Source: Epithemia pelagica (lineage: Eukaryota > Protista > Bacillariophyta). Taken from it: a stretch of DNA of 64,000 nucleotides. Of the stretch, positions 1 through 64,000 are shown piece after piece. Every line of letters begins with the position of its first letter. Position 1 is the first letter of the stretch. Position numbers and translations under genes: made by a program. The DNA is taken from contig OX337239.1 in the NCBI GenBank assembly GCA_946965045.2, positions 1 through 64,000 on the forward strand, in the 5' to 3' direction. Below the pieces are notes generated by a model. That model saw only the letters and a list, made by a program, of their open reading frames with translations, was not told where the DNA came from and made no database searches.

Positions 1-562
1 CCCTAACCCTAACCCTAACCCTAACCCTAACCCTAACCCTAACCCTAACCCTAACCCTAACCCTAACCCTAACCCTAACCCTAACCCTAACCCTAACCCT
101 AACCCTAACCCTAACCCTAACCCTAACCCTAACCCTAACCCTAACCCTAACCCTAACCCTAACCCTAACCCTAACCCTAACCCTAACCCTAACCCTAACC
201 CTAACCCTAACCCTAACCCTAACCCTAACCCTAACCCTAACCCTAACCCTAACCCTAACCCTAACCCTAACCCTAACCCTAACCCTAACCCTAACCCTAA
301 CCCTAACCCTAACCCTAACCCTAACCCTAACCCTAACCCTAACCCTAACCCTAACCCTAACCCTAACCCTAACCCTAACCCTAACCCTAACCCTAACCCT
401 AACCCTAACCCTAACCCTAACCCTAACCCTAACCCTAACCCTAACCCTAACCCTAACCCTAACCCTAACCCTAACCCTAACCCTAACCCTAACCCTAACC
501 CTAACCCTAACCCTAACCCTAACCCTAACCCTAACCCTAACCCTAACCCTAACCCTAACCCT
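1..562 (+). repeat. Telomeric tract (CCCTAA)93 plus CCCT; left chromosome end
   Basis: Perfect CCCTAA repeats from base 1 to 558, then CCCT joining unique sequence. Confidence 0.99.
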
Positions 563-2538
563 TCTATGCATCAAAGGAAGAAGGATGCCAAGAGACTATA
601 TACGAGATATACCACAATGCAAATGGTCAAGGGGAGCTCAACGAGACCTACCATCTGGCCCCACTGTCCATCCCAGACCTTGACTGTGCCTTGAAAATTT
701 TGTATGGCGGGACTGCTCTGTATCGAAGTACCGAGCAACAACAGATGGTTTATACGACAATCAATCAAAAGCATGAAAACTATCATGTCTCCCTTGAATG
801 TGGAGGAGGCAAGAGCCTAGCATGGACTCTACCTGTTTTTGCAAAGACTTATTTTGGGCGCCACTTGGCGGGACTACACATTGTCATCCTACCCTACAAG
901 TTTCTTGCAGCCTTTCATGTGTCCCAGCTACAACAGCTTTTCGATAAGAAGGTTGTTGCCAAGATTGCCTTTCTACAAAATTCAATGGTCAGCCAGAATT
1001 CCTATCCAGATTTTCTTGACGATGTGGGAGGAAATTTTCCAGATGTGATGTTCTGTACGGTGGACTCGATCGGGAGTCTTTTCAAATTTCACCGTCTCTT
1101 TGTGCATGAACTGTCATCAAAACACAAAATTGCCCAATTTTATCTCGATGAAGTGCATACACTACTCAGTGAACAGTTCAGAATGGCATATGACAACATA
1201 CGGAACATCGGGCAATTTGGGGCGCCCCTCACCACACTCTCTGGAACTCTTCCCGGGCCTCTGGTAGAAAGTCTTTATGAATACTTGGGTCTTTGTCGCG
1301 ATCGATTGATTGCGGGGAGAACTCTATTGGGAATCTTCCCTAAGGGTTTCCGAATTGAGACAGTCCAATCATCACAACTAGTCCATGACACAGTGATCTG
1401 CACCAAAGGCAAAGTAACCACAGAGTCATCAACCTGTGTACATGTGAATGTGGCAACTAAACAGCAGTGTACCGACATTGCACAGTGCCTCAAGCAATCA
1501 ACCAACCTTTCTGTTGAAGCTCTGTCATCGGATGAGCCTTCAAGTAGACAAGAAGCAGTTGCCCAGCAGTGGAGATCTGGGGACATCCGAATCTTGGTCT
1601 TAACAACATGTGCACTATGTGGTAATGAGAATCACAATTGTCGACATGTGATTGTATGCGGCATGATATACAGTCTAATGAACATAGTCCAAGCTGTGGG
1701 GCGCCTACGGCCAAGTCAGAGAAAGCCTGATGGGAGTGTCACATTGTTGTATAGCACAGGACACATGGCAAGGGATCTCCAAGAAGACCAGACATTGAGG
1801 CTACTTGAAGACAAAGGATTACTGACTGGATCTGAATCAAGAGCTCACCTTGAGTTGGTGTTTGGCTCAAGTTCAATAGCAAAGTGGCTGGCCAAAAGAT
1901 CATGCCGAGTACAAGGTCTGTCAAGACGATTCGGATTGGAGGTGGATTGCTGTGGTGTGTGTGATTGGTGTGTTGAACAATCAAATCAAAGTGGACACTC
2001 CAGAGTCAGGGAGAGGGTCAGGAATGAAGACATTGATGCGGAAAAGGCTGAATCCTATCTGGCAAGGCTTACAAGAGAATGCATTGTGTGCAAGGAGGCA
2101 GGATGCAATGGTGAAAGCTGTCTGCCCTATGGAGCATGCTTCAACTGTGGTCAGCCAGGTCACCAGAGAGGACAGTGCCGAGTCGATTTCCGAACAGTCT
2201 TGAGCAACAAGGCCTGCTTTTACTGCTTTGATGTGTTCAGCAGGCGCGGCTACAAGCAACACCATCCCAGTGCATGTCCTTTACAACGAAGATTGAAGCG
2301 GCTGATGATCGATGTATATGAGTCAAGGAAGACCAATGGACAATCCAGAGCAATGACTGATTTCATGTCTGAAGTAACATGCGACAGCCATTCGTTTCAT
2401 GCTTTTCTGTGTCAGAGTGTTGAACAACGGATGGGCATGACAGTGACACAGACACCTCATGCAACCACAGCAGCCAGACCATCTGTGGCACGACCAGCTC
2501 TACCAAGGAATCCATATGCAAAGAAAGCATTCAAGTAG
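559..2538 (+). pseudogene. 5'-truncated tyrosine-recombinase/RecQ helicase gene (family A); helicase and C-terminal Zn domains intact
   Basis: The frame of ORF 691-2538 is open back to 559 (PFYASKEEGCQETIYEIYH...). Motifs: ECGGGKS (I), ILPYKFL (Ia), YLDEVH (II), LSGT (III), QAVGRLRP (VI), RQC-like CRV..CGVCDWC and CxxC knuckles. Colinear with the C-terminal half of ORF 16466-20260. Confidence 0.88.
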
Positions 2539-2769
2539 ATAGTATTAAGTTAGTAGTTACAATGTGTCGGGTTAAAGACCATCATCAAAAGGCCCATAGA
2601 AGAGTCATCTCACAAAAAATCTAATCACGTCTCACAAAAAAATATTAGGCCCAAAGAAGGGTCATTTCACACAAAAATCTGACCCAGTCACACTTGTAGT
2701 GACGGGAAATGATACTAGTCGAGCTAGGAATAACTAATAAGCATGGGCATAGGTATGACTAGAATAGGG

Positions 2770-2942
2770 CTGTTCTATTGGGCTGTTCTGCAGTGGGACA
2801 GCAGGCTGTTCTGCAGTGGGACAGGGCACTTCTGCAGTGGGACAGAGGGCGATTCTGCAGTGGGACAAGTGGGATGGGGGCTGTTCTGCAGTGGGACGCT
2901 AGAGTCTACGTAGGCCTACGGACAGGCACTTTCTCCTTAGGG
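2770..2942 (+). mobile_element. Family A element terminus: five TTCTGCAGTGGGAC iterons, overlapping palindromes CTACGTAG/TAGGCCTA, ending CCTTAGGG
   Basis: Identity to the copy at 28559-28730 stops exactly at CCTTAGG; the last 33 nt recur at 22391-22423. Confidence 0.8.
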
Positions 2943-3639
2943 TCTTCTTGCAAAATTTGCTCACATCTAAGGAGGGAAATGGGCCCCGGCGCTTGATTTC
3001 CACCCCCAAAAGCGAATTTCTAGAAAAAATTCGCCGAATTAAAATTTTTTATGCGCAGTTTATTTTTATATGCGCAGTTTTTAACTATAATCCTGCTTTC
3101 CCAACTAAATCTGCAAATCTAGGTCTAACAATGCACATTTCTCTAGCTAGTTCTAGAGATCGAGCTGACTATCACGCGCATGCCACAATTTTAATGCGCA
3201 CAAGCCCGCGATCAAACCACGAATAACGCGCGCCACACTCCGATAATGCGCACTACAACTATCTGGCGCGCTCGACCCCCCCCCGAGACGCGCATGACGC
3301 AACCCTCATGCGCAAGCGTCTGTCCCCTCACCTTTGAATCACGAATTTCCACTCCCACCACATCACACAGCAGCTGCCAGAAAGACTGACGCACATGGAT
3401 GTCCCAAAGAATGTCTCAGATGGATCCTCCTTCCCAATCACCCAAACCGCGGGGATTACCAACTCGACACTCTGATCCATCGAACAAAACCGAACAACTT
3501 AGCATACTAGTCATTCAACAATCAACGACCACCAGAATCGATGCTCATTCATCTCCCTCCACCTCCACCCAACACACCACAACAAACAACAACAGCAGCA
3601 GCAGCAACAACAACAATCGTTCACCCAACGCTATCGAGA

Positions 3640-4560
3640 TTCCCCTGTTCAATCCCATTATCTATCCAGCTTCTTTCATCAACCTAACAGCTCTGCCATT
3701 CCAATCACGCTACAATTAAAGCGGCTTGGGGCATCTGTCTGATTGTTTCTTGGTTCCTTTTCAGCCACCTTTTTGTTGCCTGCTTTCTCTCTGCCGAGAT
3801 TCCCTTTTCAATCCTTTCACCTATCCAACTTCTTTCATCAACCTAACAGCTCTGCCATTCCAATCACGCTACAATTAAAGCGGCTTGGGGCATCTGTCTG
3901 ATTGTTGCTTGGTTCCTTTTCAGCCACCTTTTTGTTGCTTGCTTCCTCTTCAGCCACCTTCACTCCAAAACCGCTGCACCAGAAGAAGAGGAAGAGGAAC
4001 TCAAGCACGGCCAGAGCATTCGAGACATTGACACTTGCACTATCTTGCAGCTCTGCCATTCCAATCACGCTACAATTAAAGCGGCTTGGGGCATCTGTCT
4101 GATTGTTGCTTGCTTCCTTTCAACCACGACCTTCACTCCAAAACCGCTACAACACTTCACTCCAAAACCGCTGCACCAGAAGAAGAGGAAGAGGAACTCA
4201 AGCACGGCCAGAGCATTCGAGACATTGACACTTGCACTATCTTGCAGCTCTGCCATTCCAATCACGCTACAACTAAAGCGGCTTGGGGCATCTGTCTGAT
4301 TGTTGCTTGCTTCCTTTCAACCACGACCTTCACTCCAAAACCGCTACAACAGGAAAACAAGAAGAAGAGGAACCCAAGAAGAAGAACGACCACCAGAGCA
4401 TTCGAAATATTGTCGACATTTGTCCTATCTTTGACACTTGCACTATCTTGCAGCTCTGCCATTCCAATCACCACGCTACAATTAAAGCGGCTTGGGGCAT
4501 CTGTCTGATTGTTGCTTGTTTCACTCAGCTCTGTCCTTCACTCCAATCACGCTATTACAA
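3640..4560. repeat. Degenerate tandem repeat, about 160-210 bp unit, 5 copies plus a partial
   Basis: Core CAGCTCTGCCATTCCAATCACGCTACAA(T/C)TAAAGCGGCTTGGGGCATCTGTCTGATTGTT near 3688, 3848, 4048, 4245 and 4451. Confidence 0.9.
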
Positions 4561-5019
4561 TTGAAGCGGTTTCGGGCTATCTGTTAGATTGTTTATCAAG
4601 AACCCTCCTGTCCTCGTGATACTCGGACTTGAATAGAACAGACCCAAAGCAAGCAGTGTGACACGGTGGTAGCCAGTTGCTTCTGTTCTATTCTTGTCGC
4701 GAGATTGCTTGGACAACCAACCAACCCCTGGTTTTGGAGTAGCAAATTCTGGCACCGATTGTTGGATCACAACGAACAAGACGCTACACATAAAGCGCGT
4801 CGTAGTGTATTCCTTCGATTTGGTTGTTGTTTTGTTACCACTAGAGTTCAGGACCAAACCAAAGACGCTACACAATTCAGCGCACACTTTTTACTGTTTA
4901 GACAAGTACACAAGGTTGTCTCAAAGACGCTACAATTAAAGCGCTTCCTCGACTACCCTTGTTGTTGTTGTTGTTGAAACAAAGACGCTACACAAAAAGC
5001 GCATCGTGACAAGTACAAA

Positions 5020-6114
5020 ATGGCGGGCAACCGCATCAAGGGCCCTCGCTACAAAAAACCACCGACCGCCAAGAATCCTGGTGACCCTTCTTCAATGAAT
5101 GATGAAGTGCGAAACAAAAGAAAGGACGTGTCGACTATGACTGTTTCTGGTACCAATCATACACTTCGAACACACACAAGCGAGGAATCTCACTACACCG
5201 GTATTATGCCCATTACATACGAAAGTGTCCTCAATTGGTATGAAAGTGTTTTTCAAGACAAATCAGGAAAATGGACAACAGTGGAGGTACCACATGACGG
5301 CCATTATGTGAAGATATTCCTACCAATCTGTTATTCGCCTGCATTCCAAGATATCATCTGTCACTCCGTTTTCTGTTTCACAAGAATTAAGAACGAGATG
5401 GATGATGATGACAAGTTGACTCCAATGGTTGCTCGACTGTTGTTCAAAAAGACTCTCTACAGTCCTGTTTCCAATATTTGGAATCAGGCATTTGGGACGA
5501 CAGTGATAGACGGTGCTGAGAATCTGAGACAAACCATTATCAGATTTCTTTCCTCTCATGGCTTAGTCTCTAAGAAGACACGCAAGGGGATCGGTGGGAT
5601 TGGAGAAGCATTGAAACGATACCTTCTAGATGATTCCTCCCTTTACAGGAAACCGCGTCTCGTACCTGTTGGTAAAATCGCATGGGTTATCGAACATATG
5701 GTGGCCATACACCGTTTCATCTCAGAATCGACATCGGACGAGAACATGGACGTGATTTCCAATATCCAAATGGAGAAAGCACTGTTGTATACGATGCCTG
5801 ACACATGGTTCAAGATGTACCTTGAAGAAAGAGATTCTTTGGTACAATATGGAAGAAACGGAGACGATGACGGAATGTTCTACGATCTACTGCATTATAT
5901 AGAAAAACAAGAGGTACTGTCTGCCAGGAAATCGAAAGAAATTGCCGTGCAACGTCGGAGTATAGACTCGCCGGCAAAAAAGAGACAGAAGGTCGTCGCT
6001 GGTAATGATCCTACGGACGAGAAAAAGGATCAAGTACTACCAACTTCCATTACAACGTCGAACCAAGTTGCCCCAAATGGTCTATACGAAAATTTGGAGA
6101 CATTCGAGTTCTAG
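5020..6114 (+). CDS. Hypothetical protein, 364 aa, basic NLS-like motifs
   Basis: Long ATG-initiated ORF with globular composition; PAKKRQK motif; no family recognised. Confidence 0.6.
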   Translation: MAGNRIKGPRYKKPPTAKNPGDPSSMNDEVRNKRKDVSTMTVSGTNHTLRTHTSEESHYTGIMPITYESVLNWYESVFQDKSGKWTTVEVPHDGHYVKIFLPICYSPAFQDIICHSVFCFTRIKNEMDDDDKLTPMVARLLFKKTLYSPVSNIWNQAFGTTVIDGAENLRQTIIRFLSSHGLVSKKTRKGIGGIGEALKRYLLDDSSLYRKPRLVPVGKIAWVIEHMVAIHRFISESTSDENMDVISNIQMEKALLYTMPDTWFKMYLEERDSLVQYGRNGDDDGMFYDLLHYIEKQEVLSARKSKEIAVQRRSIDSPAKKRQKVVAGNDPTDEKKDQVLPTSITTSNQVAPNGLYENLETFEF

Positions 6115-6421
6115 AAGCATGTCATTGTTCCATGTCCATGGAATTTTGCAAAGCCACACCGATAGGTCAGCCCAGCGAGTGAAACGCGACCATGTTGGGA
6201 ATGATTACACTTATCCTCACAGTATGTGGTAATACTCACAGTGAATAGTATAGTGTGACGATTTCTGTACACAAAGGCGACCGATCGGTTATCCGTGGAT
6301 CTATTTCCAGTTGAACTCTCGTTCATATGACAGCAGAGGTTTCATAAAAATCCAAAGAAGAAGCAACAAGTACAGGTATTTGCATTCACAGCAAAACGAA
6401 GAGAAGGAGACTGCAAACAGA

Positions 6422-7378
6422 ATGGCTGACAATCCAGAGGACCAACCGGAGGATGAATCGGGAGATGAATCGGAGGAAGAAGAATCGGAGGAAGAAGATT
6501 TTTATGTTCGGGAACGTAGACGACGACGAGAAATGCGGGCGATCAACGACAGGAACTTGGAAGTGAATGATCGGCCTTGTTTCAGGGACGCTGGGAGGAT
6601 CTTTTTTGATTACGATAATGAAGAAGAAGATGTACCACAAGTCATAGAACAACTCAGAGAAGAGATGCGTGTCGGTCATGAAATCCAGACTGAATTCAAA
6701 CGGTTGGTGGACGAAATGCTTAGAGGTGAGAAACTCTGTCCATACTGTGTTATCCTTGGTCGTCCCACACCACATCACCAGTGCAATCATGGAAATACTA
6801 CAGTGGTAACACGTGCGGCATATCTCGATTATTCAGTTATCTGGCAGCAGAATTTTTTGATGCGTTGTAACTTATGTCACCGCCACAGGCATCCAACATT
6901 TCATTGTCAGGTGTGTAGGGAATGTTTCCGAATTCCCGAACGCTCAATACCTTTTGGGATTCCACAACCAGATTTGGATTCATGCAGTGTCTGTGTGGAA
7001 TCTGAGAACAAGCACTTCGTGTGGCAGTTCTGTATGCTCATACGCCATATTGTGGCGCGTACTTTTCAAATAACATCATTTTACGATGGTGTGAACTTTC
7101 CCCGTCAAATCACCTGGCCAATGTTTACTATTGTCCGCAGCTTTTGGCTTGAGGAATTGCGATCCCGTTTCTATTTTGATGATAACGATTGTGCCCCATA
7201 CGATTATGCCCGAGCATCTGATAAAACATGGGCAGTATGGTTGCTTTCGTTGCCTCATTCTACGGCTGGTTTTCGCAACTACATGCCACTCTTTGTCAGG
7301 TGCTTCCGTAATTGTCTCGAAAGAATGGCTGAGACGGCGGAGTTGGAACGTGGAAATATGGATGGTAATGATCATTGA
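6422..7378 (+). CDS. Hypothetical Cys/His-rich (putative Zn-binding) protein with acidic N-terminus; paralog of 7440-8567
   Basis: ATG at 6422 inside ORF 6311-7378; CPYC, CxxC pairs, NKHFVWQFC and WAVWLLS...NYMPLFVRCF. Confidence 0.7.
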   Translation: MADNPEDQPEDESGDESEEEESEEEDFYVRERRRRREMRAINDRNLEVNDRPCFRDAGRIFFDYDNEEEDVPQVIEQLREEMRVGHEIQTEFKRLVDEMLRGEKLCPYCVILGRPTPHHQCNHGNTTVVTRAAYLDYSVIWQQNFLMRCNLCHRHRHPTFHCQVCRECFRIPERSIPFGIPQPDLDSCSVCVESENKHFVWQFCMLIRHIVARTFQITSFYDGVNFPRQITWPMFTIVRSFWLEELRSRFYFDDNDCAPYDYARASDKTWAVWLLSLPHSTAGFRNYMPLFVRCFRNCLERMAETAELERGNMDGNDH

Positions 7379-7439
7379 CATATATTATAAATCTTGTTAT
7401 CTGTTCCCAGTTTGCCTTTCGATGAAGTCGAGAGTTTGT

Positions 7440-8567
7440 TTAATACAATGGTTTCGATGAAGACATCAAGGCTGTGTAACAATGACGGAAGAACGGCATG
7501 TAATTGTAGTATCGACCGAAAGACATGGAGACAAGCCATTTAGACCAGGAGTCTTGGTCAAGAACATGACAAAATGGAGATGTGTACTGAGAAGACTCCA
7601 TCGGATCTCGCAGTTCGTTGTACATCAACTCTGTTGCGTTTTTGATAATATCCTGTGCATGTTTGGGAATCGTGCCTGGTCCTTTGCAATTGGGCTTCAA
7701 TTGTGAGTACACCAACGCCCGTCCAGCAATATGACAGAATCGCCAGACGAAGTACTTGTTGCAAGAGTTCCAACAACCATGCGAGAAGACGCATTCTGAA
7801 TAAGAATTGCATGGCCTTAAGCAAAACTTACACACCAATGGAACCTTGTTTATGTCTGATTCTTCGCGTGTGATATTCATCGAATCATGGAAATACAGGG
7901 CTTCGGTGCAACAACGTTCATTCCCACCTGAATCACATCCGTTCATGGGCACTCCACAACCATAACAACAATCGGCACATGAGAGAGATTTACCGAAGCG
8001 ATGCCAACATTTTCCTGTAAGTCTACGATCTGTTGAAAGGTTGTCGGTTACAAAACACCAAGGACAGACTGGCTCTGGGGGAACATCATTGGATCCATAG
8101 ATTTTATTGACAAGCTCAGTGAACCGAATAACTTCGAGATGCAGCTTATCTCGGTTTGCTCTTGGTTTACACATTGGAGGAGAGTCATGTAATAGCAAGA
8201 TTGGAATAGTAGATGGATCGGCAACCTTGAGCTTCTTCTTATATGGGTTTGGGATCAACTGATACGATGGGCGCTTGATTGGTGGAAGTTTCTTCTCCTC
8301 TTCTTCCTTGGTATCAAGCTTAGAAGACGGAAGTGGATGACATTTGATTATTGATTTGGACGCAGGCGGTGGCTTCTTGTCATGTTCACCGTCGCAAGTT
8401 TTCAGGGTTGGAGAGTGCGTTTTGACCATGGGGGTCTCTATTTCCTCTAGCTCGTATGGGTTGATCATCATTTCTTCATTAGATGGAGGTATCTTTGTGA
8501 CTGGAAAGTTTGGTTTGACCACCAAGGGTGGAACTGTTTTCTTCCTCGATTTGTATGGGTTGATCAT
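7440..8567 (-). CDS. Hypothetical Cys-rich protein with three NPY motifs; paralog of 6422-7378
   Basis: CPWC, CxxC pairs, NKYFVWRFC and WSKWLVS...NYMPFFRHCY match the neighbouring convergent gene. Confidence 0.7.
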   Translation of the reverse strand: MINPYKSRKKTVPPLVVKPNFPVTKIPPSNEEMMINPYELEEIETPMVKTHSPTLKTCDGEHDKKPPPASKSIIKCHPLPSSKLDTKEEEEKKLPPIKRPSYQLIPNPYKKKLKVADPSTIPILLLHDSPPMCKPRANRDKLHLEVIRFTELVNKIYGSNDVPPEPVCPWCFVTDNLSTDRRLTGKCWHRFGKSLSCADCCYGCGVPMNGCDSGGNERCCTEALYFHDSMNITREESDINKVPLVCKFCLRPCNSYSECVFSHGCWNSCNKYFVWRFCHIAGRALVYSQLKPNCKGPGTIPKHAQDIIKNATELMYNELRDPMESSQYTSPFCHVLDQDSWSKWLVSMSFGRYYNYMPFFRHCYTALMSSSKPLY

Positions 8568-8762
8568 TGTTTGAAGAGGAGTAGAATAGCCTTACTGACT
8601 GAAGACTGAGGATGACTTTTGGAAAACGATGGAAAGTATCTACTATTTCATCCAATTTGTGTGTGACACTCTGAGTTGAATTGGTCGGCTCGCGTACGGT
8701 TGGGGGGGAGATTAGGAGGGGAGTGCTGGTATGTGACAACCCCCCATAGAGGCAAATTATGA

Positions 8763-11700
8763 TCATGACGTCGAATTGCTAACGGATTGTTTCAATCTTT
8801 CTTTCATTTCATTACAGCGTTTCTCGAGATTGTCACGGGCACTTTCATTGAATTCGGAAGCCCATTCTTTGATGTTGCGTATGGCCCAGACATTGTCACT
8901 AAAGTTTCTCAAATTACGACTGTCTTCTTGGAGTAAATCTTTTTCAAGTGAAGAATGGAAATATGTTGGGATAGAATCACGGTCTTGAATCATTTCTGGG
9001 TTCTCATCCACTACACCAACAACCTCAACAATATTCCGGAGTGGAACCATGACAATTTCAGCTATTCGATGTAGGTCAAAACGCTTACGCCATTTTTGAA
9101 AGAGAATGGATGATTTCTCGATATCAGCTGTACTCCGTACATATGTTGTTCGGAGAAGGACATGGGTCATCTCGGGTGAAGTTGAAGGTTGACATACCGG
9201 TGATGGTTGCATTTGTATGTGGTCTGTTCGAGTAATGGGTATTTGAATGAAGCATATCGTTTGACATAGGATGGTATCAAATTCTCCGAGAGGTTGGTTG
9301 TATACCTCATCAAGAGGTTTCCTTTTTTTCTTTGGAACTTTAGCCATCACCCAATCTCTCCATGGCCCCTCGCTTTGATAATTCGGATGAGCCCGTATAT
9401 TTCCTATCCTGGGGTCTTCGAACTTAAGTTCTGTGCTCCCGAACAATTCCAGTGTGGTTGAAGTCTCATTTGTTGGATCATCACTCATCCCGTCTATATG
9501 ATGAAAAAAGCGTTTGTAATGTAATCGAAAGAAGTGATTACAAAACTGTGGCAATGTCATGTCATGATTTGTTTTGGAATGGAATTCGATATTCACTGAT
9601 ACCACATCCTCCTCGTGTGGTGCTGCTGTCAATCGCCTGTGTACACTACTCGTCTGGTTTCGGTTTGATCCGTCTTGTTCTTTTCTGGTCGTGCCTGGAA
9701 CTTGAATCGACATACCCAATGGAGACGGAAGATCCTTGTCTATTTCATCTGATGACTGGTCTTGATTATCACCAGAAGTATGTACGTTTGTGTGAGGTAC
9801 TGGAATCAAACATTTTTCTCTGGTCATGGATACTACTATGACCGTTCCACGGCTATTCGAGGTTGATGTGGTAGGGAGTTGGTTTTGGGATCCCTTTTTT
9901 CTCCTTATTTCATAAGGCGACTTCCCTTCCTGGAGAAAGGTGACATGATCTTCTTCAAGACCTGTTGCTTCCTGCAGCATTTCCAAGCTTTGCATCCACC
10001 AGATATTTTCTGCAAGTTGCGACTCAAAAATTCCTTTTCCACGTTTCTGTACCGTTTTTGCATTCAATTTCACAATTTCCTTATGATTACTTTCCTCTGA
10101 CTCCACATCAAGCAGTCGTGCTGGTCCAAAATTCTGAATCTGTTGTATAATGTGTATGAGATTGTGGAATTTTGGTATCATCCACCCGTTGGACATCAAT
10201 TTGCCTTTTTTATCGAGCCTGGGTGCATATCTCCTGATGCCATCCATCAAAATCCGCACTGATTCGAGAGACTTGGATGCTGTTGTTTGTCCTTCTTGTG
10301 AGTCTGGGTCTGTTTCCCAGAATGTATCCATACGAATCCAGCTGTTGAAACACAAAAGAGTCTCGAATAGATGCAGGAAGTCTATGTATGGTTCCCGCTC
10401 ATCAACATCCCAGATAGACCTGTAAGCAACTGGGTCATCATCAAAAACAGTTTCAGCTGTGATATCAATGTCAACACTATCATCATCATCAAGACGTGTA
10501 CGTTCGTACTCTTCATCTGGTGGAGTATCATCCTCATTGTCAGCAATAGGTTCACTTGTCTCTTGCACTTGATCCAAGTCCGCTTGACATGTCTTGTTGG
10601 TGGTTTTGGATGTTTGCTTTGCTTGTCGTTTTTTCCATTCCGCAACCACCTTGTTCCATTTCTTTGCCATATTCTTCGCGAATATAAGGCGACCTCTGGC
10701 AGTGGCACATAGAGCTGCTGAAGCAAACATGATCCCAACCCACTCATTGGCAGTTACTTTTGACAGGTTACTGATCCCGGTCGAGAATGATGTTCCGGGA
10801 TATCCAAGTTTCGATGAATACGAGAATACAGTCTGTCTACTTGCCCGAAAGATTGAATTGTAGACATAATCAAACATGGCCCGTTCAGTTTTTGTCATCA
10901 ACGTGAAAAAGTCAATCATGATGTATCTCATTATCCCAGATTTCAATGTATGAAGAACATCACAACTACTGGCCGAGAAAATCCCATGTTCAGAATTGGT
11001 TCCTTCACCCAGGTAAACCTTGGAAAAACAAAGATCGACTGCATATTGTCCCATGTCATGCAATTGGGTTTTTGCAGCTGACACAAGGGTATTAACCCCT
11101 CCATCTCTGCTATTTTCTTGACTTACTTGCGATGTGCTCAAACAGGTAGGAACAGTCAAAGTCGAAAATGTATCATTGTCTCTCTCTTGGTAATCAACAT
11201 CCTGTTCAGTCAGTTTTTCTCGATTTTCATTAAGACCCAATGCATTCAAGCACATTTTGTATGTACTTGCAGCATTAATATAAGAACATTCATGCCATGG
11301 GTATCTGCTATCCCTTGGTTTAATGTTGCAACACCATGATAGTCTTCCAACACTTGGATGATGCGAGGCATACCGACCTGCAAGGTTATCCTGAGACTTC
11401 CCGTCTCCTTTGACAACAATCATTGGCAATATCAAACGGACAACTTTGATAATCCCATGGAGACGTAGTTTCATCCATAAACCTTCCTGTTTTTGGATAC
11501 TGACAAGACCTTCGAGGATCTTAGTCAATTGAGCATGATAATTTCGGCAAGGAGTCCCTTTATCGAGGATATGTTTTGCCGCTGATGATTTTCTTTCCAT
11601 GTCTGTAATAGTCCCAAGGATGATCTGTCGCCTTGCTTTCCTCATTTGTGTTTCCGTTAGAAAAGATGGCACCATTACAACAGGCTCCGATGTATATCTT

Positions 11701-12620
11701 CCATCCCCTGTTGCATGTGTTTTGTCCATATAACAGACAAGACCAACCACGAAGGCATCTGGATCATCTCTATATTTTTCCACTGTTTTCCGAAATACTT
11801 CTCCGTCTTGTATATTTTGGATATGCTTGTTTGGAACATATGGACGATACGGATCGTCATCATCGAGGATCGTATTTTCTTTCTTGGTTGCATCGGGATC
11901 TTGTAATACACGCTGTAGTTGACTGATCAAATCAAATACTGGTGTTGTTATTGATTTCTCACTCTCTGGTACAACCACACCCTGTTTTTGGGTGAATTCC
12001 ATTGGTACCGGGAAAAATTTGGCCTTGGGATAATTGAAACCTTTGGAAGAAAACTTTTCGATGAACGTTTTCCTCTTTGAATGGTTGTCCAGGAAGAACC
12101 CAGGACCGCATCTTGAGTATGTGTCACTCGACCATGCCAGGATCGAATTGTACAAATATTTGGGGCAACCAGCTTTCCGAAGTAACATCATAAGTGAGAC
12201 CAAGGCTGCATCGTGTTTATGAAGTTTCAATTGCTTCCCATCTCTATCGAGGAACGCAGGAAAATCAACCGGGCACTCCTTGCTGTTGCGCAGAATAATA
12301 TTATCTGTATCACCAGGTACATAGTATGCTTTTGGTGGGTCAGCATGCGGAATAGTGGTTTCATCGTCCATGATATCAATATTCATTGGATCAGCATTCA
12401 TATTACTGGCACAATCATTGTTGTCATCGCCAACATTTGGCCATTTCCTTTGGGTGTTCATTTTCAATTCACAAACTGTTTCGTGACGGCTGATTCCTCT
12501 TGCATCGAAACGTGATTGACAGAAACGACACACTTGAAAGGATATGAAGGACTCCTCTTGTTGGCTTGTATTTGAGCATCTCTTTCGCGACTTCTTTTTT
12601 ACTTTACGACGCTGGCCCAT
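8763..12620 (-). CDS. Plavaka-like (CACTA/CMC-related) transposase, 1285 aa
   Basis: N-terminal CRFC..H..C finger; YMDKTH...SEPV, RNYHAQL, VKGDGKSQD..AGRY..CC, and PKFHNLIHIIQQIQNFGP...ESEESNHKEIVK, a motif series I associate with Plavaka transposases. Confidence 0.72.
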   Translation of the reverse strand: MGQRRKVKKKSRKRCSNTSQQEESFISFQVCRFCQSRFDARGISRHETVCELKMNTQRKWPNVGDDNNDCASNMNADPMNIDIMDDETTIPHADPPKAYYVPGDTDNIILRNSKECPVDFPAFLDRDGKQLKLHKHDAALVSLMMLLRKAGCPKYLYNSILAWSSDTYSRCGPGFFLDNHSKRKTFIEKFSSKGFNYPKAKFFPVPMEFTQKQGVVVPESEKSITTPVFDLISQLQRVLQDPDATKKENTILDDDDPYRPYVPNKHIQNIQDGEVFRKTVEKYRDDPDAFVVGLVCYMDKTHATGDGRYTSEPVVMVPSFLTETQMRKARRQIILGTITDMERKSSAAKHILDKGTPCRNYHAQLTKILEGLVSIQKQEGLWMKLRLHGIIKVVRLILPMIVVKGDGKSQDNLAGRYASHHPSVGRLSWCCNIKPRDSRYPWHECSYINAASTYKMCLNALGLNENREKLTEQDVDYQERDNDTFSTLTVPTCLSTSQVSQENSRDGGVNTLVSAAKTQLHDMGQYAVDLCFSKVYLGEGTNSEHGIFSASSCDVLHTLKSGIMRYIMIDFFTLMTKTERAMFDYVYNSIFRASRQTVFSYSSKLGYPGTSFSTGISNLSKVTANEWVGIMFASAALCATARGRLIFAKNMAKKWNKVVAEWKKRQAKQTSKTTNKTCQADLDQVQETSEPIADNEDDTPPDEEYERTRLDDDDSVDIDITAETVFDDDPVAYRSIWDVDEREPYIDFLHLFETLLCFNSWIRMDTFWETDPDSQEGQTTASKSLESVRILMDGIRRYAPRLDKKGKLMSNGWMIPKFHNLIHIIQQIQNFGPARLLDVESEESNHKEIVKLNAKTVQKRGKGIFESQLAENIWWMQSLEMLQEATGLEEDHVTFLQEGKSPYEIRRKKGSQNQLPTTSTSNSRGTVIVVSMTREKCLIPVPHTNVHTSGDNQDQSSDEIDKDLPSPLGMSIQVPGTTRKEQDGSNRNQTSSVHRRLTAAPHEEDVVSVNIEFHSKTNHDMTLPQFCNHFFRLHYKRFFHHIDGMSDDPTNETSTTLELFGSTELKFEDPRIGNIRAHPNYQSEGPWRDWVMAKVPKKKRKPLDEVYNQPLGEFDTILCQTICFIQIPITRTDHIQMQPSPVCQPSTSPEMTHVLLRTTYVRSTADIEKSSILFQKWRKRFDLHRIAEIVMVPLRNIVEVVGVVDENPEMIQDRDSIPTYFHSSLEKDLLQEDSRNLRNFSDNVWAIRNIKEWASEFNESARDNLEKRCNEMKERLKQSVSNSTS

Positions 12621-13184
12621 GATGGTACGATGCTGGTGGTTTTAGATTTTGGTTTGTAATGAAAAATGCTCTGTAATCGATTTCTGCAAATTGAGACATC
12701 GGTGGTCAATCTTGTGGCATATATCAGAATTTCTCCGCATTGGGTGGATCGGCCGACGTTGGTGCATAAAAGCGACTGAAAATCGCTTATGTACATGAAC
12801 GGATCATAATATTTTCAAACGGTCGTGTGTATTTACTTAATCCAATCCAGCCTGCCGGGTTAGATACCAACGGTGATAGCAGCGATTGGAATTCAAACAC
12901 TGTGTCAATGCCGAGGATACCGACACTGTCGACATTAGAAAGGAAATGACAATCATTCAAACCCATGCACCAATGTTCCATCTGACAAGTATGATGTACT
13001 TGAAACCACCTATGCTCATCTTCATACATTCTCTAAAGGACCATCGTTCAAACACGGAGTTTATGATTCAAACATGGAGCATTCCAGCGTTTGAATTTGA
13101 ATGGTTGTCCATCAGAGGTCTTGTTGTCACCCTGCTCTTGTTCACATCCTTGTCATAAATCAGACGAAGCATCCAAGATAAACG

Positions 13185-15177
13185 ATGGCAGGAGTCACCA
13201 CCAGAAATGCAGCTCCAACGAGGCGTCGACCCTTAGCAGTCCGAAATGCAAACTATGGAAGTAATCAGAAAGAGGTTGAACGACAACGAAGAAGCATCTT
13301 GGCAGCAGTGGCAACAAGAAATAAAGAGAATCTTCCTAACAAGGACGGGACAATTACAAACAAAGATGCTCTTATTGCAGCAGCCAATGGAGGTTTAGTA
13401 CTCCAAGAAGATAGTTCTGATGACGAGGAAGAAGAGGAACAGATCTCGATGAACAACGATCAAGCACAAGCACAAGAAGGCACAACTGTGGAAGGGAGTG
13501 GTAATCTTTTGGAGCAGGCAACAAATTCAGAAAGAGATGGAGCCGATGTGACTTCAGCAGATGATAGCAATAATGAACAGGGTGGGCTGAGAACACAACC
13601 ATCATCTGGTTTTGCGCAACCAACAAACACGGCAGTTAATAACATGGAGGAGGACGACGTCGGTGTAAATATTCTCACTGGACCTGAAATGCAACGAGCA
13701 TTGCAGAATATGAGCAATGGACCCAGTGAGTATGATGGAGATGATTTTGATCCTAATGAGAGACATTTTCCTGCTGGAGGACTTGTCAGTAAGTTGTTAG
13801 ATGCACAAAATAGAGGAGGACAATTTGTCGGTGAGACGGCTCTAATGACGGGGGTGTTTGTGGGTTGAATGCATCAGGTGATACCTTTGCTAACGACGTT
13901 TCTTCCCTTTCGGATATGTCGTCATCTTCATCATCTACTTTGCTAACAACAGGGCCTGATCAGGCGATGGAAACTCTTCTACAAGACGATATTCAAAATC
14001 AGTTGGCACAGGAAACACAGACAACAACAGTACACCATAATCAATCATCTTGCCCGACAAGTACGATTGTAACATCCACTACACACAAAGGTTCTGTCGA
14101 AAAGGACAAGAATAAGAAGCAAAAGCCGAAGAAAAAGCCTGAGGTGGTATCGGAGAAGTTCTTTGATACATTTGTTCGGAAGGTGGCATGGCGTTATGTC
14201 AAGTATTTCTCCATGTCCGAAGATACTAAGGCAGATCCGAATGGTCTTTGGGGGAAGTATGGCAAAACATATTTTACTGAGCACTATTTCAAAGGCAAAG
14301 GCATTACGGATGCAAAACAACAAGAGGAGTGGTGGATTGAACATTCACCTTATATGCTTGACAAGTTCCGAAGCAAACGATCAAATGTTCTGGCTTCCAT
14401 GCGAAAAGCATTTATAAGTAAGTGTCAATCGAAGAGTGAATGTGTTGGTTCATCATGTCGTCTTCTCATAAAGAGATGTGAGATAATTTGTTGCTGAATC
14501 TAGAACATGTGGGTCTTGATCTATGGCGTGACAGTAATTTCCAGCGGAGGTATCCATGCCTTTTGAACGACTGTGAAGACTTTGGGCCAATGCCTACCCT
14601 GGAAGAATTTCTGTTATTGAGAGGAGAGAAGTGTGACAACTATGCCTATTCATATCTCTTGCAATTGTTTGGTCCATGTGTCTATGGTGAGAATATGCAT
14701 AAAACCGTGATTGATTTCAATTTTGGTGACCACACTGAGCAGCAGGGAAAGGAACATTGCAAAAAGGCCTTGAAGTTATTCACTTCAAGTGACGAGGCAT
14801 TCATATTGACCATCCTTGTGGATTGCTGGGATGTGTGGACTCACATGGGCAAGACCACTTTCAAGGCGAAACTATTTGAATTAAATCCAAGGTGGTACAA
14901 TGAAAATGGTGTTGATCAAATGATTGATACATCCTCAGCAAGGTATCCTCGCTTCAAATATTCAGGCAGTTGGAACTCAAGTCGATGTATGAATGAGGAT
15001 GGTATGGACTATTTTGAGGATATGGAAGAGAAAATCGCTCGTGAAGACAGAGCAGGCGACCGCGGTATCTGGTTCATGATGTTTCTCAATGGGCAATATC
15101 GCTCTCGAATGGGGTATGCAGATGATGATGCTGTGACAAGGCCTTCTAAAAGGCCACGAAAACGGTCGTGGCAGTGA
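13185..15177 (+). CDS. Three-exon hypothetical protein, probable transposon accessory gene (exons 13185-13788, 13878-14417, 14504-15177)
   Basis: Two GTAAGT...AG introns (13789-13877 and 14418-14503), both phase 1, join three adjacent ORFs in frame. Acidic N-terminus; C-terminal TSSDEAFIL..W and GSW..EDGMDYF motifs. Confidence 0.7.
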
Positions 15178-15540
15178 TTGATCAGAGTGACAATTGGTTT
15201 CATTTCATATACTACTCCTATATAGCTACATGTATTGTGTTCCATTCATTCGCTGGTTGTTAGTGGGAGTGTGTGCATGGTGTTAGTTAAATGCACTGTG
15301 TTCAACTTGCTTGCACTTGATGCTGGAGTAATGCGCATGATGGTGATGTGACACAATCAAGGATGAGTGCATACATAGGAGGGTATGTGATGACTGTTGG
15401 TTCTTGACTGTGCATGAAGGTGGAGGGATGTGATGACTATTGGTTCTTGACTGTGCATGGTGTTGAAGTTGGTGAAATGTGGGTCATGCGCTTGCTGGTT
15501 CTGGAAAGCACATTTTTAGTAATAACGTGAGGAAGGGCCA

Positions 15541-15620
15541 TGCGCATGTTCTTGTAGGTGTGCGCATGTTCTTGTAGGTGTGCGCATGTTCTTGTAGGTG
15601 TGCGCATGTTCTTGTAGGTG
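15541..15620. repeat. Four perfect 20-bp tandem repeats TGCGCATGTTCTTGTAGGTG
   Basis: Read directly; ends 40 bp before the TTAGGG junction at 15661. Confidence 0.97.
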
Positions 15621-15666
15621 TGCGCGTGTCCTGCGCGCGGATGATTCTAGTAGGATGCGCTTAGGG

Positions 15667-15978
15667 GTGCTTTCTTATCGATAATTAAACCGCCATAAAC
15701 TGGCGTACCGTTCCTTCCTTAGATGCAAGGGACTGTTTTCTTGCAACAAGGAGTCGGTTGTCAGTTGCTGAGACACAGACTCCATGTTGATTTAGATGCC
15801 GCTGCATGGACCAAAGACTTTCTCCGAATGATTTCTTGCATATGCCGCATCCCATACCAAAGGGTGTCACAATGGTAGCATCTAAACATGACAAGCCAAT
15901 GCCCTGATCGGAACGGATCTTCTTCACAGGCCGTCTCCGGGATGGAGATGGCGTTCCAGGCCCATTGTTGGTAGCCAT
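15667..15978 (-). pseudogene. N-terminal fragment of a YR-RecQ family gene (family B)
   Basis: MATNNGPGTPSPSRRRP...VTPFGMGCGICKKSFGESLWSMQRHLNQHG is clearly homologous to the start of ORF 16466-20260; truncated next to the TTAGGG at 15661. Confidence 0.85.
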
Positions 15979-16100
15979 TGCTGGTTTCCTCGTGTGCATG
16001 GAACAGAGGAAGAGACATAACCAGCCGACTCTCAAGCAAAAGCAAGGATGGGCCTCTTTGCAAGAGTCATAATTCATGAAACAACAATGACCTTTTGTTG

Positions 16101-16471
16101 GGCCAATTGAGGTTTTCAGGTGAAGATGTTGGGCCTATTGAGGTTTTCAGGTGAAAATGTTTGGCGCGAAGGGGCACGCAGGCAAGCTTTTCGCGCCAAA
16201 AGAACGGGGGAACAACTAAGAGTGCGGTAATGGTTGGTAATGAATGAAATTCATGACTCATATTGAATATGAGTGCTTAGAAATTAGACTTGAGCGGGGC
16301 ATAGACATTCTGTGCTCATCTGCACAAGGGGCAGTGCTCTTTTGCAACAAAAGGCATATATATCAGTGCTCATATGCACAGATACTATAGCCCCTTGTGC
16401 TCATATGCACACGTTCAAATCCTACGGTGTCTAGTACTAAAGACACCCAAAAAAGGCAAATATCCTTAGGG
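16101..16471 (+). mobile_element. Family B terminus, copy 1 (GCTCATMTGCA iterons, CTACGG, hairpin GGTGTCT/AGACACC, CCTTAGGG)
   Basis: Near-identical to 22421-22761; identity ends at CCTTAGGG. Confidence 0.82.
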
Positions 16472-19400
16472 ACAATTTGACAACGAATGAGACTGGTACC
16501 CTGGTCTCTCATGATAATCGAGACACTTGTAGCAAATCCTGCCTTTGTAATGGTTAGTCAAGAAATCACTGAACCAACAGTCCCTTCGAAAATGGTCTCC
16601 CCCACAATTGAAACAACCCTTCGTCAAACAGGCATCACCTTGGCATTCTCTCCGACCACACACAAGACATCGTTCCTTCAAAGTCATTAAGACAAGCATA
16701 GCATCATTTACTTGCGTAGTACAAATCTCTTCCTTTTGTTTGGCTTGGCTTCCAACTACTTTTACAGGGATCATTTTTTGCCTTCCAATACATACATCAC
16801 ATACGTTGCACTGTTCGTACGTCGAGCCAAATTTGCCAGCCAAAGATACAACCCGACACTTCCCTCTCTCAGTATCCCAGTCCACAAGACCTTTTATGGT
16901 TCCAATTTGCATGTAATCTTGTTCGTTACTGGTATCAATAACACCAAGCTCTCTCAACCGATGGAAGTTCATCATATCCTCCTTCTCCATTGCCGCTTGT
17001 CGTGTTGATGATAATTTGTTTGCAAATATCACAAAGGATGAAGTCCCAGTACGTTGTTTGGGACGAAGTCTTCCCAGTGCTTGAACCACAGACATCAAGG
17101 AAAACAAATGGCCAACCACGACCACACAATGGCACTTTGGATTCTCGTTGCCCACCAATGCCACTGTTGAAGAAACTAGAATTGATATGGCTGAAGCCGA
17201 CCATCTCTTGGCAATATCACGTTGCTTGCTCGTTGTTGTCTCCGATGTTACGAACTCCACGGGACCAAGGGACATTTCTTCCAAACTTGCAACAACATCC
17301 ATCCCAAGCTGCTTAGAAGCAACAATGACATGAATCCCATGTCCCAATCGAGCAAAAGAGTTCATGGTGGATTGAATAAAATCTTTGAATTTGTAACGAA
17401 TAGCGACATCAACCACTACCGAGAACCGAAAACCAGATGGGAAGGAACCCAAAACCCTGTCGGAGTGCGAGATTGTCATGTCATCCAAGGTCCCCTTAGA
17501 TAAGGCCAAATATTTCATTAATGGGGGAAGAAATCTCCGTGGCAAAGAACCACTCAAGGTCATAATGGGCACTTCATATTTTGCCAACCGAGGCAAACAT
17601 TCCAATCGTGTACGAAACCCAATTTCTGAGTAAATAGTGTGAATCTCATCCACAATGATCCTTCCCAGCTTTCCCGCCGTCACCCACTCTTTTAGAATGA
17701 ACGAGTGATTTCGTTCCAACACCCAAATCGCATCCAAGCTCATGAAGACGACATCGGGAAGGTTCTTCATGTCAGAAATGACATCTGGTAATTCACCCAA
17801 TGAGAAATCAGATGCTGTCAAAGTCACTGATCTGACATCAACTTTAGTCTGTTTCGCTGTAGATATCATACTCTCGTCATGATATCCCGCCAGGAATTTA
17901 TAGGGAACAATGACTAGTGTTGTCTGTTGTTTGGTTCCATACAACCTCACCCCGGTTGTTGGCAAAATCCATGACATTGATTTACCCCCTCCACACGGCA
18001 AGCCAAAGTGACCATGTCTCTCATATTCCGAGCAAGTGTAGTGCAACATGTCCCGCTGCTGGTCGCAAGTGTAATTGGCAGCAGGCCCAAATAGTTTATG
18101 TAATGTGAGTAGTATCTGTTCGTCACTGAGTCCCTTCGCAATGACTGTCTCTTTCTGAACCAATTTTTCTCCCAAAGCCTTGTGGTATATCATGAACAAC
18201 TCCTCTTTCGTGTTTCCGGATAGAGATCCATAATGATCTCTATGGGTCCAATAACTATGACCCGACTGCTCTGCGACCATCTGAGTTGTATGCTGGTTAT
18301 GTATTGCTGTCTCATCCACCTGGGGAAAAAGTACATTGGACACAGATGTCCACAAATGCCTGATTTGTGTACAGTCCGGGCGATCCTCAAACCCAAAGAT
18401 GGTTGCCACAGCATCACCCATGTAGAATGCCCGATTATTTCTCACAGGAACAAGGCAACCAAGAGATTCATGGCAAAGTTCACATAGCACTCGAAAGACC
18501 ATGTATGCTCGACTCAAGGTCATGCAAAGTTTGTGCTCAATCAAATTTTTACCTTTGTGGTGAACACTGAACGCTTTTTCACTGTGTGAGTAGTAATACA
18601 CACAGCCTCCATGCCACCGCACGTCAGAAAACAGGCTACGAGAAATTTCAGTGTATCGCATGGACCCCAAACCTGTTCCATGAAATGCCAATTCCAAATA
18701 GGAGGCAAGGACATCAATGTCGCAGAGATCATAGTCGTCCTGAAGAACAATATCCTCTTGGGAGTAATTATTGTGACCCGATGCCAAAGTCATTGTTGTC
18801 TTGCCCATAGAACTCCAACACACGAACAGTGGATATCGTCGATTCAGTAGATTCACCCAACGATTACCCTTGATCACCTTGCAAAGTGAAGCAACCAACT
18901 TGTCAAAGATGATCGGAATGACGTTCGACCATTTTTGAAACTTGAACATAAAACCATCAACAAGTATATCGTAGTTGTCTTGAATGGACACTTTCCGTGA
19001 AGACGGTGTGAGCGACTCTCTCTCCCGCATACGCCGAATCGTACTTGCCAAAAAATTGACTGTGATGGAGTTTTGAACATTTTCCACCAGCCGAGAAGCT
19101 TTCTCATGGTAGCCCCGTCCCATGAAGTATATCATTGAGCAAATACTGGCCCGAAGCATGGCCAAAATGGCTGACAGCATTGTCGCAATGTAGGAGGGAC
19201 TCCAAACAGAAAGTGTCTCTGAACCTTCTTGCCCCCGGACAACTCTCCCCGCGCAGTAGGTCATGACTGTGGTATGATGCTGAACAGAATCCACTGTTTC
19301 TAAACACAGCTTTGCCAGTAAAGAGGGAATATCTCTAGTGAGTGGCAGAAGTTTGTGGTTGCTTTGACACAGGAACGAGAGCAATTTCTTGAACTCGGGG

Positions 19401-20260
19401 AGAAGTCTTTTGGGGTACGCAGTGAAGGTGAAAGTAGAAATCGCATTGGGAGTTCTTGCTCCATCAAAGACCAACAGCCTTGATCGGTAATTTGCTGGAA
19501 CCATCTGGACATGGAGGGCAGCCTGTGCTGTGAGCCAGTTTTCTCCTTGATGGTACAACAAATCAAAGAGTGGTTGATTGTCGATGATGTGTTTCAAGTT
19601 GATGGAGTCATATAAGAAATGCACTCGTTCCTTGAATGACCTTCCCTTGGGCCTGGATGGGTAAGGTTCGTCTTGGGCCAAGGGATGGAAAAGGGGTACG
19701 AAACACCCCATCATATCGGGGAGTACATGAAGAGTTGCTTGTAGTTGTGTGCTTGTTTTGAGTGAAGGGGCTTCTTGACAGGAATACTTGATCTGTAATG
19801 CCTTGAGGGAAATCATACGGCCACAGGTACTGATTTGTAGTTCCTCTTCTGTAGGGGAGGGAGCACCGCAGGTACGACCCGAGGACAAATGTCTGTACAC
19901 ATTTTGAAGTTTCAAGCTCCCAACAAGACAATGACATGAATAGCCCTTGACCTTTTCCCCCGTCATATATTCAGAGACACTTGAAATGTCTTGCATAACA
20001 CTTTGAGGGAGGGTCATTTGATGTTCTATCAGTGACTGGCTTTCAGAACGTGAGACAGACACACCATGGCCATTAAGGTGCCTTTGCATGGACCATAGAC
20101 TGGTTCCGAACGGTTTCCCACATAGGCGACACCCCATACCAAAGGGGGTCACTAGCGTGACATCGACAGCCTGTAGTTTGTTCTCTTCCTTTTTTTTCTT
20201 CGTTGGTCTCCTCCTTGATGGAGAAGGAGTCCCTGGCCCATTATTAGAGGGGGAAGCCAT
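16466..20260 (-). CDS. Zn finger-tyrosine recombinase-RecQ helicase-Zn knuckle fusion protein (family C), 1264 aa, C-terminus clipped by a junction
   Basis: CRLC..H..H finger; YR-like MRYTEI, QIRHLW and SGHSYWTHRDHY; helicase PCGGGKS, VPYKFL, VDEIH, LSGS and QALGRLRP; RQC CRV..CNVCDVC; CxxC knuckles. The stop codon is the TAA of the junction CCCTAA. Confidence 0.88.
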   Translation of the reverse strand: MASPSNNGPGTPSPSRRRPTKKKKEENKLQAVDVTLVTPFGMGCRLCGKPFGTSLWSMQRHLNGHGVSVSRSESQSLIEHQMTLPQSVMQDISSVSEYMTGEKVKGYSCHCLVGSLKLQNVYRHLSSGRTCGAPSPTEEELQISTCGRMISLKALQIKYSCQEAPSLKTSTQLQATLHVLPDMMGCFVPLFHPLAQDEPYPSRPKGRSFKERVHFLYDSINLKHIIDNQPLFDLLYHQGENWLTAQAALHVQMVPANYRSRLLVFDGARTPNAISTFTFTAYPKRLLPEFKKLLSFLCQSNHKLLPLTRDIPSLLAKLCLETVDSVQHHTTVMTYCAGRVVRGQEGSETLSVWSPSYIATMLSAILAMLRASICSMIYFMGRGYHEKASRLVENVQNSITVNFLASTIRRMRERESLTPSSRKVSIQDNYDILVDGFMFKFQKWSNVIPIIFDKLVASLCKVIKGNRWVNLLNRRYPLFVCWSSMGKTTMTLASGHNNYSQEDIVLQDDYDLCDIDVLASYLELAFHGTGLGSMRYTEISRSLFSDVRWHGGCVYYYSHSEKAFSVHHKGKNLIEHKLCMTLSRAYMVFRVLCELCHESLGCLVPVRNNRAFYMGDAVATIFGFEDRPDCTQIRHLWTSVSNVLFPQVDETAIHNQHTTQMVAEQSGHSYWTHRDHYGSLSGNTKEELFMIYHKALGEKLVQKETVIAKGLSDEQILLTLHKLFGPAANYTCDQQRDMLHYTCSEYERHGHFGLPCGGGKSMSWILPTTGVRLYGTKQQTTLVIVPYKFLAGYHDESMISTAKQTKVDVRSVTLTASDFSLGELPDVISDMKNLPDVVFMSLDAIWVLERNHSFILKEWVTAGKLGRIIVDEIHTIYSEIGFRTRLECLPRLAKYEVPIMTLSGSLPRRFLPPLMKYLALSKGTLDDMTISHSDRVLGSFPSGFRFSVVVDVAIRYKFKDFIQSTMNSFARLGHGIHVIVASKQLGMDVVASLEEMSLGPVEFVTSETTTSKQRDIAKRWSASAISILVSSTVALVGNENPKCHCVVVVGHLFSLMSVVQALGRLRPKQRTGTSSFVIFANKLSSTRQAAMEKEDMMNFHRLRELGVIDTSNEQDYMQIGTIKGLVDWDTERGKCRVVSLAGKFGSTYEQCNVCDVCIGRQKMIPVKVVGSQAKQKEEICTTQVNDAMLVLMTLKERCLVCGRRECQGDACLTKGCFNCGGDHFRRDCWFSDFLTNHYKGRICYKCLDYHERPGYQSHSLSNCP

Positions 20261-20724
20261 TGTCGATAGAGGTTTTGCTGAGAGTGTTCAAGAGACATCT
20301 TTCATCGTTCATCAAAGAAAGGGAGTGATGACCCTTTGCAGAATTGCATTGGGCCCAATTTACTGAACGAATGATGGGTAGGTACAAAGACCTAGAGGCA
20401 TAAACTAGGAATGGTCAAAATGGGATTTTGATGAGACCTAGTGATGGGTGGAATGAGATTTTTCTGTGAAATGCAAGCGTCATTTGGCGGGAAAAAAGAT
20501 TGTACAAAAAAGTTAGTTGGTCATTTGTGTACAAATATATGTCACTCATACACACATATTAGCTGGTTTGTTGTAACAAGGAAATTTTGTACAGCAAACC
20601 AGAGGAAATTCAATCTTACGTTGATTCTTCTATGTAGAGTAGGGCAAGACAAAAACCTAACTGGCAGAGCTCTGAAAAGTATTTGGCCAGTATAGAGCAT
20701 ATTGAATATGACGGCTTTTCGGGA

Positions 20725-20911
20725 GTGGTCAAAGGGGCATAGACAAGGCCACTGCTCAATCGCAACAAAAGCATAACAAATTGCAGCTCATCCGCAACAA
20801 ATCCTTGCTCATATGCAACAGGCACTATAGGATTTTGTGCTCATATGCACACGTTCAAATTCTACGGTCTCTAGTACTAAAAGCTCCCAAAAAAGTGAAA
20901 TATCCTTAGGG
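20725..20911 (+). mobile_element. Family C terminus, copy 1 (four GCTCA-N2-YGCA iterons, CTACGG-N36-CCTTAGGG), upstream of the YR-RecQ gene
   Basis: Duplicated at 27385-27564; identity ends at CCTTAGGG. Confidence 0.82.
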
Positions 20912-21261
20912 TACAATGTTGTGAGACGGCGAGCTCGACATTTGTATTGTCCACTGAACCTGTTGATCTCCTTGTCTGGTTTGGCGAGTTCTTGGTTATC
21001 CGCCATAGTGCAATTTCCACAAAAGAAAAAACCACCACGGAAACGAGCAACTTGGCCTTGTCCGAAAACAGAACAAGGCTTGAATTCTTGATCTTTGAAG
21101 TTGTAACAAATCCGGGCAATTCTTTCGCCCTCGTTAAAGGCCTGTTCCACTGATACCCCTTTCTTCAGACGAGCGGCTCGTGTTTGTTGGTTGGGTGAGG
21201 GTGGGAGCAGCTGAATCTGCCAATCAGAACGACGAACAGGAGCAACATTCTTCGTAGCCAT
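20905..21261 (-). pseudogene. Truncated hypothetical Cys-containing ORF (segment D)
   Basis: ORF MATKNVAP... reads ...TTLYP into the junction CCTAAG and runs on into family C terminal sequence. Confidence 0.5.
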
Positions 21262-21869
21262 TGTAAACTACAGAGAAGGGACTTGCCAACGGGTCGGTCT
21301 GTATACAAAGATTGCTTCAGCAAGGGGATTATGTGTTATGTGGTGAGATGGAGGAGCAATCCATGATACATCGTCAATTTCGACAAGTTGGGGTCATCGG
21401 ATGCTCCTTTTGGAAGAGAGGCCCAAACGAGGTTTCCCAATTGAAATTAGTGAATGAACAACGATTGACCTGCGACTCGTGGGAAATGCTGTATTCAAGT
21501 ATGTTTAGAAATAAATGTTGGGTGGGGTGGGCGATCGAGTAGGCCGACTGACTGTGGAGGTTCGTCCTCATATTTTGCTGCGAGCGTGAAGGCCAGTTTT
21601 GGGAGCGAAAATGAGCATCGTTGGAGGTGCGCTGGTGCTGATGTAACTATACAGTGCAGTAGAATTGTTATTACTCTAACAGATTGGATAGTTACATCAG
21701 AGTGACAGGTTGAGCATTGCTGTCGATAAGGCATCCTAAGTTGGATCGGATGGTTTTGGTGAAAAATTGGATGCTCGGGTTCTTATATTTAATAAAAAAG
21801 ACTTCCAAAGGCTAGGCTCGCGCGTGGGTTGGGAGTCCAACAGCTCGTAATGATACCTAGCTGTACCTA

Positions 21870-21967
21870 TGGGAGCTCATATGCAAAATATGCAGCTCAA
21901 GTGCAACCTGTAGAAAGCTACGGGCTCTGGTACAAAAACTAGAATCTAGACCTAAATTTCCTTAGGG
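21870..21967 (+). mobile_element. Family D terminus (two GCTCA iterons, CTACGG-N36-CCTTAGGG)
   Basis: Same architecture and spacing as B and C despite different intervening sequence. Confidence 0.72.
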
Positions 21968-22395
21968 TCATTGTTACTAATGACTCTTTGCAGAATTGCA
22001 TTGGGTCTGATTAACACACCAACGAATGGTCATTTTTTGTTGGGCCTATTGAGATTTTCAGGTGAATGACCTTTACTTCCGAATGATTTTTGGCGCGAAG
22101 GGCCACGCCGGCGAGCTTTTCCCGCCAGACGAATGGGAAACAACTAAGAGTGCGGTAATGGCTAGTAGTCAAAGAAAACAAGGAGCCATACTCAATATGA
22201 GTGCTAGGAACTAAATCTAGGGGGGGCATAGGCAAGCTATCTGCTCATCCGCAACAATACTTAACAAAATGGCTGCTCATCCGCAACAAAATGCTCATAT
22301 GCAACAATCCACTGTGGAAATGGTTGCTCATATGCAACAGTAGATTTCTACGGGTCCTGGTACAAGTCAGTAAAAAAAAGTGCATTATCCTTAGG
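21968..22395 (+). mobile_element. Family E terminal fragment (B-related; four iterons, CTACGG-N35-CCTTAGG)
   Basis: Shares TTTGGCGCGAAGGG...AACAACTAAGAGTGCGGTAATGG with B; has its own terminal sequence. Confidence 0.72.
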
Positions 22396-22423
22396 CCTAC
22401 GGACAGACACTTTCTCCTTAGGG
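22391..22423 (+). mobile_element. Minimal 33-bp family A terminal remnant between an E terminus and a B fragment
   Basis: TAGGCCTACGGACAGACACTTTCTCCTTAGGG has one mismatch to 2911-2942. Confidence 0.8.
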
Positions 22424-22761
22424 CCAATTGAGGTTTTCAGTTGAAGATGTTTGGCGCGAAGGGGCACGCAGGCAAGCTTTTCGCGCCAAAAGAACGGGGG
22501 AACAACTAAGAGTGCGGTAATGGTTGGTAATGAATGAAATTCATGACTCATATTGAATATGAGTGCTTAGAAATTAGACTTGAGCGGGGCATAGACATTC
22601 TGTGCTCATCTGCACAACGGGCAGTGCTCTTTTGCAACAAAAGGCATATATATCAGTGCTCATATGCACAGATACTATAGCCCCTAGTGCTCATATGCAC
22701 ACGTTCAAATCCTACGGTGTCTAGTACTAAAGACACCCAAAAAAGGCAAATATCCTTAGGG
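22421..22761 (+). mobile_element. Family B terminus, copy 2
   Basis: Near-identical to the B copy ending at 16471. Confidence 0.85.
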
Positions 22762-23274
22762 TAACCTGCTGCAGGGCAGCGGCATGGTAAATATTGAATT
22801 CTCAACTTGAATTATTGGGGTCCAGTTGGTTTCTTGCTGCATGGTTTCTCTTTGGGGCCTTGGCATGAAGCATCCACAATTCAGCTTGAAGAAAGTCTTG
22901 GCAATGACTTTGTCACTAGCGCAACAACCAGCAACGTGCTTCTCGCACAAAAGCTTCACATGAAACATCTTGTCACAGTCACTACAGAAATACTTGATTC
23001 TTGTATCATTTGACTCATGAATGAAACAATCAAACGGTTGGTTGTTGGCATTCTCCACAAGAGTGTGTATTTTGTTACCAAGATGTCTCCCAGGAAAGCG
23101 AAAGGACACCCCATGAATTTTGGAGCAGGTCTTGGCGTGGCGGGCAAGACACTTCATGTTTGCTCGGAAACCACCACCACAGAGCTTACAGACCAAGCCA
23201 CAGGGTGTGGCAAAGTCCACAAGCCCCAAGTAATCGTCAAACTCCATGGTGGCTGTTGTCGTTCCTATGGTCAA
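22756..23274 (-). pseudogene. Divergent N-terminal fragment of a YR-RecQ family gene (family F)
   Basis: FATPCGLVCKLCG..ARH, YFCSDC..CEKHVAGC and KLNCGCFM align with VTPFGMGCRLCG..QRH, YSCHC..RHLSSGRTC and ISTCGRMI. The stop is the junction CCCTAA. Confidence 0.7.
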
Positions 23275-23324
23275 AATAGGTTTGGGATGTATGACCCTTT
23301 GCAGCCAAAAAAGAGGCCCTAAAG

Positions 23325-23884
23325 AGGGTCATTCACCTCAAAAACTGAAAAGGCCCTAACACCAGAGATCATTCACCTCAAAATCTTTGAGCGACAAGAA
23401 GGAATATGGTTTACTATGGAGAGTTAATGTAGGTTTGCAAATCGACCTTCTTGTGGTCGAAATCGACCTTTTTGTGGTCGCACTAAAATTTCGCACGCAA
23501 CAATACAGTGATTCAAAATTGACCTTTTTGTGGTCGCGCATGTGATTCTACAGAATGAACTTAGTGCGCACGACAAAAAGGTCGATTTCTAGCAAAACCC
23601 TTAGGGTCATTCACCTCAAAAACTGAAAAGGCCCTAACACCAGAGATCATTCACCTCAAAATCTTTGAGCGACAAGAAGGAATATGGTTTACTATGGAGA
23701 GTTAATGTAGGTTTGCAAATCGACCTTCTTGTGGTCGAAATCGACCTTTTTGTGGTCGCACTAAAATTTCGCACGCAACAATACAGTGATTCAAAATTGA
23801 CCTTTTTGTGGTCGCGCATGTGATTCTACAGAATGAACTTAGTGCGCACGACAAAAAGGTCGATTTCTAGCAAAACCCTTAGGG
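23325..23884 (+). mobile_element. Family F terminus, tandemly duplicated (278-bp period), GACCTT(T/C)TTGTGGTCG iterons, each copy ending AAAACCCTTAGGG
   Basis: 23325-23606 and 23603-23884 are essentially identical; a third copy ends at 25851. Confidence 0.85.
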
Positions 23885-24700
23885 TCTTGGTCGATAGGGA
23901 TGGAGGAGTGAGGGATATGGGTGTACCAACTTGATGTCTCGGTCCTTCCAGTCAAGAATCAGTAGCAAATACAACAATCCAATAGGGTCTTGGTCGATAG
24001 AGATGGAAGAGGGAAGTATGGGGGCGCACCAACTTGGTGTCTCGGCCCTTCAACAGAACCACCAATCAAGATACAGCAATCCAATGGGGTCTTCTTGGTC
24101 GATGTAGATGAAGGAGGGATGGAGAGGGGTGCACCAACTTGGTATCTCAGCCCTTGTCCCAATCGGGAAGGAGTAGCAACACAGCAATCCAACAGGGTCT
24201 TGGTCGATAGAAATGGAGGGGTGAAGGAAATGGGTGCACCAACTTGGTGTCTTGGCCCTTGTTCCAATCGAGAAGGAGTAGCAACACAGCAATCCAACAG
24301 GGTCTTGGTTGATGGAAATGGAGGGGTGAAGGAAATGGGTGCACCAACTTGGTGTCTCGGCCCTTGTTCCAATTGAGAAGGGGTAGCAACACAGCAATCC
24401 AACAGGGTCTTGGTCGATGGAGATGGAGGGGTGAAGGAAGAGGGTGCACCAACTTGGTGTCTTTTGCCCTTTGTTCAATAGAATCCTCACCAATCCGACC
24501 GTTCAGATCGTTGAAAATGGTCTTCTGGGATAATAGGAGGGAAGAAGCAGCGGCAATCCAGCAATCCAACCAGTTTTGGTTGATGGAAATTGATGGGAGA
24601 ATGAAATGGGTGCACCAACTTGGTGTCTTCGCCCTTTTTCAAACAGAACCACCAATCCAGTCGTTCAGAGCGTTGAAAATTGTCTTGTGGGATGATAGGA
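23881..24700. repeat. About 105-bp tandem repeat, 6 copies plus degenerate ones (segment H)
   Basis: GGGTCTTGGT(C/T)GAT near 23881, 23984, 24086 (variant), 24194, 24299 and 24404, with GGTGCACCAACTTGGTGTC in most units. Confidence 0.9.
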
Positions 24701-24879
24701 GGGAAGAAATAGTTGCCAAACAGCGATCACATGGTTGGTTTTCATGGAAACAGAAGAAAATGATTAGTGGGCATATAGGAAAACGACAAAACGAACTCTC
24801 ACTGTTGTCTTGTCGACTTGGCTTACCTAGCACCTTTCCAATTTGAAAAAGGAAATGATTCTCTTTGTGTTTGCCTGTT

Positions 24880-24945
24880 TGTTGTAGCTGTTGTTGTTGT
24901 TGTTGCTGTTGTGTTGTTGTTGTTGTTGTTGTTGCTGCTGCTGTG
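24880..24945. repeat. (TTG)n/(CTG)n microsatellite
   Basis: Read directly. Confidence 0.9.
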
Positions 24946-25471
24946 TGTTTTTTGGGGCGTTGGGGGTTGGTGTGAGTTGGATGAGGCACTCTATGACTCT
25001 ATCGTCAAAAAGTGATCACAAAAGTGGGAGAGTATATCTTTTGTGTGGTTGTTGTGTGAGGAAAATCTAATTTTCAGCGTTCTTCTGTGATTTTGTGTCC
25101 ATTGTTCTTCGTATGTCACTGTGACGTGATTTGGTGGTGGAGGAGAAATTTGTGGGTCGCTTTTGGAGTTTACGTGCGACTGGAATACTAGGTGTTATAT
25201 GTGTAGCTAGTAGTTAGGTATCTAGGCAAAGGTTAGGCTCTGTGCACGCGTTTCCACATACAATAAACATGCTCACGCGGGTGTCAACACGTTTCACGCG
25301 TTGTCTACACGTTTCACGCGCATTCACGCGCAATCTGGAGCGCCACGCGCTTCGTACGCGCCAAATGCGCGTGATCCGTGTTCTGCGGGTGCTGCACGCG
25401 CCTATTGGGCGTGTGTCACGCGCCTGTTGGTGGAATTCCAGTCACTTATCTTCAAAAAACCTCCTTAGACG

Positions 25472-25851
25472 CAAGTAATCGTCAAACTCCATGGTGGCTG
25501 TTGTCGTTCCTATGGTCAAAATAGGTTTGGGACGTATGACCCTTTGCAGCCAAAAAAGAGGCCCTAAAGAGGGTCATTCACCTCAAAAACTGAAAAGGCC
25601 CTAACACCAGAGATCATTCACCTCAAAATCTTTGAGCGACAAGAAGGAATATGGTTTACTATGGAGAGTTAATGTAGGTTTGCAAATCGACCTTCTTGTG
25701 GTCGAAATCGACCTTTTTGTGGTCGCACTAAAATTTCGCACGCAACAATACAGTGATTCAAAATTGACCTTTTTGTGGTCGCGCATGTGATTCTACAGAA
25801 TGAACTTAGTGCGCACGACAAAAAGGTCGATTTCTAGCAAAACCCTTAGGG
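25472..25851 (+). mobile_element. Family F terminal fragment, copy 3
   Basis: Matches 23227-23606 including the start of the family F ORF; ends AAAACCCTTAGGG. Confidence 0.85.
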
Positions 25852-26913
25852 ACTCCAAACAGAAAGTGTCTCTGAACCCTCTTGCCCCCGGACAACTCTC
25901 CCCGCGCAGTAGGTCATGACTGTGGTATGATGCTGAACAGAATCCACTGTTTCTAAACACAGCTTTGCCAGTAAAGAGGGAATATCTCTAGTTAGTGGCA
26001 GAAGTTTGTGGTTGCTTTGACACAGGAACGAGAGCAATTTCTTGAACTCGGGGAGAAGTCTTTTGGGGTACGCAGTGAAGGTGAAAGTAGAAATCGCATT
26101 GGGACTTCTTGCTCCATCAAAGACCAACAGCCTTGATCGGTAATTTGCTGGAACCATCTGGACATGGAGGGCAGCCTGTGCTGTGAGCCAGTTTTCTCCT
26201 TGATGGTACAACAAATCAAAGAGTGGTTGATTGTCGATGATGTGTTTTAAGCTGATGGAGTCATATAAGAAATGCACTCGTTCCTTGAATGACCTTCCCT
26301 TGGGCCTGGATGGGTAAGATTCGTCTTGGGCCAAGGGATGGAAAAGGGGTACGAAACAACCCATCATATCGGGGAGTACATGAAGAGTTGCTTGTAGTTG
26401 TGTGCTTGTTTTGAGTGAAGGGGCTTCTTGACAGGAATACTTGATCTGTAATGCCTTGAGGGAAATCATACGGCCACAGGTACTGATTTGTAGTTCCTCT
26501 TCTGTAGGGGGGGGAGCACCGCAGGTACGACCCGAGGACAAATGTCTGTACACATTTTGAAGTTTCAAGCTCCCAACAAGACAATGACATGAATAGCCCT
26601 TGACCTTTTCCCCCGTCATATATTCAGAGACACTTGAAATGTCTTGCATAACACCTTGAAGGAGGGTCATTTGATGTTTTATCAGTGTCTGGCTTTCAGA
26701 ACGTGAGACAGACACACCATGGCCATTAAGGTGCCTTTGCATGGACCATAGACTGGTTCCGAACGGTTTCCCACATAGGCGACATCCCATACCAAAGGGG
26801 GTCACTAGCGTGACATCGACAGCCTGTAGTTTGTCCTCTTCCTTTTTTTTCTTTGTTGGTCTCCTCCTTGATGGAGAAGGAGTCCCTGGCCCATTATTAG
26901 AGGGGGAAGCCAT
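25846..26913 (-). pseudogene. Second copy of the family C YR-RecQ gene, truncated after 355 aa
   Basis: Near-identical to 19197-20260; ends SVWSP-stop at the junction CCCTAA. Confidence 0.92.
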
Positions 26914-27384
26914 TGTCGATAGAGGTTTTGCTGAGAGTGTTCAAGAGACATCTTTCATCGTTCATCAAAGAAAGGGAGTGATGACCCTTTGCAGAATTGC
27001 ATTGGGCCCAATTTACTGGACGAATGATGGGTAGGTACAAAGACCTAGAGGCATAAACTAGGAATGGTCAAAATGGGATTTTGATGAGAACTAGTGATGG
27101 GTGAAATGAGATTTTTCTGTGAAATGCCAGCGTCATTTGGCGGGAAAAAAGATTGTACAAAAAATTTAGTTGGTCATTTGTGTACAAATATAGGTCACTT
27201 GTACACACATATTAGCTGGTTTGTTGTAACAAGGAAATTTTGTACAGCAAACCAAAGGAAATTCAATCTTACGTTGATTCTTCTATGTAGAGTAGGGCAA
27301 GACAAAAACCTAACTGGCAGAGCTCTGAAAAGTATTTGGCCAGTATAGAGCATATTGAATATGACTGCTTTTGGGGAGTGGTCA

Positions 27385-27747
27385 AAGGGGCATAGACAAG
27401 GCCACTGCTCAATCGCAACAAAAGCATAACAAATTGCAGCTCATCCGCAACAAATCCTTGCTCATATGCAACAGGCACTATAGGATTTTGTGCTCATATG
27501 CACACGTTCAAATTCTACGGTCTCTAGTACTAAAAGCTCCCAAAAAAGTGAAATATCCTTAGGGCATAGGTAAATTCCTGGCTCAATCGCAACGGGGGTT
27601 ATGAAAAATTGCAGCTCATCTGCAAAATGAGCATAACAAATTTGCTCATATGCAACAAAGCACTGTAGGATATTCTGCTCATATGCACACGTTCAAATCC
27701 TACGGTCTCTAGTACTAAAACATGCCAAAAAAGGGGAAAATACTTAG
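27385..27747 (+). mobile_element. Family C terminus copy 2 (to 27564), followed directly by a related C' terminus (27562-27747, ending ACTTAG)
   Basis: Two consecutive iteron-CTACGG-N36-(C/A)CTTAG modules. Confidence 0.8.
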
Positions 27748-28730
27748 TGTGATTGGTGTGTTGAACAATCAAATCAAAGTGGACACTCCAGAGTCAGGGA
27801 GAGGGTCAGGAATGAAGACATTGATGCGGAAAAGGCTGAATCCTATCTGGCAAGGCTTACAAGAGAATGCATTGTGTGCAAGGAGGCAGGATGCAATGGT
27901 GAAAGCTGTCTGCCCTTTGGAGCATGCTTCAACTGTGGTCAGCCAGGTCACCAGAGAGGACAGTGCTGAGTCAATTTCCAAACAGTCTTGAGCAACAAGG
28001 CCTGCTTTTACTGCTTTGATGTGTTCAGCGGGCGCGGCTACAAGCAACACCATCCCAGTGCATGTCCTTTACAACGAAGATTGAAGCGGCTGATGATCGA
28101 TGTATATGAGTCAAGGAAGACCAATGGACAATCCAGAGCAATGACTGATTTCATGTCCGAAGTAACATGCGACAGCCATTCGTTTCATGCTTTTCTGTGT
28201 CAGAGTGTTGAACAACGGATGGGCATGACAGTGACACAGACACCTCATGCAACCACAGCAGCCAGACCATCTGTGGCACGACCAGCTCTACCAAGGAATC
28301 CATATGCAAAGAAAGCATTCAATTAGATAGTATTAAGTTAGTAGTTACAATGTGTCGGGTTAAAGACCATCATCAAAAGGCCCATAGAAGAGTCATCTCA
28401 CTAAAAAATCTAATCACGTCTCACAAAAAAATATTAGGCCCAAAGAAGGGTCATTTCACACAAAAATCTGAACCAGTCACACTTGTAGTGACGGGAAATG
28501 AAACTAGTCGAGCTAGGACTAACTAATAAGCATGGGCATAGGTATGACTAGAATAGGGCTGTTCTAGTGGGCTGTTCTGCAGTGGGACAGCAGGCTGTTC
28601 TGCAGTGGGACAGGGCACTTCTGCAGTGGGACAGAGGGCGATTCTGCAGTGGGACAAGTGGGATGGGGGCTGTTCTGCAGTGGGACGCTAGAGTCTACGT
28701 AGGCCTACGGACAGGCACTTTCTCCTTAGG
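27747..28730 (+). mobile_element. Family A copy 2: 3' fragment of the helicase gene (premature stop 27967-27969) plus the A terminus
   Basis: Near-identical to about 1958-2941; ends CCTTAGG; innermost junction of the stack. Confidence 0.9.
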
Positions 28731-29172
28731 TGGTGGAAGTTTGTGGCAAAACACAACGACTCAATTTGGCCAAGGCCAAATCACAGCTCACTTGCCACTG
28801 ACGGCCGTGGATCTACATGCCACCATGCCCACGGTTGCCTACTTTCCAGCAAAAGTTGTTCGGGAGAAACCGCAAGAGGAGAAAGTGCTACAACCCGTCT
28901 TTCTGAGTAAAATGAAGGCCAAGTTTGCGTTCAAGGCCACAGAAGCCTCTCACTATGCCTTGAGGAACTACTTGACTGTGTCGTCGGAAGACAACCCTCC
29001 ATCCTATGCTGCCGTGAGGGAATGCTTTGCAGTCACTAGGGATGGAGCTGACAAGGTTGGGATCGGGTCTTGTAGTTGCGACGACCATTGCATGGCTATG
29101 ATGGCCATATTCATGGAGGAGGAGGATAGTACTGTGGACTTGCTGCCATTGAGACGACGCCCTGCCCCGTGA
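28731..29172 (+). pseudogene. Possible 5'-decapitated hypothetical gene immediately inside the last junction
   Basis: Open frame of about 147 codons from the junction to the stop at 29172, with protein-like composition. Confidence 0.35.
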
Positions 29173-29618
29173 CTTTGGTCCAAGGATCGACTCGAGGTTT
29201 GTTCGATGTATAGTAGTAGTATTCGGAGTGTTGGAGGATTGTACGAGTTGTTGTTGTTGCGATGAAAAGGTCTGGAACGCATTGTTCTGGATGGATCTAG
29301 GCCTCTAGCACGACCAGTCGGAACGGACCAGAGGAGGTTTTGGTAGAAACATGGCATCCAGGGGTGTTTTCGTTTCATAACTACCTAGGAGTAGGCAATG
29401 ATAGCTGTGACATTGCGCCTTGAAGCTTCACCCTGTGATTCAAGTTCCGTCTTGGTAATGTTCCAGCCGAGTGACAGTGTCAACCTACCCATTTGGCCAT
29501 GCCCACCAAGTTTAGAAGTCGATAGAAGCACGTCCAAACAAAAAGTGTATGGGAGGAGATCTTAGTTGTTGTCGTTTGGGCTACAGATTCTACGCCATTC
29601 GTAAGGGGGTATTACCTA

Positions 29619-31907
29619 TTAATTATCGGCCGTCGTCTCGGATGGTTCGCCACTAGATGCTGCCGCAGCAGCACTTTCCATGCCCCGTAATTCCGGACTC
29701 GGCGTAAAGGGTTCGACAAATGGTTGGTAGACACTTCCCAAGAGTCCAGGATCCAAGAATTGGTACAACGGATCTCGTTGACTGGCTTCCTTGAGCAATT
29801 CCAAATGCTTGCCAACGGAATTCATGGTGTTGGCGGCAATGGCACCCGAGGCTGCCGCACTGGGTGTTCCAATACCGGGGAAACAAGAGTCACCACATCG
29901 CAACAAGCCTTCGACCGGCGTTTTGAGGTTGGGAAATGGGAAGGGCAGAATATTCTTGAGCAGACCAGCATAGGGTGCGGATGTTCCGGCAGCCCAGGCC
30001 AAGCCATAGGTTCCTCGATCACGTCGCAAAAAGGCTTCATGGGCCAGGGGTGATCCAATAATAGAGAATTCCAATCGATCGCGGATATCCGGGATGCATC
30101 GCTCGACCGCTTTCCACAAGACCTCTGCTCGCTCTTCCTTGTAGGCTTCGTATTCGGGAGTGCCCGGTGTGAGGGATTCCCAAGGTTCATACGGCTCTCC
30201 ACCGGACGAGTAGACGTGAATGACATGCTTGCCCTTGGGACAGAGCGTGTCGTCGAGAATACTGGGGATAAAAAAGGAGCACAAGTTTTGGGAATCTTGC
30301 AAACTGCGGCCCCAATCTTGAACCACCAAATGCGCGGGATCTTGAATGTGCGACAAGTCAAGGTCGGTGGCATCAATGGCCAAAAACAAGTGCATAATGG
30401 CACCATGACGAGGCAACTGTCCCAAGGTTTTGCGCCATTCCGCCACACCCGCGGGCAAATTGGGATCCGTGCCCAACATTTTGACAGTATCAAAGGGGGT
30501 GGCATTGCTGACCACAGCCTTTTTGGCCGTGACGACCTTTCCATTCTTGAGTCGGACGCCCGTCGCCCGTCCCTCTTCGTTGACCAAGATTTGGTCGACG
30601 TGTGCGTTCAATTGGAGTTTTCCACCAAACTTTTCCAATCCTCGCACGAGCGTATTGCCCAATTCGCAGGTTCCACCAATGGGGACCGAATAACAGGCCG
30701 ATTCTTCAAAGAATCGTTCCAAAATGTAAAGCATGTGTGCCGTCATGGCCCCCTTGGCCGGGAAACCGCAAAAGATGCACATGGTATCGATAAAGTTTCG
30801 TAAAAAGGGCACCGTGACGATTTGGTCGACCGTCTTGTGCAAGGAATCAAAGGTCAAGGGCAGATCCAAAAAGACGTCGGGGTGTGTCAAGACAAAGGGC
30901 AAACTGCCAGCCGTGGTGGCCAAGAAACCAGCATCTTGACGCAAATTCAACAGGGACACAGCCGTCGTGGAACCTCCCAGGGTTTTGAGCCGGGCACGAA
31001 GGGCATTCCATTCCTATTATACAGGATTCGGGGGACCACAAGGAATTGGACGTTGCAGGCCAATGGCAGACACCCAAAATGACAGAACAAAAAGGGTGAG
31101 ACAAGGGGGTTCCGACACGACGCAACTCGTTGGACCAGCGACAGGGACGATCCAAATCACCAACCAAATCACCAACACCGACACCAGCACACACCACCCG
31201 CCAAGACTTACTTGAATGGCTTTGGGTCCATCTTCGGCTTGTTCCATGAGCAATTGCTCAAAGGCTGATTTGCTTCCAATCGGAAAGCGCCAGTATCCAT
31301 TGTTGGGCGTCCAGTAGCCCAATCCGGTGTAGGTCTTGACGGGCATGGGTTCGTCAAGGACATCAAAGATCATGCGCAGGGGATTGAGACTGGGCCGGTC
31401 GAGGCCTTCAAAGATGCTCGGTCCGACTTCAAAACTGTACTTTTCGCCCTTGTGCATGCGCGAAAAGGTATGCGCCGATCCTCCGCACTTGATGTGAGAC
31501 TCCAAAACCAAGACGCGGTCGCCGTACTTGGCCGACAAGGCGCCACAGGCCAAACCGCCCATACCAGAACCAATGACAATGACATCGTAGTCGCCACTGT
31601 CGCCACTCAGGCCGTTGCCCGTGCCAGGATAGGTGGGCTTTTCGTATTTGGGTTCCAAGCTCATGTCGTACGAGAAGGTCATGACCTTTTCACGAGACGT
31701 GTTTTCCGTTTGTGCCACATTTTGGTTCGGTTCGGTGGCAGCTGTGGTTTCTTCTTGTGTGGCGGTCAAGCGAGTCGTTCTCACCGGCATGGACGACGAC
31801 GACGACGACGACAAGGGAACAAAGGCATGCGTTGTGGTGGATGGTGTCGCCGCCAGGAGGACGACGGCCCATGCCAACGTCAACGGCAAGCACAATCGAC
31901 GACTCAT
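29619..31907 (-). CDS. Carotenoid isomerase-like (CRTISO/CrtH family) FAD-dependent oxidoreductase, plastid-targeted; exons 31212-31907 and 29619-31013
   Basis: [18 protein letters not shown]...GG FAD motif, EVGPS, and C-terminal [17 protein letters not shown]. Signal peptide plus HAFVP bipartite-type leader. A phase-0 GTAAGT..TAG intron (31014-31211) joins the frames. Confidence 0.88.
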
Positions 31908-32438
31908 TCCTTCTGTGATTCTTCTTCTTGTAGATCTTGTCGTCGTAGGGTATCGCTCTGTGTTTGTTGTTTCTAGCGGATGCACTGGAGCAAGAGTCGT
32001 TGCAACTTGCAATCCAGAGATGACCAAAGAGAGACGAACGACAAAAAGTATCTTGAGGAGCGTTGCAACTGTCGTCCAAAAAGAACAATCAAGGAACGAG
32101 AGATGGGAGATGAGGTGGAACGACGACGACAACGAGATCTACGAGATTGGTTGCCATCCATCAAAGAAGATGGAGGGAGGTTGGCGTGTCTTCAACTTAC
32201 CCGAGATCGAAAGAATCGAGATGTGTGTGTGTGTGTGTGATGCGAGCCACTGACGACTGACGTAGAGAACCTGCCGAATTGAAAGCGACCGAAACGCGTT
32301 GAAGAACGACTGTGCCCCCAACGAGTTGAACTTGCCCTTGCAAGATACCTCTGAACGACTCGACTGCTTCCATGCCGTCATATCTTGGAACTCAAGGACC
32401 TATTCTCCTTTCTCCACTCCTACTACTACCACGAAACC

Positions 32439-33047
32439 ATGATGAAATTGGCCGTTGTTTCCGCCTTGTTGGCTTCTGCCGCTGCCTTTGCTCCGGCCTC
32501 GCAGCAGCAACAACGATCTTCTTCTGCCTTGGCCGCCTTTGAAAAGGAATTGGGCGCTCAAGCTCCCTTGGGTTTCTTTGATCCGTTGGGCTTGGTGGCC
32601 GACGGCGATCAAGACAAGTTTGATCGTTTGCGGTACGTGGAACTGAAGCATGGCCGTATTGCCATGTTGGCCGTTGCCGGATACTTGACCACGGCCGGTG
32701 GAGTCCGTTTGCCCGGAGACATTGACTTGAGTGGCACCAGCTACTCCGACATTGGCGCTGGATTCTCCAGTTTGGTGCACATGCCCAAGGCCGGCTTGTT
32801 CCAAATGCTCTTGTTCATTGGATGGCTTGATGTCATTGTCATGAAGGACATTACCGGAACTGGAGAATTCAAGGGAGACTTCCGCAACGGATTCATTGAT
32901 TTTGGCTGGGACAAGCAAACGGACGAATGGAAGCTCCGAAAGCGGGCCATTGAATTGAACCAAGGCCGAGCTGCCATGATGGGAATCTTGGGACTCATGT
33001 TCCACGAGAAGATTGGTGTCTCGGTCTTGCCACCGGATCTTTCCTAA
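32439..33047 (+). CDS. Lhcf: Fucoxanthin chlorophyll a/c binding protein (Lhcf family)
   Basis: ASAAAFAP targeting motif; LGFFDPLGL, ELKHGRIAML and ELNQGRAAMMG. Confidence 0.97.
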   Translation: MMKLAVVSALLASAAAFAPASQQQQRSSSALAAFEKELGAQAPLGFFDPLGLVADGDQDKFDRLRYVELKHGRIAMLAVAGYLTTAGGVRLPGDIDLSGTSYSDIGAGFSSLVHMPKAGLFQMLLFIGWLDVIVMKDITGTGEFKGDFRNGFIDFGWDKQTDEWKLRKRAIELNQGRAAMMGILGLMFHEKIGVSVLPPDLS

Positions 33048-33987
33048 GTACCCACATAAATGTGGGAGACGAGCGCCTCTTTTACACACGGTATACATGT
33101 ATGCAGGATTTGGAAGAGGAACAGCCTGGTGTGGTGGAAACTCTGGACAGAACAGGTGTACGTGTTGGTACGCAGCACCATGAAGGACGATCTATTGGCC
33201 CAAGCAACCGGGTCGTCCCTCATGACACATCCAACTAATGAATGAATGAATGAAACCCCTATCCCATTAGCACGAATGCAATTTTGTGAATACTGGGAAA
33301 CCACTTTTTTGTATGTCCGTAGCCTAGAAACATTATTCGTAGTTGTGCTATCGTAGAGGAGATACTCTGATGCAAGTTGCAATGTCTTGTCTTTGGAACG
33401 ATCACAGAGAATCATTACGAAGAGGCTTGTCAAGGTTCTTGACGGTCTACAGACATATGGATGTACGCAAGGCACGTGCAAGTCGATGATGCACGGGAGA
33501 TGGAACCACACAACACATTTTACAGAGTCAATACCTAGTCCATGATATATCTAGAGGGAAGACAACACTACGATTTCCCATCCCCAGGACGACCATGTGT
33601 GTTCATTTCCGAGCGATTGGATTCTGCAAGTCCTGGACCCTGGACGAAGCATATCCCAGCTAGCACAGACGCGAACCGGGAGACAGTTTGATACCAACGC
33701 AAAGTGGTACCTCATTGCATTGTAGAGATTCGTGTCGCATGTCGTTGCTGGCTGACTGGTTGGATGAACGCAAAGAAGAAAAGAGAGTGCCTCTTGCACC
33801 ACAAACGTGGAGTGTACTACAGTCAATCCAAAGTTCTGATCGATACGATACTATATCATGGTTTATGTATACTGGAACCTGTTCTGTTTCTGATTGTATT
33901 CTTCTAAATATGACGAATGGCCGGCATCATTCGATTGATCAATCTATCTCTCTTCGAAATTCGATCTTGATTTTCACTTCTCACTAT

Positions 33988-34503
33988 TTAATTTCCAACT
34001 TCAACGGCAAGGGTGACTTCGGCGTCAGCGTCGAGAGAGAAACCAAAAGGCGGAGACAAGATGGTGATGGTCGTGTCGGTGAAACTGACTGTAACCCCGC
34101 GGTCAAATGTATCGGTAACAATACTCACATCTTTAATCTTGTCCTTGTCTAAATCTTGAAAATCCAAGATAATCTCCCAGTTGTTGGCATTGAAAGGATC
34201 TGAGAAAAGGGGTTCCTGAATGGTAATACTGGTTTCATCGATATCCACCAAAAGGGAAGCAGATCTATCATTGCTCGCTAGGAATTCCACAGAACCCTCG
34301 ACATCTGGATCCTGTGCAACCGTCACAGGCTGGGGACCTGCGTTTGCCGGAATGAAGGGGCTGACGGCGGGGTCGAAAAAGTTGGTTGTCCTGCTTCCCA
34401 ATAGCAACGTTCCTTCCACCTGCTTTCGAACTAGACCTCCCTTGCCCTTCTTCGAGCCGTTTCCACTCTTGGAGCCCTTTAAGACTCTCTTTTTTGAACA
34501 CAC
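33988..34503 (-). CDS. Hypothetical small acidic beta-rich protein, probably a last exon
   Basis: ORF with a KGSKSGNGSKKGKGG basic segment followed by a globular acidic domain; 5' end uncertain. Confidence 0.45.
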   Translation of the reverse strand: MCSKKRVLKGSKSGNGSKKGKGGLVRKQVEGTLLLGSRTTNFFDPAVSPFIPANAGPQPVTVAQDPDVEGSVEFLASNDRSASLLVDIDETSITIQEPLFSDPFNANNWEIILDFQDLDKDKIKDVSIVTDTFDRGVTVSFTDTTITILSPPFGFSLDADAEVTLAVEVGN

Positions 34504-35566
34504 ACCATCCGTTGCATTGTTACAAATGATTCGTCAAAATGCCGCGGATTACAAAGTAGCCCCCTTACACTAGACGTACCCGGGGGTGGAAAGATCGCTC
34601 GAAACTCGGAACTACAATACCCAGCCCTCGTCTGAGCAGCTATATTTCATATTACTATCTAACTACCTAGCTTGATTTTCCAACGAAACACCTTTACCCT
34701 TTTTTGTTCCATTGACAATTTGGGGGAGGGAAGCGAGCCTCTTGGGTTTGGCCCAAACAGAAACAGAATTCGGAAGACGTCCCCCAAGCCCAAGGGTATT
34801 TCAACTTTCACCACCAAGCACAACCACAACGTAACCCCCAATAGGACATCAGTTTTCGGCCCAGACAACTAAATAGACCATGAGTGACTTTGGATGGACT
34901 CATCAACAAAACACCTATTCGTAATCAACAAGCTGCCATGGTCGGACCTCGGATCATCCGAGCGAAAGAACGAATCGAACGAACCGATTCGAGTGATCAA
35001 CGAACCAACCAAGCTGCAGATTCTCAATCGACAAATTTGACTGTGCATTTCTGGCCGAGAAAAAGTAATGATACTTTTCAAGATACCATGTTTAGTTCCT
35101 GTCGCATGAGGAACAGTTTTCAGATCAACGCTTGTCATTAAAGACTGACCCAGTGATGGTCACACTATAACACACACAAGTCACTTGTTTCTTCTGTCTC
35201 TTGCTGCTCTCCTAGCAACAAGGTCAAGAGGAACCTTCTTGTAGCAACAAGGTCAAGGAAGGTCCTCGGATCCTTCCGAACGGCGGTAAACTTTTATGCA
35301 ATTGGATATTTGTCGGAAACAAGGAGAGTGGATCAACCGGTTCGGTTCTCCGTTGTTGGTTTCCTGGATGGATGGTGCAAAGGTTCTCCACCTCTGCAGC
35401 AGTGGTTTGTTCTCTCATTGGGTCGTTGGCAGTCTTTCGTGTACCGAACGAAGACCACCGTGTGGGCAGCAGCAGTCGATACGAGGTAGAGGTGCGGCTG
35501 GGACAAAGGAAGAGGAAAAGTGGCCTGGCAGCAAGGAATGGACGGTGTACTGTTCCGTGAGAAAGG

Positions 35567-35603
<37 letters not shown>

Positions 35604-36431
35604 CATTCCTAGGATTCGATGCAAGTCTCTGTATGGCCCTCTTAGCTGCGTTGGAACGTATCCAACGCAGCATCCGTTGTGCCCACACCCTTCACGCCAC
35701 ATGCAACTCCCACGCCAATGGAGGATGGAGGTGCGCCTGCGAGAAATAATGAGAAACCACACGGCCTGCTAGGGATCGCACCCATTCCCAGGATTCGTTG
35801 GATGTCTGTTGCTGTTTTTCCCTCTCTGTTTGGATCCACATAGGGAACATTCCAGAGGTCTCTGACAACATGTGACTGTATACGGAATCGACGTACCTCC
35901 TCTACAACTCACAGACATCCCCGTCTTGGGACCCGTGTGAGTGGTCCGTTGGAGAAGACAAATAGGACCACGACGACAAGGCCACCCAACACAGGAATCT
36001 GTTCTGTGACAAGGGCGTGTCGTAAGTGAGTATGGACAAAAGAACAAACAACAAGACAGCTATTGTATTCCACGTAGAGTACCAACAATCCAACAAAGAG
36101 CGTTACTCATCTTGTTCCATTCATTTCCCACCATGAAAAACATATGGAAGCTGTGTCAAGGGAACAGAAGACCCGTTCGAGTAGTATGGAAAGCACGCCA
36201 CAAGCACACCAAGCTCCATGTGTGTTTGAATGACACGATTCGATGAGAAACGTTGACTCTGTGTCAAGGAAAAGGGGGTCGTTGGATCGGTGTACGAATT
36301 CCTCAAGGTCTGGACCACCACCACCGCATCCCTCAGGAGCCCTTTCGTGACATTCATACTTTTGGGACAAGAACGTTTCCATAGCAACCCTTTTGTCGTC
36401 TGTTCAAACTGCACACGGTTTGGTGGTGATA

Positions 36432-37087
36432 ATGATGATGACAATGTGGAAACGGAGCCTGACGGCCCTCATTGTGGCCATTCTCTCGTCGTCGTCCGGT
36501 TTGTTCTCGAATTGCGGAGTGGGTGTTGCCGCGTCGTTGTTGGAATTGGTGGTGAGTTGCTGAATTTCAACTGTTGGGCACTGTTGATAGTTGCCGCATT
36601 CCGTGGCTCATGCTCACTCACTCACTTGTTGGATTCTCTCACGAACAAAAAGGAACCGGAGCACACTCATCGAACCTTGGGCAAAAAGGGTTACGACGAT
36701 GACGACTATTATGACGACGACGGCGACGACTATTATGACGACGATGACGACGACAATTACTATTCGGGCAAGAATGATAAAAAGGGCAAAAAGTATGGTT
36801 ACAAAAAGGACATGAAATACAAGAAGGACAAGAAACAGCCAAAGTACTACTACGATGATGATTATTATGACGATGATGATGACTATTATTATGGCGATGA
36901 TGACTATTATTATGGAGATGATGACTATTATTCAGGCAAAAAGGCCAAGGGCAAAAAGTATGCAGGCAAAAAGGACAAGGGCTCGAAAACGTATGGCAAA
37001 AAATATGGTGGATATTACAAGGGCAAAAAGTATGGAAAGGGCCAAAAGGGCAAGAAGTACTCGTACGACTACGATGACTATTATTAG
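36432..37087 (+). CDS. Secreted Lys/Tyr/Asp/Gly-rich protein with RXL motif, candidate biosilica-associated protein; exons 36432-36551 and 36653-37087
   Basis: Signal-like MMMTMWKRSLTALIVAILS...; phase-0 GTGAGT..AAG intron; HRTL-GKKG, then DDDYY repeats and many KxxK motifs. Confidence 0.75.
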
Positions 37088-37980
37088 GAACGAACGGACA
37101 TGCCCAAGAAAGTGTTGAGTTCACTCCTCTATAATTGCCAGAGACTTTTTTGTAGACTCGATGATTCTATCAAAAACTAGTCCCCATTTCTTGAATGCGC
37201 ATGGACCTCATCCATGTAGCTTAGGACTGGGTGACCCATTGTGGTCCAGTTGTAGTTTGGGAAATATGCGTGATTTCCCTTGTGATGGATCCACGAGAAA
37301 GTGAGGTTGGATTGGAACAGGACTTTTCCCCCTGGATTCGTCGTCCCCTTTGAACACTGCGCATCATACTCTTGGCAAACAACCAGAAAGGACCATTTGG
37401 GGGCTTCCTTCTCCGATCCGATTCGGGAGAAGGGATGGAGATGGAGATGGAGGTCCACTGGTTCCGAGCATGCAGTCGCTTTTTCTTTCTCGAAAAGATG
37501 GCGAATTCTACGGATTGCGCGAGCCCGAGAGCCCGTTCGTCGGTCGTGTCAAATCCTTGCTTCTGTACTAGCTAAGATTAGAGTAGAAAGCTCGGCTCTT
37601 CATTGCACTGACTGTATGTCTTGTTATGCGAATCTTATATGATTTCTATTTCCATCTACTTGTAACTAACTAGCGGGCTTTTTCAACGAGACATTCTGCT
37701 CCAGCAGTCTTACTCTTGTTTGTACGCACTTTTTTGTTCCGGCACGCAATGACCCACACTCCAAAGTCAAACCACACTTGTTGCGACACATCATCTCTTG
37801 TTACGAATCTTGTTCCATTGTTTTTGGTTCGGTTTCTGCCCAACGCCAACGAGACAGGGAAACACAAGGTCTCAAGGATCGGGTTGTGATTTGTGGTGAC
37901 GACAGCTACTGTGAAGAATATCTGGTTCGACCATCATTCCAATGACCGTGACGACGATGACAGCCCCACGATTGTGCGGC

Positions 37981-38230
37981 ATGGCAGTCTTTCTACGTGT
38001 TCTGGTTCTGGTCCTTGTGGCCTGCCTCGATCCAGTCCAAGCCGCCACCACCAAAACCATTTCGTGGATCGTTCCAGGAGGTGCCTCCTTGCCCGATGAG
38101 ACGGCCAAGGTGGGCGATACCTTTGTATTTAATTTCATCAGTAGGTGACGTATCGGAATGAATCATTGAATAAAGGACCACGATGGGAGTCAAGATTCTG
38201 GTATCTCAATGTTTGTTTCCTTTTGTCTCG

Positions 38231-38262
<32 letters not shown>

Positions 38263-38628
38263 GGGTGTTGTATTCTGTTTTTCTTGTTCATGACAGCCGG
38301 TTCTCACAATGTGTACCGTCATGTGGAGGCCAATTGCAATACGGACGGGAGTACCTTGGTGGGCAATGACGGAGGGGGTGCCACGACGTATACCTTTACC
38401 GCTGCCGATCTCGCTGACGGCGAGGTCGTCTTTGCCTGTCAAGTGGGGAGTCATTGTACGTCGGGACAAATTCTCACGGTCCAAGTTGTAGAAGACGATC
38501 CAGAAGACGATCCAGAAGACGATCCGGCTACCAGTGGATCTCACATGCAACGGGTGACGGGTTGGTCCTGGGGCGTTGCCACAGTTTCTCTGGGAACGGT
38601 GATGATGATGATGATGGTCATGGCCTAA
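37981..38628 (+). CDS. Cupredoxin/phytocyanin-like protein with signal peptide and probable GPI tail; exons 37981-38140 and 38297-38628
   Basis: HNVY and ACQVGSHCTSGQ copper-site pattern; phase-1 intron joins the frames; hydrophobic C-terminus. Confidence 0.8.
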
Positions 38629-39435
38629 TTGGATGTATCATGGCTCCTCTCTCTGGGGGTGATGACCGAGTTCCCAAAGTACTGAATCTGTAAATCACAT
38701 AGTTCTACATTGTATGTTGCATGTGGTATTGTCTTTCTGGTTGTCCTTCTCCAAAGGCCGAACAGCACATGTTCCAATAGTCTCAACCACAATGTGTGGT
38801 GCGTGGAAACGAGGCGTGAGGCGGCGCTCGAATGGAGCAACACTCTACGACGACGCCATTCTTACTCTTTTCCTTCTGTTTTGGGATTCCTAGCTTTAGG
38901 ATATTGGAATGTCTGGTTCATTGGCTGTTGATCTTTGTTCGGGGAGGAGGACGAGAAAAGCGATCTGGATGCCGCCGTAACCTTTTTCTCCTAGGTCCGC
39001 TAGCTAGAAGCAGTCGGGGCGTTTGAAAGGCGACCTTTTCTTTCACCCGCACATGACAAACCACGTCACCCCAACAGAGTTCGTGATTCAGATTCTCGTC
39101 CGGTGCGGCGCCGTGTTGATTGGTGATTGGCAGTCGTCATCGTCCTCATCGTCACCACCGTCGATTGTCTCTCGAAAGAAGAGGGATCGCCGTCCAAGTT
39201 CCTCCAAGTCGTCGATCGTGTTGTTGTGCATTGTCCTCTGTCCTTGTGCGACTGTGTCTGTGTGTGTCCTTACGCATTACGCACACATCATCATCGTCCC
39301 CACAGCTCCAACGAGAACAACAACAACACTACCGTCGTCGTTTCTAGAAGCAACACTAGAATCAACCTTACTCCATCTACCACTCTTCTGTATCATCTAC
39401 ACAACTAATACTACACTGTCTCTCACACACACAAA

Positions 39436-40441
39436 ATGTCGGAAGAAGTGAAAAAGGAATACACGTTGGATGCGATTGCCAAGCACAACTCGGCCGATAG
39501 TTGCTGGCTCATTATTGGCAATGCCTCCAATGGTACGACCGACCGACACCTAAACAATGACGACGACGACACGAACAAGAGAGTACCAGTCGAACGATTC
39601 CATGTCGTTGGTTGTTGCTGTTGTTGTTCCAATGGAGAATCTGATCCGTCTCTTTTTCTGATCTCTTGTTGTTGTTGTTGTTGTTGTTGTTGTGTTTCTC
39701 GTGTTCTGCTTGGTGGATGGCTGTCTCCGGGTCTGGTCGCTCCTCTGGTCTACATTGTCTCGCTTGGGTTTCTTTTGCTTCTTCGCTTGGGGATGTTTTG
39801 GTGGGAATGATGCTTGATGACGATGATCGATGATGAATGGTTTGGATTGGATGGTTGTTGTGGCCTATGGTCGTCCTTTTGGGTATGCTGGGTCCTCGTC
39901 GTTGGGTGGATTCTGCGGCTCTTGGAACGGTACAAACACACGTGGGTTTTCTTGTGTCGCGGTTCTCTTGTACACTGCTCTGCATATGGCATACTTGTGT
40001 TGATGCGGATGAATTTCCTCGAAAACCCAATGGAATCTGGTCCTTGTCTTTGTCGTTTCCTTGGTTGATGTGTGCGTGTGTCGGTGTGAATGATTCGTAC
40101 TACAACTCTATTTCATAGGCGGTCCCAAGGTGTACGATGTGACCAAGTATTTGGACGATCATCCGGGGGGTGCCGAAGTCATGTTGGATGTGGGTGGTCA
40201 AGATGCGGATGAATTTTTTGAAGATATTGGGCATTCCAAGGAAGCCCGAAAGGAATTGGAAAAGTATTACATTGGGGAATTCAAACTCGATGAGGCCGCC
40301 AAGGCGGCCCTGGCGGCCAAGGCGCTGGCCAAACAAAAGGCCAGTCAAGCCTCCTCGTCCTCCCTCGTCAGTATCATGGTCCTCGTGGCCCTCATTGCCA
40401 TTGCCGTTGGATACTATCAAACAATAATCGCCAAGGCATAA
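39436..40441 (+). CDS. CYB5: Cytochrome b5, tail-anchored; exons 39436-39532 and 40119-40441
   Basis: HN...[19 protein letters not shown] and FEDIGHS heme motifs, C-terminal TM helix; phase-1 intron of 586 bp. Confidence 0.93.
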
Positions 40442-40819
40442 CAACAACACACAACACAATATGTTCGACCGACAAATATCCATTGGAATCCAATCAATGG
40501 ACAAGACGCTTTTCGTTGGGAATGCACACCAACCCGGGAATACGAGTCGCCGGAGGGATTTCTAGCAGGATATATGCGTTTCTACTTGAAATAGTAATAC
40601 CTATAGACAAACTTGTGTGTGTGTGTTTGGTGGCTTGTGAATCTACTCCTAGCGATACAAAGATTCCACACAAACGTCTAAACAAGAGGTGGTACAACTA
40701 GCGAACATTCTTCCAGTCCATCCTGGATTCCCACCACCACCACCACTACTTGTACGAACCAAGACGCTTTACTCATTCCCGGCAGTTTGTTCGTGTCCCA
40801 CATTCATCCCCTCCATGGC

Positions 40820-42178
40820 CTAGGCCGAACCGGCCGAGTCTTGTGGGTGTCCTCCAAACGCCGGCACTTGGACCAAACCATAGAGGACGGGTCGAAAACA
40901 CTCGCGACTCGTATGCTGCGGCAAGTCGTTGTCGTGTCGTTGCGAGGCTTGATAGCCCTGCAAGGTATATCCACCCCGGACTCCGGCCAATTGGACAAAG
41001 ACCAGGTATCCAAACTTGTACGAGTCCGAATCATGGGAGGCTGCGGTCGCCATACTGGTCTGTGGTTCGGGATGTCGAATGTGCCAATTTCCAGCCCATA
41101 CCAAATCATCGCCAATGCTGGGTTCCGTCGTGCTTTGATACAATTCCCACGACAACAATGGATTCTTGTTGTCCTGGTGCCGTTGCTGACACCAATACAT
41201 CCAGGAATCGGGCTGTGGTAGTGATGATTGGTAGGTTCCCGAGGAGGATCCATAAATCAGGTACTGGGTCACTTGTTGTCGATTCTGTGCGACAAACTCG
41301 CCATTGGCGGACTGTAAAGTGGCATCGACCGTCAAAAACCGGGCCAGGACGGCGGCCAAGGCGTCGTAGGTACAGTCCGAGACGGCCGTCATTTCATACG
41401 TCAGTTGCGCCAAGACCATGGTGCCCAAGGCACCCGCTTGGGAGGACGACTCAAAGCAGTTGGCGGGTGTGGATGGATTCTTCTTGTCAGTGGGCTTGCT
41501 CGTGGGACGGGGCGTCGCATATCCTTTTTTGGGTTGGTATTTTGGGTTTGGTTTGCTTTTGGAACTCTTGCGCTTTTTGGGTTTGTACTGTTTGGCCCAC
41601 TTGGTTTTGCTCTTTTTGTGGGAATCATACGAGGACGACTGTTTGGTGTATTTCACTTTGCGAGTCTTGTCTTGATCACCACCATGCTCATTGTGGTTGT
41701 GGTTGTTTCGTCGGTGTCGACTCTGCAGGCGTAATTCGTCGTACGACACCAGCGGGGACGTGTACCTGTGTTTTGCGAGGGTGGCCTGTTCGTCGCTGTG
41801 ACTGTGGCTATCACTGACCATGGCAGTGGCGTGGCTGGTTGTCCGGGTGGATTCGGAACCGACCACCAAAGAAGACGACGACGACAAGGGTTGTTCCATC
41901 GTCACACCAACAACCACGTCCGGTGGAGTCGTGGGAGTGGACCAATCATCGGAACGAGTCGTGGAATGAACCCCAACATGGCTCGAGACGACGGCATGGG
42001 CCGCAGCCGAGGCAGCCATGGATTCCACAAGTTGCGATTCGTCAAAGTCCCCATTCCAGGACGACGACGACGACGAGGATTGTGCGGCGGTCTGCGCACG
42101 GGTACTTCTCGAAACACTGAGGAGGATCGCCCCCAACATGACAAGCATGCGTGCCGGACGAGGACCGAGTAGAATCAT
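40820..42178 (-). CDS. Hypothetical secreted protein with Ser-rich and Lys-rich segments and a C-terminal globular domain
   Basis: Signal-like MLVMLGAILLSVSRSTRA within ORF 40820-42766; KxxK-rich stretch; start codon uncertain. Confidence 0.55.
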   Translation of the reverse strand: MILLGPRPARMLVMLGAILLSVSRSTRAQTAAQSSSSSSSWNGDFDESQLVESMAASAAAHAVVSSHVGVHSTTRSDDWSTPTTPPDVVVGVTMEQPLSSSSSLVVGSESTRTTSHATAMVSDSHSHSDEQATLAKHRYTSPLVSYDELRLQSRHRRNNHNHNEHGGDQDKTRKVKYTKQSSSYDSHKKSKTKWAKQYKPKKRKSSKSKPNPKYQPKKGYATPRPTSKPTDKKNPSTPANCFESSSQAGALGTMVLAQLTYEMTAVSDCTYDALAAVLARFLTVDATLQSANGEFVAQNRQQVTQYLIYGSSSGTYQSSLPQPDSWMYWCQQRHQDNKNPLLSWELYQSTTEPSIGDDLVWAGNWHIRHPEPQTSMATAASHDSDSYKFGYLVFVQLAGVRGGYTLQGYQASQRHDNDLPQHTSRECFRPVLYGLVQVPAFGGHPQDSAGSA

Positions 42179-43622
42179 GTTGTTGCTGATATTGATCTTC
42201 TTGTTCTGTTTGTTGCTTGGTCTCATCAATGGCACTGTTGCTGTTGTTGGGTTGTGTGACCCGCAAACGCTGGGCTGGCGTTCAACGGCGTGTGACGGAA
42301 ATCTGCGCGCCCGTTGTTCTTTTCGAACGCATGCCGCTTCGTGCGTTCTACCCTTGTCGAGTTTCGAGTCCCCTTTGTCTCTAGTAGGTAGCTGTGCTAT
42401 TTCTCTCATCATCCCATGGAAAGCTCCAACAAGAGAACCGTCCTTGTCATTGCCATCTTGCCATTCCCGTTGTGTTGTAATCCTGAAGAACACCACGCTA
42501 TAAACGTCCAAGGCTGCGGTCATCGTTTGTTGTATGAAGGAGATGGGATACGGGCATAGTTCTGTAAGCCGCAAGCATTCACAGAGCGGACAATACACAG
42601 TCTTTAAGGAAGCACAGCATAGACACAGGTCATTGACATTGATCCGTGCTGCCTTGTTTCTGCGGACTGTGCCGGAGAGTGGGAGGAAGAATCCCACTCG
42701 ATTGTTGCCATACTCTAGGTACTTGTAGACAGAAACAAAGTCTTCTCCGGAAAGGACCGAAACCATGGCAACTTGTTCCTTCGTTCGGTCACATGCACGA
42801 CACGAAAGTTACCGTTCGAGTACGACTACCATGACCATGACCACAATGACTGCGCGTCTACGACAAAAAATCGATCCGTTGGTGTTGGTGGGGCGAGAAT
42901 TCGTCTGAGTTCAGTATGAACGGGACGGGTGGGCCGGAAGGCTTGGGGTCTGGGGTGGGAATTTCCAGAAAGACCAGCTGTTCCGAAAACGGACGGACAC
43001 TAGAGTAAAAAGTACAATTGAGCAAACATGGCGGTTGATGAAACGGTTAAATATATATGGCAATGATATAGCAATGAATATTTTAATGGTCAGTCATGGT
43101 ATGATTTGGAGGTGCACCTCCAACCGCGTAAAATGTCAGTGGCGACTCACCCTTGACGTATCGTTAGTAATAATGTAAGACTCCCAACCATCGATCTATG
43201 ACCACCACAAGCGTTTTTTGTGTCGAAGCCTGTAATTTGACGTTGAATGACGTTACGAGCTCCCGGCTCACGATCGCACCACTGCATAATAGCACCACCA
43301 TCACCATGAACAGTAAAGCCGCAGTGCACCTCCAACGAAAGGTGCTAGCACTCCTCCGACCATCAAGCATGCCTCAGAATGGAGTGTACCGTGAAGGTTG
43401 AAAAGGGCGGCGATGAGTTGGATAGTTTGATCGAGCTACAACTACATTTGCAATGTCTTCCAGTTTGATGAGTGATGAGGGAAAGTCGTGACAAGAATAT
43501 CAACAATGGAGACAGATAACGATGGAAAGATAAAGATCACAACGGAGGAACGACGGAGAAAGATTCAATTCGGGTCAAGGAATGATGGACGACCCGGAAA
43601 TTGAAACACGGCAATCAGACGG

Positions 43623-45020
43623 GTGGTTTTGAAGCATCAAGGAAGTATCTGTCAGAAGACGACGACACAGCTTCTGTTGTCGGCGACAATGGTGGCGGTG
43701 CTGCTGCTGCTTCGAGTGGATACCGTGGAGCTGTGGTGGCAGTCGAAGATCGCGTGGTCGTTCTTCTCCTTCCGCCATGCGACAAACGTTGAGTCACACA
43801 GCGTCATTATTGACGAGCGGCCACAACGACCACGACTGGACGAAAAATGGTCGTGCCCGAGGCTGCGCCCAATCCACGAATGCAACAATCACGGAAACAA
43901 GCACGGAGGGTTGCATCCAAACAACCACCATCACCAGCGACAACAGCACACCAGCAAGAAGAAAAAGAAGAACCAACAGGACATTCCAGAGAATCGTTCC
44001 TCGAGTACTGCTAGTCGTTTTCATGTTTGGAATTATGACAAGAAACGACCTCCAACACACGCACATCCAGAACGTGATTTAGAGGAGGACGACGACAAGC
44101 CCCATTCCGTTGACTCCAGGATTGTTTCTTCCACAGCCTCGTATTTGACCTCGTGTCTGACGGCTGCCTTTACCATTGGTTATGGTGTCGGAACCTGGCC
44201 GCATCATTTGCCGACAAGCAGCAGCCGCAGGACAAGCAGGAGCAGTACAGATCGTGGGCGGGGAGACGAAACGGATGCCGAAACAGGATCATTGTCCTGG
44301 TCCTTTTCGTCCGAGAATCCTCCTATCAGCCATAGCAGCCATGTCAGTACAAAAACGACTCTTCTTTCTCGCTCGCAAGTGGTGCGACAATTGCCACCCT
44401 GTGAATTTGTGCAGTTTCAATGTTGGTCTCGCCTGCAAGCACCGACTGGTGCGGCGACACAGGTGGCTGTCGTGCGGGCCGTGACACTGGCGTCGTCGTC
44501 GTGGGTGAGGAGTATGACTGCCATGGGTGGGAAACGACGAGGCAATCGCCATTCAAATAAGTACTACAATCACAAAACAGACACTCGTACAAACCATGAT
44601 CCTCCCTTGGGTTGGTCCTGGTTGTTTCAAACCTTTGGTGTCGAACAATTGCACGTGCAAGCCTTGGATCGAGCCTTGTCCAGCAATCTGCGCAACATTG
44701 TGTTGGATCGCTTGCAACAAACGGGTACCACGGCCCAAAACAAAAAAGCCTTGATGCGAATCCTCCACGAGTTGCCAGAAAAACCACAAGGAAAGGACTC
44801 CACAGACCTGGCCTGGTCCTTTCCAGAGTACTACTCGTCCCGTAATCGAAGAATGGTGGTGAACCAAACCGAGCCGAACCAGCAGCTGCAGCGTCACCCT
44901 AAGAGGTGGTGGTGGAACAAGAACCCGCATCACAACAAGATGTGGTGGCATGGCAAAAAGGACAAGACGAGCCTCGATCATTCTCCTTCTTTTTCTTTTA
45001 GCAACAATGATCCAAAATGA
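43623..45020 (+). CDS. Hypothetical protein
   Basis: 465-codon ORF with low-complexity stretches; no family recognised. Confidence 0.35.
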   Translation: MVLKHQGSICQKTTTQLLLSATMVAVLLLLRVDTVELWWQSKIAWSFFSFRHATNVESHSVIIDERPQRPRLDEKWSCPRLRPIHECNNHGNKHGGLHPNNHHHQRQQHTSKKKKKNQQDIPENRSSSTASRFHVWNYDKKRPPTHAHPERDLEEDDDKPHSVDSRIVSSTASYLTSCLTAAFTIGYGVGTWPHHLPTSSSRRTSRSSTDRGRGDETDAETGSLSWSFSSENPPISHSSHVSTKTTLLSRSQVVRQLPPCEFVQFQCWSRLQAPTGAATQVAVVRAVTLASSSWVRSMTAMGGKRRGNRHSNKYYNHKTDTRTNHDPPLGWSWLFQTFGVEQLHVQALDRALSSNLRNIVLDRLQQTGTTAQNKKALMRILHELPEKPQGKDSTDLAWSFPEYYSSRNRRMVVNQTEPNQQLQRHPKRWWWNKNPHHNKMWWHGKKDKTSLDHSPSFSFSNNDPK

Positions 45021-45913
45021 TTAGGAGTATATGATGTCGGTTTGTATGGTCAACGACCCTCCTCAGCAGGACCTTGTGGTTGTTTCTTCATGGTTCGCCC
45101 ATGGCAAAACAATCCAAAATCAATCATTGGCCGCCATCATGCTGACCATGTTCTCTCTCTCATTCCCCCATAATTTGGCGGCGATAATGCGTAGATATCT
45201 CTTCCTCTTGTGGTTTTGGTTGGGGAACAGAAAAGTGCGGGGCAAAAACATCGCTACCATTCGCTATCGTCTAGCGACTACTGGTAGCGACTCCACTCCA
45301 CTCGTATTCGGTGGAAGTGGAATCGTCATGGGGACACGAGCGAATGCAAGGTGCTTCTCGAGCTACCCTTTCCTCATCAATAGTAATCGTAGGATTTCGC
45401 CCTCGTTTGGATGTTTGCGGGATAGATAAGTTCTGGCGAGCTTAGTAGTTTGGAACCAGTCCAACCATTCATGGTTCCCTTGCTATGAACTAGAGGAATG
45501 ATGTCGCATTCAAAGCAGGGAAATTTTGCAAACATCACATAATCTCTAGTTCATGTGGGCTCATCCACTACCACTAATACCTCTCTACCTAGTAGAGGCG
45601 AGTCCTTCATCTCCCTGTCTACGACAATGGTAGTGCCGGCATTCAAAGCGATGAATATCATGTTGTGATTTTTGCCAATGATAGTGACTATTTGTGTTTG
45701 AAGGCATTCATGGGCAACATGGATGAGGCCGAGGACGTACCTCTTGGACATTGCTGGAATGTAAGGTATTACCCTCTTATCCATCAACAAGGAAACCTAT
45801 ACTCAACTTTTTCAAAATACTTGTACGGCAGGAACATGAAGACAAACAAAAACATGGTTACTTCTGAATTAGATTCAACATAGTAGATCCTTCGACTGTG
45901 GCTGACCTAGCAC

Positions 45914-46834
45914 TTAGGAGAGACCAAACACCATCATGGCCATTCCAATCCCAAACACCAGTGAGAACGGATTCATGGACAGTGTCACACTCGCACCCGA
46001 CACTAAGGAGGTCTGGTTGTTGTTGGCAGACAAGGATGACTGGAACAAGTTCTCAAATTCCGTCCGTGTAAAACAAGTATCGGCTCCACTCTCCTCTTGA
46101 ATGTGTTGGGCCAATTCGGGACTGACTACCGAAGAACCACCAAAAAACAAGTTGACAAAATCCACCACATTGTCCCCCGTGATACAGAGATCATCCAGAG
46201 CGGCTTCACTGCCCTCGGCGCCAGTTGCAACACCGGTGCAGGCCACTACATCGTCGAACAAAAACTTTCCTGATTTTCCGGCCGGGAGCTGGATATGCTC
46301 CATTTCCCAAGTATCAATGGAACCATCCTTGTTGGTATCAATAAATTCAATCGCATCTTGGACCATTGAATCCAAATCCAGTCCGTCTTGACTTGCTGAA
46401 TCATCCACAAGGCCGGACAACAATGACGTGTAGAGAGACCGGAGTATATCGGTCGAGAACGTTTGGCCAGTCTCCATACGAGCAACAAGGTCTTCCAAGG
46501 TTTGATCCGCTTGTGTCAAAGAAGCGCCCTTGTTTGGCACGTGTGATTGGCCTCCTTGCTGAGACGTGAGGAGAAAGCACTTGTTGTTGTGGTTCGTTTC
46601 TTCTGGAACAGCCGTCAAGGTACGCCGAAGGTCCAATTTTCCGACCACCAATCCAACAAGCAGCAACAAAATCGCAATCCCAATAAAGACGAGAAAGAAT
46701 TTGGGCCGCGGTTCTTCAGGACTTGGTTGTACGTTTGCAGCGATGTAGAAGAAATTTGTACCATCAGGGAACGGAACCGGAACCGGAACACCGCCATTCA
46801 AAAGATTGAGATTGCTGGCATCGAATTCGAACAC
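45914..46834 (-). CDS. Membrane protein with EF-hand-like loop(s), probably 5'-incomplete
   Basis: TM segment FFLVFIGIAILLLLVGLVVG, DTNKDGSIDTWE EF-hand loop, hydrophobic C-terminus. Confidence 0.55.
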   Translation of the reverse strand: MFEFDASNLNLLNGGVPVPVPFPDGTNFFYIAANVQPSPEEPRPKFFLVFIGIAILLLLVGLVVGKLDLRRTLTAVPEETNHNNKCFLLTSQQGGQSHVPNKGASLTQADQTLEDLVARMETGQTFSTDILRSLYTSLLSGLVDDSASQDGLDLDSMVQDAIEFIDTNKDGSIDTWEMEHIQLPAGKSGKFLFDDVVACTGVATGAEGSEAALDDLCITGDNVVDFVNLFFGGSSVVSPELAQHIQEESGADTCFTRTEFENLFQSSLSANNNQTSLVSGASVTLSMNPFSLVFGIGMAMMVFGLS

Positions 46835-48701
46835 AGACCCGACACACGATGTCGGAATTCCTCGTGTGGATTGGGATGGTGTGGGTTTGGTCGATCATCG
46901 TCGTCCTTGCAATGGCGGCGTACTCGTCGACCCGATACCATTCGCAAGAAAAAGTCATCCTTATCTTGACTGTCGCACAGTCCGACGGATTGTTTGCATT
47001 ATGGCGGGGATGCTTGTTCGTGGTTGGGTATTACCTTGCATTCCTGGGTGGTTCATTATTTGCATTGGTCTTTCCGGTCCAGTTTTGCTGCCGTTTTTTG
47101 AGTGCCGCCGTCGGATTGTTGGTCTCGACCTTGCTCTTTGCCGCAGTCTTGAACGGATTGGGACATCATCATCCCAAGTGTTTGGGTGGCGTGGACTTTT
47201 ATGAAGCAGATTACTTTACCGATGCCTTTGTGTTGATGCCTTTGTTTCGAGTTGGACCACCTTTAGTACGGTACGTGCACACACACGCACAAGACACTAG
47301 GTAGGGACATTTGCCAAGAGGTGGTTGTCATGTTTGTGTTGTATCCATGATTCCATGTGTTTTCTCATACTGTCGTTGTGCACACATGTGTGCTGCTGTG
47401 GGATTGGTGGTATCTGTATAATACCAGGTGGGATATGGGTTGATTTACAGTGGTATTAGTGCCGATGAACACGCGATATTCGCAAATGTACAGGCATGAC
47501 CATTGTCGTGACCTTGTAGGCCTTTGCCTTTCCAAGGTCACACGAACCCAATCCGTGGCCCAAGTAGCCTTCTTTAGTACACCCATTGTCATTCGATATG
47601 GATCCATGTTCGAGGTGTTGCTTGTTTGCAAGGTTTGTTCCTCATCTTGCGAGACAATGGCTTATAAACAAAAGCTATGGTTTGTAAAAAATATCTAGGG
47701 GTAACTACTCGTGCTATCTTTCGATTTACGGGTCCGGTCGCACATGCGTATAATGAGCGCAATCGCAAAGTCGCGTTTTGATAGAATGGCCTGCGTGAAA
47801 GCGCGATGCGATTTGGAAGGAATTTTGGTGAGCATGAGCACCAAAATCGCGCTTTCGCGCGTCGATAGAATGGGCCCCGCAGTGCATGCGATCACGCGTG
47901 ACTCACTCACATGCTTGGGGGTATGTGGCTCCTGAATACGACGGATACTGAACTCAGCCGTCCTATACCGCCTTTGCGGTTTCAATCTTTTTCTGTATGA
48001 AGCCTTGGGGATCTTCTGGTCGTGAGGTTGTTTTGATCCGCGACCATTTCGTTACACCCAAGCTGATTCATTCCATAAAGATCTATTTGTTAAGAAGAGA
48101 CAAACATGGATTCAACCGATGGGTTGGGTATCTTGTCGTCAGACATTTTTTGCTTCCGGTTGGCTGCAAATGCAGCACACGACCACGACATGACGAGAGA
48201 TTCTCGTTTTCATAATGGAGAAAGATGCCACAGAAACATTTTGTGTTGTTACCAAACCCAACAAACAGGAATTGAAGAAACAAACCAACCAACCAGTCCA
48301 TCTCTCTTGCTCTATACCACAATCGCACCACGAGGAGGAACGGGGATTGTGCCGGCTCGAGAGAGAGACACACAACAGAGAGAGAGACGAGGATTCCAAA
48401 CCAGGACAAGGAGAAGAACCGAAAACGATTTGCTTTCCGACAAAGAGTCTCAATTGTGGCCCTACTTGGATTGATTGATTGATTGATTCCGTCATTCAGT
48501 CCTTTCACTCTCGTTTCCCTTTGTTCGTGGGCCTGTTGGGTACGGTTGGTCTTTCAGTGTCGTGTTTGTTGGTTGGTTGGTTGATTGATTGATTGAATCT
48601 CAGAGTGCCCCTCACTCTGGTTCTCACACGGCACGTTTGGCTGGAATATCGAGACACAGAGCCGTGCTAAATCCTTTTGGCTCCGTGTCCACGTAAACAC
48701 C

Positions 48702-51123
48702 ATGTCTCTGGTCACAGGAGCATCCACCTCGACCCGTCCAAACCACAACAATGATGCTCACGAGGGGGAAGAGGAGGAGGAGTCAGCCATGAATGCTTCC
48801 TCCACATCGACAACGACAAGACCCGTCACTACCAGATGCACAACACCCCTGGGACGACGTTTCTTGGCCGCTTCCTTTCCCACTCTAAACAACAACAATA
48901 CCAACCACAATTCCTTGTTGTTTCCTCGGTCTCGTCGTCGTCGTTCGCATCGCCGTCCCTTGTTGCCAACCACCACAAGCAGAACCTCTCGAGCATCCAC
49001 GACGACTTCAGAAACCACCACCACATCCTCTACGAGCAATACGACTACGAGTAATTGGTTGGACTATTCCTCCTTGGCCCACATGCCCGGTCCCAATCGC
49101 ATTGTCCCTCGTACATTGCATCCCTGGAGTGTCCATGCCGGTACGCGGAATCAATGGATGGTCACCTTGGGCTTGCCCATTCCCACAACCACAACCACCA
49201 CAACGACGACACCACAACACAGCCACTCCTCCACCACATTGCGCTATGTCCAATACGAATTTGCCACGGAACGAGAAGCGCGCAAATTTGGCAAGGCCTA
49301 TGCCCCTCCCAAACTACAAACCCAACGAGGGGGCTGTGTCTTGTGCCAGGCCGAACAAGAAGAACAAGAAGAAGAAGAACGACAGCGACAACCAGAACAA
49401 CAAGGGTCACTGCACGCCACCCGTGCGAGTCCTCACACCAACAATCACAATGGCCCTACGACAACAACGACAATGCCCTGGTCGGCTCGTCGTCATTCCA
49501 AGCGACGTCGTCGAGGCCTTTCGGCAGCAACGACTCGATCCATGACCAGCAGCGCATGCTCCTCTTCCTCCACATCGCCGGCAGCGGCAGGTGGTCTCTT
49601 TGGCATTCGTCCCTGTCGCAATTGTGGCATTGCCGTCTGTCCGGCTCATGCCACGCAATGGGGCATTCGCATGTTGCCCAAAACCTACTGGTCCTCCAGC
49701 CATCACCCTACCAATACTACCAATACTACCAATACAACTACAACTACCAATCCACTCACGTCCTCCCACACGGATGCTCCGACTTCCACCACTACCACCA
49801 CCACGACGACATGTGGCATGGCCGGGGATTCCACAACGACAACGACAACGAGTTCTTCTTCGTCGTCGCGTACCGTCGTGCGCGTCTGTCAAGCCTGCGA
49901 TTGGTTGTCCAATGCCTTTTGTCTGTCCTTGTTGCAAGGACGGTACGCCGATGCGGTCGAATTGTATCAAACGGTACGTGGACGACACACACAATACGGA
50001 CACTTTAATAGTACTGTAGACAGTTGGTCGTTCGGGTTGGAACGATTGGACAAGATTGTGGAATCCACGCCCCCTGGATTCCTCTCATGCGATGGATATA
50101 CACACCCTTGATCTCTTGTTGGATCTCTCTTTCTCACATTTACTGCTGTGTGTTTCCGTTCGTTTGGATCTTTTTATTTTGTGTGACAATGACTGGCTTG
50201 GTTTTGGTGACACCCCTATTATACTGCTACGACTACACGATTTCCTCTCTCTTTCTATATATACACATGTACAGGGCAATGTCAATTTGCGAACTTGCTT
50301 TGCCGACATTCATCAAGAAGCCATGTTCCCAGTCCATTGTGCCGTCATGGGAGGATCCTTGGACTGTATCCAATGGTTGGTCGAGAAGGAATGTTGTCCC
50401 ATTCGGGTCCCTTCCAAACAACAACCCAACCACAACAACGATTCGTCCCACACCACGACAACAACGACAACTTGGTCCAGTGTGCAAACCTCGGCCTCGC
50501 GCACCGTGTTGGATTTGGCCATGACGGGACGACCGAAATGGGATATCTTGGCCTTTTTGGTACAAAAGGGCGGCTTGTCCTTGACCAACCATGTCAAGGA
50601 TAAGAGTTTGGTGAGCAAAACCTTGGAAGCCATGTTGCTCAAGACCCCGTGGAACAAAAAGAAGAAGAACAAGAACAAGAAACACGACCAAACTAATTTG
50701 CTCTTGTTGTCCGCCTTGACCGAGAGTGCCACGACCGTGCCGTCGTCCCCCACTTGTACCGCCATGATTGTCGAAAATGACGACGAGGAGGAGGAGGAGG
50801 AGGAGGAGGAAGACCATTTGCACGAATCATCCTCCTCCGACGAGCACCATCCATCCAGTGCCGAGGACATGGCATTGTCGGCTTGCTTGTCGTGTGATTC
50901 CTCCTGCAGCAATAACAGCAGTCGTATGGAAGAGGAAGAAGATTCCTTTTGGAAGGAGGAGGACGACGATGAGAATGCCTGTCACATTTGTTTTGATCAA
51001 CCCATGGATTGTGTCTTTACACCTTGTGGTCATTTCATGTGCTGCTTTGAGTGTGGCAGTAAAGTGCAGTCCTGCCCCGTTTGCAAAGTTTCGTGTTCGG
51101 CCTTGCGCATTTACAAGAGTTGA
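48702..51123 (+). CDS. FYVE-like Zn finger, ankyrin-like repeat and C3HC4 RING protein, copy 1; exons 48702-49973 and 50275-51123
   Basis: CVLC...RPCRNCGIAVC..H...VCQAC; FPVHCAVMGG and TVLDLAM; CHICFDQPMDCVFTPCGHFMCCFECGSKVQSCPVC; phase-0 intron. Confidence 0.82.
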
Positions 51124-52737
51124 TGAGGATCCGGACAAGAAGGACGACCACGATTCGGACCAGGACGACAGCGACACGAGACAGTTTGGATTCCTCTCTT
51201 CCCGAACCACCAAAGAGAATGCCCAAACGAACACGACGTATACTATATTCGAGTTGGAGCGGACCATTGACCTTTCTCTATGGACTTTTTAGCAGGAGAA
51301 CATTTCCCACACACACGCCGACACATGCGCAATATACTCTCGAGTAGAAGAGAAACCATATTAGTATAGACGAATACCTGGGACGACAAGCGACCCACCA
51401 AGGAGAGAAGGAAACCCCCCAACGACACACACCATTTACTGAACTACATTCGAGCAGACCATGGACCTTTTCATATTAGTATTGACTTTGCAGGAGAACA
51501 CTTTTCACGCCCACATACCGACACAGACATACAATATATACTAGAAGAGAAACCATATAGGACAATATACTCTACAAGAGAAACCATATACGATAAACGA
51601 ATCCCTTCTGGGTGGTTCGCTCGCCGCGCATGACCAACCACTTCTTTGTTTGGTATCTACCTGTTACATGTATCGAATAGCCTAATTTCTACACACTCGA
51701 CGGAACATATCATGTCTCTCGTTTGGTTTTGGTGTTCTGGTACGTCTTCCACGGACTACTATTACGCAACTAAATGCTGCAGTTCAATCGAGTATGGAGA
51801 TTCCTTCGAGAGTGTGTGTCTGGAATCAAGAGAACTGCACGCCCCAACGGCAAGAGAGACCACACAGCTACCACCATTTCGTTACACCCAAGCTGATTCA
51901 TTCCATAACGATCTATATGTTGTGAAGAGGAAATCATGGATTCAGCCGATGGGTTGGGTATTTTGTCGTCATTCGGACATATTTTGCTTCCGGTTGGCTG
52001 CAAATGCAGCACACCACGACATCACGAGAGAATTTCGTTTTCTTACGGATGATGGAGAAAGATGCCACAGAGACATTGTGTTGTTGTTCCCAAACCAAAC
52101 TAGAAAAAGAATTGAACCAACCAACCAACCAGTCCGTCCATCTCTCTTGCACTAAACCACAATCATTCGGACATATTTTGCTTCCGGTTGGCTGCAAATG
52201 CAGCACACCACGACATCACGAGAGAATTTCGTTTTCTTACGGATGATGGAGAAAGATGCCACAGAGACATTGTGTTGTTGTTCCCAAACCAAACTAGAAA
52301 AAGAATTGAACCAACCAACCAACCAGTCCGTCCATCTCTCTTGCACTATACCACAATCGCGCAACACGAGGAGGAACGGGGATTGTGTCGGCTCGAGAGA
52401 GAGAGACACAACAGAGAGAGAGACGAGGATTCCAAACCAGGACAAGGAGAAGAACCGAAAACGATTTGCTTTCCGACAAAGAGTCTCAATTGTGGCCCTA
52501 CTTGGATTGATTGATTGATTGATTTCGTCATTCAGTCCTTTCACTCTCGTTTCCCTTTGTTCGTGGGCCTGTTGGGTACGGTTGGTCTTTCAGTGTCGTG
52601 TTTGTTGGTTGGTTGGTTGATTGATTGATTGAATCTCAGAGTGCCCCTCACTCTGGTTCTCACACGGCACGTTTGGCTGGAATATCGAGACACAGAGCCG
52701 TGCTAAATCCTTTTGGTTCCGTGTCCACGTAAACACC

Positions 52738-55187
52738 ATGTCTCTGGTCACAGGAGCATCCACCTCGACCCGTCCAAACCACAACAATGATGCTCACGAG
52801 GGGGAAGAGGAGGAGGAGTCAGCCATGAATGCTTCCTCCACATCGACAACGACAAGACCCGTCACTACCAGATGCACAACACCCCTGGGACGACGTTTCT
52901 TGGCCGCTTTCTTTCCCACTCCAAACAACAACAATACCAACCACAATTCCTTGTTGTTTCCTCGGTCTCGTCGTCGTTGTTCGCATCGCCGTCCCTTGTT
53001 GCCAACCACCACAAGCAGAACCTCTCGAGCATCCACGACGACTTCAGAAACCACCACATCATCCTCTAATACGAGCAATACGACTACGAGTTGTTGGTTG
53101 GACTATTCCTCCTTGGCCCACATGCCCGGTCCCAATCGCATTGTACCCCGTACCTTGCATCCCTGGAGTGTCCATGCCGGTACGCGGAATCAATGGATGG
53201 TCACCTTGGGCTTGCCCATTCCCACAACCACAACGACGACGACACCACAACCCAGCCACTCCTCCACCGCATTGCGCTATGTTCAATACGAATTTGCGAC
53301 GGAACGAGAAGCGCGCAAATTTGGCAAGGCCTATGCCCCTCCCAAACTACACTCCCCTCGATTGGGGTGTGTCTTGTGCCGGGCCGAACAACAAGAACAA
53401 GAACAAGAAGAACGGCAGCGACACCAAGAACAAGAAGAAGAAGAACAACAACAACAACAACAACAAGGGACACGAAACACCACCCGTGCGAGTCCTCACA
53501 ACCACCACAATGGCCCCACGGCAACAACAACGACGACAACGACAATGCCCTGGTCGGCTCGCCGCCATTCCAAACGACGTCGTCGAGGCCGTTCGGCGAC
53601 GCGATCCATGACAAGCAGCAGCACATGCTCCTCCTCCTCCACATCGTCACCGGCAGCGGCAGCGGGTCTCTTTGGCATTCGTCCCTGTCGCAATTGTGGC
53701 ATTGCCGTCTGTCCGGCTCATGCCACGCAATGGGGCATTCGCATGTTGCCCAAAACCTACTGGTCCTCCAGCCACCATGCCACCACCAGCACGAACAGCA
53801 ACAATACTACTACAACTACCAATACAACTACCAATCCACCCACGTCCTCCCACACGAATGCTCCGGCGACTTCCACCACCAATACTAACACCACGACATA
53901 CGGCACGGCCGGGGATTCCCAAACGACAACAACAACGAGTTCTTCTTCGTCGTCGCGTACCGTCGTGTGCGTCTGTCAAGCCTGCGATTGGTTGTCCAAT
54001 GCCTTTTGTCTGTCCTTGTTGCAAGGACGGTATGCCGATGCGGTCGAATTGTATCAAACGGTACGTATAATACGTGTGACCACTACTGACGAATGACACT
54101 AGCATTGTGGACAGTTGGTTGTTCTGGTTGGAACGATTGGACAAGATTGTGGAATCCACGGCCCTTGATTCCTCTCATGAGATATACACACACGCTTGAT
54201 CTCTTGTTGGATCTCTCTCTTTCTCACATTGACTGCTGTGTGTTTCCTGGACCTTTCTATTTTGTTTGAAACGAATGACTGGCTCGGTTTTGGTGACACC
54301 CCGATTATACTGCTTCGACTGCACGATTCTCGCTCTCTCTCTTTCTATATATACAAATTATACAGGGCAATGTCAATTTGCGAACTTGTTTTGCCGACAT
54401 TCATCAAGAAGCCATGTTCCCAGTCCATTGTGCCGTCATGGGAGGATCCTTGGACTGTGTCCAATGGTTGGTCGAGAAGGAATGTTGTCCCATTCGGGTC
54501 CCTTCCAAACAACAACCCAACACCAACAATGATTCGTCCAACACCACGACAACTTGGTCCAGTGTGCAAACCTCGGCCTCGCGCACCGTGTTGGATTTGG
54601 CCATGACGGGACGACCGAAATGGGATATTTTGGCCTTTTTGGTACAAAAGGGCGGCTTGTCCTTGACCAACCATGTCAAGGATAAGAGTTTGGTGAGCAA
54701 AACCTTGGAAGCCATGTTACTCAAGAGCCCGTGGAACAAAAAGAAGAAGAACAAGAACAAGAAACACGACCAAACTAATTTGCTCTTGTTGTCCGCCTTG
54801 ACCGAGAGTGCAACGACCGTGCCATTGGCACCCACCTCAACCGCCATGATTGTCGAAAATGACGACGATGATGAGGAGAAAGACAATTTGCACGAATCAT
54901 CCTCCTCCGACGAGCACCATCCATCCAGTGCCGAGGACATGGCATTGTCTACTTGCTTATCGTGCGATTCCTCCTGCAGCAACAGTCGTATGGAAGAAGA
55001 AGAAGATTCCTTGTGGAAGGAGGAGGACGACGATGAGAATGCCTGTCACATTTGTTTTGACCAACCCATGGATTGTGTCTTTACCCCCTGTGGTCATTTC
55101 ATGTGCTGCTTTGAGTGTGGCAGTAAAGTGCAGTCCTGTCCCGTTTGCAAAGCCGCGTGTTCCGCCTTGCGCATTTACAAGAGTTGA
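52738..55187 (+). CDS. FYVE-like, ankyrin-like and RING protein, copy 2; exons 52738-54060 and 54366-55187
   Basis: Paralog of 48702-51123 with conserved splice sites and open frames. Confidence 0.82.
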
Positions 55188-56278
55188 TGAGGATCCGGAC
55201 AAGAAGGACGACCACGATTCGGACCAGGACGACAGCGACACGAGACAGTTTGGATTCCTCTCTTCCCGAGCCACCAAAGAGAATGCCCAAACGAACACGA
55301 CGTATACTATATTCGAGTTCGAGCGGACCATTGACCTTTCTCTATGGACTTTTTAGCAGGAGAACATTTCCCACACACACACCGACGCATGCGCAATATA
55401 CTCTCTAGTAGAAGAGAAGCCATATTAGTATAGACGAATACCTGGGACGACAAGCGACCCACCAAGGAGAGAAGGAAACCCCCCAACGACACACACCATT
55501 TACTGAACTACATTCGAGCAGACCATGGACCTTTTCATATTAGTATTGACTTTGCAGGAGAACACTTTTCACGCCCACATACCGACACAGACATACAATA
55601 TATACTAGAAGAGAAACCATATAGGACAATATACTCTACAAGAGAAACCATATACGATAAACGAATCCCTTCTGGGTGGTTCGCTCGCCGCGCATGACCA
55701 ACCACTTCTTTGTTTGGTATCTACCTGTTACATGTATCGAATAGCCTAATTTCTACACACTCGACGGAACATATCATGTCTCTCGTTTGGTTTTGGGTTT
55801 CTGGTACGTCTTCCGAGGGCCTAACGAAATACTCTCCGTTCTACATTGAGTATACTATGGATTTTCCTTCGAGAGTGTGTGTCTGGAATCAAGAGAACTG
55901 CACGCCCCAACGGCAAGAGAGACCACACAGCTACCACCATACATGTTAGGAGAGCCGCGATATATATGGATCGAAATGACCCAACTGTGGATCGATCTAT
56001 ACTATGAATGGATGGATAAAGAGGAATGGATCCAACGAATACCTAGTAGACGTTTCTCTTCTCTACTACGACCGGTTCAACCGGGTGTGTGGAACCCACA
56101 CACGAAACATGTGTCCTTGTACAATCTCTCTCTAGTACACGATAGTCTTTTAATTTTTTAGGTGATGTGTCTTTTGGGTGTGCGTCTCTTGCTTGCTTGG
56201 TTTGGTTTTGTTTGCATGTTATTACGTGTATATATTATAGTAGTCGTAGTATAGTAAGTTTTCGTGGTTTGTGGTTGA

Positions 56279-57055
56279 TTACCCCGGCGGCCACGTCAAG
56301 GGTCGTCCTCCAATGACATGAAGATGCAAATGAAAGACCGATTGTCCCGCTTCCCTACCATTGTTGACGACGAGTCGAAAGCCGTGATCTCCACATTGCT
56401 CCTGTCCAATGCGACCGGCCACGTGCATCAAGTGTCCCAACAAGGCCTCGTGCTGTGCCGTACTTTTGCTGAGCATGGTCAAGCCCTGCCGGTCCTTGGG
56501 AATGACGAGAATGTGCACCGGTGCCACGGGATTCACATCCCGAAAGGCCAAGACGGTATCATCTTCGTACACCTTGTCGCAAGGAATGTCGCCGGCCACA
56601 ATCTGGTCAAAAATGGTTCGTTCGCCCTGGTCGGCGGCGGCGGCGGCGCCCTCGGCGTGCGCTTGTTCCGCTGCTTGCATCTCATCGTGGGAGGACGACG
56701 ATGACATAATGGTTTTGTTCGGGTCCTGGTCGTTGTTGTCGTTGACCGAACTACTCCAATGAAACAGGCGATGATGATTCGTGGGATGCGGGCCAACAAG
56801 GGTGGGAATCCACACGGCTGGTTGTGATGATTGGAATGGTGATGATGGGGACACTCGTAAAGCGTGCCAGCCAAAGGCCGCAGTAGTACTACGGCTACTA
56901 GCAGTGCGACGAGTCGTAGCCAAAAGCACGGCCGTCCAAGAACAATACCAAAACGAAGAAGGAGAAGAAGAGCAGCGACGACGAGCCACCAAGGATGAAA
57001 CCGACAAGAGACCTCGTACCATATACGACAACAGCAGCAGCAATAGCAATAGCAA
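56279..57055 (-). CDS. HINT: Histidine triad nucleotide-binding protein (HINT family) with N-terminal extension
   Basis: TIFDQIVAGDIPCDKVYEDD, AFRDVNPVAPVHILVIPK and QSVFHLHLHVIGG; start codon uncertain. Confidence 0.92.
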   Translation of the reverse strand: MLLLLLLLLSYMVRGLLSVSSLVARRRCSSSPSSFWYCSWTAVLLATTRRTASSRSTTAAFGWHALRVSPSSPFQSSQPAVWIPTLVGPHPTNHHRLFHWSSSVNDNNDQDPNKTIMSSSSSHDEMQAAEQAHAEGAAAAADQGERTIFDQIVAGDIPCDKVYEDDTVLAFRDVNPVAPVHILVIPKDRQGLTMLSKSTAQHEALLGHLMHVAGRIGQEQCGDHGFRLVVNNGREAGQSVFHLHLHVIGGRPLTWPPG

Positions 57056-57196
57056 CCTGAAACAAACGACCAGGACCGTAACGAGGACGGCACTCTGCTC
57101 TCTCTCTCTCTCGACGCAACCCCCAAAAGATTTTTGCGAATCCTTTTTTTGGTGTCAAACCAACTGTGAGTGCGTACCAACGGCGACTGATTCTTT

Positions 57197-57359
57197 TGCT
57201 AAAAGTTCGCTATCAGAAAGATTATACGTTCATTATCGATAAAGCTACCTTGGTTTACAGGTGGGAGTCGTACACAGCTCTCACCGAATTCGGCCACATA
57301 GCCGTGGTAGCTCAGACACATTTGTCGTTCATTGCCAAATATAGGCCACAATTTCAACA
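57197..57359 (-). repeat. 3' LTR (163 bp); PPT GATTTGAGAGGAG at 57360-57372
   Basis: Identical by eye to 63664-63826. Confidence 0.95.
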
Positions 57360-57500
57360 CTCCTCTCAAATCAACCTTGCACCATTGCAATGTTGGTTTG
57401 CAACTCTTGTGGCTTGTCGTTCGTCCTAGGTGGTTCACGTCATGCTACATCCACCTCCATTCACCCAAGTGGTTCCACTCCTTTGTACTCCACTTAACAC

Positions 57501-60500
57501 TCACTCTGTACCGAAGATGTGATGGAGCAAATTTCGAACGAAACCTCGTCTCTTCTCCCCATTAGGCAGAACTTTCGTCAATAGGTCTGCTTCGTTTGCA
57601 TGGGTGTTGATGTAGGTTGTTCTCCATTCGTCCCTTGCCACACCTTCTCGTACAAAGTGGTATGCGATGGACTGACTCTTCTTCTTGAGAGCCGAGTCCG
57701 GTATTATTGTGTTCGCCAACACTGATTGATTGTCCCCGTAGATGAGACTTGGGCCATCGCACGGGATGCCCATCATTCTTAGCTTGTACCGTAACCCCCG
57801 TAGATACTCACAGCATTGCTTCATAGCTATGAATTCTGATCCGAAAGATGATGACTCGATCGATGTTTGCTTCTTACTCCACCAATATGTGAGGGCGGAA
57901 TTTAGATACACGAGAAACCCTGTTCGTGATCGTCGTGATACGGTATCTGAGGCATGGTCTGCGTCGACCTTTGCCCGAATTGTGAAGCCCATTTCACGAG
58001 GCTCCGGCATATTGGGTGGAAGTTCTTCCTTTCCGTCGATATGACCAAACTCAGAGGCAGTCCAATCTCTCCTCTCAAAATCCGCCACGTTGATGACGGG
58101 ATCACTTGGGTCATAGACAAGTTCTGCATTGTGGTATTTCCTGAGGTATGAGAAGACCTGCAGGACTTGTTGCATATGCCCTTCCCTCGGTAGGGCAAGG
58201 TGGGACGACAGTATGGACACCTCAAGGCAGATGTCCACTCTGCCCAATTCGACAATCCACCGTAATACTCCAATCAGGGACTGGTAATATGATGCGTCTC
58301 CTGGTGAAAGTTCAGCCGAGACATCCAACTCAGCCCGATAGTTTGACTTCATTGGCGTATCAGCTTTACTTGGCAGGGACCATCTCTTGTTCTCATCCTT
58401 TGCCAAGTAGTCCTCGACATTCTTCACAGCGGCCTGGACATACTGTGAGGAACTGAAGGCCCACGCTTCTGCTCCATTCTCGAGTACGACCTTGCGGACT
58501 CTTCCACCAAGGTATAAGCTGGGAGGGCCCACTGACTCCTCCTTAAGCTCAAAGTATCGACCGATCTCCTCTCGTAGAATTTTCTCGGCGTTTTCTCCAA
58601 TTGCCAGGGCATCATCTACATAGAGCAATACATACTCGTAGTAGGTCGTCCCATCTGACTTCTCAGCGGGTCGCATCCACACATCAGGATCTGCCGGGCA
58701 AGACTTAAAGCCGAGATGGCTCATGCAAGATCGGAGGTGATTTCGGAAGTCTTTTCCGGCCGTCTTTCCTCCATAAAGAGCACGATGCACGAGTGCAATC
58801 TTTCCCACATTTTCAATGCCAAACTCAGGACCACATATGATGTAGTCCTTTCTCGACGACGGTGCCTGAAGGTAGGCGTTCCGAATGTCGGCGGCAAAGA
58901 CATCGAGTCCATTCAGGGCAGCGTACGTGAAAGCGATACGCACACTCTCCCTGGACACCACACCGGCGAACGTCGATCCCTCTGGATCCGGTGTTTTATG
59001 GCCGTCAAGAACCCACCTGGCCTTCCTGGTGAAGTCCATTTTGACGTCCCACACTAGATGTCCAGTAACCAGATGCCAACCATAGGGCGCCTTTTCCCCT
59101 TCTGCTAGGATTTCAAAGGCTACTCCAACGTTGAACATCTCCTTCGCTAAGGCCTTCATCCAATAATCATTTCCGTTTTTCTTGTCCAATTCCTTTGCGT
59201 GCTCCACACTTGTAGGTATCTCTATACCATACTTGTGCTTTATTTGTCGTGCACGCGTTTTCAGCGCCGATATGATGGCGTCCCTCCGCCTCAACGTCGA
59301 CTTGGCCCACCATTGGAAAGCAGGTTCATCGTCCAAGCCTCGTGCAACAGCAAATTCAGCTGTTTCAATCGGGTACGACTCTTTCATGTCCGCCAATCGT
59401 TGCCAAGATTCTGATCCGTCCTTCCACTTGACAAGCAGCCACCATCCACGCGTCGTCTTCCTCGCCCTTCGTCTACCATGCCTGTCATAGACATATTTGT
59501 CGCGTTTGGGTACGGCCAGGGATTCATCTTTCTTCCATTCCACTATCCCTTCCATCAGTCGTAGATGGTTGCCGTCCGTGTCCACCTCGGCCAACATGCT
59601 CTCCGCTATGATGTTTGCAGCATATTCCTTGACTTGGCCGTCCGTGAATTCGACTTCGTAGAGGATTGAATTGCTGTATGGATCGTCATGGTACTTCCCA
59701 GACGTTTTCCCATCAGCCCCCAGGGCTCTTCTCTTGACTACCCCCTTACTCATCTCATCGCCAATTTGCATTTGCACTTCGGCATTGATCATCCTGTCAT
59801 AGGCCGGGCATTGATTCAGAAGTCTCCCAACGTTGTCGACCGTGTCTTCTATGTCCGGTTTCGTATATTGGGGTTGTTCGTCGTCCTCATACGGATCATA
59901 AAATTTTTCGTCGTCGTTGGAGATAGGTGGTGGTGGTTGTATGGAGGTGCCATGCCTCCTCTCAATCAATGCGTCGAAGGCCGAACGCTTTGATTGCTCA
60001 CTGGCACTGTGGATTTCGGATTCCTGTAGTGGTCGGGTGGACCGTCGTGGTACCACATTTCCATTGGCTTTTAGGACCCATTGGGCCATCTCGTTCCCTT
60101 CACCTTTAGCTGGGCCAAGGATACGACCTAGAACCTCTTGGTTGTGGGGAAACTTGGCCGTGTGCTCTCGAAAGTAGCACCATTCATACCACTTGTACTG
60201 GCCAAGACTGGAAATATTGCCCTCAATTCCCAGCGTTGCAGTATATGGGTTCGTTCCGCGGACGGTGATATAATCTCGAGCCGTCAGGTTATAGATTCGA
60301 ACTCGCCGCTCAAGGCAATAGTCCCAAAACGGAAGTGGGGAGTTCGCTTCGCGCATATCCTTGCGAACCGCTTCCTTCATGAGTTTGATGTACAACTCAG
60401 CTTTGTTGGCCCAGGGTGTACCTTCTTCTAACGCACGTAGGGTCGTCCCAATCTCGTTGAGGAATATCTTCATGTCCGAACTCGTCTGTTCCTTGGACAT

Positions 60501-62000
60501 ATCACAAACCAGTGCATCAGGTGCACCAATTTCTTTGGCAAAGATTTTCACAGCCATCAAAACTTCGGACTTTCTCTTCATTGGTACCACATGCATAAAG
60601 CCTTTGTCAGTGACAAACAGTTGGCAGCATGTGTTACCACGAGACGACTTTCCTCCTTTCTTCGTCGCAAAGAAGGTGTCCATGTAAAAATATTCTTCAA
60701 TCCGTCGATACCGGAGCATCCGGTCGTTGGTTCCATAATTCTGTGACAAGGTCGGATCTTCTGGTCTTTTGCTGCGCTGAGATGTTACAGCCAGAGTCCT
60801 TTTGGCATCGTCGTGGCTTATTCGCCATACCTTGGCAAGATGCTCGGCTCCAATTCCATTTGGCTTACCGGCATTTACACTTGACACAAAGAAGTCATCA
60901 AGATCGACATCGTCCAAGGCATCCAGATCAAGGTCCATCGCATCGCCGTGCTCCTCGTCTTCCACCGAACTGCCGTCATCATTTTCCTCATCTTCCTCGG
61001 TTGCGACAGTAGCACCGATGGATACGAATTCCTTTCCTTGTACCATTCTGTCTTCCAGTTGCAAGGCCATCATTGACTCAACCAACACCGATGATACGGA
61101 CGAAAGGTGACGTCCAACCTCATCATGCGCCTCAATTGATGACGACTTCCTGTTTTCGGCCATGTAATTTTGCCAATGATGACATGCTGCACATGTCCGG
61201 TCAATTACATGGGCCTCCGCTGATGACACGCGATAATCTTCTCCATTCTCTGGATCCGGGATGTCATCGACCACAATCCGCAGCTGGTCCTTTCTCTCCT
61301 TGATGTTACCTTCCCAGTCCAACATACTGGCCTCATTTGCCTCATAGGCATCTGAGTGTGGGTTCCACCGACTTGGTGTCAAAACGTATACGTCATGCCC
61401 AGCAACCAGGTCGTCCTCCGTTGGTCTCACTGATGGGAAGTAAGAGAAGACCCCCCAAAGGCTCAAGGGGATGCGGAAGCCTGTGGCCGGGAAGGTGATG
61501 GCATGGTCATCCACCGTTGGGTCATCAGTGTGGATTTTCGCTCGTTCATTGACTTTTATTCCACTCTCTCTCAGGATGAACGGCGGCACCAGATTATTCT
61601 CCATTGCTTCAACCCAGAGAGCATTCTGAATGACGAGGAGATACGGCTTGCCTGCGTATGGGCAGTCATATCGGACGATGGCATCCACCAATTCTGCCTG
61701 CATCGACTTATATTGGGGTGTGAAAGGGCTGACGTCGACCTTCTTGCCCGACTTGTTGATGATATAGCTGTGTCGTCCGACGACGGGCATATTGGCATGA
61801 CTGTCCAATTCCGTCCGGTGCTCTCCATCCATGTCCTGCATTTCCTCATCATTGTCCAATGATGCAGCGGCAACAACCGCAAAACATCGATTCGGAACAA
61901 CGGACTTTTGACATTGCTGGCAGCACTCATGTTCTTCTCCTGGGTCCCATGGCTTGTTGTTGTCCGGCTGCAATATCCCTCCTCTCAAGGATGAGGACAT
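57501..62000 (-). CDS. pol: Copia Pol polyprotein (protease, integrase, RT, RNase H)
   Basis: ELDSHAN; MDTF..CD..E..E integrase core; RKARWVLDGH, DIRNAYL and YVDD; DADHA..RRSRTG. Confidence 0.96.
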   Translation of the reverse strand: MSSSLRGGILQPDNNKPWDPGEEHECCQQCQKSVVPNRCFAVVAAASLDNDEEMQDMDGEHRTELDSHANMPVVGRHSYIINKSGKKVDVSPFTPQYKSMQAELVDAIVRYDCPYAGKPYLLVIQNALWVEAMENNLVPPFILRESGIKVNERAKIHTDDPTVDDHAITFPATGFRIPLSLWGVFSYFPSVRPTEDDLVAGHDVYVLTPSRWNPHSDAYEANEASMLDWEGNIKERKDQLRIVVDDIPDPENGEDYRVSSAEAHVIDRTCAACHHWQNYMAENRKSSSIEAHDEVGRHLSSVSSVLVESMMALQLEDRMVQGKEFVSIGATVATEEDEENDDGSSVEDEEHGDAMDLDLDALDDVDLDDFFVSSVNAGKPNGIGAEHLAKVWRISHDDAKRTLAVTSQRSKRPEDPTLSQNYGTNDRMLRYRRIEEYFYMDTFFATKKGGKSSRGNTCCQLFVTDKGFMHVVPMKRKSEVLMAVKIFAKEIGAPDALVCDMSKEQTSSDMKIFLNEIGTTLRALEEGTPWANKAELYIKLMKEAVRKDMREANSPLPFWDYCLERRVRIYNLTARDYITVRGTNPYTATLGIEGNISSLGQYKWYEWCYFREHTAKFPHNQEVLGRILGPAKGEGNEMAQWVLKANGNVVPRRSTRPLQESEIHSASEQSKRSAFDALIERRHGTSIQPPPPISNDDEKFYDPYEDDEQPQYTKPDIEDTVDNVGRLLNQCPAYDRMINAEVQMQIGDEMSKGVVKRRALGADGKTSGKYHDDPYSNSILYEVEFTDGQVKEYAANIIAESMLAEVDTDGNHLRLMEGIVEWKKDESLAVPKRDKYVYDRHGRRRARKTTRGWWLLVKWKDGSESWQRLADMKESYPIETAEFAVARGLDDEPAFQWWAKSTLRRRDAIISALKTRARQIKHKYGIEIPTSVEHAKELDKKNGNDYWMKALAKEMFNVGVAFEILAEGEKAPYGWHLVTGHLVWDVKMDFTRKARWVLDGHKTPDPEGSTFAGVVSRESVRIAFTYAALNGLDVFAADIRNAYLQAPSSRKDYIICGPEFGIENVGKIALVHRALYGGKTAGKDFRNHLRSCMSHLGFKSCPADPDVWMRPAEKSDGTTYYEYVLLYVDDALAIGENAEKILREEIGRYFELKEESVGPPSLYLGGRVRKVVLENGAEAWAFSSSQYVQAAVKNVEDYLAKDENKRWSLPSKADTPMKSNYRAELDVSAELSPGDASYYQSLIGVLRWIVELGRVDICLEVSILSSHLALPREGHMQQVLQVFSYLRKYHNAELVYDPSDPVINVADFERRDWTASEFGHIDGKEELPPNMPEPREMGFTIRAKVDADHASDTVSRRSRTGFLVYLNSALTYWWSKKQTSIESSSFGSEFIAMKQCCEYLRGLRYKLRMMGIPCDGPSLIYGDNQSVLANTIIPDSALKKKSQSIAYHFVREGVARDEWRTTYINTHANEADLLTKVLPNGEKRRGFVRNLLHHIFGTE

Positions 62001-63631
62001 GGCCAGACGCCTTCAGGACGAGAATTTCGCCTGCTTGAGGATGGACTGGAGGGTGGATGGTTTCTTGGGGCAGCGGCGGGTGGTACCGGAGGCAAGGCCA
62101 GCTGTTCCTTGACAGCATTTTGAACCATACTAGCAATCTGCGCTTGGAGATCCACCGTTTCTTTTTCTTCCTCGGTTTCATTCTTGGCAAACTTCTTGAG
62201 TTCTTTTGCTACAACCGAGGCCAATTGTCGTTTGACAGACTTGGAGCGCCCTCCTTTCTTGTCATTCGGATTGTTCTTCTTCTTCGAAGGATTGGCCTTA
62301 CGCCATTCACGCAATTCATCTTTCTGCTCATCGGTTAGCTTGTCATACTCACTGGGAGTGTGATACCGAAGGTGGACACCCGTTTTGCCAATGCTTTGTT
62401 TCTTGGCCACGGTAGTTGAACTCGCCTCAGCCATCCCAGGAGTGTCATCGACTTCAATGGATGAGATTTGCGCAGCGTTGCGCTTGTTGTTTGTTGCAGC
62501 TGCCCGTTTCTTTGCAACAGGGTCATACGGCAGTAAGTGGGCAGCAGCCTTTTCAAACCTGTTGCGCATGCCATCAGGGTCGGTGTCAGTCCGAACACTG
62601 GCCATGGCGGCTTGGAGTCCTGCATCGGCACATTGGATTCCATCAAGCAAGTACCCGACACGCGTGTGTTCATTGGGTAACTGGTAAGCAACATGTTCTG
62701 CACATTGTTGCATGGAAACATATGCGTTTCTATGTTGTGCAATAAACCCTTCCAGTGGGAAACTGTTTTGGCCTTTCCAGACACGTGTGTGGAGCAGATC
62801 ATCCTGACGCTTGATCTCGGCCTCCCACTTATCTTGACCCGCATATTGGCTGGTAAGGGCCAACCATGCGCCTCTTCCATCTTTATTACATTGATAAGGT
62901 TTAATAGATGCTGCATACGTCGTCCCTCTAGTTGCTTCCTCCAGGTGGTAGTATACTGATCCATTGTCTTCTCTGTATAATTCGTGATCGTGTGATGCAC
63001 GGGCTACCAATTCCACTTCAATCGATCCGTATTCTGCAGAATGCGGCTTATTAGTGGCTTGTGGAGGAGGAACAACCGGCACATCGACTTCTTGCCGAAT
63101 CACATATGCCAATGGGATAGTCCTGACACCAATGATCCTGTGGAGGTAATCTTGGAACGCTTCGGTCCATTTGATAATTGGTAGTGCCTTGCTGATCTTC
63201 GGGACATCTGGGTCGTCTGAGTCCTTTCGAGCCTTCAACGCCTTCCATTGAACTTCAAAGTTCTTCATCACATGATTCCATCTCATATTAGGTTGGGTTA
63301 GGTCACGACCAACGGTGTTATAGTACCGCACTAGGTCACACGCCACAGTTAGACGATGTTGTGACTTGGCTCCAAATACGAACGGCGGTGTCGGAATTGT
63401 TGCACCAACAGCTGCCCCAGGGTTGGGATCTTGAACTCGTCCACCTGGTTTCCGTAGGTTGTCAGCAACCTGTTGAAGAGTCTCCTTGTCAAAGTCAGCT
63501 AGGTCAGGAATCGTCGCGATTCCTTCAACTTGAAGTTGAGCTACCGTCGGCTGGGGAATGCCCATTTGATCGGCATCTTGAAAGAAAGACGTCGTTTGGG
63601 CTGCAGTTAGTACCATGGTGATGTAGTTCAC
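61985..63631 (-). CDS. gag: Copia Gag-like protein
   Basis: Long ORF between the 5' LTR and pol, in a different frame from pol. Confidence 0.88.
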   Translation of the reverse strand: MNYITMVLTAAQTTSFFQDADQMGIPQPTVAQLQVEGIATIPDLADFDKETLQQVADNLRKPGGRVQDPNPGAAVGATIPTPPFVFGAKSQHRLTVACDLVRYYNTVGRDLTQPNMRWNHVMKNFEVQWKALKARKDSDDPDVPKISKALPIIKWTEAFQDYLHRIIGVRTIPLAYVIRQEVDVPVVPPPQATNKPHSAEYGSIEVELVARASHDHELYREDNGSVYYHLEEATRGTTYAASIKPYQCNKDGRGAWLALTSQYAGQDKWEAEIKRQDDLLHTRVWKGQNSFPLEGFIAQHRNAYVSMQQCAEHVAYQLPNEHTRVGYLLDGIQCADAGLQAAMASVRTDTDPDGMRNRFEKAAAHLLPYDPVAKKRAAATNNKRNAAQISSIEVDDTPGMAEASSTTVAKKQSIGKTGVHLRYHTPSEYDKLTDEQKDELREWRKANPSKKKNNPNDKKGGRSKSVKRQLASVVAKELKKFAKNETEEEKETVDLQAQIASMVQNAVKEQLALPPVPPAAAPRNHPPSSPSSSRRNSRPEGVWPCPHP

Positions 63632-63663
63632 ACGAAAAATCGGAACGAATGGGTCTGATAAAC

Positions 63664-63826
63664 TGCTAAAAGTTCGCTATCAGAAAGATTATACGTTCAT
63701 TATCGATAAAGCTACCTTGGTTTACAGGTGGGAGTCGTACACAGCTCTCACCGAATTCGGCCACATAGCCGTGGTAGCTCAGACACATTTGTCGTTCATT
63801 GCCAAATATAGGCCACAATTTCAACA
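63664..63826 (-). repeat. 5' LTR (163 bp); putative PBS GTTTATCAGACCC just inside
   Basis: Identical by eye to 57197-57359. Confidence 0.95.
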
Positions 63827-64000
63827 CTTTCATCCTGTCCGTCACTCCTAGTCTCACTTCGTGATTCGGGCGATGATTGGAGTCACGAACGCGGATCACC
63901 ACACGACGCATACGCATCAAGGAACGGTCGAACCAAAAGATCCATCCTTCGATCGATCGATGGATAGAGAGAGAGACAGATTGAACGAATACTCTAGATC

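Follow-up and report, generated by a model that had tools for sequence, protein, structure and literature searches.

One-ended DNA elements stacked at diatom chromosome ends: a seemingly undescribed route by which DNA may capture chromosome tips

Results

Anatomy of the stack

The window, a 64,000-nt stretch of DNA, begins with a telomere array and continues inward as a polar stack of one-ended units joined at a fixed motif (Table 1). The host of these stacks is a pennate diatom. Because the telomere lies on the left, each + strand copy of the motif is inverted relative to it. We found 10 copies of CCTTAGGG on the + strand, every one at the coordinate originally listed, and a single − strand copy at 1338, within an ORF. 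Dinucleotide shuffles gave a chance expectation of 0.89, and 0/100 shuffles reached 11 copies; the claimed enrichment therefore stood, with an expectation above the roughly 0.4 first given for it. The invariant part of the motif was C-TTAGGG, and family A3 read ATA-CTTAGGG.

Comparison of the 70 nt to the left of the motifs placed them in about 8 recurrent terminus families, and the right flanks matched interior positions in longer copies. The view that left sides are recurrent termini and right sides mid-sequence breaks was thus borne out. The Pro-stop endings of the − strand ORFs at 16466, 22756 and 25846 could likewise be traced to the junctions, where CCC-TAA comes from the motif. The distal remainders of interrupted elements, reported as missing, were searched for in the window and six related loci, and were absent from all of them.

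Table 1. Coordinates of the features in the outer part of the window
Feature	Position	Strand	Remarks
Left telomere (CCCTAA)93	1..558	(TTAGGG)93 on −	terminal array
Unit 1, family C	559..2942	+	terminus ends CCTTAGGG at 2935-2942
Unit 2, family A1, first 21 nt	2943..2963	+	resumes at 15726 beyond nested TIR transposon
Nested two-ended TIR transposon	2964..15725	.	12,762 bp; outside the one-ended family
Unit 2, family A1, remainder	15726..16471	+	terminus ends CCTTAGGG at 16464-16471
Unit 3, family A2	16472..20911	−	terminus end 20904-20911, upstream of gene
Unit 3 ORF	16466-20260	−	1264 aa; C-terminus cut by junction (Pro-stop)
Unit 4, family D	20912..21967	+	1056 nt
Unit 5, family D'	21968..22396	+	429 nt; junction CCTTAGGC (22389)
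Unit 6, family C terminus	22397..22423	+	last 27 nt only
Unit 7, family A1	22424..22761	+	338 nt; intact copy TTGGG before break
Unit 8, family B	22762..23606	+	845 nt; intact copy TTGGG before break
Unit 9, family B	23607..23884	+	278 nt; intact copy GAGGG before break
Unit 10	23885..25851	+	last 380 nt of family B (25472-25851) after TIR-type remnant (23885-25471)
Unit 11, family A2	25852..27564	−	1713 nt; intact copy GAGGG before break
Unit 12, family A3	27565..27749	+	185 nt
Unit 13, family C	27750..28731	+	982 nt; 98.8% identical to 1959-2941

Unit 1 carried a recombinase-helicase ORF (691–2538, + strand) truncated on its N-terminal side by the telomere, and ended in about five subterminal repeats of the TTCTGCAGTGGGAC type, a 12-nt palindrome and the terminus. 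In the intact copy of unit 2, GAGGG stood immediately before the break. The unit 5 junction departs from the motif because its target was TAGGC within a C terminus; the unit 12 junction (CTTAGTGT, at 27743) read CTTAG then TGT, with GTGT as target. Unit 9 recurred at another chromosome/contig end, L014. Unit 11 was 98.5% identical to 19195–20911, and its ORF (25846–26913, − strand) was cut by the junction. At the innermost junction, CCTTAGGT (28724), unit 13 abuts unique subtelomeric DNA. Further inward, at 29619, lies the start of a host gene.

Two ordinary transposons were nested among these units. The stretch 2943–16463, originally taken for a single one-ended element, is actually an A1 unit split by a TIR transposon. 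The terminal inverted repeats of this transposon are 15 nt long and match at 14/15 positions, its target duplication is the 2-bp CA, and subterminal 20-nt repeats lie at 15541–15640; its ORFs had no known relatives. The second, a TIR-type remnant, contained 105-nt tandem repeats at about 23880–24640 and had the tip CCTCCTTAGACG at 25460–25471, beside CA. Three of the five near-matches to the motif (22389, 27743 and 28724) were true junctions; the other two belong to the TIR transposons, 15659 falling inside the first and 25463 being the right tip of the second. With these two reassigned, the one-ended units in the window number 13, against the original estimate of about 15.

Element ends and target sites

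Element ends comprised 3–6 family-specific subterminal repeats of 18–23 nt, then a short palindrome, with the invariant C-TTAGGG about 30 nt further on. The repeats are presumably binding sites for the element's zinc fingers. Among 43 distinct junctions at the seven chromosome/contig ends described below, the donor end was precise in 40, and the targets varied. The three variants (CTTAGG then C; CTTAG then TGT; and the innermost junction of the window) had a shifted joint, which looks like the use of microhomology. Existing junctions, themselves perfect TTAGGG sites, had different left partners in five cases.

For 18 targets an intact copy was available, and 18/18 read WGGG in register with the motif (chance of GGG in all 18, ~1e-33; of W at position −4, 2e-4). 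Position −4 was A in 8, T in 10, and never G or C, and longer matches to TTAGGG were not enriched among these 18 targets. Because A was not preferred over T and longer matches were not enriched, the choice of WGGG sites looks like protein recognition rather than base pairing.

The main rival explanation concerns these same junctions. A resected, telomere-less end (3' ...CCC) could anneal to the 3' GGG of an element and be joined by MMEJ or break-induced replication, the recombinase at most making the precise donor end. This is what the 3–5 nt common to donor and target at every junction would suggest, together with the three shifted joints, the truncation of tips within elements and the absence of reciprocal products; moreover, in fungi and yeast, RecQ helicases encoded in subtelomeres have been connected with recombination-based end maintenance (PMC4522978). 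However, a mismatching T at −4 was as common as a matching A, G/C never occurred there, longer matches were no more frequent and the donor end was hardly ever trimmed. The exact ...C-TTAGGG-3' end must still be made by something, and telomerase, healing both tips at 3-nt matches (see below), would compete for such ends. We consider repair an unlikely, if serious, account of the stacks.

Other chromosome ends

We compared the window with six more chromosome/contig ends of the same assembly (one genome, seven ends, all loci at contig ends). The six further ends had the same stacks with the same polarity, and the polar, one-ended stack with units joined at a fixed motif, as first described, was thereby seen at seven ends. 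Architecture was the same throughout and the motif lay mostly in one orientation (49 versus 5 across the first six ends; the seventh added 7 and 4). The suggested search for a second end found none at any of the seven ends, where complete two-ended copies with the target motif at either flank were also absent. Neither a reciprocal recombination product nor a free or 'terminus-out' donor form was found at the examined loci, and a single reciprocal crossover is at most a candidate mechanism.

Certain blocks were common to several ends: L001rc 3417–8601 matched window 15726–20911 at 99.2%, a block that includes internal junction(s). For such junction-containing blocks, ordinary subtelomeric homologous recombination fits equally well. 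Ordinary subtelomeric duplication and shuffling, or repeat misassembly, with the motif inherited by descent, might be offered for the stacks as a whole, given the large identical blocks and tandem multi-unit duplications, such as L002rc 1–5650 = 5397–11045 and B278-C93 twice in L014. Against this, the 43 distinct right flanks adjoin some 8 terminus families that are unrelated yet share the same 7-mer, the WGGG rule holds throughout on the target side, and the pattern occurred on 7 separate contigs, which makes this account extremely improbable.

A different possibility is that the elements are excised as Crypton- or integron-like circles and reinserted whole at terminus or WGGG sites, their outer parts being lost later. 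In the model put forward for Cryptons, a short motif at the terminus recombines with a target that is nearly identical to it (PMC9977147), and one unit can have different neighbors, as with a 1009-nt A1 unit at L002rc 2744 and 4282 whose left and right neighbors differ. However, units of 27, 47, 76 and 93 nt occurred, too short for circularization, and the 27- and 47-nt units exclude circular cassettes as intermediates. Every segment had its own terminus, no distal 'outer half' was seen at any of the 7 ends, and no left end with flanking WGGG was found at the examined ends. We regard circles as quite improbable.

The recombinase-helicase protein

The large ORF encodes C2H2 finger(s), a Cre-like tyrosine recombinase, a RecQ-like helicase and CCHC knuckles; fold, catalytic residues and helicase profile all upheld the predicted fusion of a tyrosine recombinase to a RecQ-like helicase. 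An AF2 model of P0001:1-740 (pLDDT 81) had a two-domain Cre/Xer-like fold. In a Foldseek search of the PDB, the 23 best matches were all Cre (probability 0.87–1.00; 430–480 aligned columns), with XerH, XerA and topoisomerase IB ranking next; E-values were 5e-3 or weaker because the query spans several domains. The catalytic residues of the protein from the 16466–20260 ORF are R535, E538, K562, R634, H668 and Y677, and H668 and Y677 are 9 apart, a spacing that Cre and XerD share. These six residues varied little or not at all across 28 relatives and four in-genome families, the latter 22–52% identical, and the set was kept in distant relatives too; the His of HxxR was variable among relatives. 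Pfam and NCBIfam gave no recombinase match (Phage_integrase or similar), and a PDB sequence profile search returned C2H2 fingers and no recombinase. On the modeled fold and conserved residues, the protein is a tyrosine recombinase with an intact active site and predicted activity.

In the helicase, DEAD and Helicase_C domains were found. The best PDB matches of profile A4 were RECQL5, BLM, RECQ1 and E. coli RecQ (1e-19 to 1e-12), spanning positions 4–434, through the zinc subdomain, and RecQ members outranked DEAD-box and RIG-I-like helicases, except eIF4A (2.6e-12). In Pfam and NCBIfam, RecQ scores stayed under the cut-offs: TIGR00614 (recQ_fam) gave 27–35 bits for two relatives against a cut-off of 219.8 and no match for P0001, and RQC and HRDC domains had no match in the helicase; for these reasons we use the name 'RecQ-like'. 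A library of 1.84 billion representatives yielded 223 relatives of the protein, all of them from environmental assemblies and on 4–10 kb contigs. Among the 29 clusters whose source was checked, all were environmental, and none had a TLH name or an NCBI/UniRef source.

In families A, B and D' the gene had the terminus on its upstream side, whereas family C had it downstream. Because gene orientation differs among families, the terminus acts as a DNA site, not an RNA 3' end. This bears on terminal retrotransposition, in which an RNA ending ...CUUAGGG-3' would be reverse-transcribed from the chromosome 3' end, as for HeT-A/TART, Zepp and Athena/Terminons. Such a process would yield centromere-facing 3' ends, outer truncation and the same polar anatomy, including the numerous short units (about half were <1 kb, with the inner end only); A-rich stretches at some termini would also suit it. 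However, no stack ORF contained a reverse transcriptase, there was no hammerhead or other Rfam RNA at the termini and no ribozyme in 1–32000, and a template RNA would carry the gene in antisense in A, B and D' and in sense in C. A G-strand end unit is unable to pair with a G-rich overhang, and the family-specific subterminal repeats and palindromes resemble DNA-binding sites. Retrotransposition is in our judgment very improbable.

Chromosome tips

At the window tip, the telomere array joins a truncated family C element, the − strand reading ...GAAGGG then TTAGGG. At both real tips (window and L014), the telomere repeats begin within a truncated element, at a 3-nt match whose register differs between the two tips; this is the outcome expected of healing by telomerase. 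It follows that the elements bring no telomere, and the original prediction that each carries the telomere as its other end was not supported. Because tips were healed efficiently at 3-nt matches, a route via long-lived uncapped ends is less attractive.

Discussion

The mechanism that we infer as a whole is that the recombinase joins the single element end to a subtelomeric WGGG, the distal tip is replaced non-reciprocally, and telomerase caps the product; we regard this as an even call. The element's protein would cleave immediately 3' of C-TTAGGG and again 3' of a same-strand WGGG in subtelomeric DNA, usually inside an older copy, and the element end would then be joined to the centromere-side DNA. 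Because only about 3 nt are shared, a single strand pair would probably be exchanged, and the joint may be completed by the helicase and replication, as in XerC/CTX phage or integron attC x attI recombination. All DNA distal to the target would be replaced with no reciprocal product recovered, telomerase would cap the newcomer's undefined outer end wherever a break happens, and repeated cycles would build a polar pile of inner stubs.

Classical tyrosine recombinases require two cleavages and 6–8 bp of identical overlap, and the 3 nt shared here count against the recombinase reading. In XerC/CTX phage and integron attC x attI recombination, core identity of about 3 nt on one side is enough; exchange involves one pair of strands and replication resolves the joint, irreversibly and non-reciprocally. 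Integron arrays are also polar piles in which each unit ends in a recombination site. However, these systems are bacterial, use folded single strands or circles, make whole insertions and do not replace chromosome tips, and the likeness concerns working mode, not membership. Vaccinia topoisomerase IB performs sequence-specific strand transfer. The ResT telomere resolvase, with telomere exchange, is described on Borrelia linear replicons (PMC5388405). Both place tyrosine-recombinase or topoisomerase IB chemistry at replicon ends, as proposed here, recognize a short sequence on the 5' side of the cleavage site and are able to join foreign 5'-OH ends; ResT unwinds DNA too. They differ in belonging to bacterial or viral replicons with hairpin telomeres and no telomerase, whereas no hairpin ends were seen here.

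Cryptons were reportedly described by Goodwin and colleagues in 2003 as tyrosine-recombinase DNA transposons. An active one, CryptonF-1_cRei, is present in Chlamydomonas (PMC9977147). Like Cryptons, the elements here have a tyrosine recombinase, no reverse transcriptase and no TIRs, and in both the terminal motif resembles the target (CACCG versus CAYCG in Cryptons; C-TTAGGG versus WGGG here). Cryptons are, however, two-ended, inserted whole and dispersed, whereas the elements here have one end and the examined copies lie in one orientation at chromosome/contig ends; the protein here also adds a RecQ-like helicase, C2H2 fingers and CCHC knuckles.

Subtelomeric helicase elements include yeast Y', fungal TLH genes and Ustilago UTASa (PMC4522978; bioRxiv 10.1101/2024.02.27.582403). 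They have in common with the present elements a multi-copy RecQ-type helicase gene beside telomeres at many ends. They spread by homologous recombination, Y' copies being separated by normally oriented telomere repeats, and we know of no recombinase domain reported in them. Unlike Y'/TLH, the stacks here have a single inverted unit per joint, a site-specific terminus and the WGGG rule. Telomere-attached retroelements (Drosophila HeT-A/TART/TAHRE, Chlorella Zepp, rotifer Athena/Terminons, fungal Coprina and Magnaporthe MoTeR) likewise form polar head-to-tail arrays with a defined centromere-facing end and a truncated outer end. They work through a reverse transcriptase and the 3' end of an RNA, which consists of poly(A) or C-rich repeats and in many cases comes with a hammerhead ribozyme, in contrast to the elements here, which have neither reverse transcriptase nor ribozyme, vary in gene orientation and have a terminal unit of the G-strand repeat.

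No description of such a system was found in the searched literature, and the stacks look like a hitherto undescribed means by which DNA captures chromosome tips. Tentatively, and with a little less than even confidence, we propose that these one-ended, tip-replacing elements, for which telomerase supplies the second end, form a class of eukaryotic mobile DNA of their own. A bolder version would add, as a further form of these elements, linear episomes that have telomeres at both ends.

Two kinds of colonist are known at chromosome ends, retroelements and helicase genes, the latter spreading via homologous recombination; a site-specific, one-ended route at the DNA level, if true, would be a third way. 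It would mean that the elements play an active part in remodeling subtelomeres and move from one chromosome tip to another, would supply a concrete enzyme for fast subtelomere turnover, would connect Cryptons with the long-puzzling telomere-linked helicases, and would be a eukaryotic counterpart of the single-strand-exchange recombination of CTX phage and integrons. The protein and its terminus of about 100 nt are small enough for a direct test in vitro and in a transformable diatom, and, if they work as proposed, could become a tool for targeted chromosome-tip replacement. The environmental relatives of the protein suggest that these elements may be widespread in marine protists.

Structure of the telomere-proximal stack

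Because the window begins with (CCCTAA)93, we took it to be a left chromosome end. The motif CCTTAGGG was found ten times on the + strand, from 2935 to 27557, at exactly the coordinates of the original prediction; the expected count was 0.89, and a count of 11 was never reached in shuffled sequences. Since TTAGGG sits on the + strand, the motif runs opposite to the telomere. Sequences of 70 nt left of the motifs sorted into recurring terminus families (A1–A3, B, C, D, D' and E), and because family A3 ends in ATA-CTTAGGG, only C-TTAGGG is constant in the motif. The right flanks matched interior points within longer copies, confirming that each is a mid-sequence break in another element. The Pro-stop noted for three ORFs, which all lie on the − strand and end at 16466, 22756 and 25846, was likewise borne out, the last codon and stop (CCC TAA) being supplied by the motif.

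We used the 1264-aa recombinase-helicase ORF (16466–20260) and its relatives to reach six further loci (L001, L002, L008, L009, L010 and L014), all of which lie at the very ends of 0.24–2.2 Mb contigs in ENA assembly ERZ21939226. With contig ends placed on the left, CTTAGGG occurred 49 times versus 5 in reverse in the window plus the first five loci; L014 contained 7 versus 4, and a real telomere is also present there. The window and six loci together gave 43 distinct right flanks. Whole multi-unit blocks were tandemly duplicated at two loci, namely a 5.4-kb block with six junctions (L002rc 1–5650 and 5397–11045, reverse-complement coordinates; 99.9% identity) and a 371-nt block of two units (L014rc 554–1017); thus, unequal exchange also reshapes the stacks.

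The right edge of every segment in every stack was the segment's own terminus. As had been claimed, the distal part of an interrupted element is absent: no outer remainder was found further out, either in the window or at the related loci. About half of all units were shorter than 1 kb, although the gene alone requires ~4 kb, and the shortest units measured 27, 47, 76 and 93 nt. Circular intermediates are therefore excluded for these 27–93 nt units, and their size, together with the separate terminus of each segment and the lack of outer remainders, makes insertion of circular cassettes an improbable origin for the stack. We found no reciprocal joints, that is, an element interior ending in WGGG followed by known post-junction sequence; the sole candidate for a reciprocal product was a paralogue. 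No copy in this one genome showed the outer end that a full-length element would have.

Each terminus family had three to six subterminal tandem repeats of its own type (see table). A short palindrome, often with CTACGTAG or similar, lies 30–45 nt from the end, and the outermost part is an A/T-rich stretch followed by C-TTAGGG. The terminus is upstream of the gene, which runs toward the telomere, in families A, B and D', and downstream of it in family C. Because it works on either side of transcription and carries family-specific repeats, the terminus is a DNA site and not an RNA end. These same two properties count against RNA-mediated addition of the units, as does an Rfam scan of positions 1–32000 that gave snoRNA-like noise below threshold but no hammerhead or other Rfam RNA at the termini; we consider this explanation very improbable.

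Features of the window and of the terminus families
Feature	Position	Description
Telomere repeats	1–558	(CCCTAA)93
Subterminal repeat, families A and D		TGCTCATATGCA
Subterminal repeat, family C		TTCTGCAGTGGGAC
Subterminal repeat, family E		23-mer
TIR transposon	2964–15725	12,762 bp, complete; 15-nt terminal inverted repeats, 14/15 match
Second TIR-type element, tip	25460–25471	CCTCCTTAGACG, adjoins CA; same kind of end
Second TIR-type element, remnant	23885–25471	105-nt tandem repeats, ~23880–24640
Host gene	29619–32132 (−)	Adjoins stack; 89% identity to Fragilaria crotonensis protein, 80–86% to other diatoms
Tandem segmental duplication	48043–51877 and 51873–55940	~3.9 kb, 85–94% identical; ORFs of 450–470 aa without Pfam match and a RING-finger ORF
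Copia-type retrotransposon	57501–63631 (−)	RVT_2 within 1499-aa ORF
Direct repeats flanking the Copia-type element	57197–57361 and 63664–63828	165 nt, identical

Two-ended transposons and the remainder of the window

The one-ended units had been contrasted with nested two-ended insertions. The units are indeed non-nested, but nested two-ended insertions do occur in the stack, as a different transposon. The complete TIR transposon came to light through alignments whose end-points fell away from any motif. Its inverted tips begin CATCTAAGGAGGGAA, and CA is present on both of its flanks versus a single CA in intact A1 (a 2-bp duplication). It interrupts an A1 unit of 767 nt (2943–2963 plus 15726–16471), the uninterrupted 764-nt counterpart of which was found at L010rc 1578–2341. 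Several ORFs of the transposon had no Pfam match. A 1285-aa ORF (8763–12620) belongs to this transposon, and a homologue search with it matched only itself; its cluster has 53 member sequences, so the transposon is multi-copy. Identification of this ORF as a Penelope-like RT and GIY-YIG protein was rejected, as it had no support.

Two candidate termini were also rejected. The 'family F' terminus at 15659 lies inside the complete transposon among that element's subterminal repeats, and the 'family G' terminus at 25463 is the tip of the second TIR-type element. The predicted polar stack of single-ended elements thus stands, with 13 one-ended units instead of about 15. The second TIR-type remnant was truncated on its left by a later one-ended junction. 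The TIR tips (2964–2972, 15717–15725 and 25460–25471) contain CCTTAG (…CCTTAGATG, …CCTTAGACG), a hexamer also found in the one-ended termini, and this may reflect coincidence, common host-factor binding or telomere mimicry.

The innermost junction lies 0.9 kb from the host gene, whose product is flavin amine-oxidase or phytoene-dehydrogenase-like (best named match, all-trans-retinol 13,14-reductase). The gene consists of two ORFs separated by ~57 nt, probably a short intron. Its high identity to diatom proteins marks the host as a pennate diatom. The 165-nt direct repeats look like the LTRs of the Copia-type element.

The recombinase-helicase protein and its relatives

Pfam recognised only DEAD and Helicase_C domains (residues 754–1064) and, in the family C copy, additionally a CCHC knuckle. 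Pfam, NCBIfam and PDB sequence searches with the N-terminal 740 aa returned only zinc fingers, with no recombinase call; C2H2 fingers are located at the N-terminus. The recombinase was apparent from alignment and fold only. In the alignment, R535, K562, R634 and H668 were invariant and E538 and Y677 nearly so, and the motifs around these residues resemble boxes I and II of tyrosine recombinases. The AlphaFold model (pLDDT 81) had Cre as its top 23 PDB matches, followed by XerH, XerA and topoisomerase IB. The helicase profile was nearest to RECQL5, BLM, RECQ1 and RecQ (1e-19), through the zinc subdomain, and we call it RecQ-like because it fell far under the curated recQ_fam score. Of the YR-RecQ protein predicted beside the termini, the recombinase half is therefore upheld by alignment and predicted fold, and the other half is tempered to a RecQ-like helicase. 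The active site is kept in four in-genome families that are only 22–52% identical, and copies at different ends are 98–99.9% identical, which suggests that the system is functional and was recently active.

An exhaustive search with residues 1–740 gave 223 representative relatives, and many of those listed were 1300–1600 aa long, with the same N-terminal region followed by the helicase. All 29 relative clusters that we looked up traced to assemblies that are environmental or lack annotation, and their contigs outside this genome measured 3–14 kb; single-protein scans detected no relatives in viral and JGI contigs. We inspected eight environmental contigs with relatives (L003–L007 and L011–L013). 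In L004, CCTAAGGG precedes the ORF by 380 nt, CCCTAAGG occurs at 124 in L012, and subterminal repeats were present among the contigs; these signs are only hints of the same terminus system. In four contigs (L003, L004, L012 and L013) a second ORF of 213–356 aa directly follows the recombinase-helicase gene, and tandem or direct repeats lie on the flanks: 97–288 matches 5867–6057 in L004, and L012 has 239-nt repeats upstream and ~180-nt repeats downstream. One environmental relative (P0047, 1607 aa) had a weak Tet-like 2OG-Fe(II) oxygenase match at residues 1431–1587 (E 2.6e-4, below the Pfam cut-off).

Telomere tips

On the G strand, the window tip reads …GAAGGG followed by TTAGGG repeats, inside a family C helicase ORF. 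In the L014 tip, which lies 375 nt from a B terminus, …GATTA gives way to GGGTTAGGG. Because the two tips differ in register, have 3-nt matches and lie at arbitrary truncation points, we attribute both to telomerase adding repeats de novo, so the elements bring no defined telomere-bearing end. This result contradicts the original prediction that each element carries the telomere as its other end.

Target rule and proposed mechanism of joining

The right-hand sequence of 18 distinct junctions also existed elsewhere in uninterrupted form, and in 18/18 the uninterrupted copy reads GGG in register with the GGG of the motif. GGG begins at 1.4% of stack positions, making the chance of this outcome ~1e-33. 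At the preceding position (−4), A was counted 8 times and T 10 times, with G and C wholly absent (chance 2e-4). An A at −4, which would extend TTAGGG pairing, was not commoner than among all WGGG, and TAGGG was not enriched at the targets. No duplication was present at the joint. Five right flanks were each seen with two different donor families, as expected if existing junctions, which are perfect TTAGGG sites, are preferred targets. Three variant junctions are compatible with a joint that lies a little way into the motif: CCTTAGGC (target TAGGC), CTTAG then TGT (target GTGT), and CCTTAGGT, for which an intact target copy was not found.

Two other joints differ in form. Near L010rc 830, a motif-less joint links A1 interior to A2 interior (…CCAATG then ACAGCC…) and is tandemly duplicated with a period of 941 nt. 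At L001rc 12604–13397, 660 nt from the left end of the 12.8-kb transposon recur in inverted orientation and are followed by 136 nt, and a B element is joined exactly after GGGGG; the left partner ends …TTCTAACAG, not CTTAGGG, and may be a further type of terminus or mark a joint of another kind.

The main rival explanation is microhomology repair of uncapped ends, in which the enzyme at most shapes the donor end. The variant junctions and truncated tips speak for such repair, but it accords poorly with a −4 position that takes T as readily as A and never G or C, with a donor end that is not trimmed and with the efficiency with which telomerase heals tips, and we judge it unlikely. Plain duplication or artefact is barely credible as a source of the stack.

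We give an even chance to a mechanism in which the recombinase joins the element end to WGGG, replacing the tip non-reciprocally, and telomerase then caps the new end. The donor + strand would end exactly in …C-TTAGGG-3', as any polymerase- or ligase-type model would also require. The recombinase, bound to the donor 3' phosphate, would join it to the 5'-OH that a cut behind WGGG leaves on the target strand. The polarity of the joint suits a tyrosine recombinase, an enzyme that remains attached to a 3' phosphate and links it with a 5'-OH. With ~3 identical nt beside the cut and heterology beyond, a single strand pair would be exchanged and replication would complete the process. Such an exchange of one strand pair at ~3 nt of identity, with the remainder left to replication, is known for XerC (CTX phage) and integron integrases. 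The RecQ-like helicase and single-strand-binding knuckles would be plausible helpers in strand exchange.

Relation to known elements

Cryptons (PMC9977147) are nearest to the stack elements by protein and by a terminal motif resembling their own target; however, Cryptons are two-ended and dispersed, an anatomy that the stack elements do not share at the seven ends covered. Y' and telomere-linked helicase elements (PMC4522978) are alike in location and helicase, to which the stack elements add a recombinase and a site-specific joint. Telomeric retroelements have a similar array anatomy, whereas the stack elements have no reverse transcriptase. Academ transposons have accessory RecQ helicase genes (PMC3627910), but, unlike in the stack protein, these are not known to be fused to a tyrosine recombinase. 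The literature searched, which included few subscription journals and not Repbase, yielded no prior description of the motif, a Crypton-RecQ, a telomere-linked helicase-recombinase or such diatom subtelomeres. We place these elements as a variant of tyrosine-recombinase DNA elements, and there is a substantial chance that they deserve a class of their own.

Follow-up and report, generated by a model that had tools for sequence, protein, structure and literature searches.

A 1264-residue protein encoded at 16466..20260 on the minus strand of the window, the whole 64,000-nucleotide stretch of DNA analyzed here, joins a predicted tyrosine recombinase/type IB topoisomerase-like catalytic domain to a RecQ-like helicase. 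The fusion of the two is obligatory in the family: the helicase and its zinc-binding cysteines are present in 64/64 proteins with at least 300 residues after the recombinase-like domain. The gene is also found to be part of a repeat unit, about 4.4 kb long, that always begins upstream with a single CCCTAA and is joined to a CCC in its targets, and these observations are new. The initial annotation had presented the protein as a telomere-linked, helicase-fused tyrosine recombinase and as the mobilizing enzyme of its element. The domain call, the fusion, and the telomere link are upheld; catalysis and self-mobilization by the protein are what we infer, and the fixed 5′ end with one CCCTAA, joined to a target CCC, lends this role circumstantial support.

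Domain Organization of the Protein

Coordinates are those of the window and, unless stated otherwise, refer to the minus strand. The ORF listing and the translation agree with the initial annotation that 16466..20260 is one uninterrupted, stop-free frame; it lies about 16 kb away from the (CCCTAA)n telomere. The product consists of zinc fingers, a helical middle region, the recombinase/topoisomerase IB-like catalytic domain, the RecQ-like helicase, and a Cys-rich tail. The two N-terminal zinc motifs, which had likewise been predicted, are a C2H2-type motif, C44/C47/H61/H65 (20066..20131), and a second motif, C109/C111/H124/C131 (19868..19936), in which C109, C111, and H124 are nearly invariant in the homologue alignment. 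The pattern of the first motif, Cx2Cx13Hx3H, matches that given for TLH (telomere-linked helicase) proteins (bioRxiv 10.1101/2024.02.27.582403). A conserved, mostly helical region, residues 190–494 (18779..19693), follows and is possibly the core-binding part of the recombinase module; a two-domain model that includes it matches Cre across about 400–460 columns, with low TM. The catalytic domain extends from residues 495 to 712 (18125..18778).

The RecQ-like SF2 helicase core, residues 721–1130 (16871..18100), has the motifs GGGKS (757–761) and DEIH (871–874) and Pfam matches to DEAD and Helicase_C. A family profile of the helicase has RECQL5, BLM, RecQ, and RECQ1 as its best matches (E 2.6e-13). 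In the Cys-rich C-terminal region, residues 1131–1264 (16469..16870), C1135/C1151/C1154/C1157 form the RecQ zinc-binding set, next to further Cys clusters and CX2CX4HX4C knuckles. Of the RecQ features initially annotated, the SF2 motifs, the zinc subdomain, and the knuckles are therefore present, but the RQC assignment holds for the zinc subdomain only, as neither an RQC winged helix nor an HRDC domain was demonstrated in the ORF. The protein is a shorter version of a 1307-residue paralogue, with 43 residues lost at the C-terminal end, and the TAA stop of its ORF comes from the CCCTAA that opens a further element, joined at 16468–16471. Some relatives also carry a TET/JBP-like dioxygenase domain.

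Catalytic Residues and Predicted Fold

The candidate catalytic residues, at verified positions, are R535, in MRYTEI (18656–18658), and K562, in HSEK (18575–18577), followed by T631-Q-I-R634-H635 (18356–18370, with the R634 codon at 18359–18361) and G667-H668...Y677 (18230–18262, with H668 at 18257–18259 and Y677 at 18230–18232). The TQIRH motif had been placed at 18349–18366, a few bases off. Across 14 full-length homologues (26–35% identity), R535, K562, R634, G667, H668, T672, and Y677 do not vary. Deeper conservation was assessed with the best 150 of 559 cluster representatives from a deep search plus the first homologues, the residues being counted in about 110–130 homologues with mutual identity under 50%. 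In this set, R535 is kept in 132/133, K562 in 130/130, R634 in 117/120, H668 in 109/109, and Y677 in 106/108, that is, 98–100% for each. The recombinase motif set that had been read from the sequence is thus conserved at R, K, R, H, and Y, but not at the His of HxxR, a position occupied here by T631 and among homologues variously by L, T, R, I, or V. Since that His is not conserved, the conserved set is the topoisomerase IB-like pentad R-K-R-H-Y, with Y677 as the predicted nucleophile. The order of the residues is right, and they sit on what we take to be the helices and β-hairpin expected of tyrosine recombinase structures. The variable codons among near-identical copies comprise 45 non-synonymous and 21 synonymous ones, which gives little indication that purifying selection is now acting at that level.

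Residues 495–712 gave no Pfam or PDB sequence match, and no recombinase family was matched at the sequence level in Pfam, NCBIfam, or PDB. The AlphaFold model of the catalytic domain, built from 98 sequences, has a pLDDT of 88.3 and a pTM of 0.82. The structural check that had been suggested for this region, by AlphaFold and Foldseek, came out in favor of the domain call, with the tyrosine recombinase/topoisomerase IB superfamily almost alone among the top PDB matches: the best 47 are all Cre, XerH, XerA, topoisomerase IB, integrases, or Flp. The top match has an E of 3.6e-3 and a probability of 0.99, and the structural scores are modest (TM 0.39–0.40, E about 4e-3). Cre and the Xer recombinases outscore the topoisomerases. 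In BFVD, a DNA_BRE_C protein ranks first, and most of the next matches are integrases. With the larger model, the best 26 matches are all Cre, and TelA is among the weak matches (probability 0.30). An hhalign comparison with six bona fide recombinases (E 3e-4, probability 40%) pairs R, R, H, and Y with XerD R148/R247/H270/Y279, and R and K with Cre R173/K201. Modeling thus supports a tyrosine recombinase/type IB topoisomerase catalytic fold for the region of ~220 residues directly upstream of the helicase.

The Repeat Unit and Its Copies

The repeat unit containing the main ORF extends from 20911 to 16468. Its upstream, centromere-side end is fixed and opens with a single C-strand telomere unit, CCCTAA (CCCTAAGGATATTT...), this terminus being at 20898–20911 in the 5′ non-coding part of the unit (20261..20911). 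The terminal ~110 bp, which contain TGCTCATATGCA twice, 32 bp apart, are conserved from subtype to subtype, at a protein identity of about 51%. At 15691..16471 lies another, diverged element (“type B”), represented by its 5′ part, which carries a zinc-finger fragment at 15709–15876 and is joined to the main element at ...TGTCCCT/AAGG..., where the slash marks the joint. A second, 3′-truncated copy of the element (25848..27564) comprises the 5′ region and residues 1–355, is 98.5% identical, and opens with CCCTAAGGATATTT at 27551–27564. Two further element starts lie within 21954..22761: a type B start at 22748–22761, 98.5% identical to 16131–16471, and a diverged one at 21954–21967 (CCCTAAGGAAATTT).

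The link to telomeres, as initially annotated, is real: a terminal (CCCTAA)n array occupies 1..562 of the window, and the gene is present at several chromosome ends. A 5′-truncated paralogue (565..2538, plus strand), which consists of a helicase and Cys-rich tail 32% identical to residues 677–1264, abuts the telomere at 565 and points inward; a duplicate of its 3′ part lies at 27747–28730. Within one genome, several contig ends carry element copies, and two of these ends finish in (TTAGGG)n; in complete terminal copies, the unit continues via a 178-bp satellite into the telomere. The metagenomic contigs of other subfamilies had neither telomere repeats nor CCCTAA starts, which is weak evidence, these being short-read contigs.

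Junctions with Target DNA

All 13 of the 13 element starts have exactly one CCCTAA, in the same register, and their flanks differ, duplicated copies aside. In each of the independent junctions (6/6), the uninterrupted reference of the flank has CCC at the crossover; given a CCC frequency of 0.012 per position, the chance of such an outcome is about 3e-12. The distal part of the target is gone, and the element, the 178-bp satellite, and the telomere are in its place. At these junctions an end has been replaced; they do not represent insertions. The joints share just 3–4 nt of microhomology. No circular or excised form, reciprocal product, or empty-versus-filled polymorphism within one lineage was seen, nor were cleavage chemistry, a donor form, or an event arising de novo.

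Proposed Mechanism and Alternatives

The best explanation, to which we give somewhat better than even chances, is a recombinase–helicase element with a fixed CCCTAA end that undergoes strand exchange onto the CCC of other chromosome ends, as follows. The recombinase module would bind the conserved terminal ~110 bp and cleave at two places, the element's own CCC(T) end and a CCC on a different chromosome end, to yield a 3′-phosphotyrosine link. One strand would then be exchanged, an event needing about 3 nt of pairing. The fused 3′-5′ helicase would branch-migrate or unwind the joint, allowing the event to be finished by replication or by a second exchange. The net outcome would be that a different chromosome end, perhaps one that had eroded, receives the cassette of element, satellite, and telomere, by transfer or by copying.

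It is also conceivable, though we think it rather unlikely, that the recombinase-like domain is real and that the junctions come from host repair, by microhomology-mediated end joining or break-induced replication. Ends broken or eroded in the subtelomere would join another copy at its telomere end, uncapped and eroded almost completely, and the protein would serve telomere maintenance (e.g., unwinding or nicking telomeric DNA in crisis), not its own spread. Host end joining also yields joints with just 3–4 nt of microhomology, the distal chromosome part is replaced in these events, and the truncated, telomere-capped paralogue at 565 indicates that erosion and healing do occur here. The reported induction of fission-yeast tlh genes in telomere crisis and the amplification of Y′ elements in telomerase-deficient yeast fit as well (PMC1635262; PMC4522978; bioRxiv 10.1101/2024.02.27.582403). 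However, an eroding array should leave zero, one, or two or more units in several registers, in contrast to the one unit and one register of the 13 starts, and the use of CCC by all six informative targets also argues against repair. Moreover, diverged subtypes retain the terminal ~110 bp, as would befit a cis-acting site, and host repair gives no account of a conserved, always-fused cleavage–religation active site.

The lack of the recombinase-specific first His in the conserved pentad, and the topoisomerase IB structures among the fold matches, could instead point to a swivel or nickase that aids the helicase on (sub)telomeric DNA without recombination, for example, in torsion relief or in processing G-rich structures, while the element spreads passively by subtelomeric homologous recombination. 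RecQ helicases are known to work with topoisomerases, though their known partner, Top3, is a type IA enzyme. We regard this as improbable: Cre and Xer score above the topoisomerases, and passive homologous recombination does not produce abrupt transitions to unrelated flanking DNA at a fixed CCC. Fixed register, single repeat unit, CCC requirement, and end replacement would all be accounted for if copies were added by template-primed synthesis, with the recombinase domain having another role. A 3′ end in ...CCC would pair with an antisense RNA or single-stranded DNA template ending in ...TTAGGG-3′ and be extended in the manner of telomerase or telomere-specific retroelements, and the CCHC knuckles are typical of single-stranded nucleic acid binders. 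Yet neither a polymerase nor a reverse transcriptase is encoded by the element, a transcript or end of this kind was not observed, and known telomere-specific retroelements are oriented the other way round; this route is harder still to credit. Least credible, and already disfavored, is the idea that the domain is some unrelated helical fold whose motifs resemble those of recombinases by coincidence. The absent Pfam and PDB sequence matches and TM-scores below 0.5 would allow it, but not readily the conservation of five residues over hundreds of diverged sequences, the return of almost solely recombinase/topoisomerase IB superfamily members at the top of two structure libraries, or the hhalign pairing with true catalytic residues. 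Under the favored strand-exchange mechanism, the fixed telomere-like joining site suggests a way in which telomere-linked helicase elements, long a puzzle, pass from one chromosome end to another.

Comparison with Known Systems

In predicted fold and in the order R, K, R, H, Y, the domain resembles Cre, XerC-XerD, and phage integrases as well as the poxvirus-type and bacterial type IB topoisomerases; the missing first His is shared with topoisomerase IB. It differs from all of these in that sequence identity is about 10–16%, with no family-level sequence match, and in being helicase-fused, eukaryotic, and nuclear. Our working analogy is the Xer-mediated integration of CTX phage, which uses short homology by the cleavage site and in which replication completes a one-strand exchange. 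The telomere resolvases TelK, TelA, and ResT, which also lack the canonical first His, belong to the same catalytic superfamily and act at chromosome ends. In contrast to the covalently closed hairpin ends that they form at palindromic sites, the ends here are ordinary (TTAGGG)n arrays, and no palindromic site was found.

Helitrons, like the element here, are eukaryotic elements in which a single large protein joins a DNA-cleaving enzyme with covalent tyrosine chemistry (predicted here) to a helicase. Theirs is an HUH Rep endonuclease, with a 5′-phosphotyrosine link and a Pif1-type SF1 helicase, whereas the protein here combines a recombinase/topoisomerase IB fold, for which 3′-phosphotyrosine chemistry is expected, with an SF2 helicase of the RecQ type. 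TET/JBP genes are present in some Helitrons of Chlamydomonas.

Cryptons are likewise eukaryotic elements that have a tyrosine recombinase-type enzyme but lack a reverse transcriptase. One Crypton terminus shares 4–5 bp with the target, as in CryptonF-1_cRei, which ends in CACCG and targets CAYCG (PMC9977147); here, the CCC(T) of the element meets a target CCC. Cryptons insert at and excise from internal sites, unlike the events here, which replace a chromosome end, and the present element lacks the canonical HxxR His and Pfam-detectable recombinase similarity. The word “helicase” is absent from Kojima and Jurka's Crypton survey (PMC3212892).

The closest parallel in layout is with the fungal TLHs, the likeness of the block upstream of the helicase being one of position and description. 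TLH proteins have two C2H2 motifs, a “TLH domain” of ~250 residues directly upstream of the helicase, described without an assigned function, and RecQ motifs (bioRxiv 10.1101/2024.02.27.582403); in the protein studied here, the block in the same position, also conserved and preceded by two N-terminal C2H2-type motifs, is tyrosine recombinase/topoisomerase IB-like. Some members share extra C-terminal zinc motifs. In both cases, the gene is multi-copy and adjoins telomeres, copies are truncated at chromosome ends, and tandem repeats and then the telomere follow the gene. In the cited TLH literature, the hosts reported are solely fungi and one choanoflagellate, whereas the host here is a diatom-like stramenopile. 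The proximal boundary also lies at a reverse-complement telomere motif in both: in M. oryzae, this motif, CCTAACC, is upstream of the TLH gene, with tandem repeats and telomere after it, and it is at one of the first two Cs of CCTAACC... that the TLH regions diverge from chromosome-unique DNA (PMC1635262).

The Open Reading Frame and Other Family Pieces in the Window

The window is a chromosome end, with (CCCTAA)n at bases 1-562. The initial annotation claimed an uninterrupted ORF at 16466-20260(-), and the translation bears this out, giving 1264 aa with no interruption. The Pfam domains in it are limited to DEAD/DEAH (aa 754-908) and Helicase_C (977-1064). For residues 1-720, neither Pfam nor the PDB sequences give a match.

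Several other pieces of the family are present. A copy that is 97-98% identical, consisting of the 5′ region and aa 1-355, is at 25848-27564(-). N-terminal family fragments are at 15709-15876(-) and 22816-23208(-), and a C-terminal fragment is at 27748-28068(+). A 5′-truncated paralogue, 32% identical, adjoins the telomere at 565-2538(+). With copies at 565, 16466, and 25848, the family is multi-copy and telomere-adjacent here.

The telomere-adjoining paralogue consists of the helicase and the Cys-rich tail only. It points inward and is directly capped by the telomere, the joint being ...CCCTAACCC followed by TTCTATGC. A 98.8% duplicate of the paralogue's 3′ part lies 27 kb further inside, at 27747-28730(+), and there meets a diverged element start (CACTAAGTATTTTCC, at 27750) in head-to-head orientation. 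This arrangement has the look of an old chromosome end over which further sequence was later built.

Other features of the window are as follows. Between the element and the telomere lies a 1285-aa ORF, 8763-12620(-), which is without a Pfam match and also occurs at a matching contig end (L002). The nearby ORFs 6311-7378 and 7440-8567 have weak mutual similarity. Tandem repeats of 284 bp and ~105 bp occupy 23227-24708, where the truncated second copy would have its 3′ two-thirds, and the segment 23227-23606 is repeated at 25472-25851. Further inside is a tandem duplication of ~3.8 kb (48139-51877 and 52167-55940, 91% identity), and the ORFs of ~450-470 aa in each of its copies have no Pfam match. 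A Copia-type LTR retrotransposon, 57197-63828(-), has ORFs at 57501-62000 (RVT_2) and 61985-63631, and its 165 bp LTRs (57197-57361 and 63664-63828) are 100% identical. It is probably a recent insertion.

The Domain Upstream of the Helicase

A word-indexed search yielded 13 full-length homologues with 26-35% identity. In their alignment, the invariant residues ahead of the helicase include G528, G530, G532, R535, E538, K562, R634, G667, H668, T672, and Y677, set in the motifs GxGxGxxRxxE, SxK, QxR(H), and GHSxxTHxxxY. When 1.84 billion cluster representatives were searched with a profile, 559 proteins had E ≤ 1e-3, and 186 of these had E ≤ 1e-30. Among the best 150 of the 559, taken with the first homologues, R535 is conserved in 132/133, K562 in 130/130, R634 in 117/120, H668 in 109/109, and Y677 in 106/108. 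The catalytic residues R, K, R, H, and Y, which had been read in this order from the sequence, are thus conserved. The first His of the canonical HxxR box is not among them: the position is T631 here and is occupied by L, T, R, I, or V across the family. Because of this variability, the conserved set is R-K-R-H-Y, which is the type IB topoisomerase pentad. The domain fits the superfamily and departs from the canonical recombinase hexad. Among near-identical copies, the variable codons comprise 45 non-synonymous and 21 synonymous changes, numbers that say little about selection.

Phage_integrase and related Pfam families gave no match up to E 10 with 14 members searched. Likewise, Pfam, NCBIfam, PDB phmmer, and profile searches with the pre-helicase region returned no recombinase match.

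From 98 sequences, AlphaFold (AF2) gives a confident model of aa 495-712 (pLDDT 88.3, pTM 0.82). In the model, R535 is at the start of a helix, K562 is in the strand 2-3 hairpin, R634 is in a long helix, and H668 and Y677 are at opposite ends of the last short helices; as we read recombinase structures, these placements are those of a recombinase. When the model was compared with the PDB by Foldseek, all of the 47 best matches were from the recombinase/topoisomerase IB superfamily, namely Cre, XerH, XerA, bacterial and eukaryotic topoisomerase IB, phage and archaeal integrases, and Flp. The scores are modest, with E 3.6e-3 and probability 0.99 for the best match and TM values of 0.39-0.40. A DNA_BRE_C protein heads the matches among the BFVD viral models (E 7.3e-4, probability 1.00), and most of those ranked after it are integrases. 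With a larger model, covering aa 190-720, the 26 best matches are without exception Cre.

Profile-profile alignment by hhalign with six established recombinases (XerD, XerC, Cre, lambda Int, FimB, and FimE) extends over 139 columns with E 3e-4 and a probability of 40%, and is the one sequence comparison that gives a signal. R535, R634, H668, and Y677 fall on R148, R247, H270, and Y279 of XerD, and in the comparison with Cre, R535 corresponds to R173 and K562 to K201. Although each score is modest, fold, residue conservation, and residue placement agree. We therefore place aa 495-712 in the tyrosine recombinase/topoisomerase IB superfamily, with the active site complete, in support of the earlier reading of a recombinase-type domain upstream of the helicase. 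A covalent 3′-phosphotyrosine intermediate followed by religation is the chemistry expected of the superfamily and is putative for this protein.

The Helicase and the Fusion

The profile of aa 721-1264 has RECQL5 as its best PDB match (E 2.6e-13, reaching through the zinc-binding cysteines), followed by BLM, RecQ, and RECQ1. The Walker A sequence GGGKS and the DEIH box are invariant, as are all of the RecQ zinc cysteines, C1135, C1151, C1154, and C1157. Beyond these lie more Cys clusters and a CX2CX4HX4C knuckle. No Pfam match to an RQC winged helix or to HRDC is found in the ORF, and NCBIfam recQ_fam scores 28-30 bits against a cut-off of 219.8. Since the NCBIfam RecQ models matched far under threshold, the helicase is regarded as a divergent RecQ-like branch. 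The annotation as RecQ accordingly stands for the SF2 motifs, the zinc cysteines, and the knuckles, and does not extend to an RQC winged helix or HRDC, nor to the curated thresholds.

Of the family proteins that extend 300 residues or more past the recombinase-like domain, 64 of 64 carry the helicase. As judged from these sequences, the fusion of a recombinase-like domain with a helicase is the rule in the family and no accident of the window locus.

Many relatives, among them the proteins P0100, P0101, P0104, P0154, P0242, and P0006 (C-terminal ~300 aa), have an extra conserved module, either fused at the C-terminus or as a separate ORF beside the gene (sites at L011 8080-9024(+), L020 6694-7524(+), and L010 4369-7896(-)). 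The module of P0101 passes the Pfam threshold as a Tet-like 2OG-Fe(II) oxygenase (PF20515, E 4.6e-6, 27.2 bits), and that of P0100 has a weak Tet_JBP match (E 0.008). TET/JBP genes are otherwise found in KDZ transposons, some Helitrons, and DNA-1_cRei. The family copies in the window are without a Tet-like module.

Hosts and Telomere Linkage

The named relatives are fragments from the diatom Fragilaria crotonensis only, whose annotations include relatives >90% identical to one homologue; further alignment-based searches and cluster look-ups added none. Further relatives were found in metagenomes of marine and of freshwater origin. A bacterial origin was considered on account of the MAG contig L021 (GCA_942491345.1, CALOAN010000017.1) and rejected. 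In this contig, a 5.2-kb eukaryote-like stretch, in which the zinc-finger region of a family member lies, is joined to bacterial genes at an IS4-type transposase gene. Because the GC content switches at ~5.2 kb, from 46-51% to 64-74%, the assembly is taken to be chimeric. The cluster mate of this family member lies beside a BTB gene on a contig of 48.6% GC.

The telomere repeat is TTAGGG. In the ENA assembly ERZ21939226, a 99% identical protein and others >90% identical are encoded on at least eight contigs. All of the copies examined there lie 1.4-16 kb from a contig end, with the 3′ end outward. They involve five ends, two of which finish in (TTAGGG)n. Neither telomere repeats nor CCCTAA starts were found for the other subfamilies on nine metagenomic contigs and six JGI loci, which hold collinear copies from the same organisms, so that their boundaries are not informative.

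Element Ends and Junctions

Comparison of copies defines a shared unit that runs from 20911 to 16468 in the window, ~4445 bp made up of 650 bp of upstream sequence and the ORF. This shared unit is sharply bounded upstream, where every copy starts with CCCTAAGGATATTT, which holds one C-strand telomere unit. Seven copies of the same subtype have seven unrelated flanks. The 14-mer CCCTAAGGATATTT opens a second subtype as well, with a protein of ~51% identity, and one base sets a third start apart. In total, 13 element starts were found in the window and four loci, five of them in the window, on the minus strand throughout, at 16471, 20911, 21967, 22761, and 27564. A second telomere unit precedes none of the 13.

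The terminal ~110 bp are conserved from subtype to subtype (20800-20911(-) in the window, and the equivalent ends at 16471, 22761, and 27564). Within this segment TGCTCATATGCA, whose core is CATATG, occurs at two sites 32 bp apart, and a second direct repeat, of 16 nt, is spaced alike. These repeated motifs are candidate protein-binding sites beside the crossover. No tRNA-like or known RNA features were found in the conserved terminus.

Six independent junctions are informative, that is, an uninterrupted copy of the upstream flank is present elsewhere in the data. At all six, the uninterrupted flank reads CCC where the CCC of the element sits, the target being CCCT in three and CCCA in three. 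Given a CCC frequency of 1.2% of positions, this agreement has a chance probability of ~3e-12. One such joint is at the 3′ end of the main ORF itself, which reads ...TGTCCCT followed by AAGGATATTTGCC here, versus ...TGTCCCT followed by TGAAG in the 1307-aa paralogues. AAGGATATTTGCC is the start of a subtype-B element; it gives the main ORF its TAA stop and takes away 43 residues.

The distal continuation of the six interrupted targets was not found downstream, and in the window the sequence was checked right up to the telomere. The events therefore replace chromosome ends and are not insertions, and a simple-insertion (Crypton-like) model is rejected. In complete terminal copies, a 178-bp satellite begins at most 50 bp past the ORF and leads directly into the telomere; the lone CCCTAA of the upstream end has the opposite orientation to this telomere. 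The satellite between the 1307-aa gene and the telomere varies in length from 1.2 kb to >5 kb (L004 13972-15207; also on contigs L003 and L005). The window is without it because its copy is cut at the last 43 codons.

A Proposal for Transfer Between Chromosome Ends

We propose that the protein would recognize its own terminus, the site being CCCTAAGGATATTT and about 100 bp. Cleavage, with Y677 as the nucleophile, would fall beside CCC in both the terminus and the target, and CCC would be the sole requirement in the target. One strand would be exchanged, the three C:G pairs acting as a test of homology. The helicase, together with replication or a second exchange, would complete the transfer of element, satellite, and telomere to another chromosome end. 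Xer-mediated phage integration, in which a one-strand exchange is resolved by replication, offers an analogy. The initial annotation cast the protein as the mobilizing enzyme. The fixed end, the CCC at six of six targets, and the replacement of ends make that role plausible. The whole mechanism, cassette transfer by the recombinase module with the helicase, is the account that we lean towards, with some reserve.

Three other accounts deserve consideration. In the first, an uncapped end would be used by a host pathway, either end joining or break-induced replication; the constant register of the starts and their single repeat unit speak against host repair, which we consider unlikely. The sharp boundaries similarly count against a domain that is purely a topoisomerase-like helper, and we give this reading a rather small chance. 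Template-primed synthesis from a strand ending ...TTAGGG-3′ is the least probable of the three; the lack of any polymerase gene counts against it. Exchange by the protein at CCC remains our preferred reading. If the block ahead of the helicase in telomere-linked helicase (TLH) proteins does cleave and religate DNA, the telomeric position of the TLH genes, their spread among ends, their sharp reverse-telomere boundaries, and their amplification in telomere crisis would come under one testable mechanism. A new architecture, a tyrosine recombinase-type domain with a RecQ-type helicase, would then join the short list of eukaryotic mobile-element machineries, and the protein would become a candidate for an enzyme whose recognition core, CCC within the telomere unit, is very short.

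Comparison with Known Systems

The telomere-linked helicase (TLH) proteins of fungi and choanoflagellates have two N-terminal C2H2 motifs, a TLH domain of ~250 residues directly before the helicase, and the RecQ motifs (bioRxiv 10.1101/2024.02.27.582403; B. cinerea preprint). The order of parts is alike here. The first zinc motif, Cx2Cx13Hx3H, fits the published pattern, and the second, CxCx12Hx6C, is near it but not identical. The conserved block, aa 495-712, is at the place of the TLH domain. In the papers cited here, the function of TLH is still called unknown, and the block ahead of the helicase is treated as a family-specific motif. In M. oryzae, tandem repeats and then the telomere come after the TLH gene, with truncation of the ends to varying degrees; the layout, with a proximal reverse-complement telomere motif, the gene towards the telomere, and tandem repeats between, is the one found here (PMC1635262). 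Since the part order, the first zinc motif, and the regional layout match the TLH descriptions, we assign the locus to the TLH-type elements, here in a diatom, the match to fungal TLH being one of descriptions. In the literature covered, which leaves out most subscription journals, no paper was found that links TLH or a helicase fusion with a tyrosine recombinase, nor any on a eukaryotic element in which a recombinase is fused to a helicase. The element unit, its fixed end, and the junction analysis are new here.

A wider proposal is offered tentatively, and we hold it to be doubtful as yet. The fungal, choanoflagellate, and diatom TLHs may be one ancient superfamily of mobile elements, in which one protein carries the YR/topo-IB site (the TLH domain) and the RecQ helicase, and a gene-satellite-telomere cassette is moved by site-specific exchange at the C-strand telomere motif. 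If so, chromosome ends would be capped or re-capped by a recombinase, a plausible origin of Y'-like subtelomeres.

Helitrons pair an HUH nuclease with a Pif1-like helicase, both unlike the parts found here. Telomere resolvases act on palindromic targets and leave hairpin ends, whereas the ends here are (TTAGGG)n arrays, and TelA is a weak fold match only. Cryptons are alike in that a short sequence, CCC in the present case, is common to terminus and target. They insert into and excise from a short target that is continuous on both sides, an arrangement that the junctions here do not display. Cryptons are without a helicase and insert, whereas the present elements have a helicase and replace chromosome ends.
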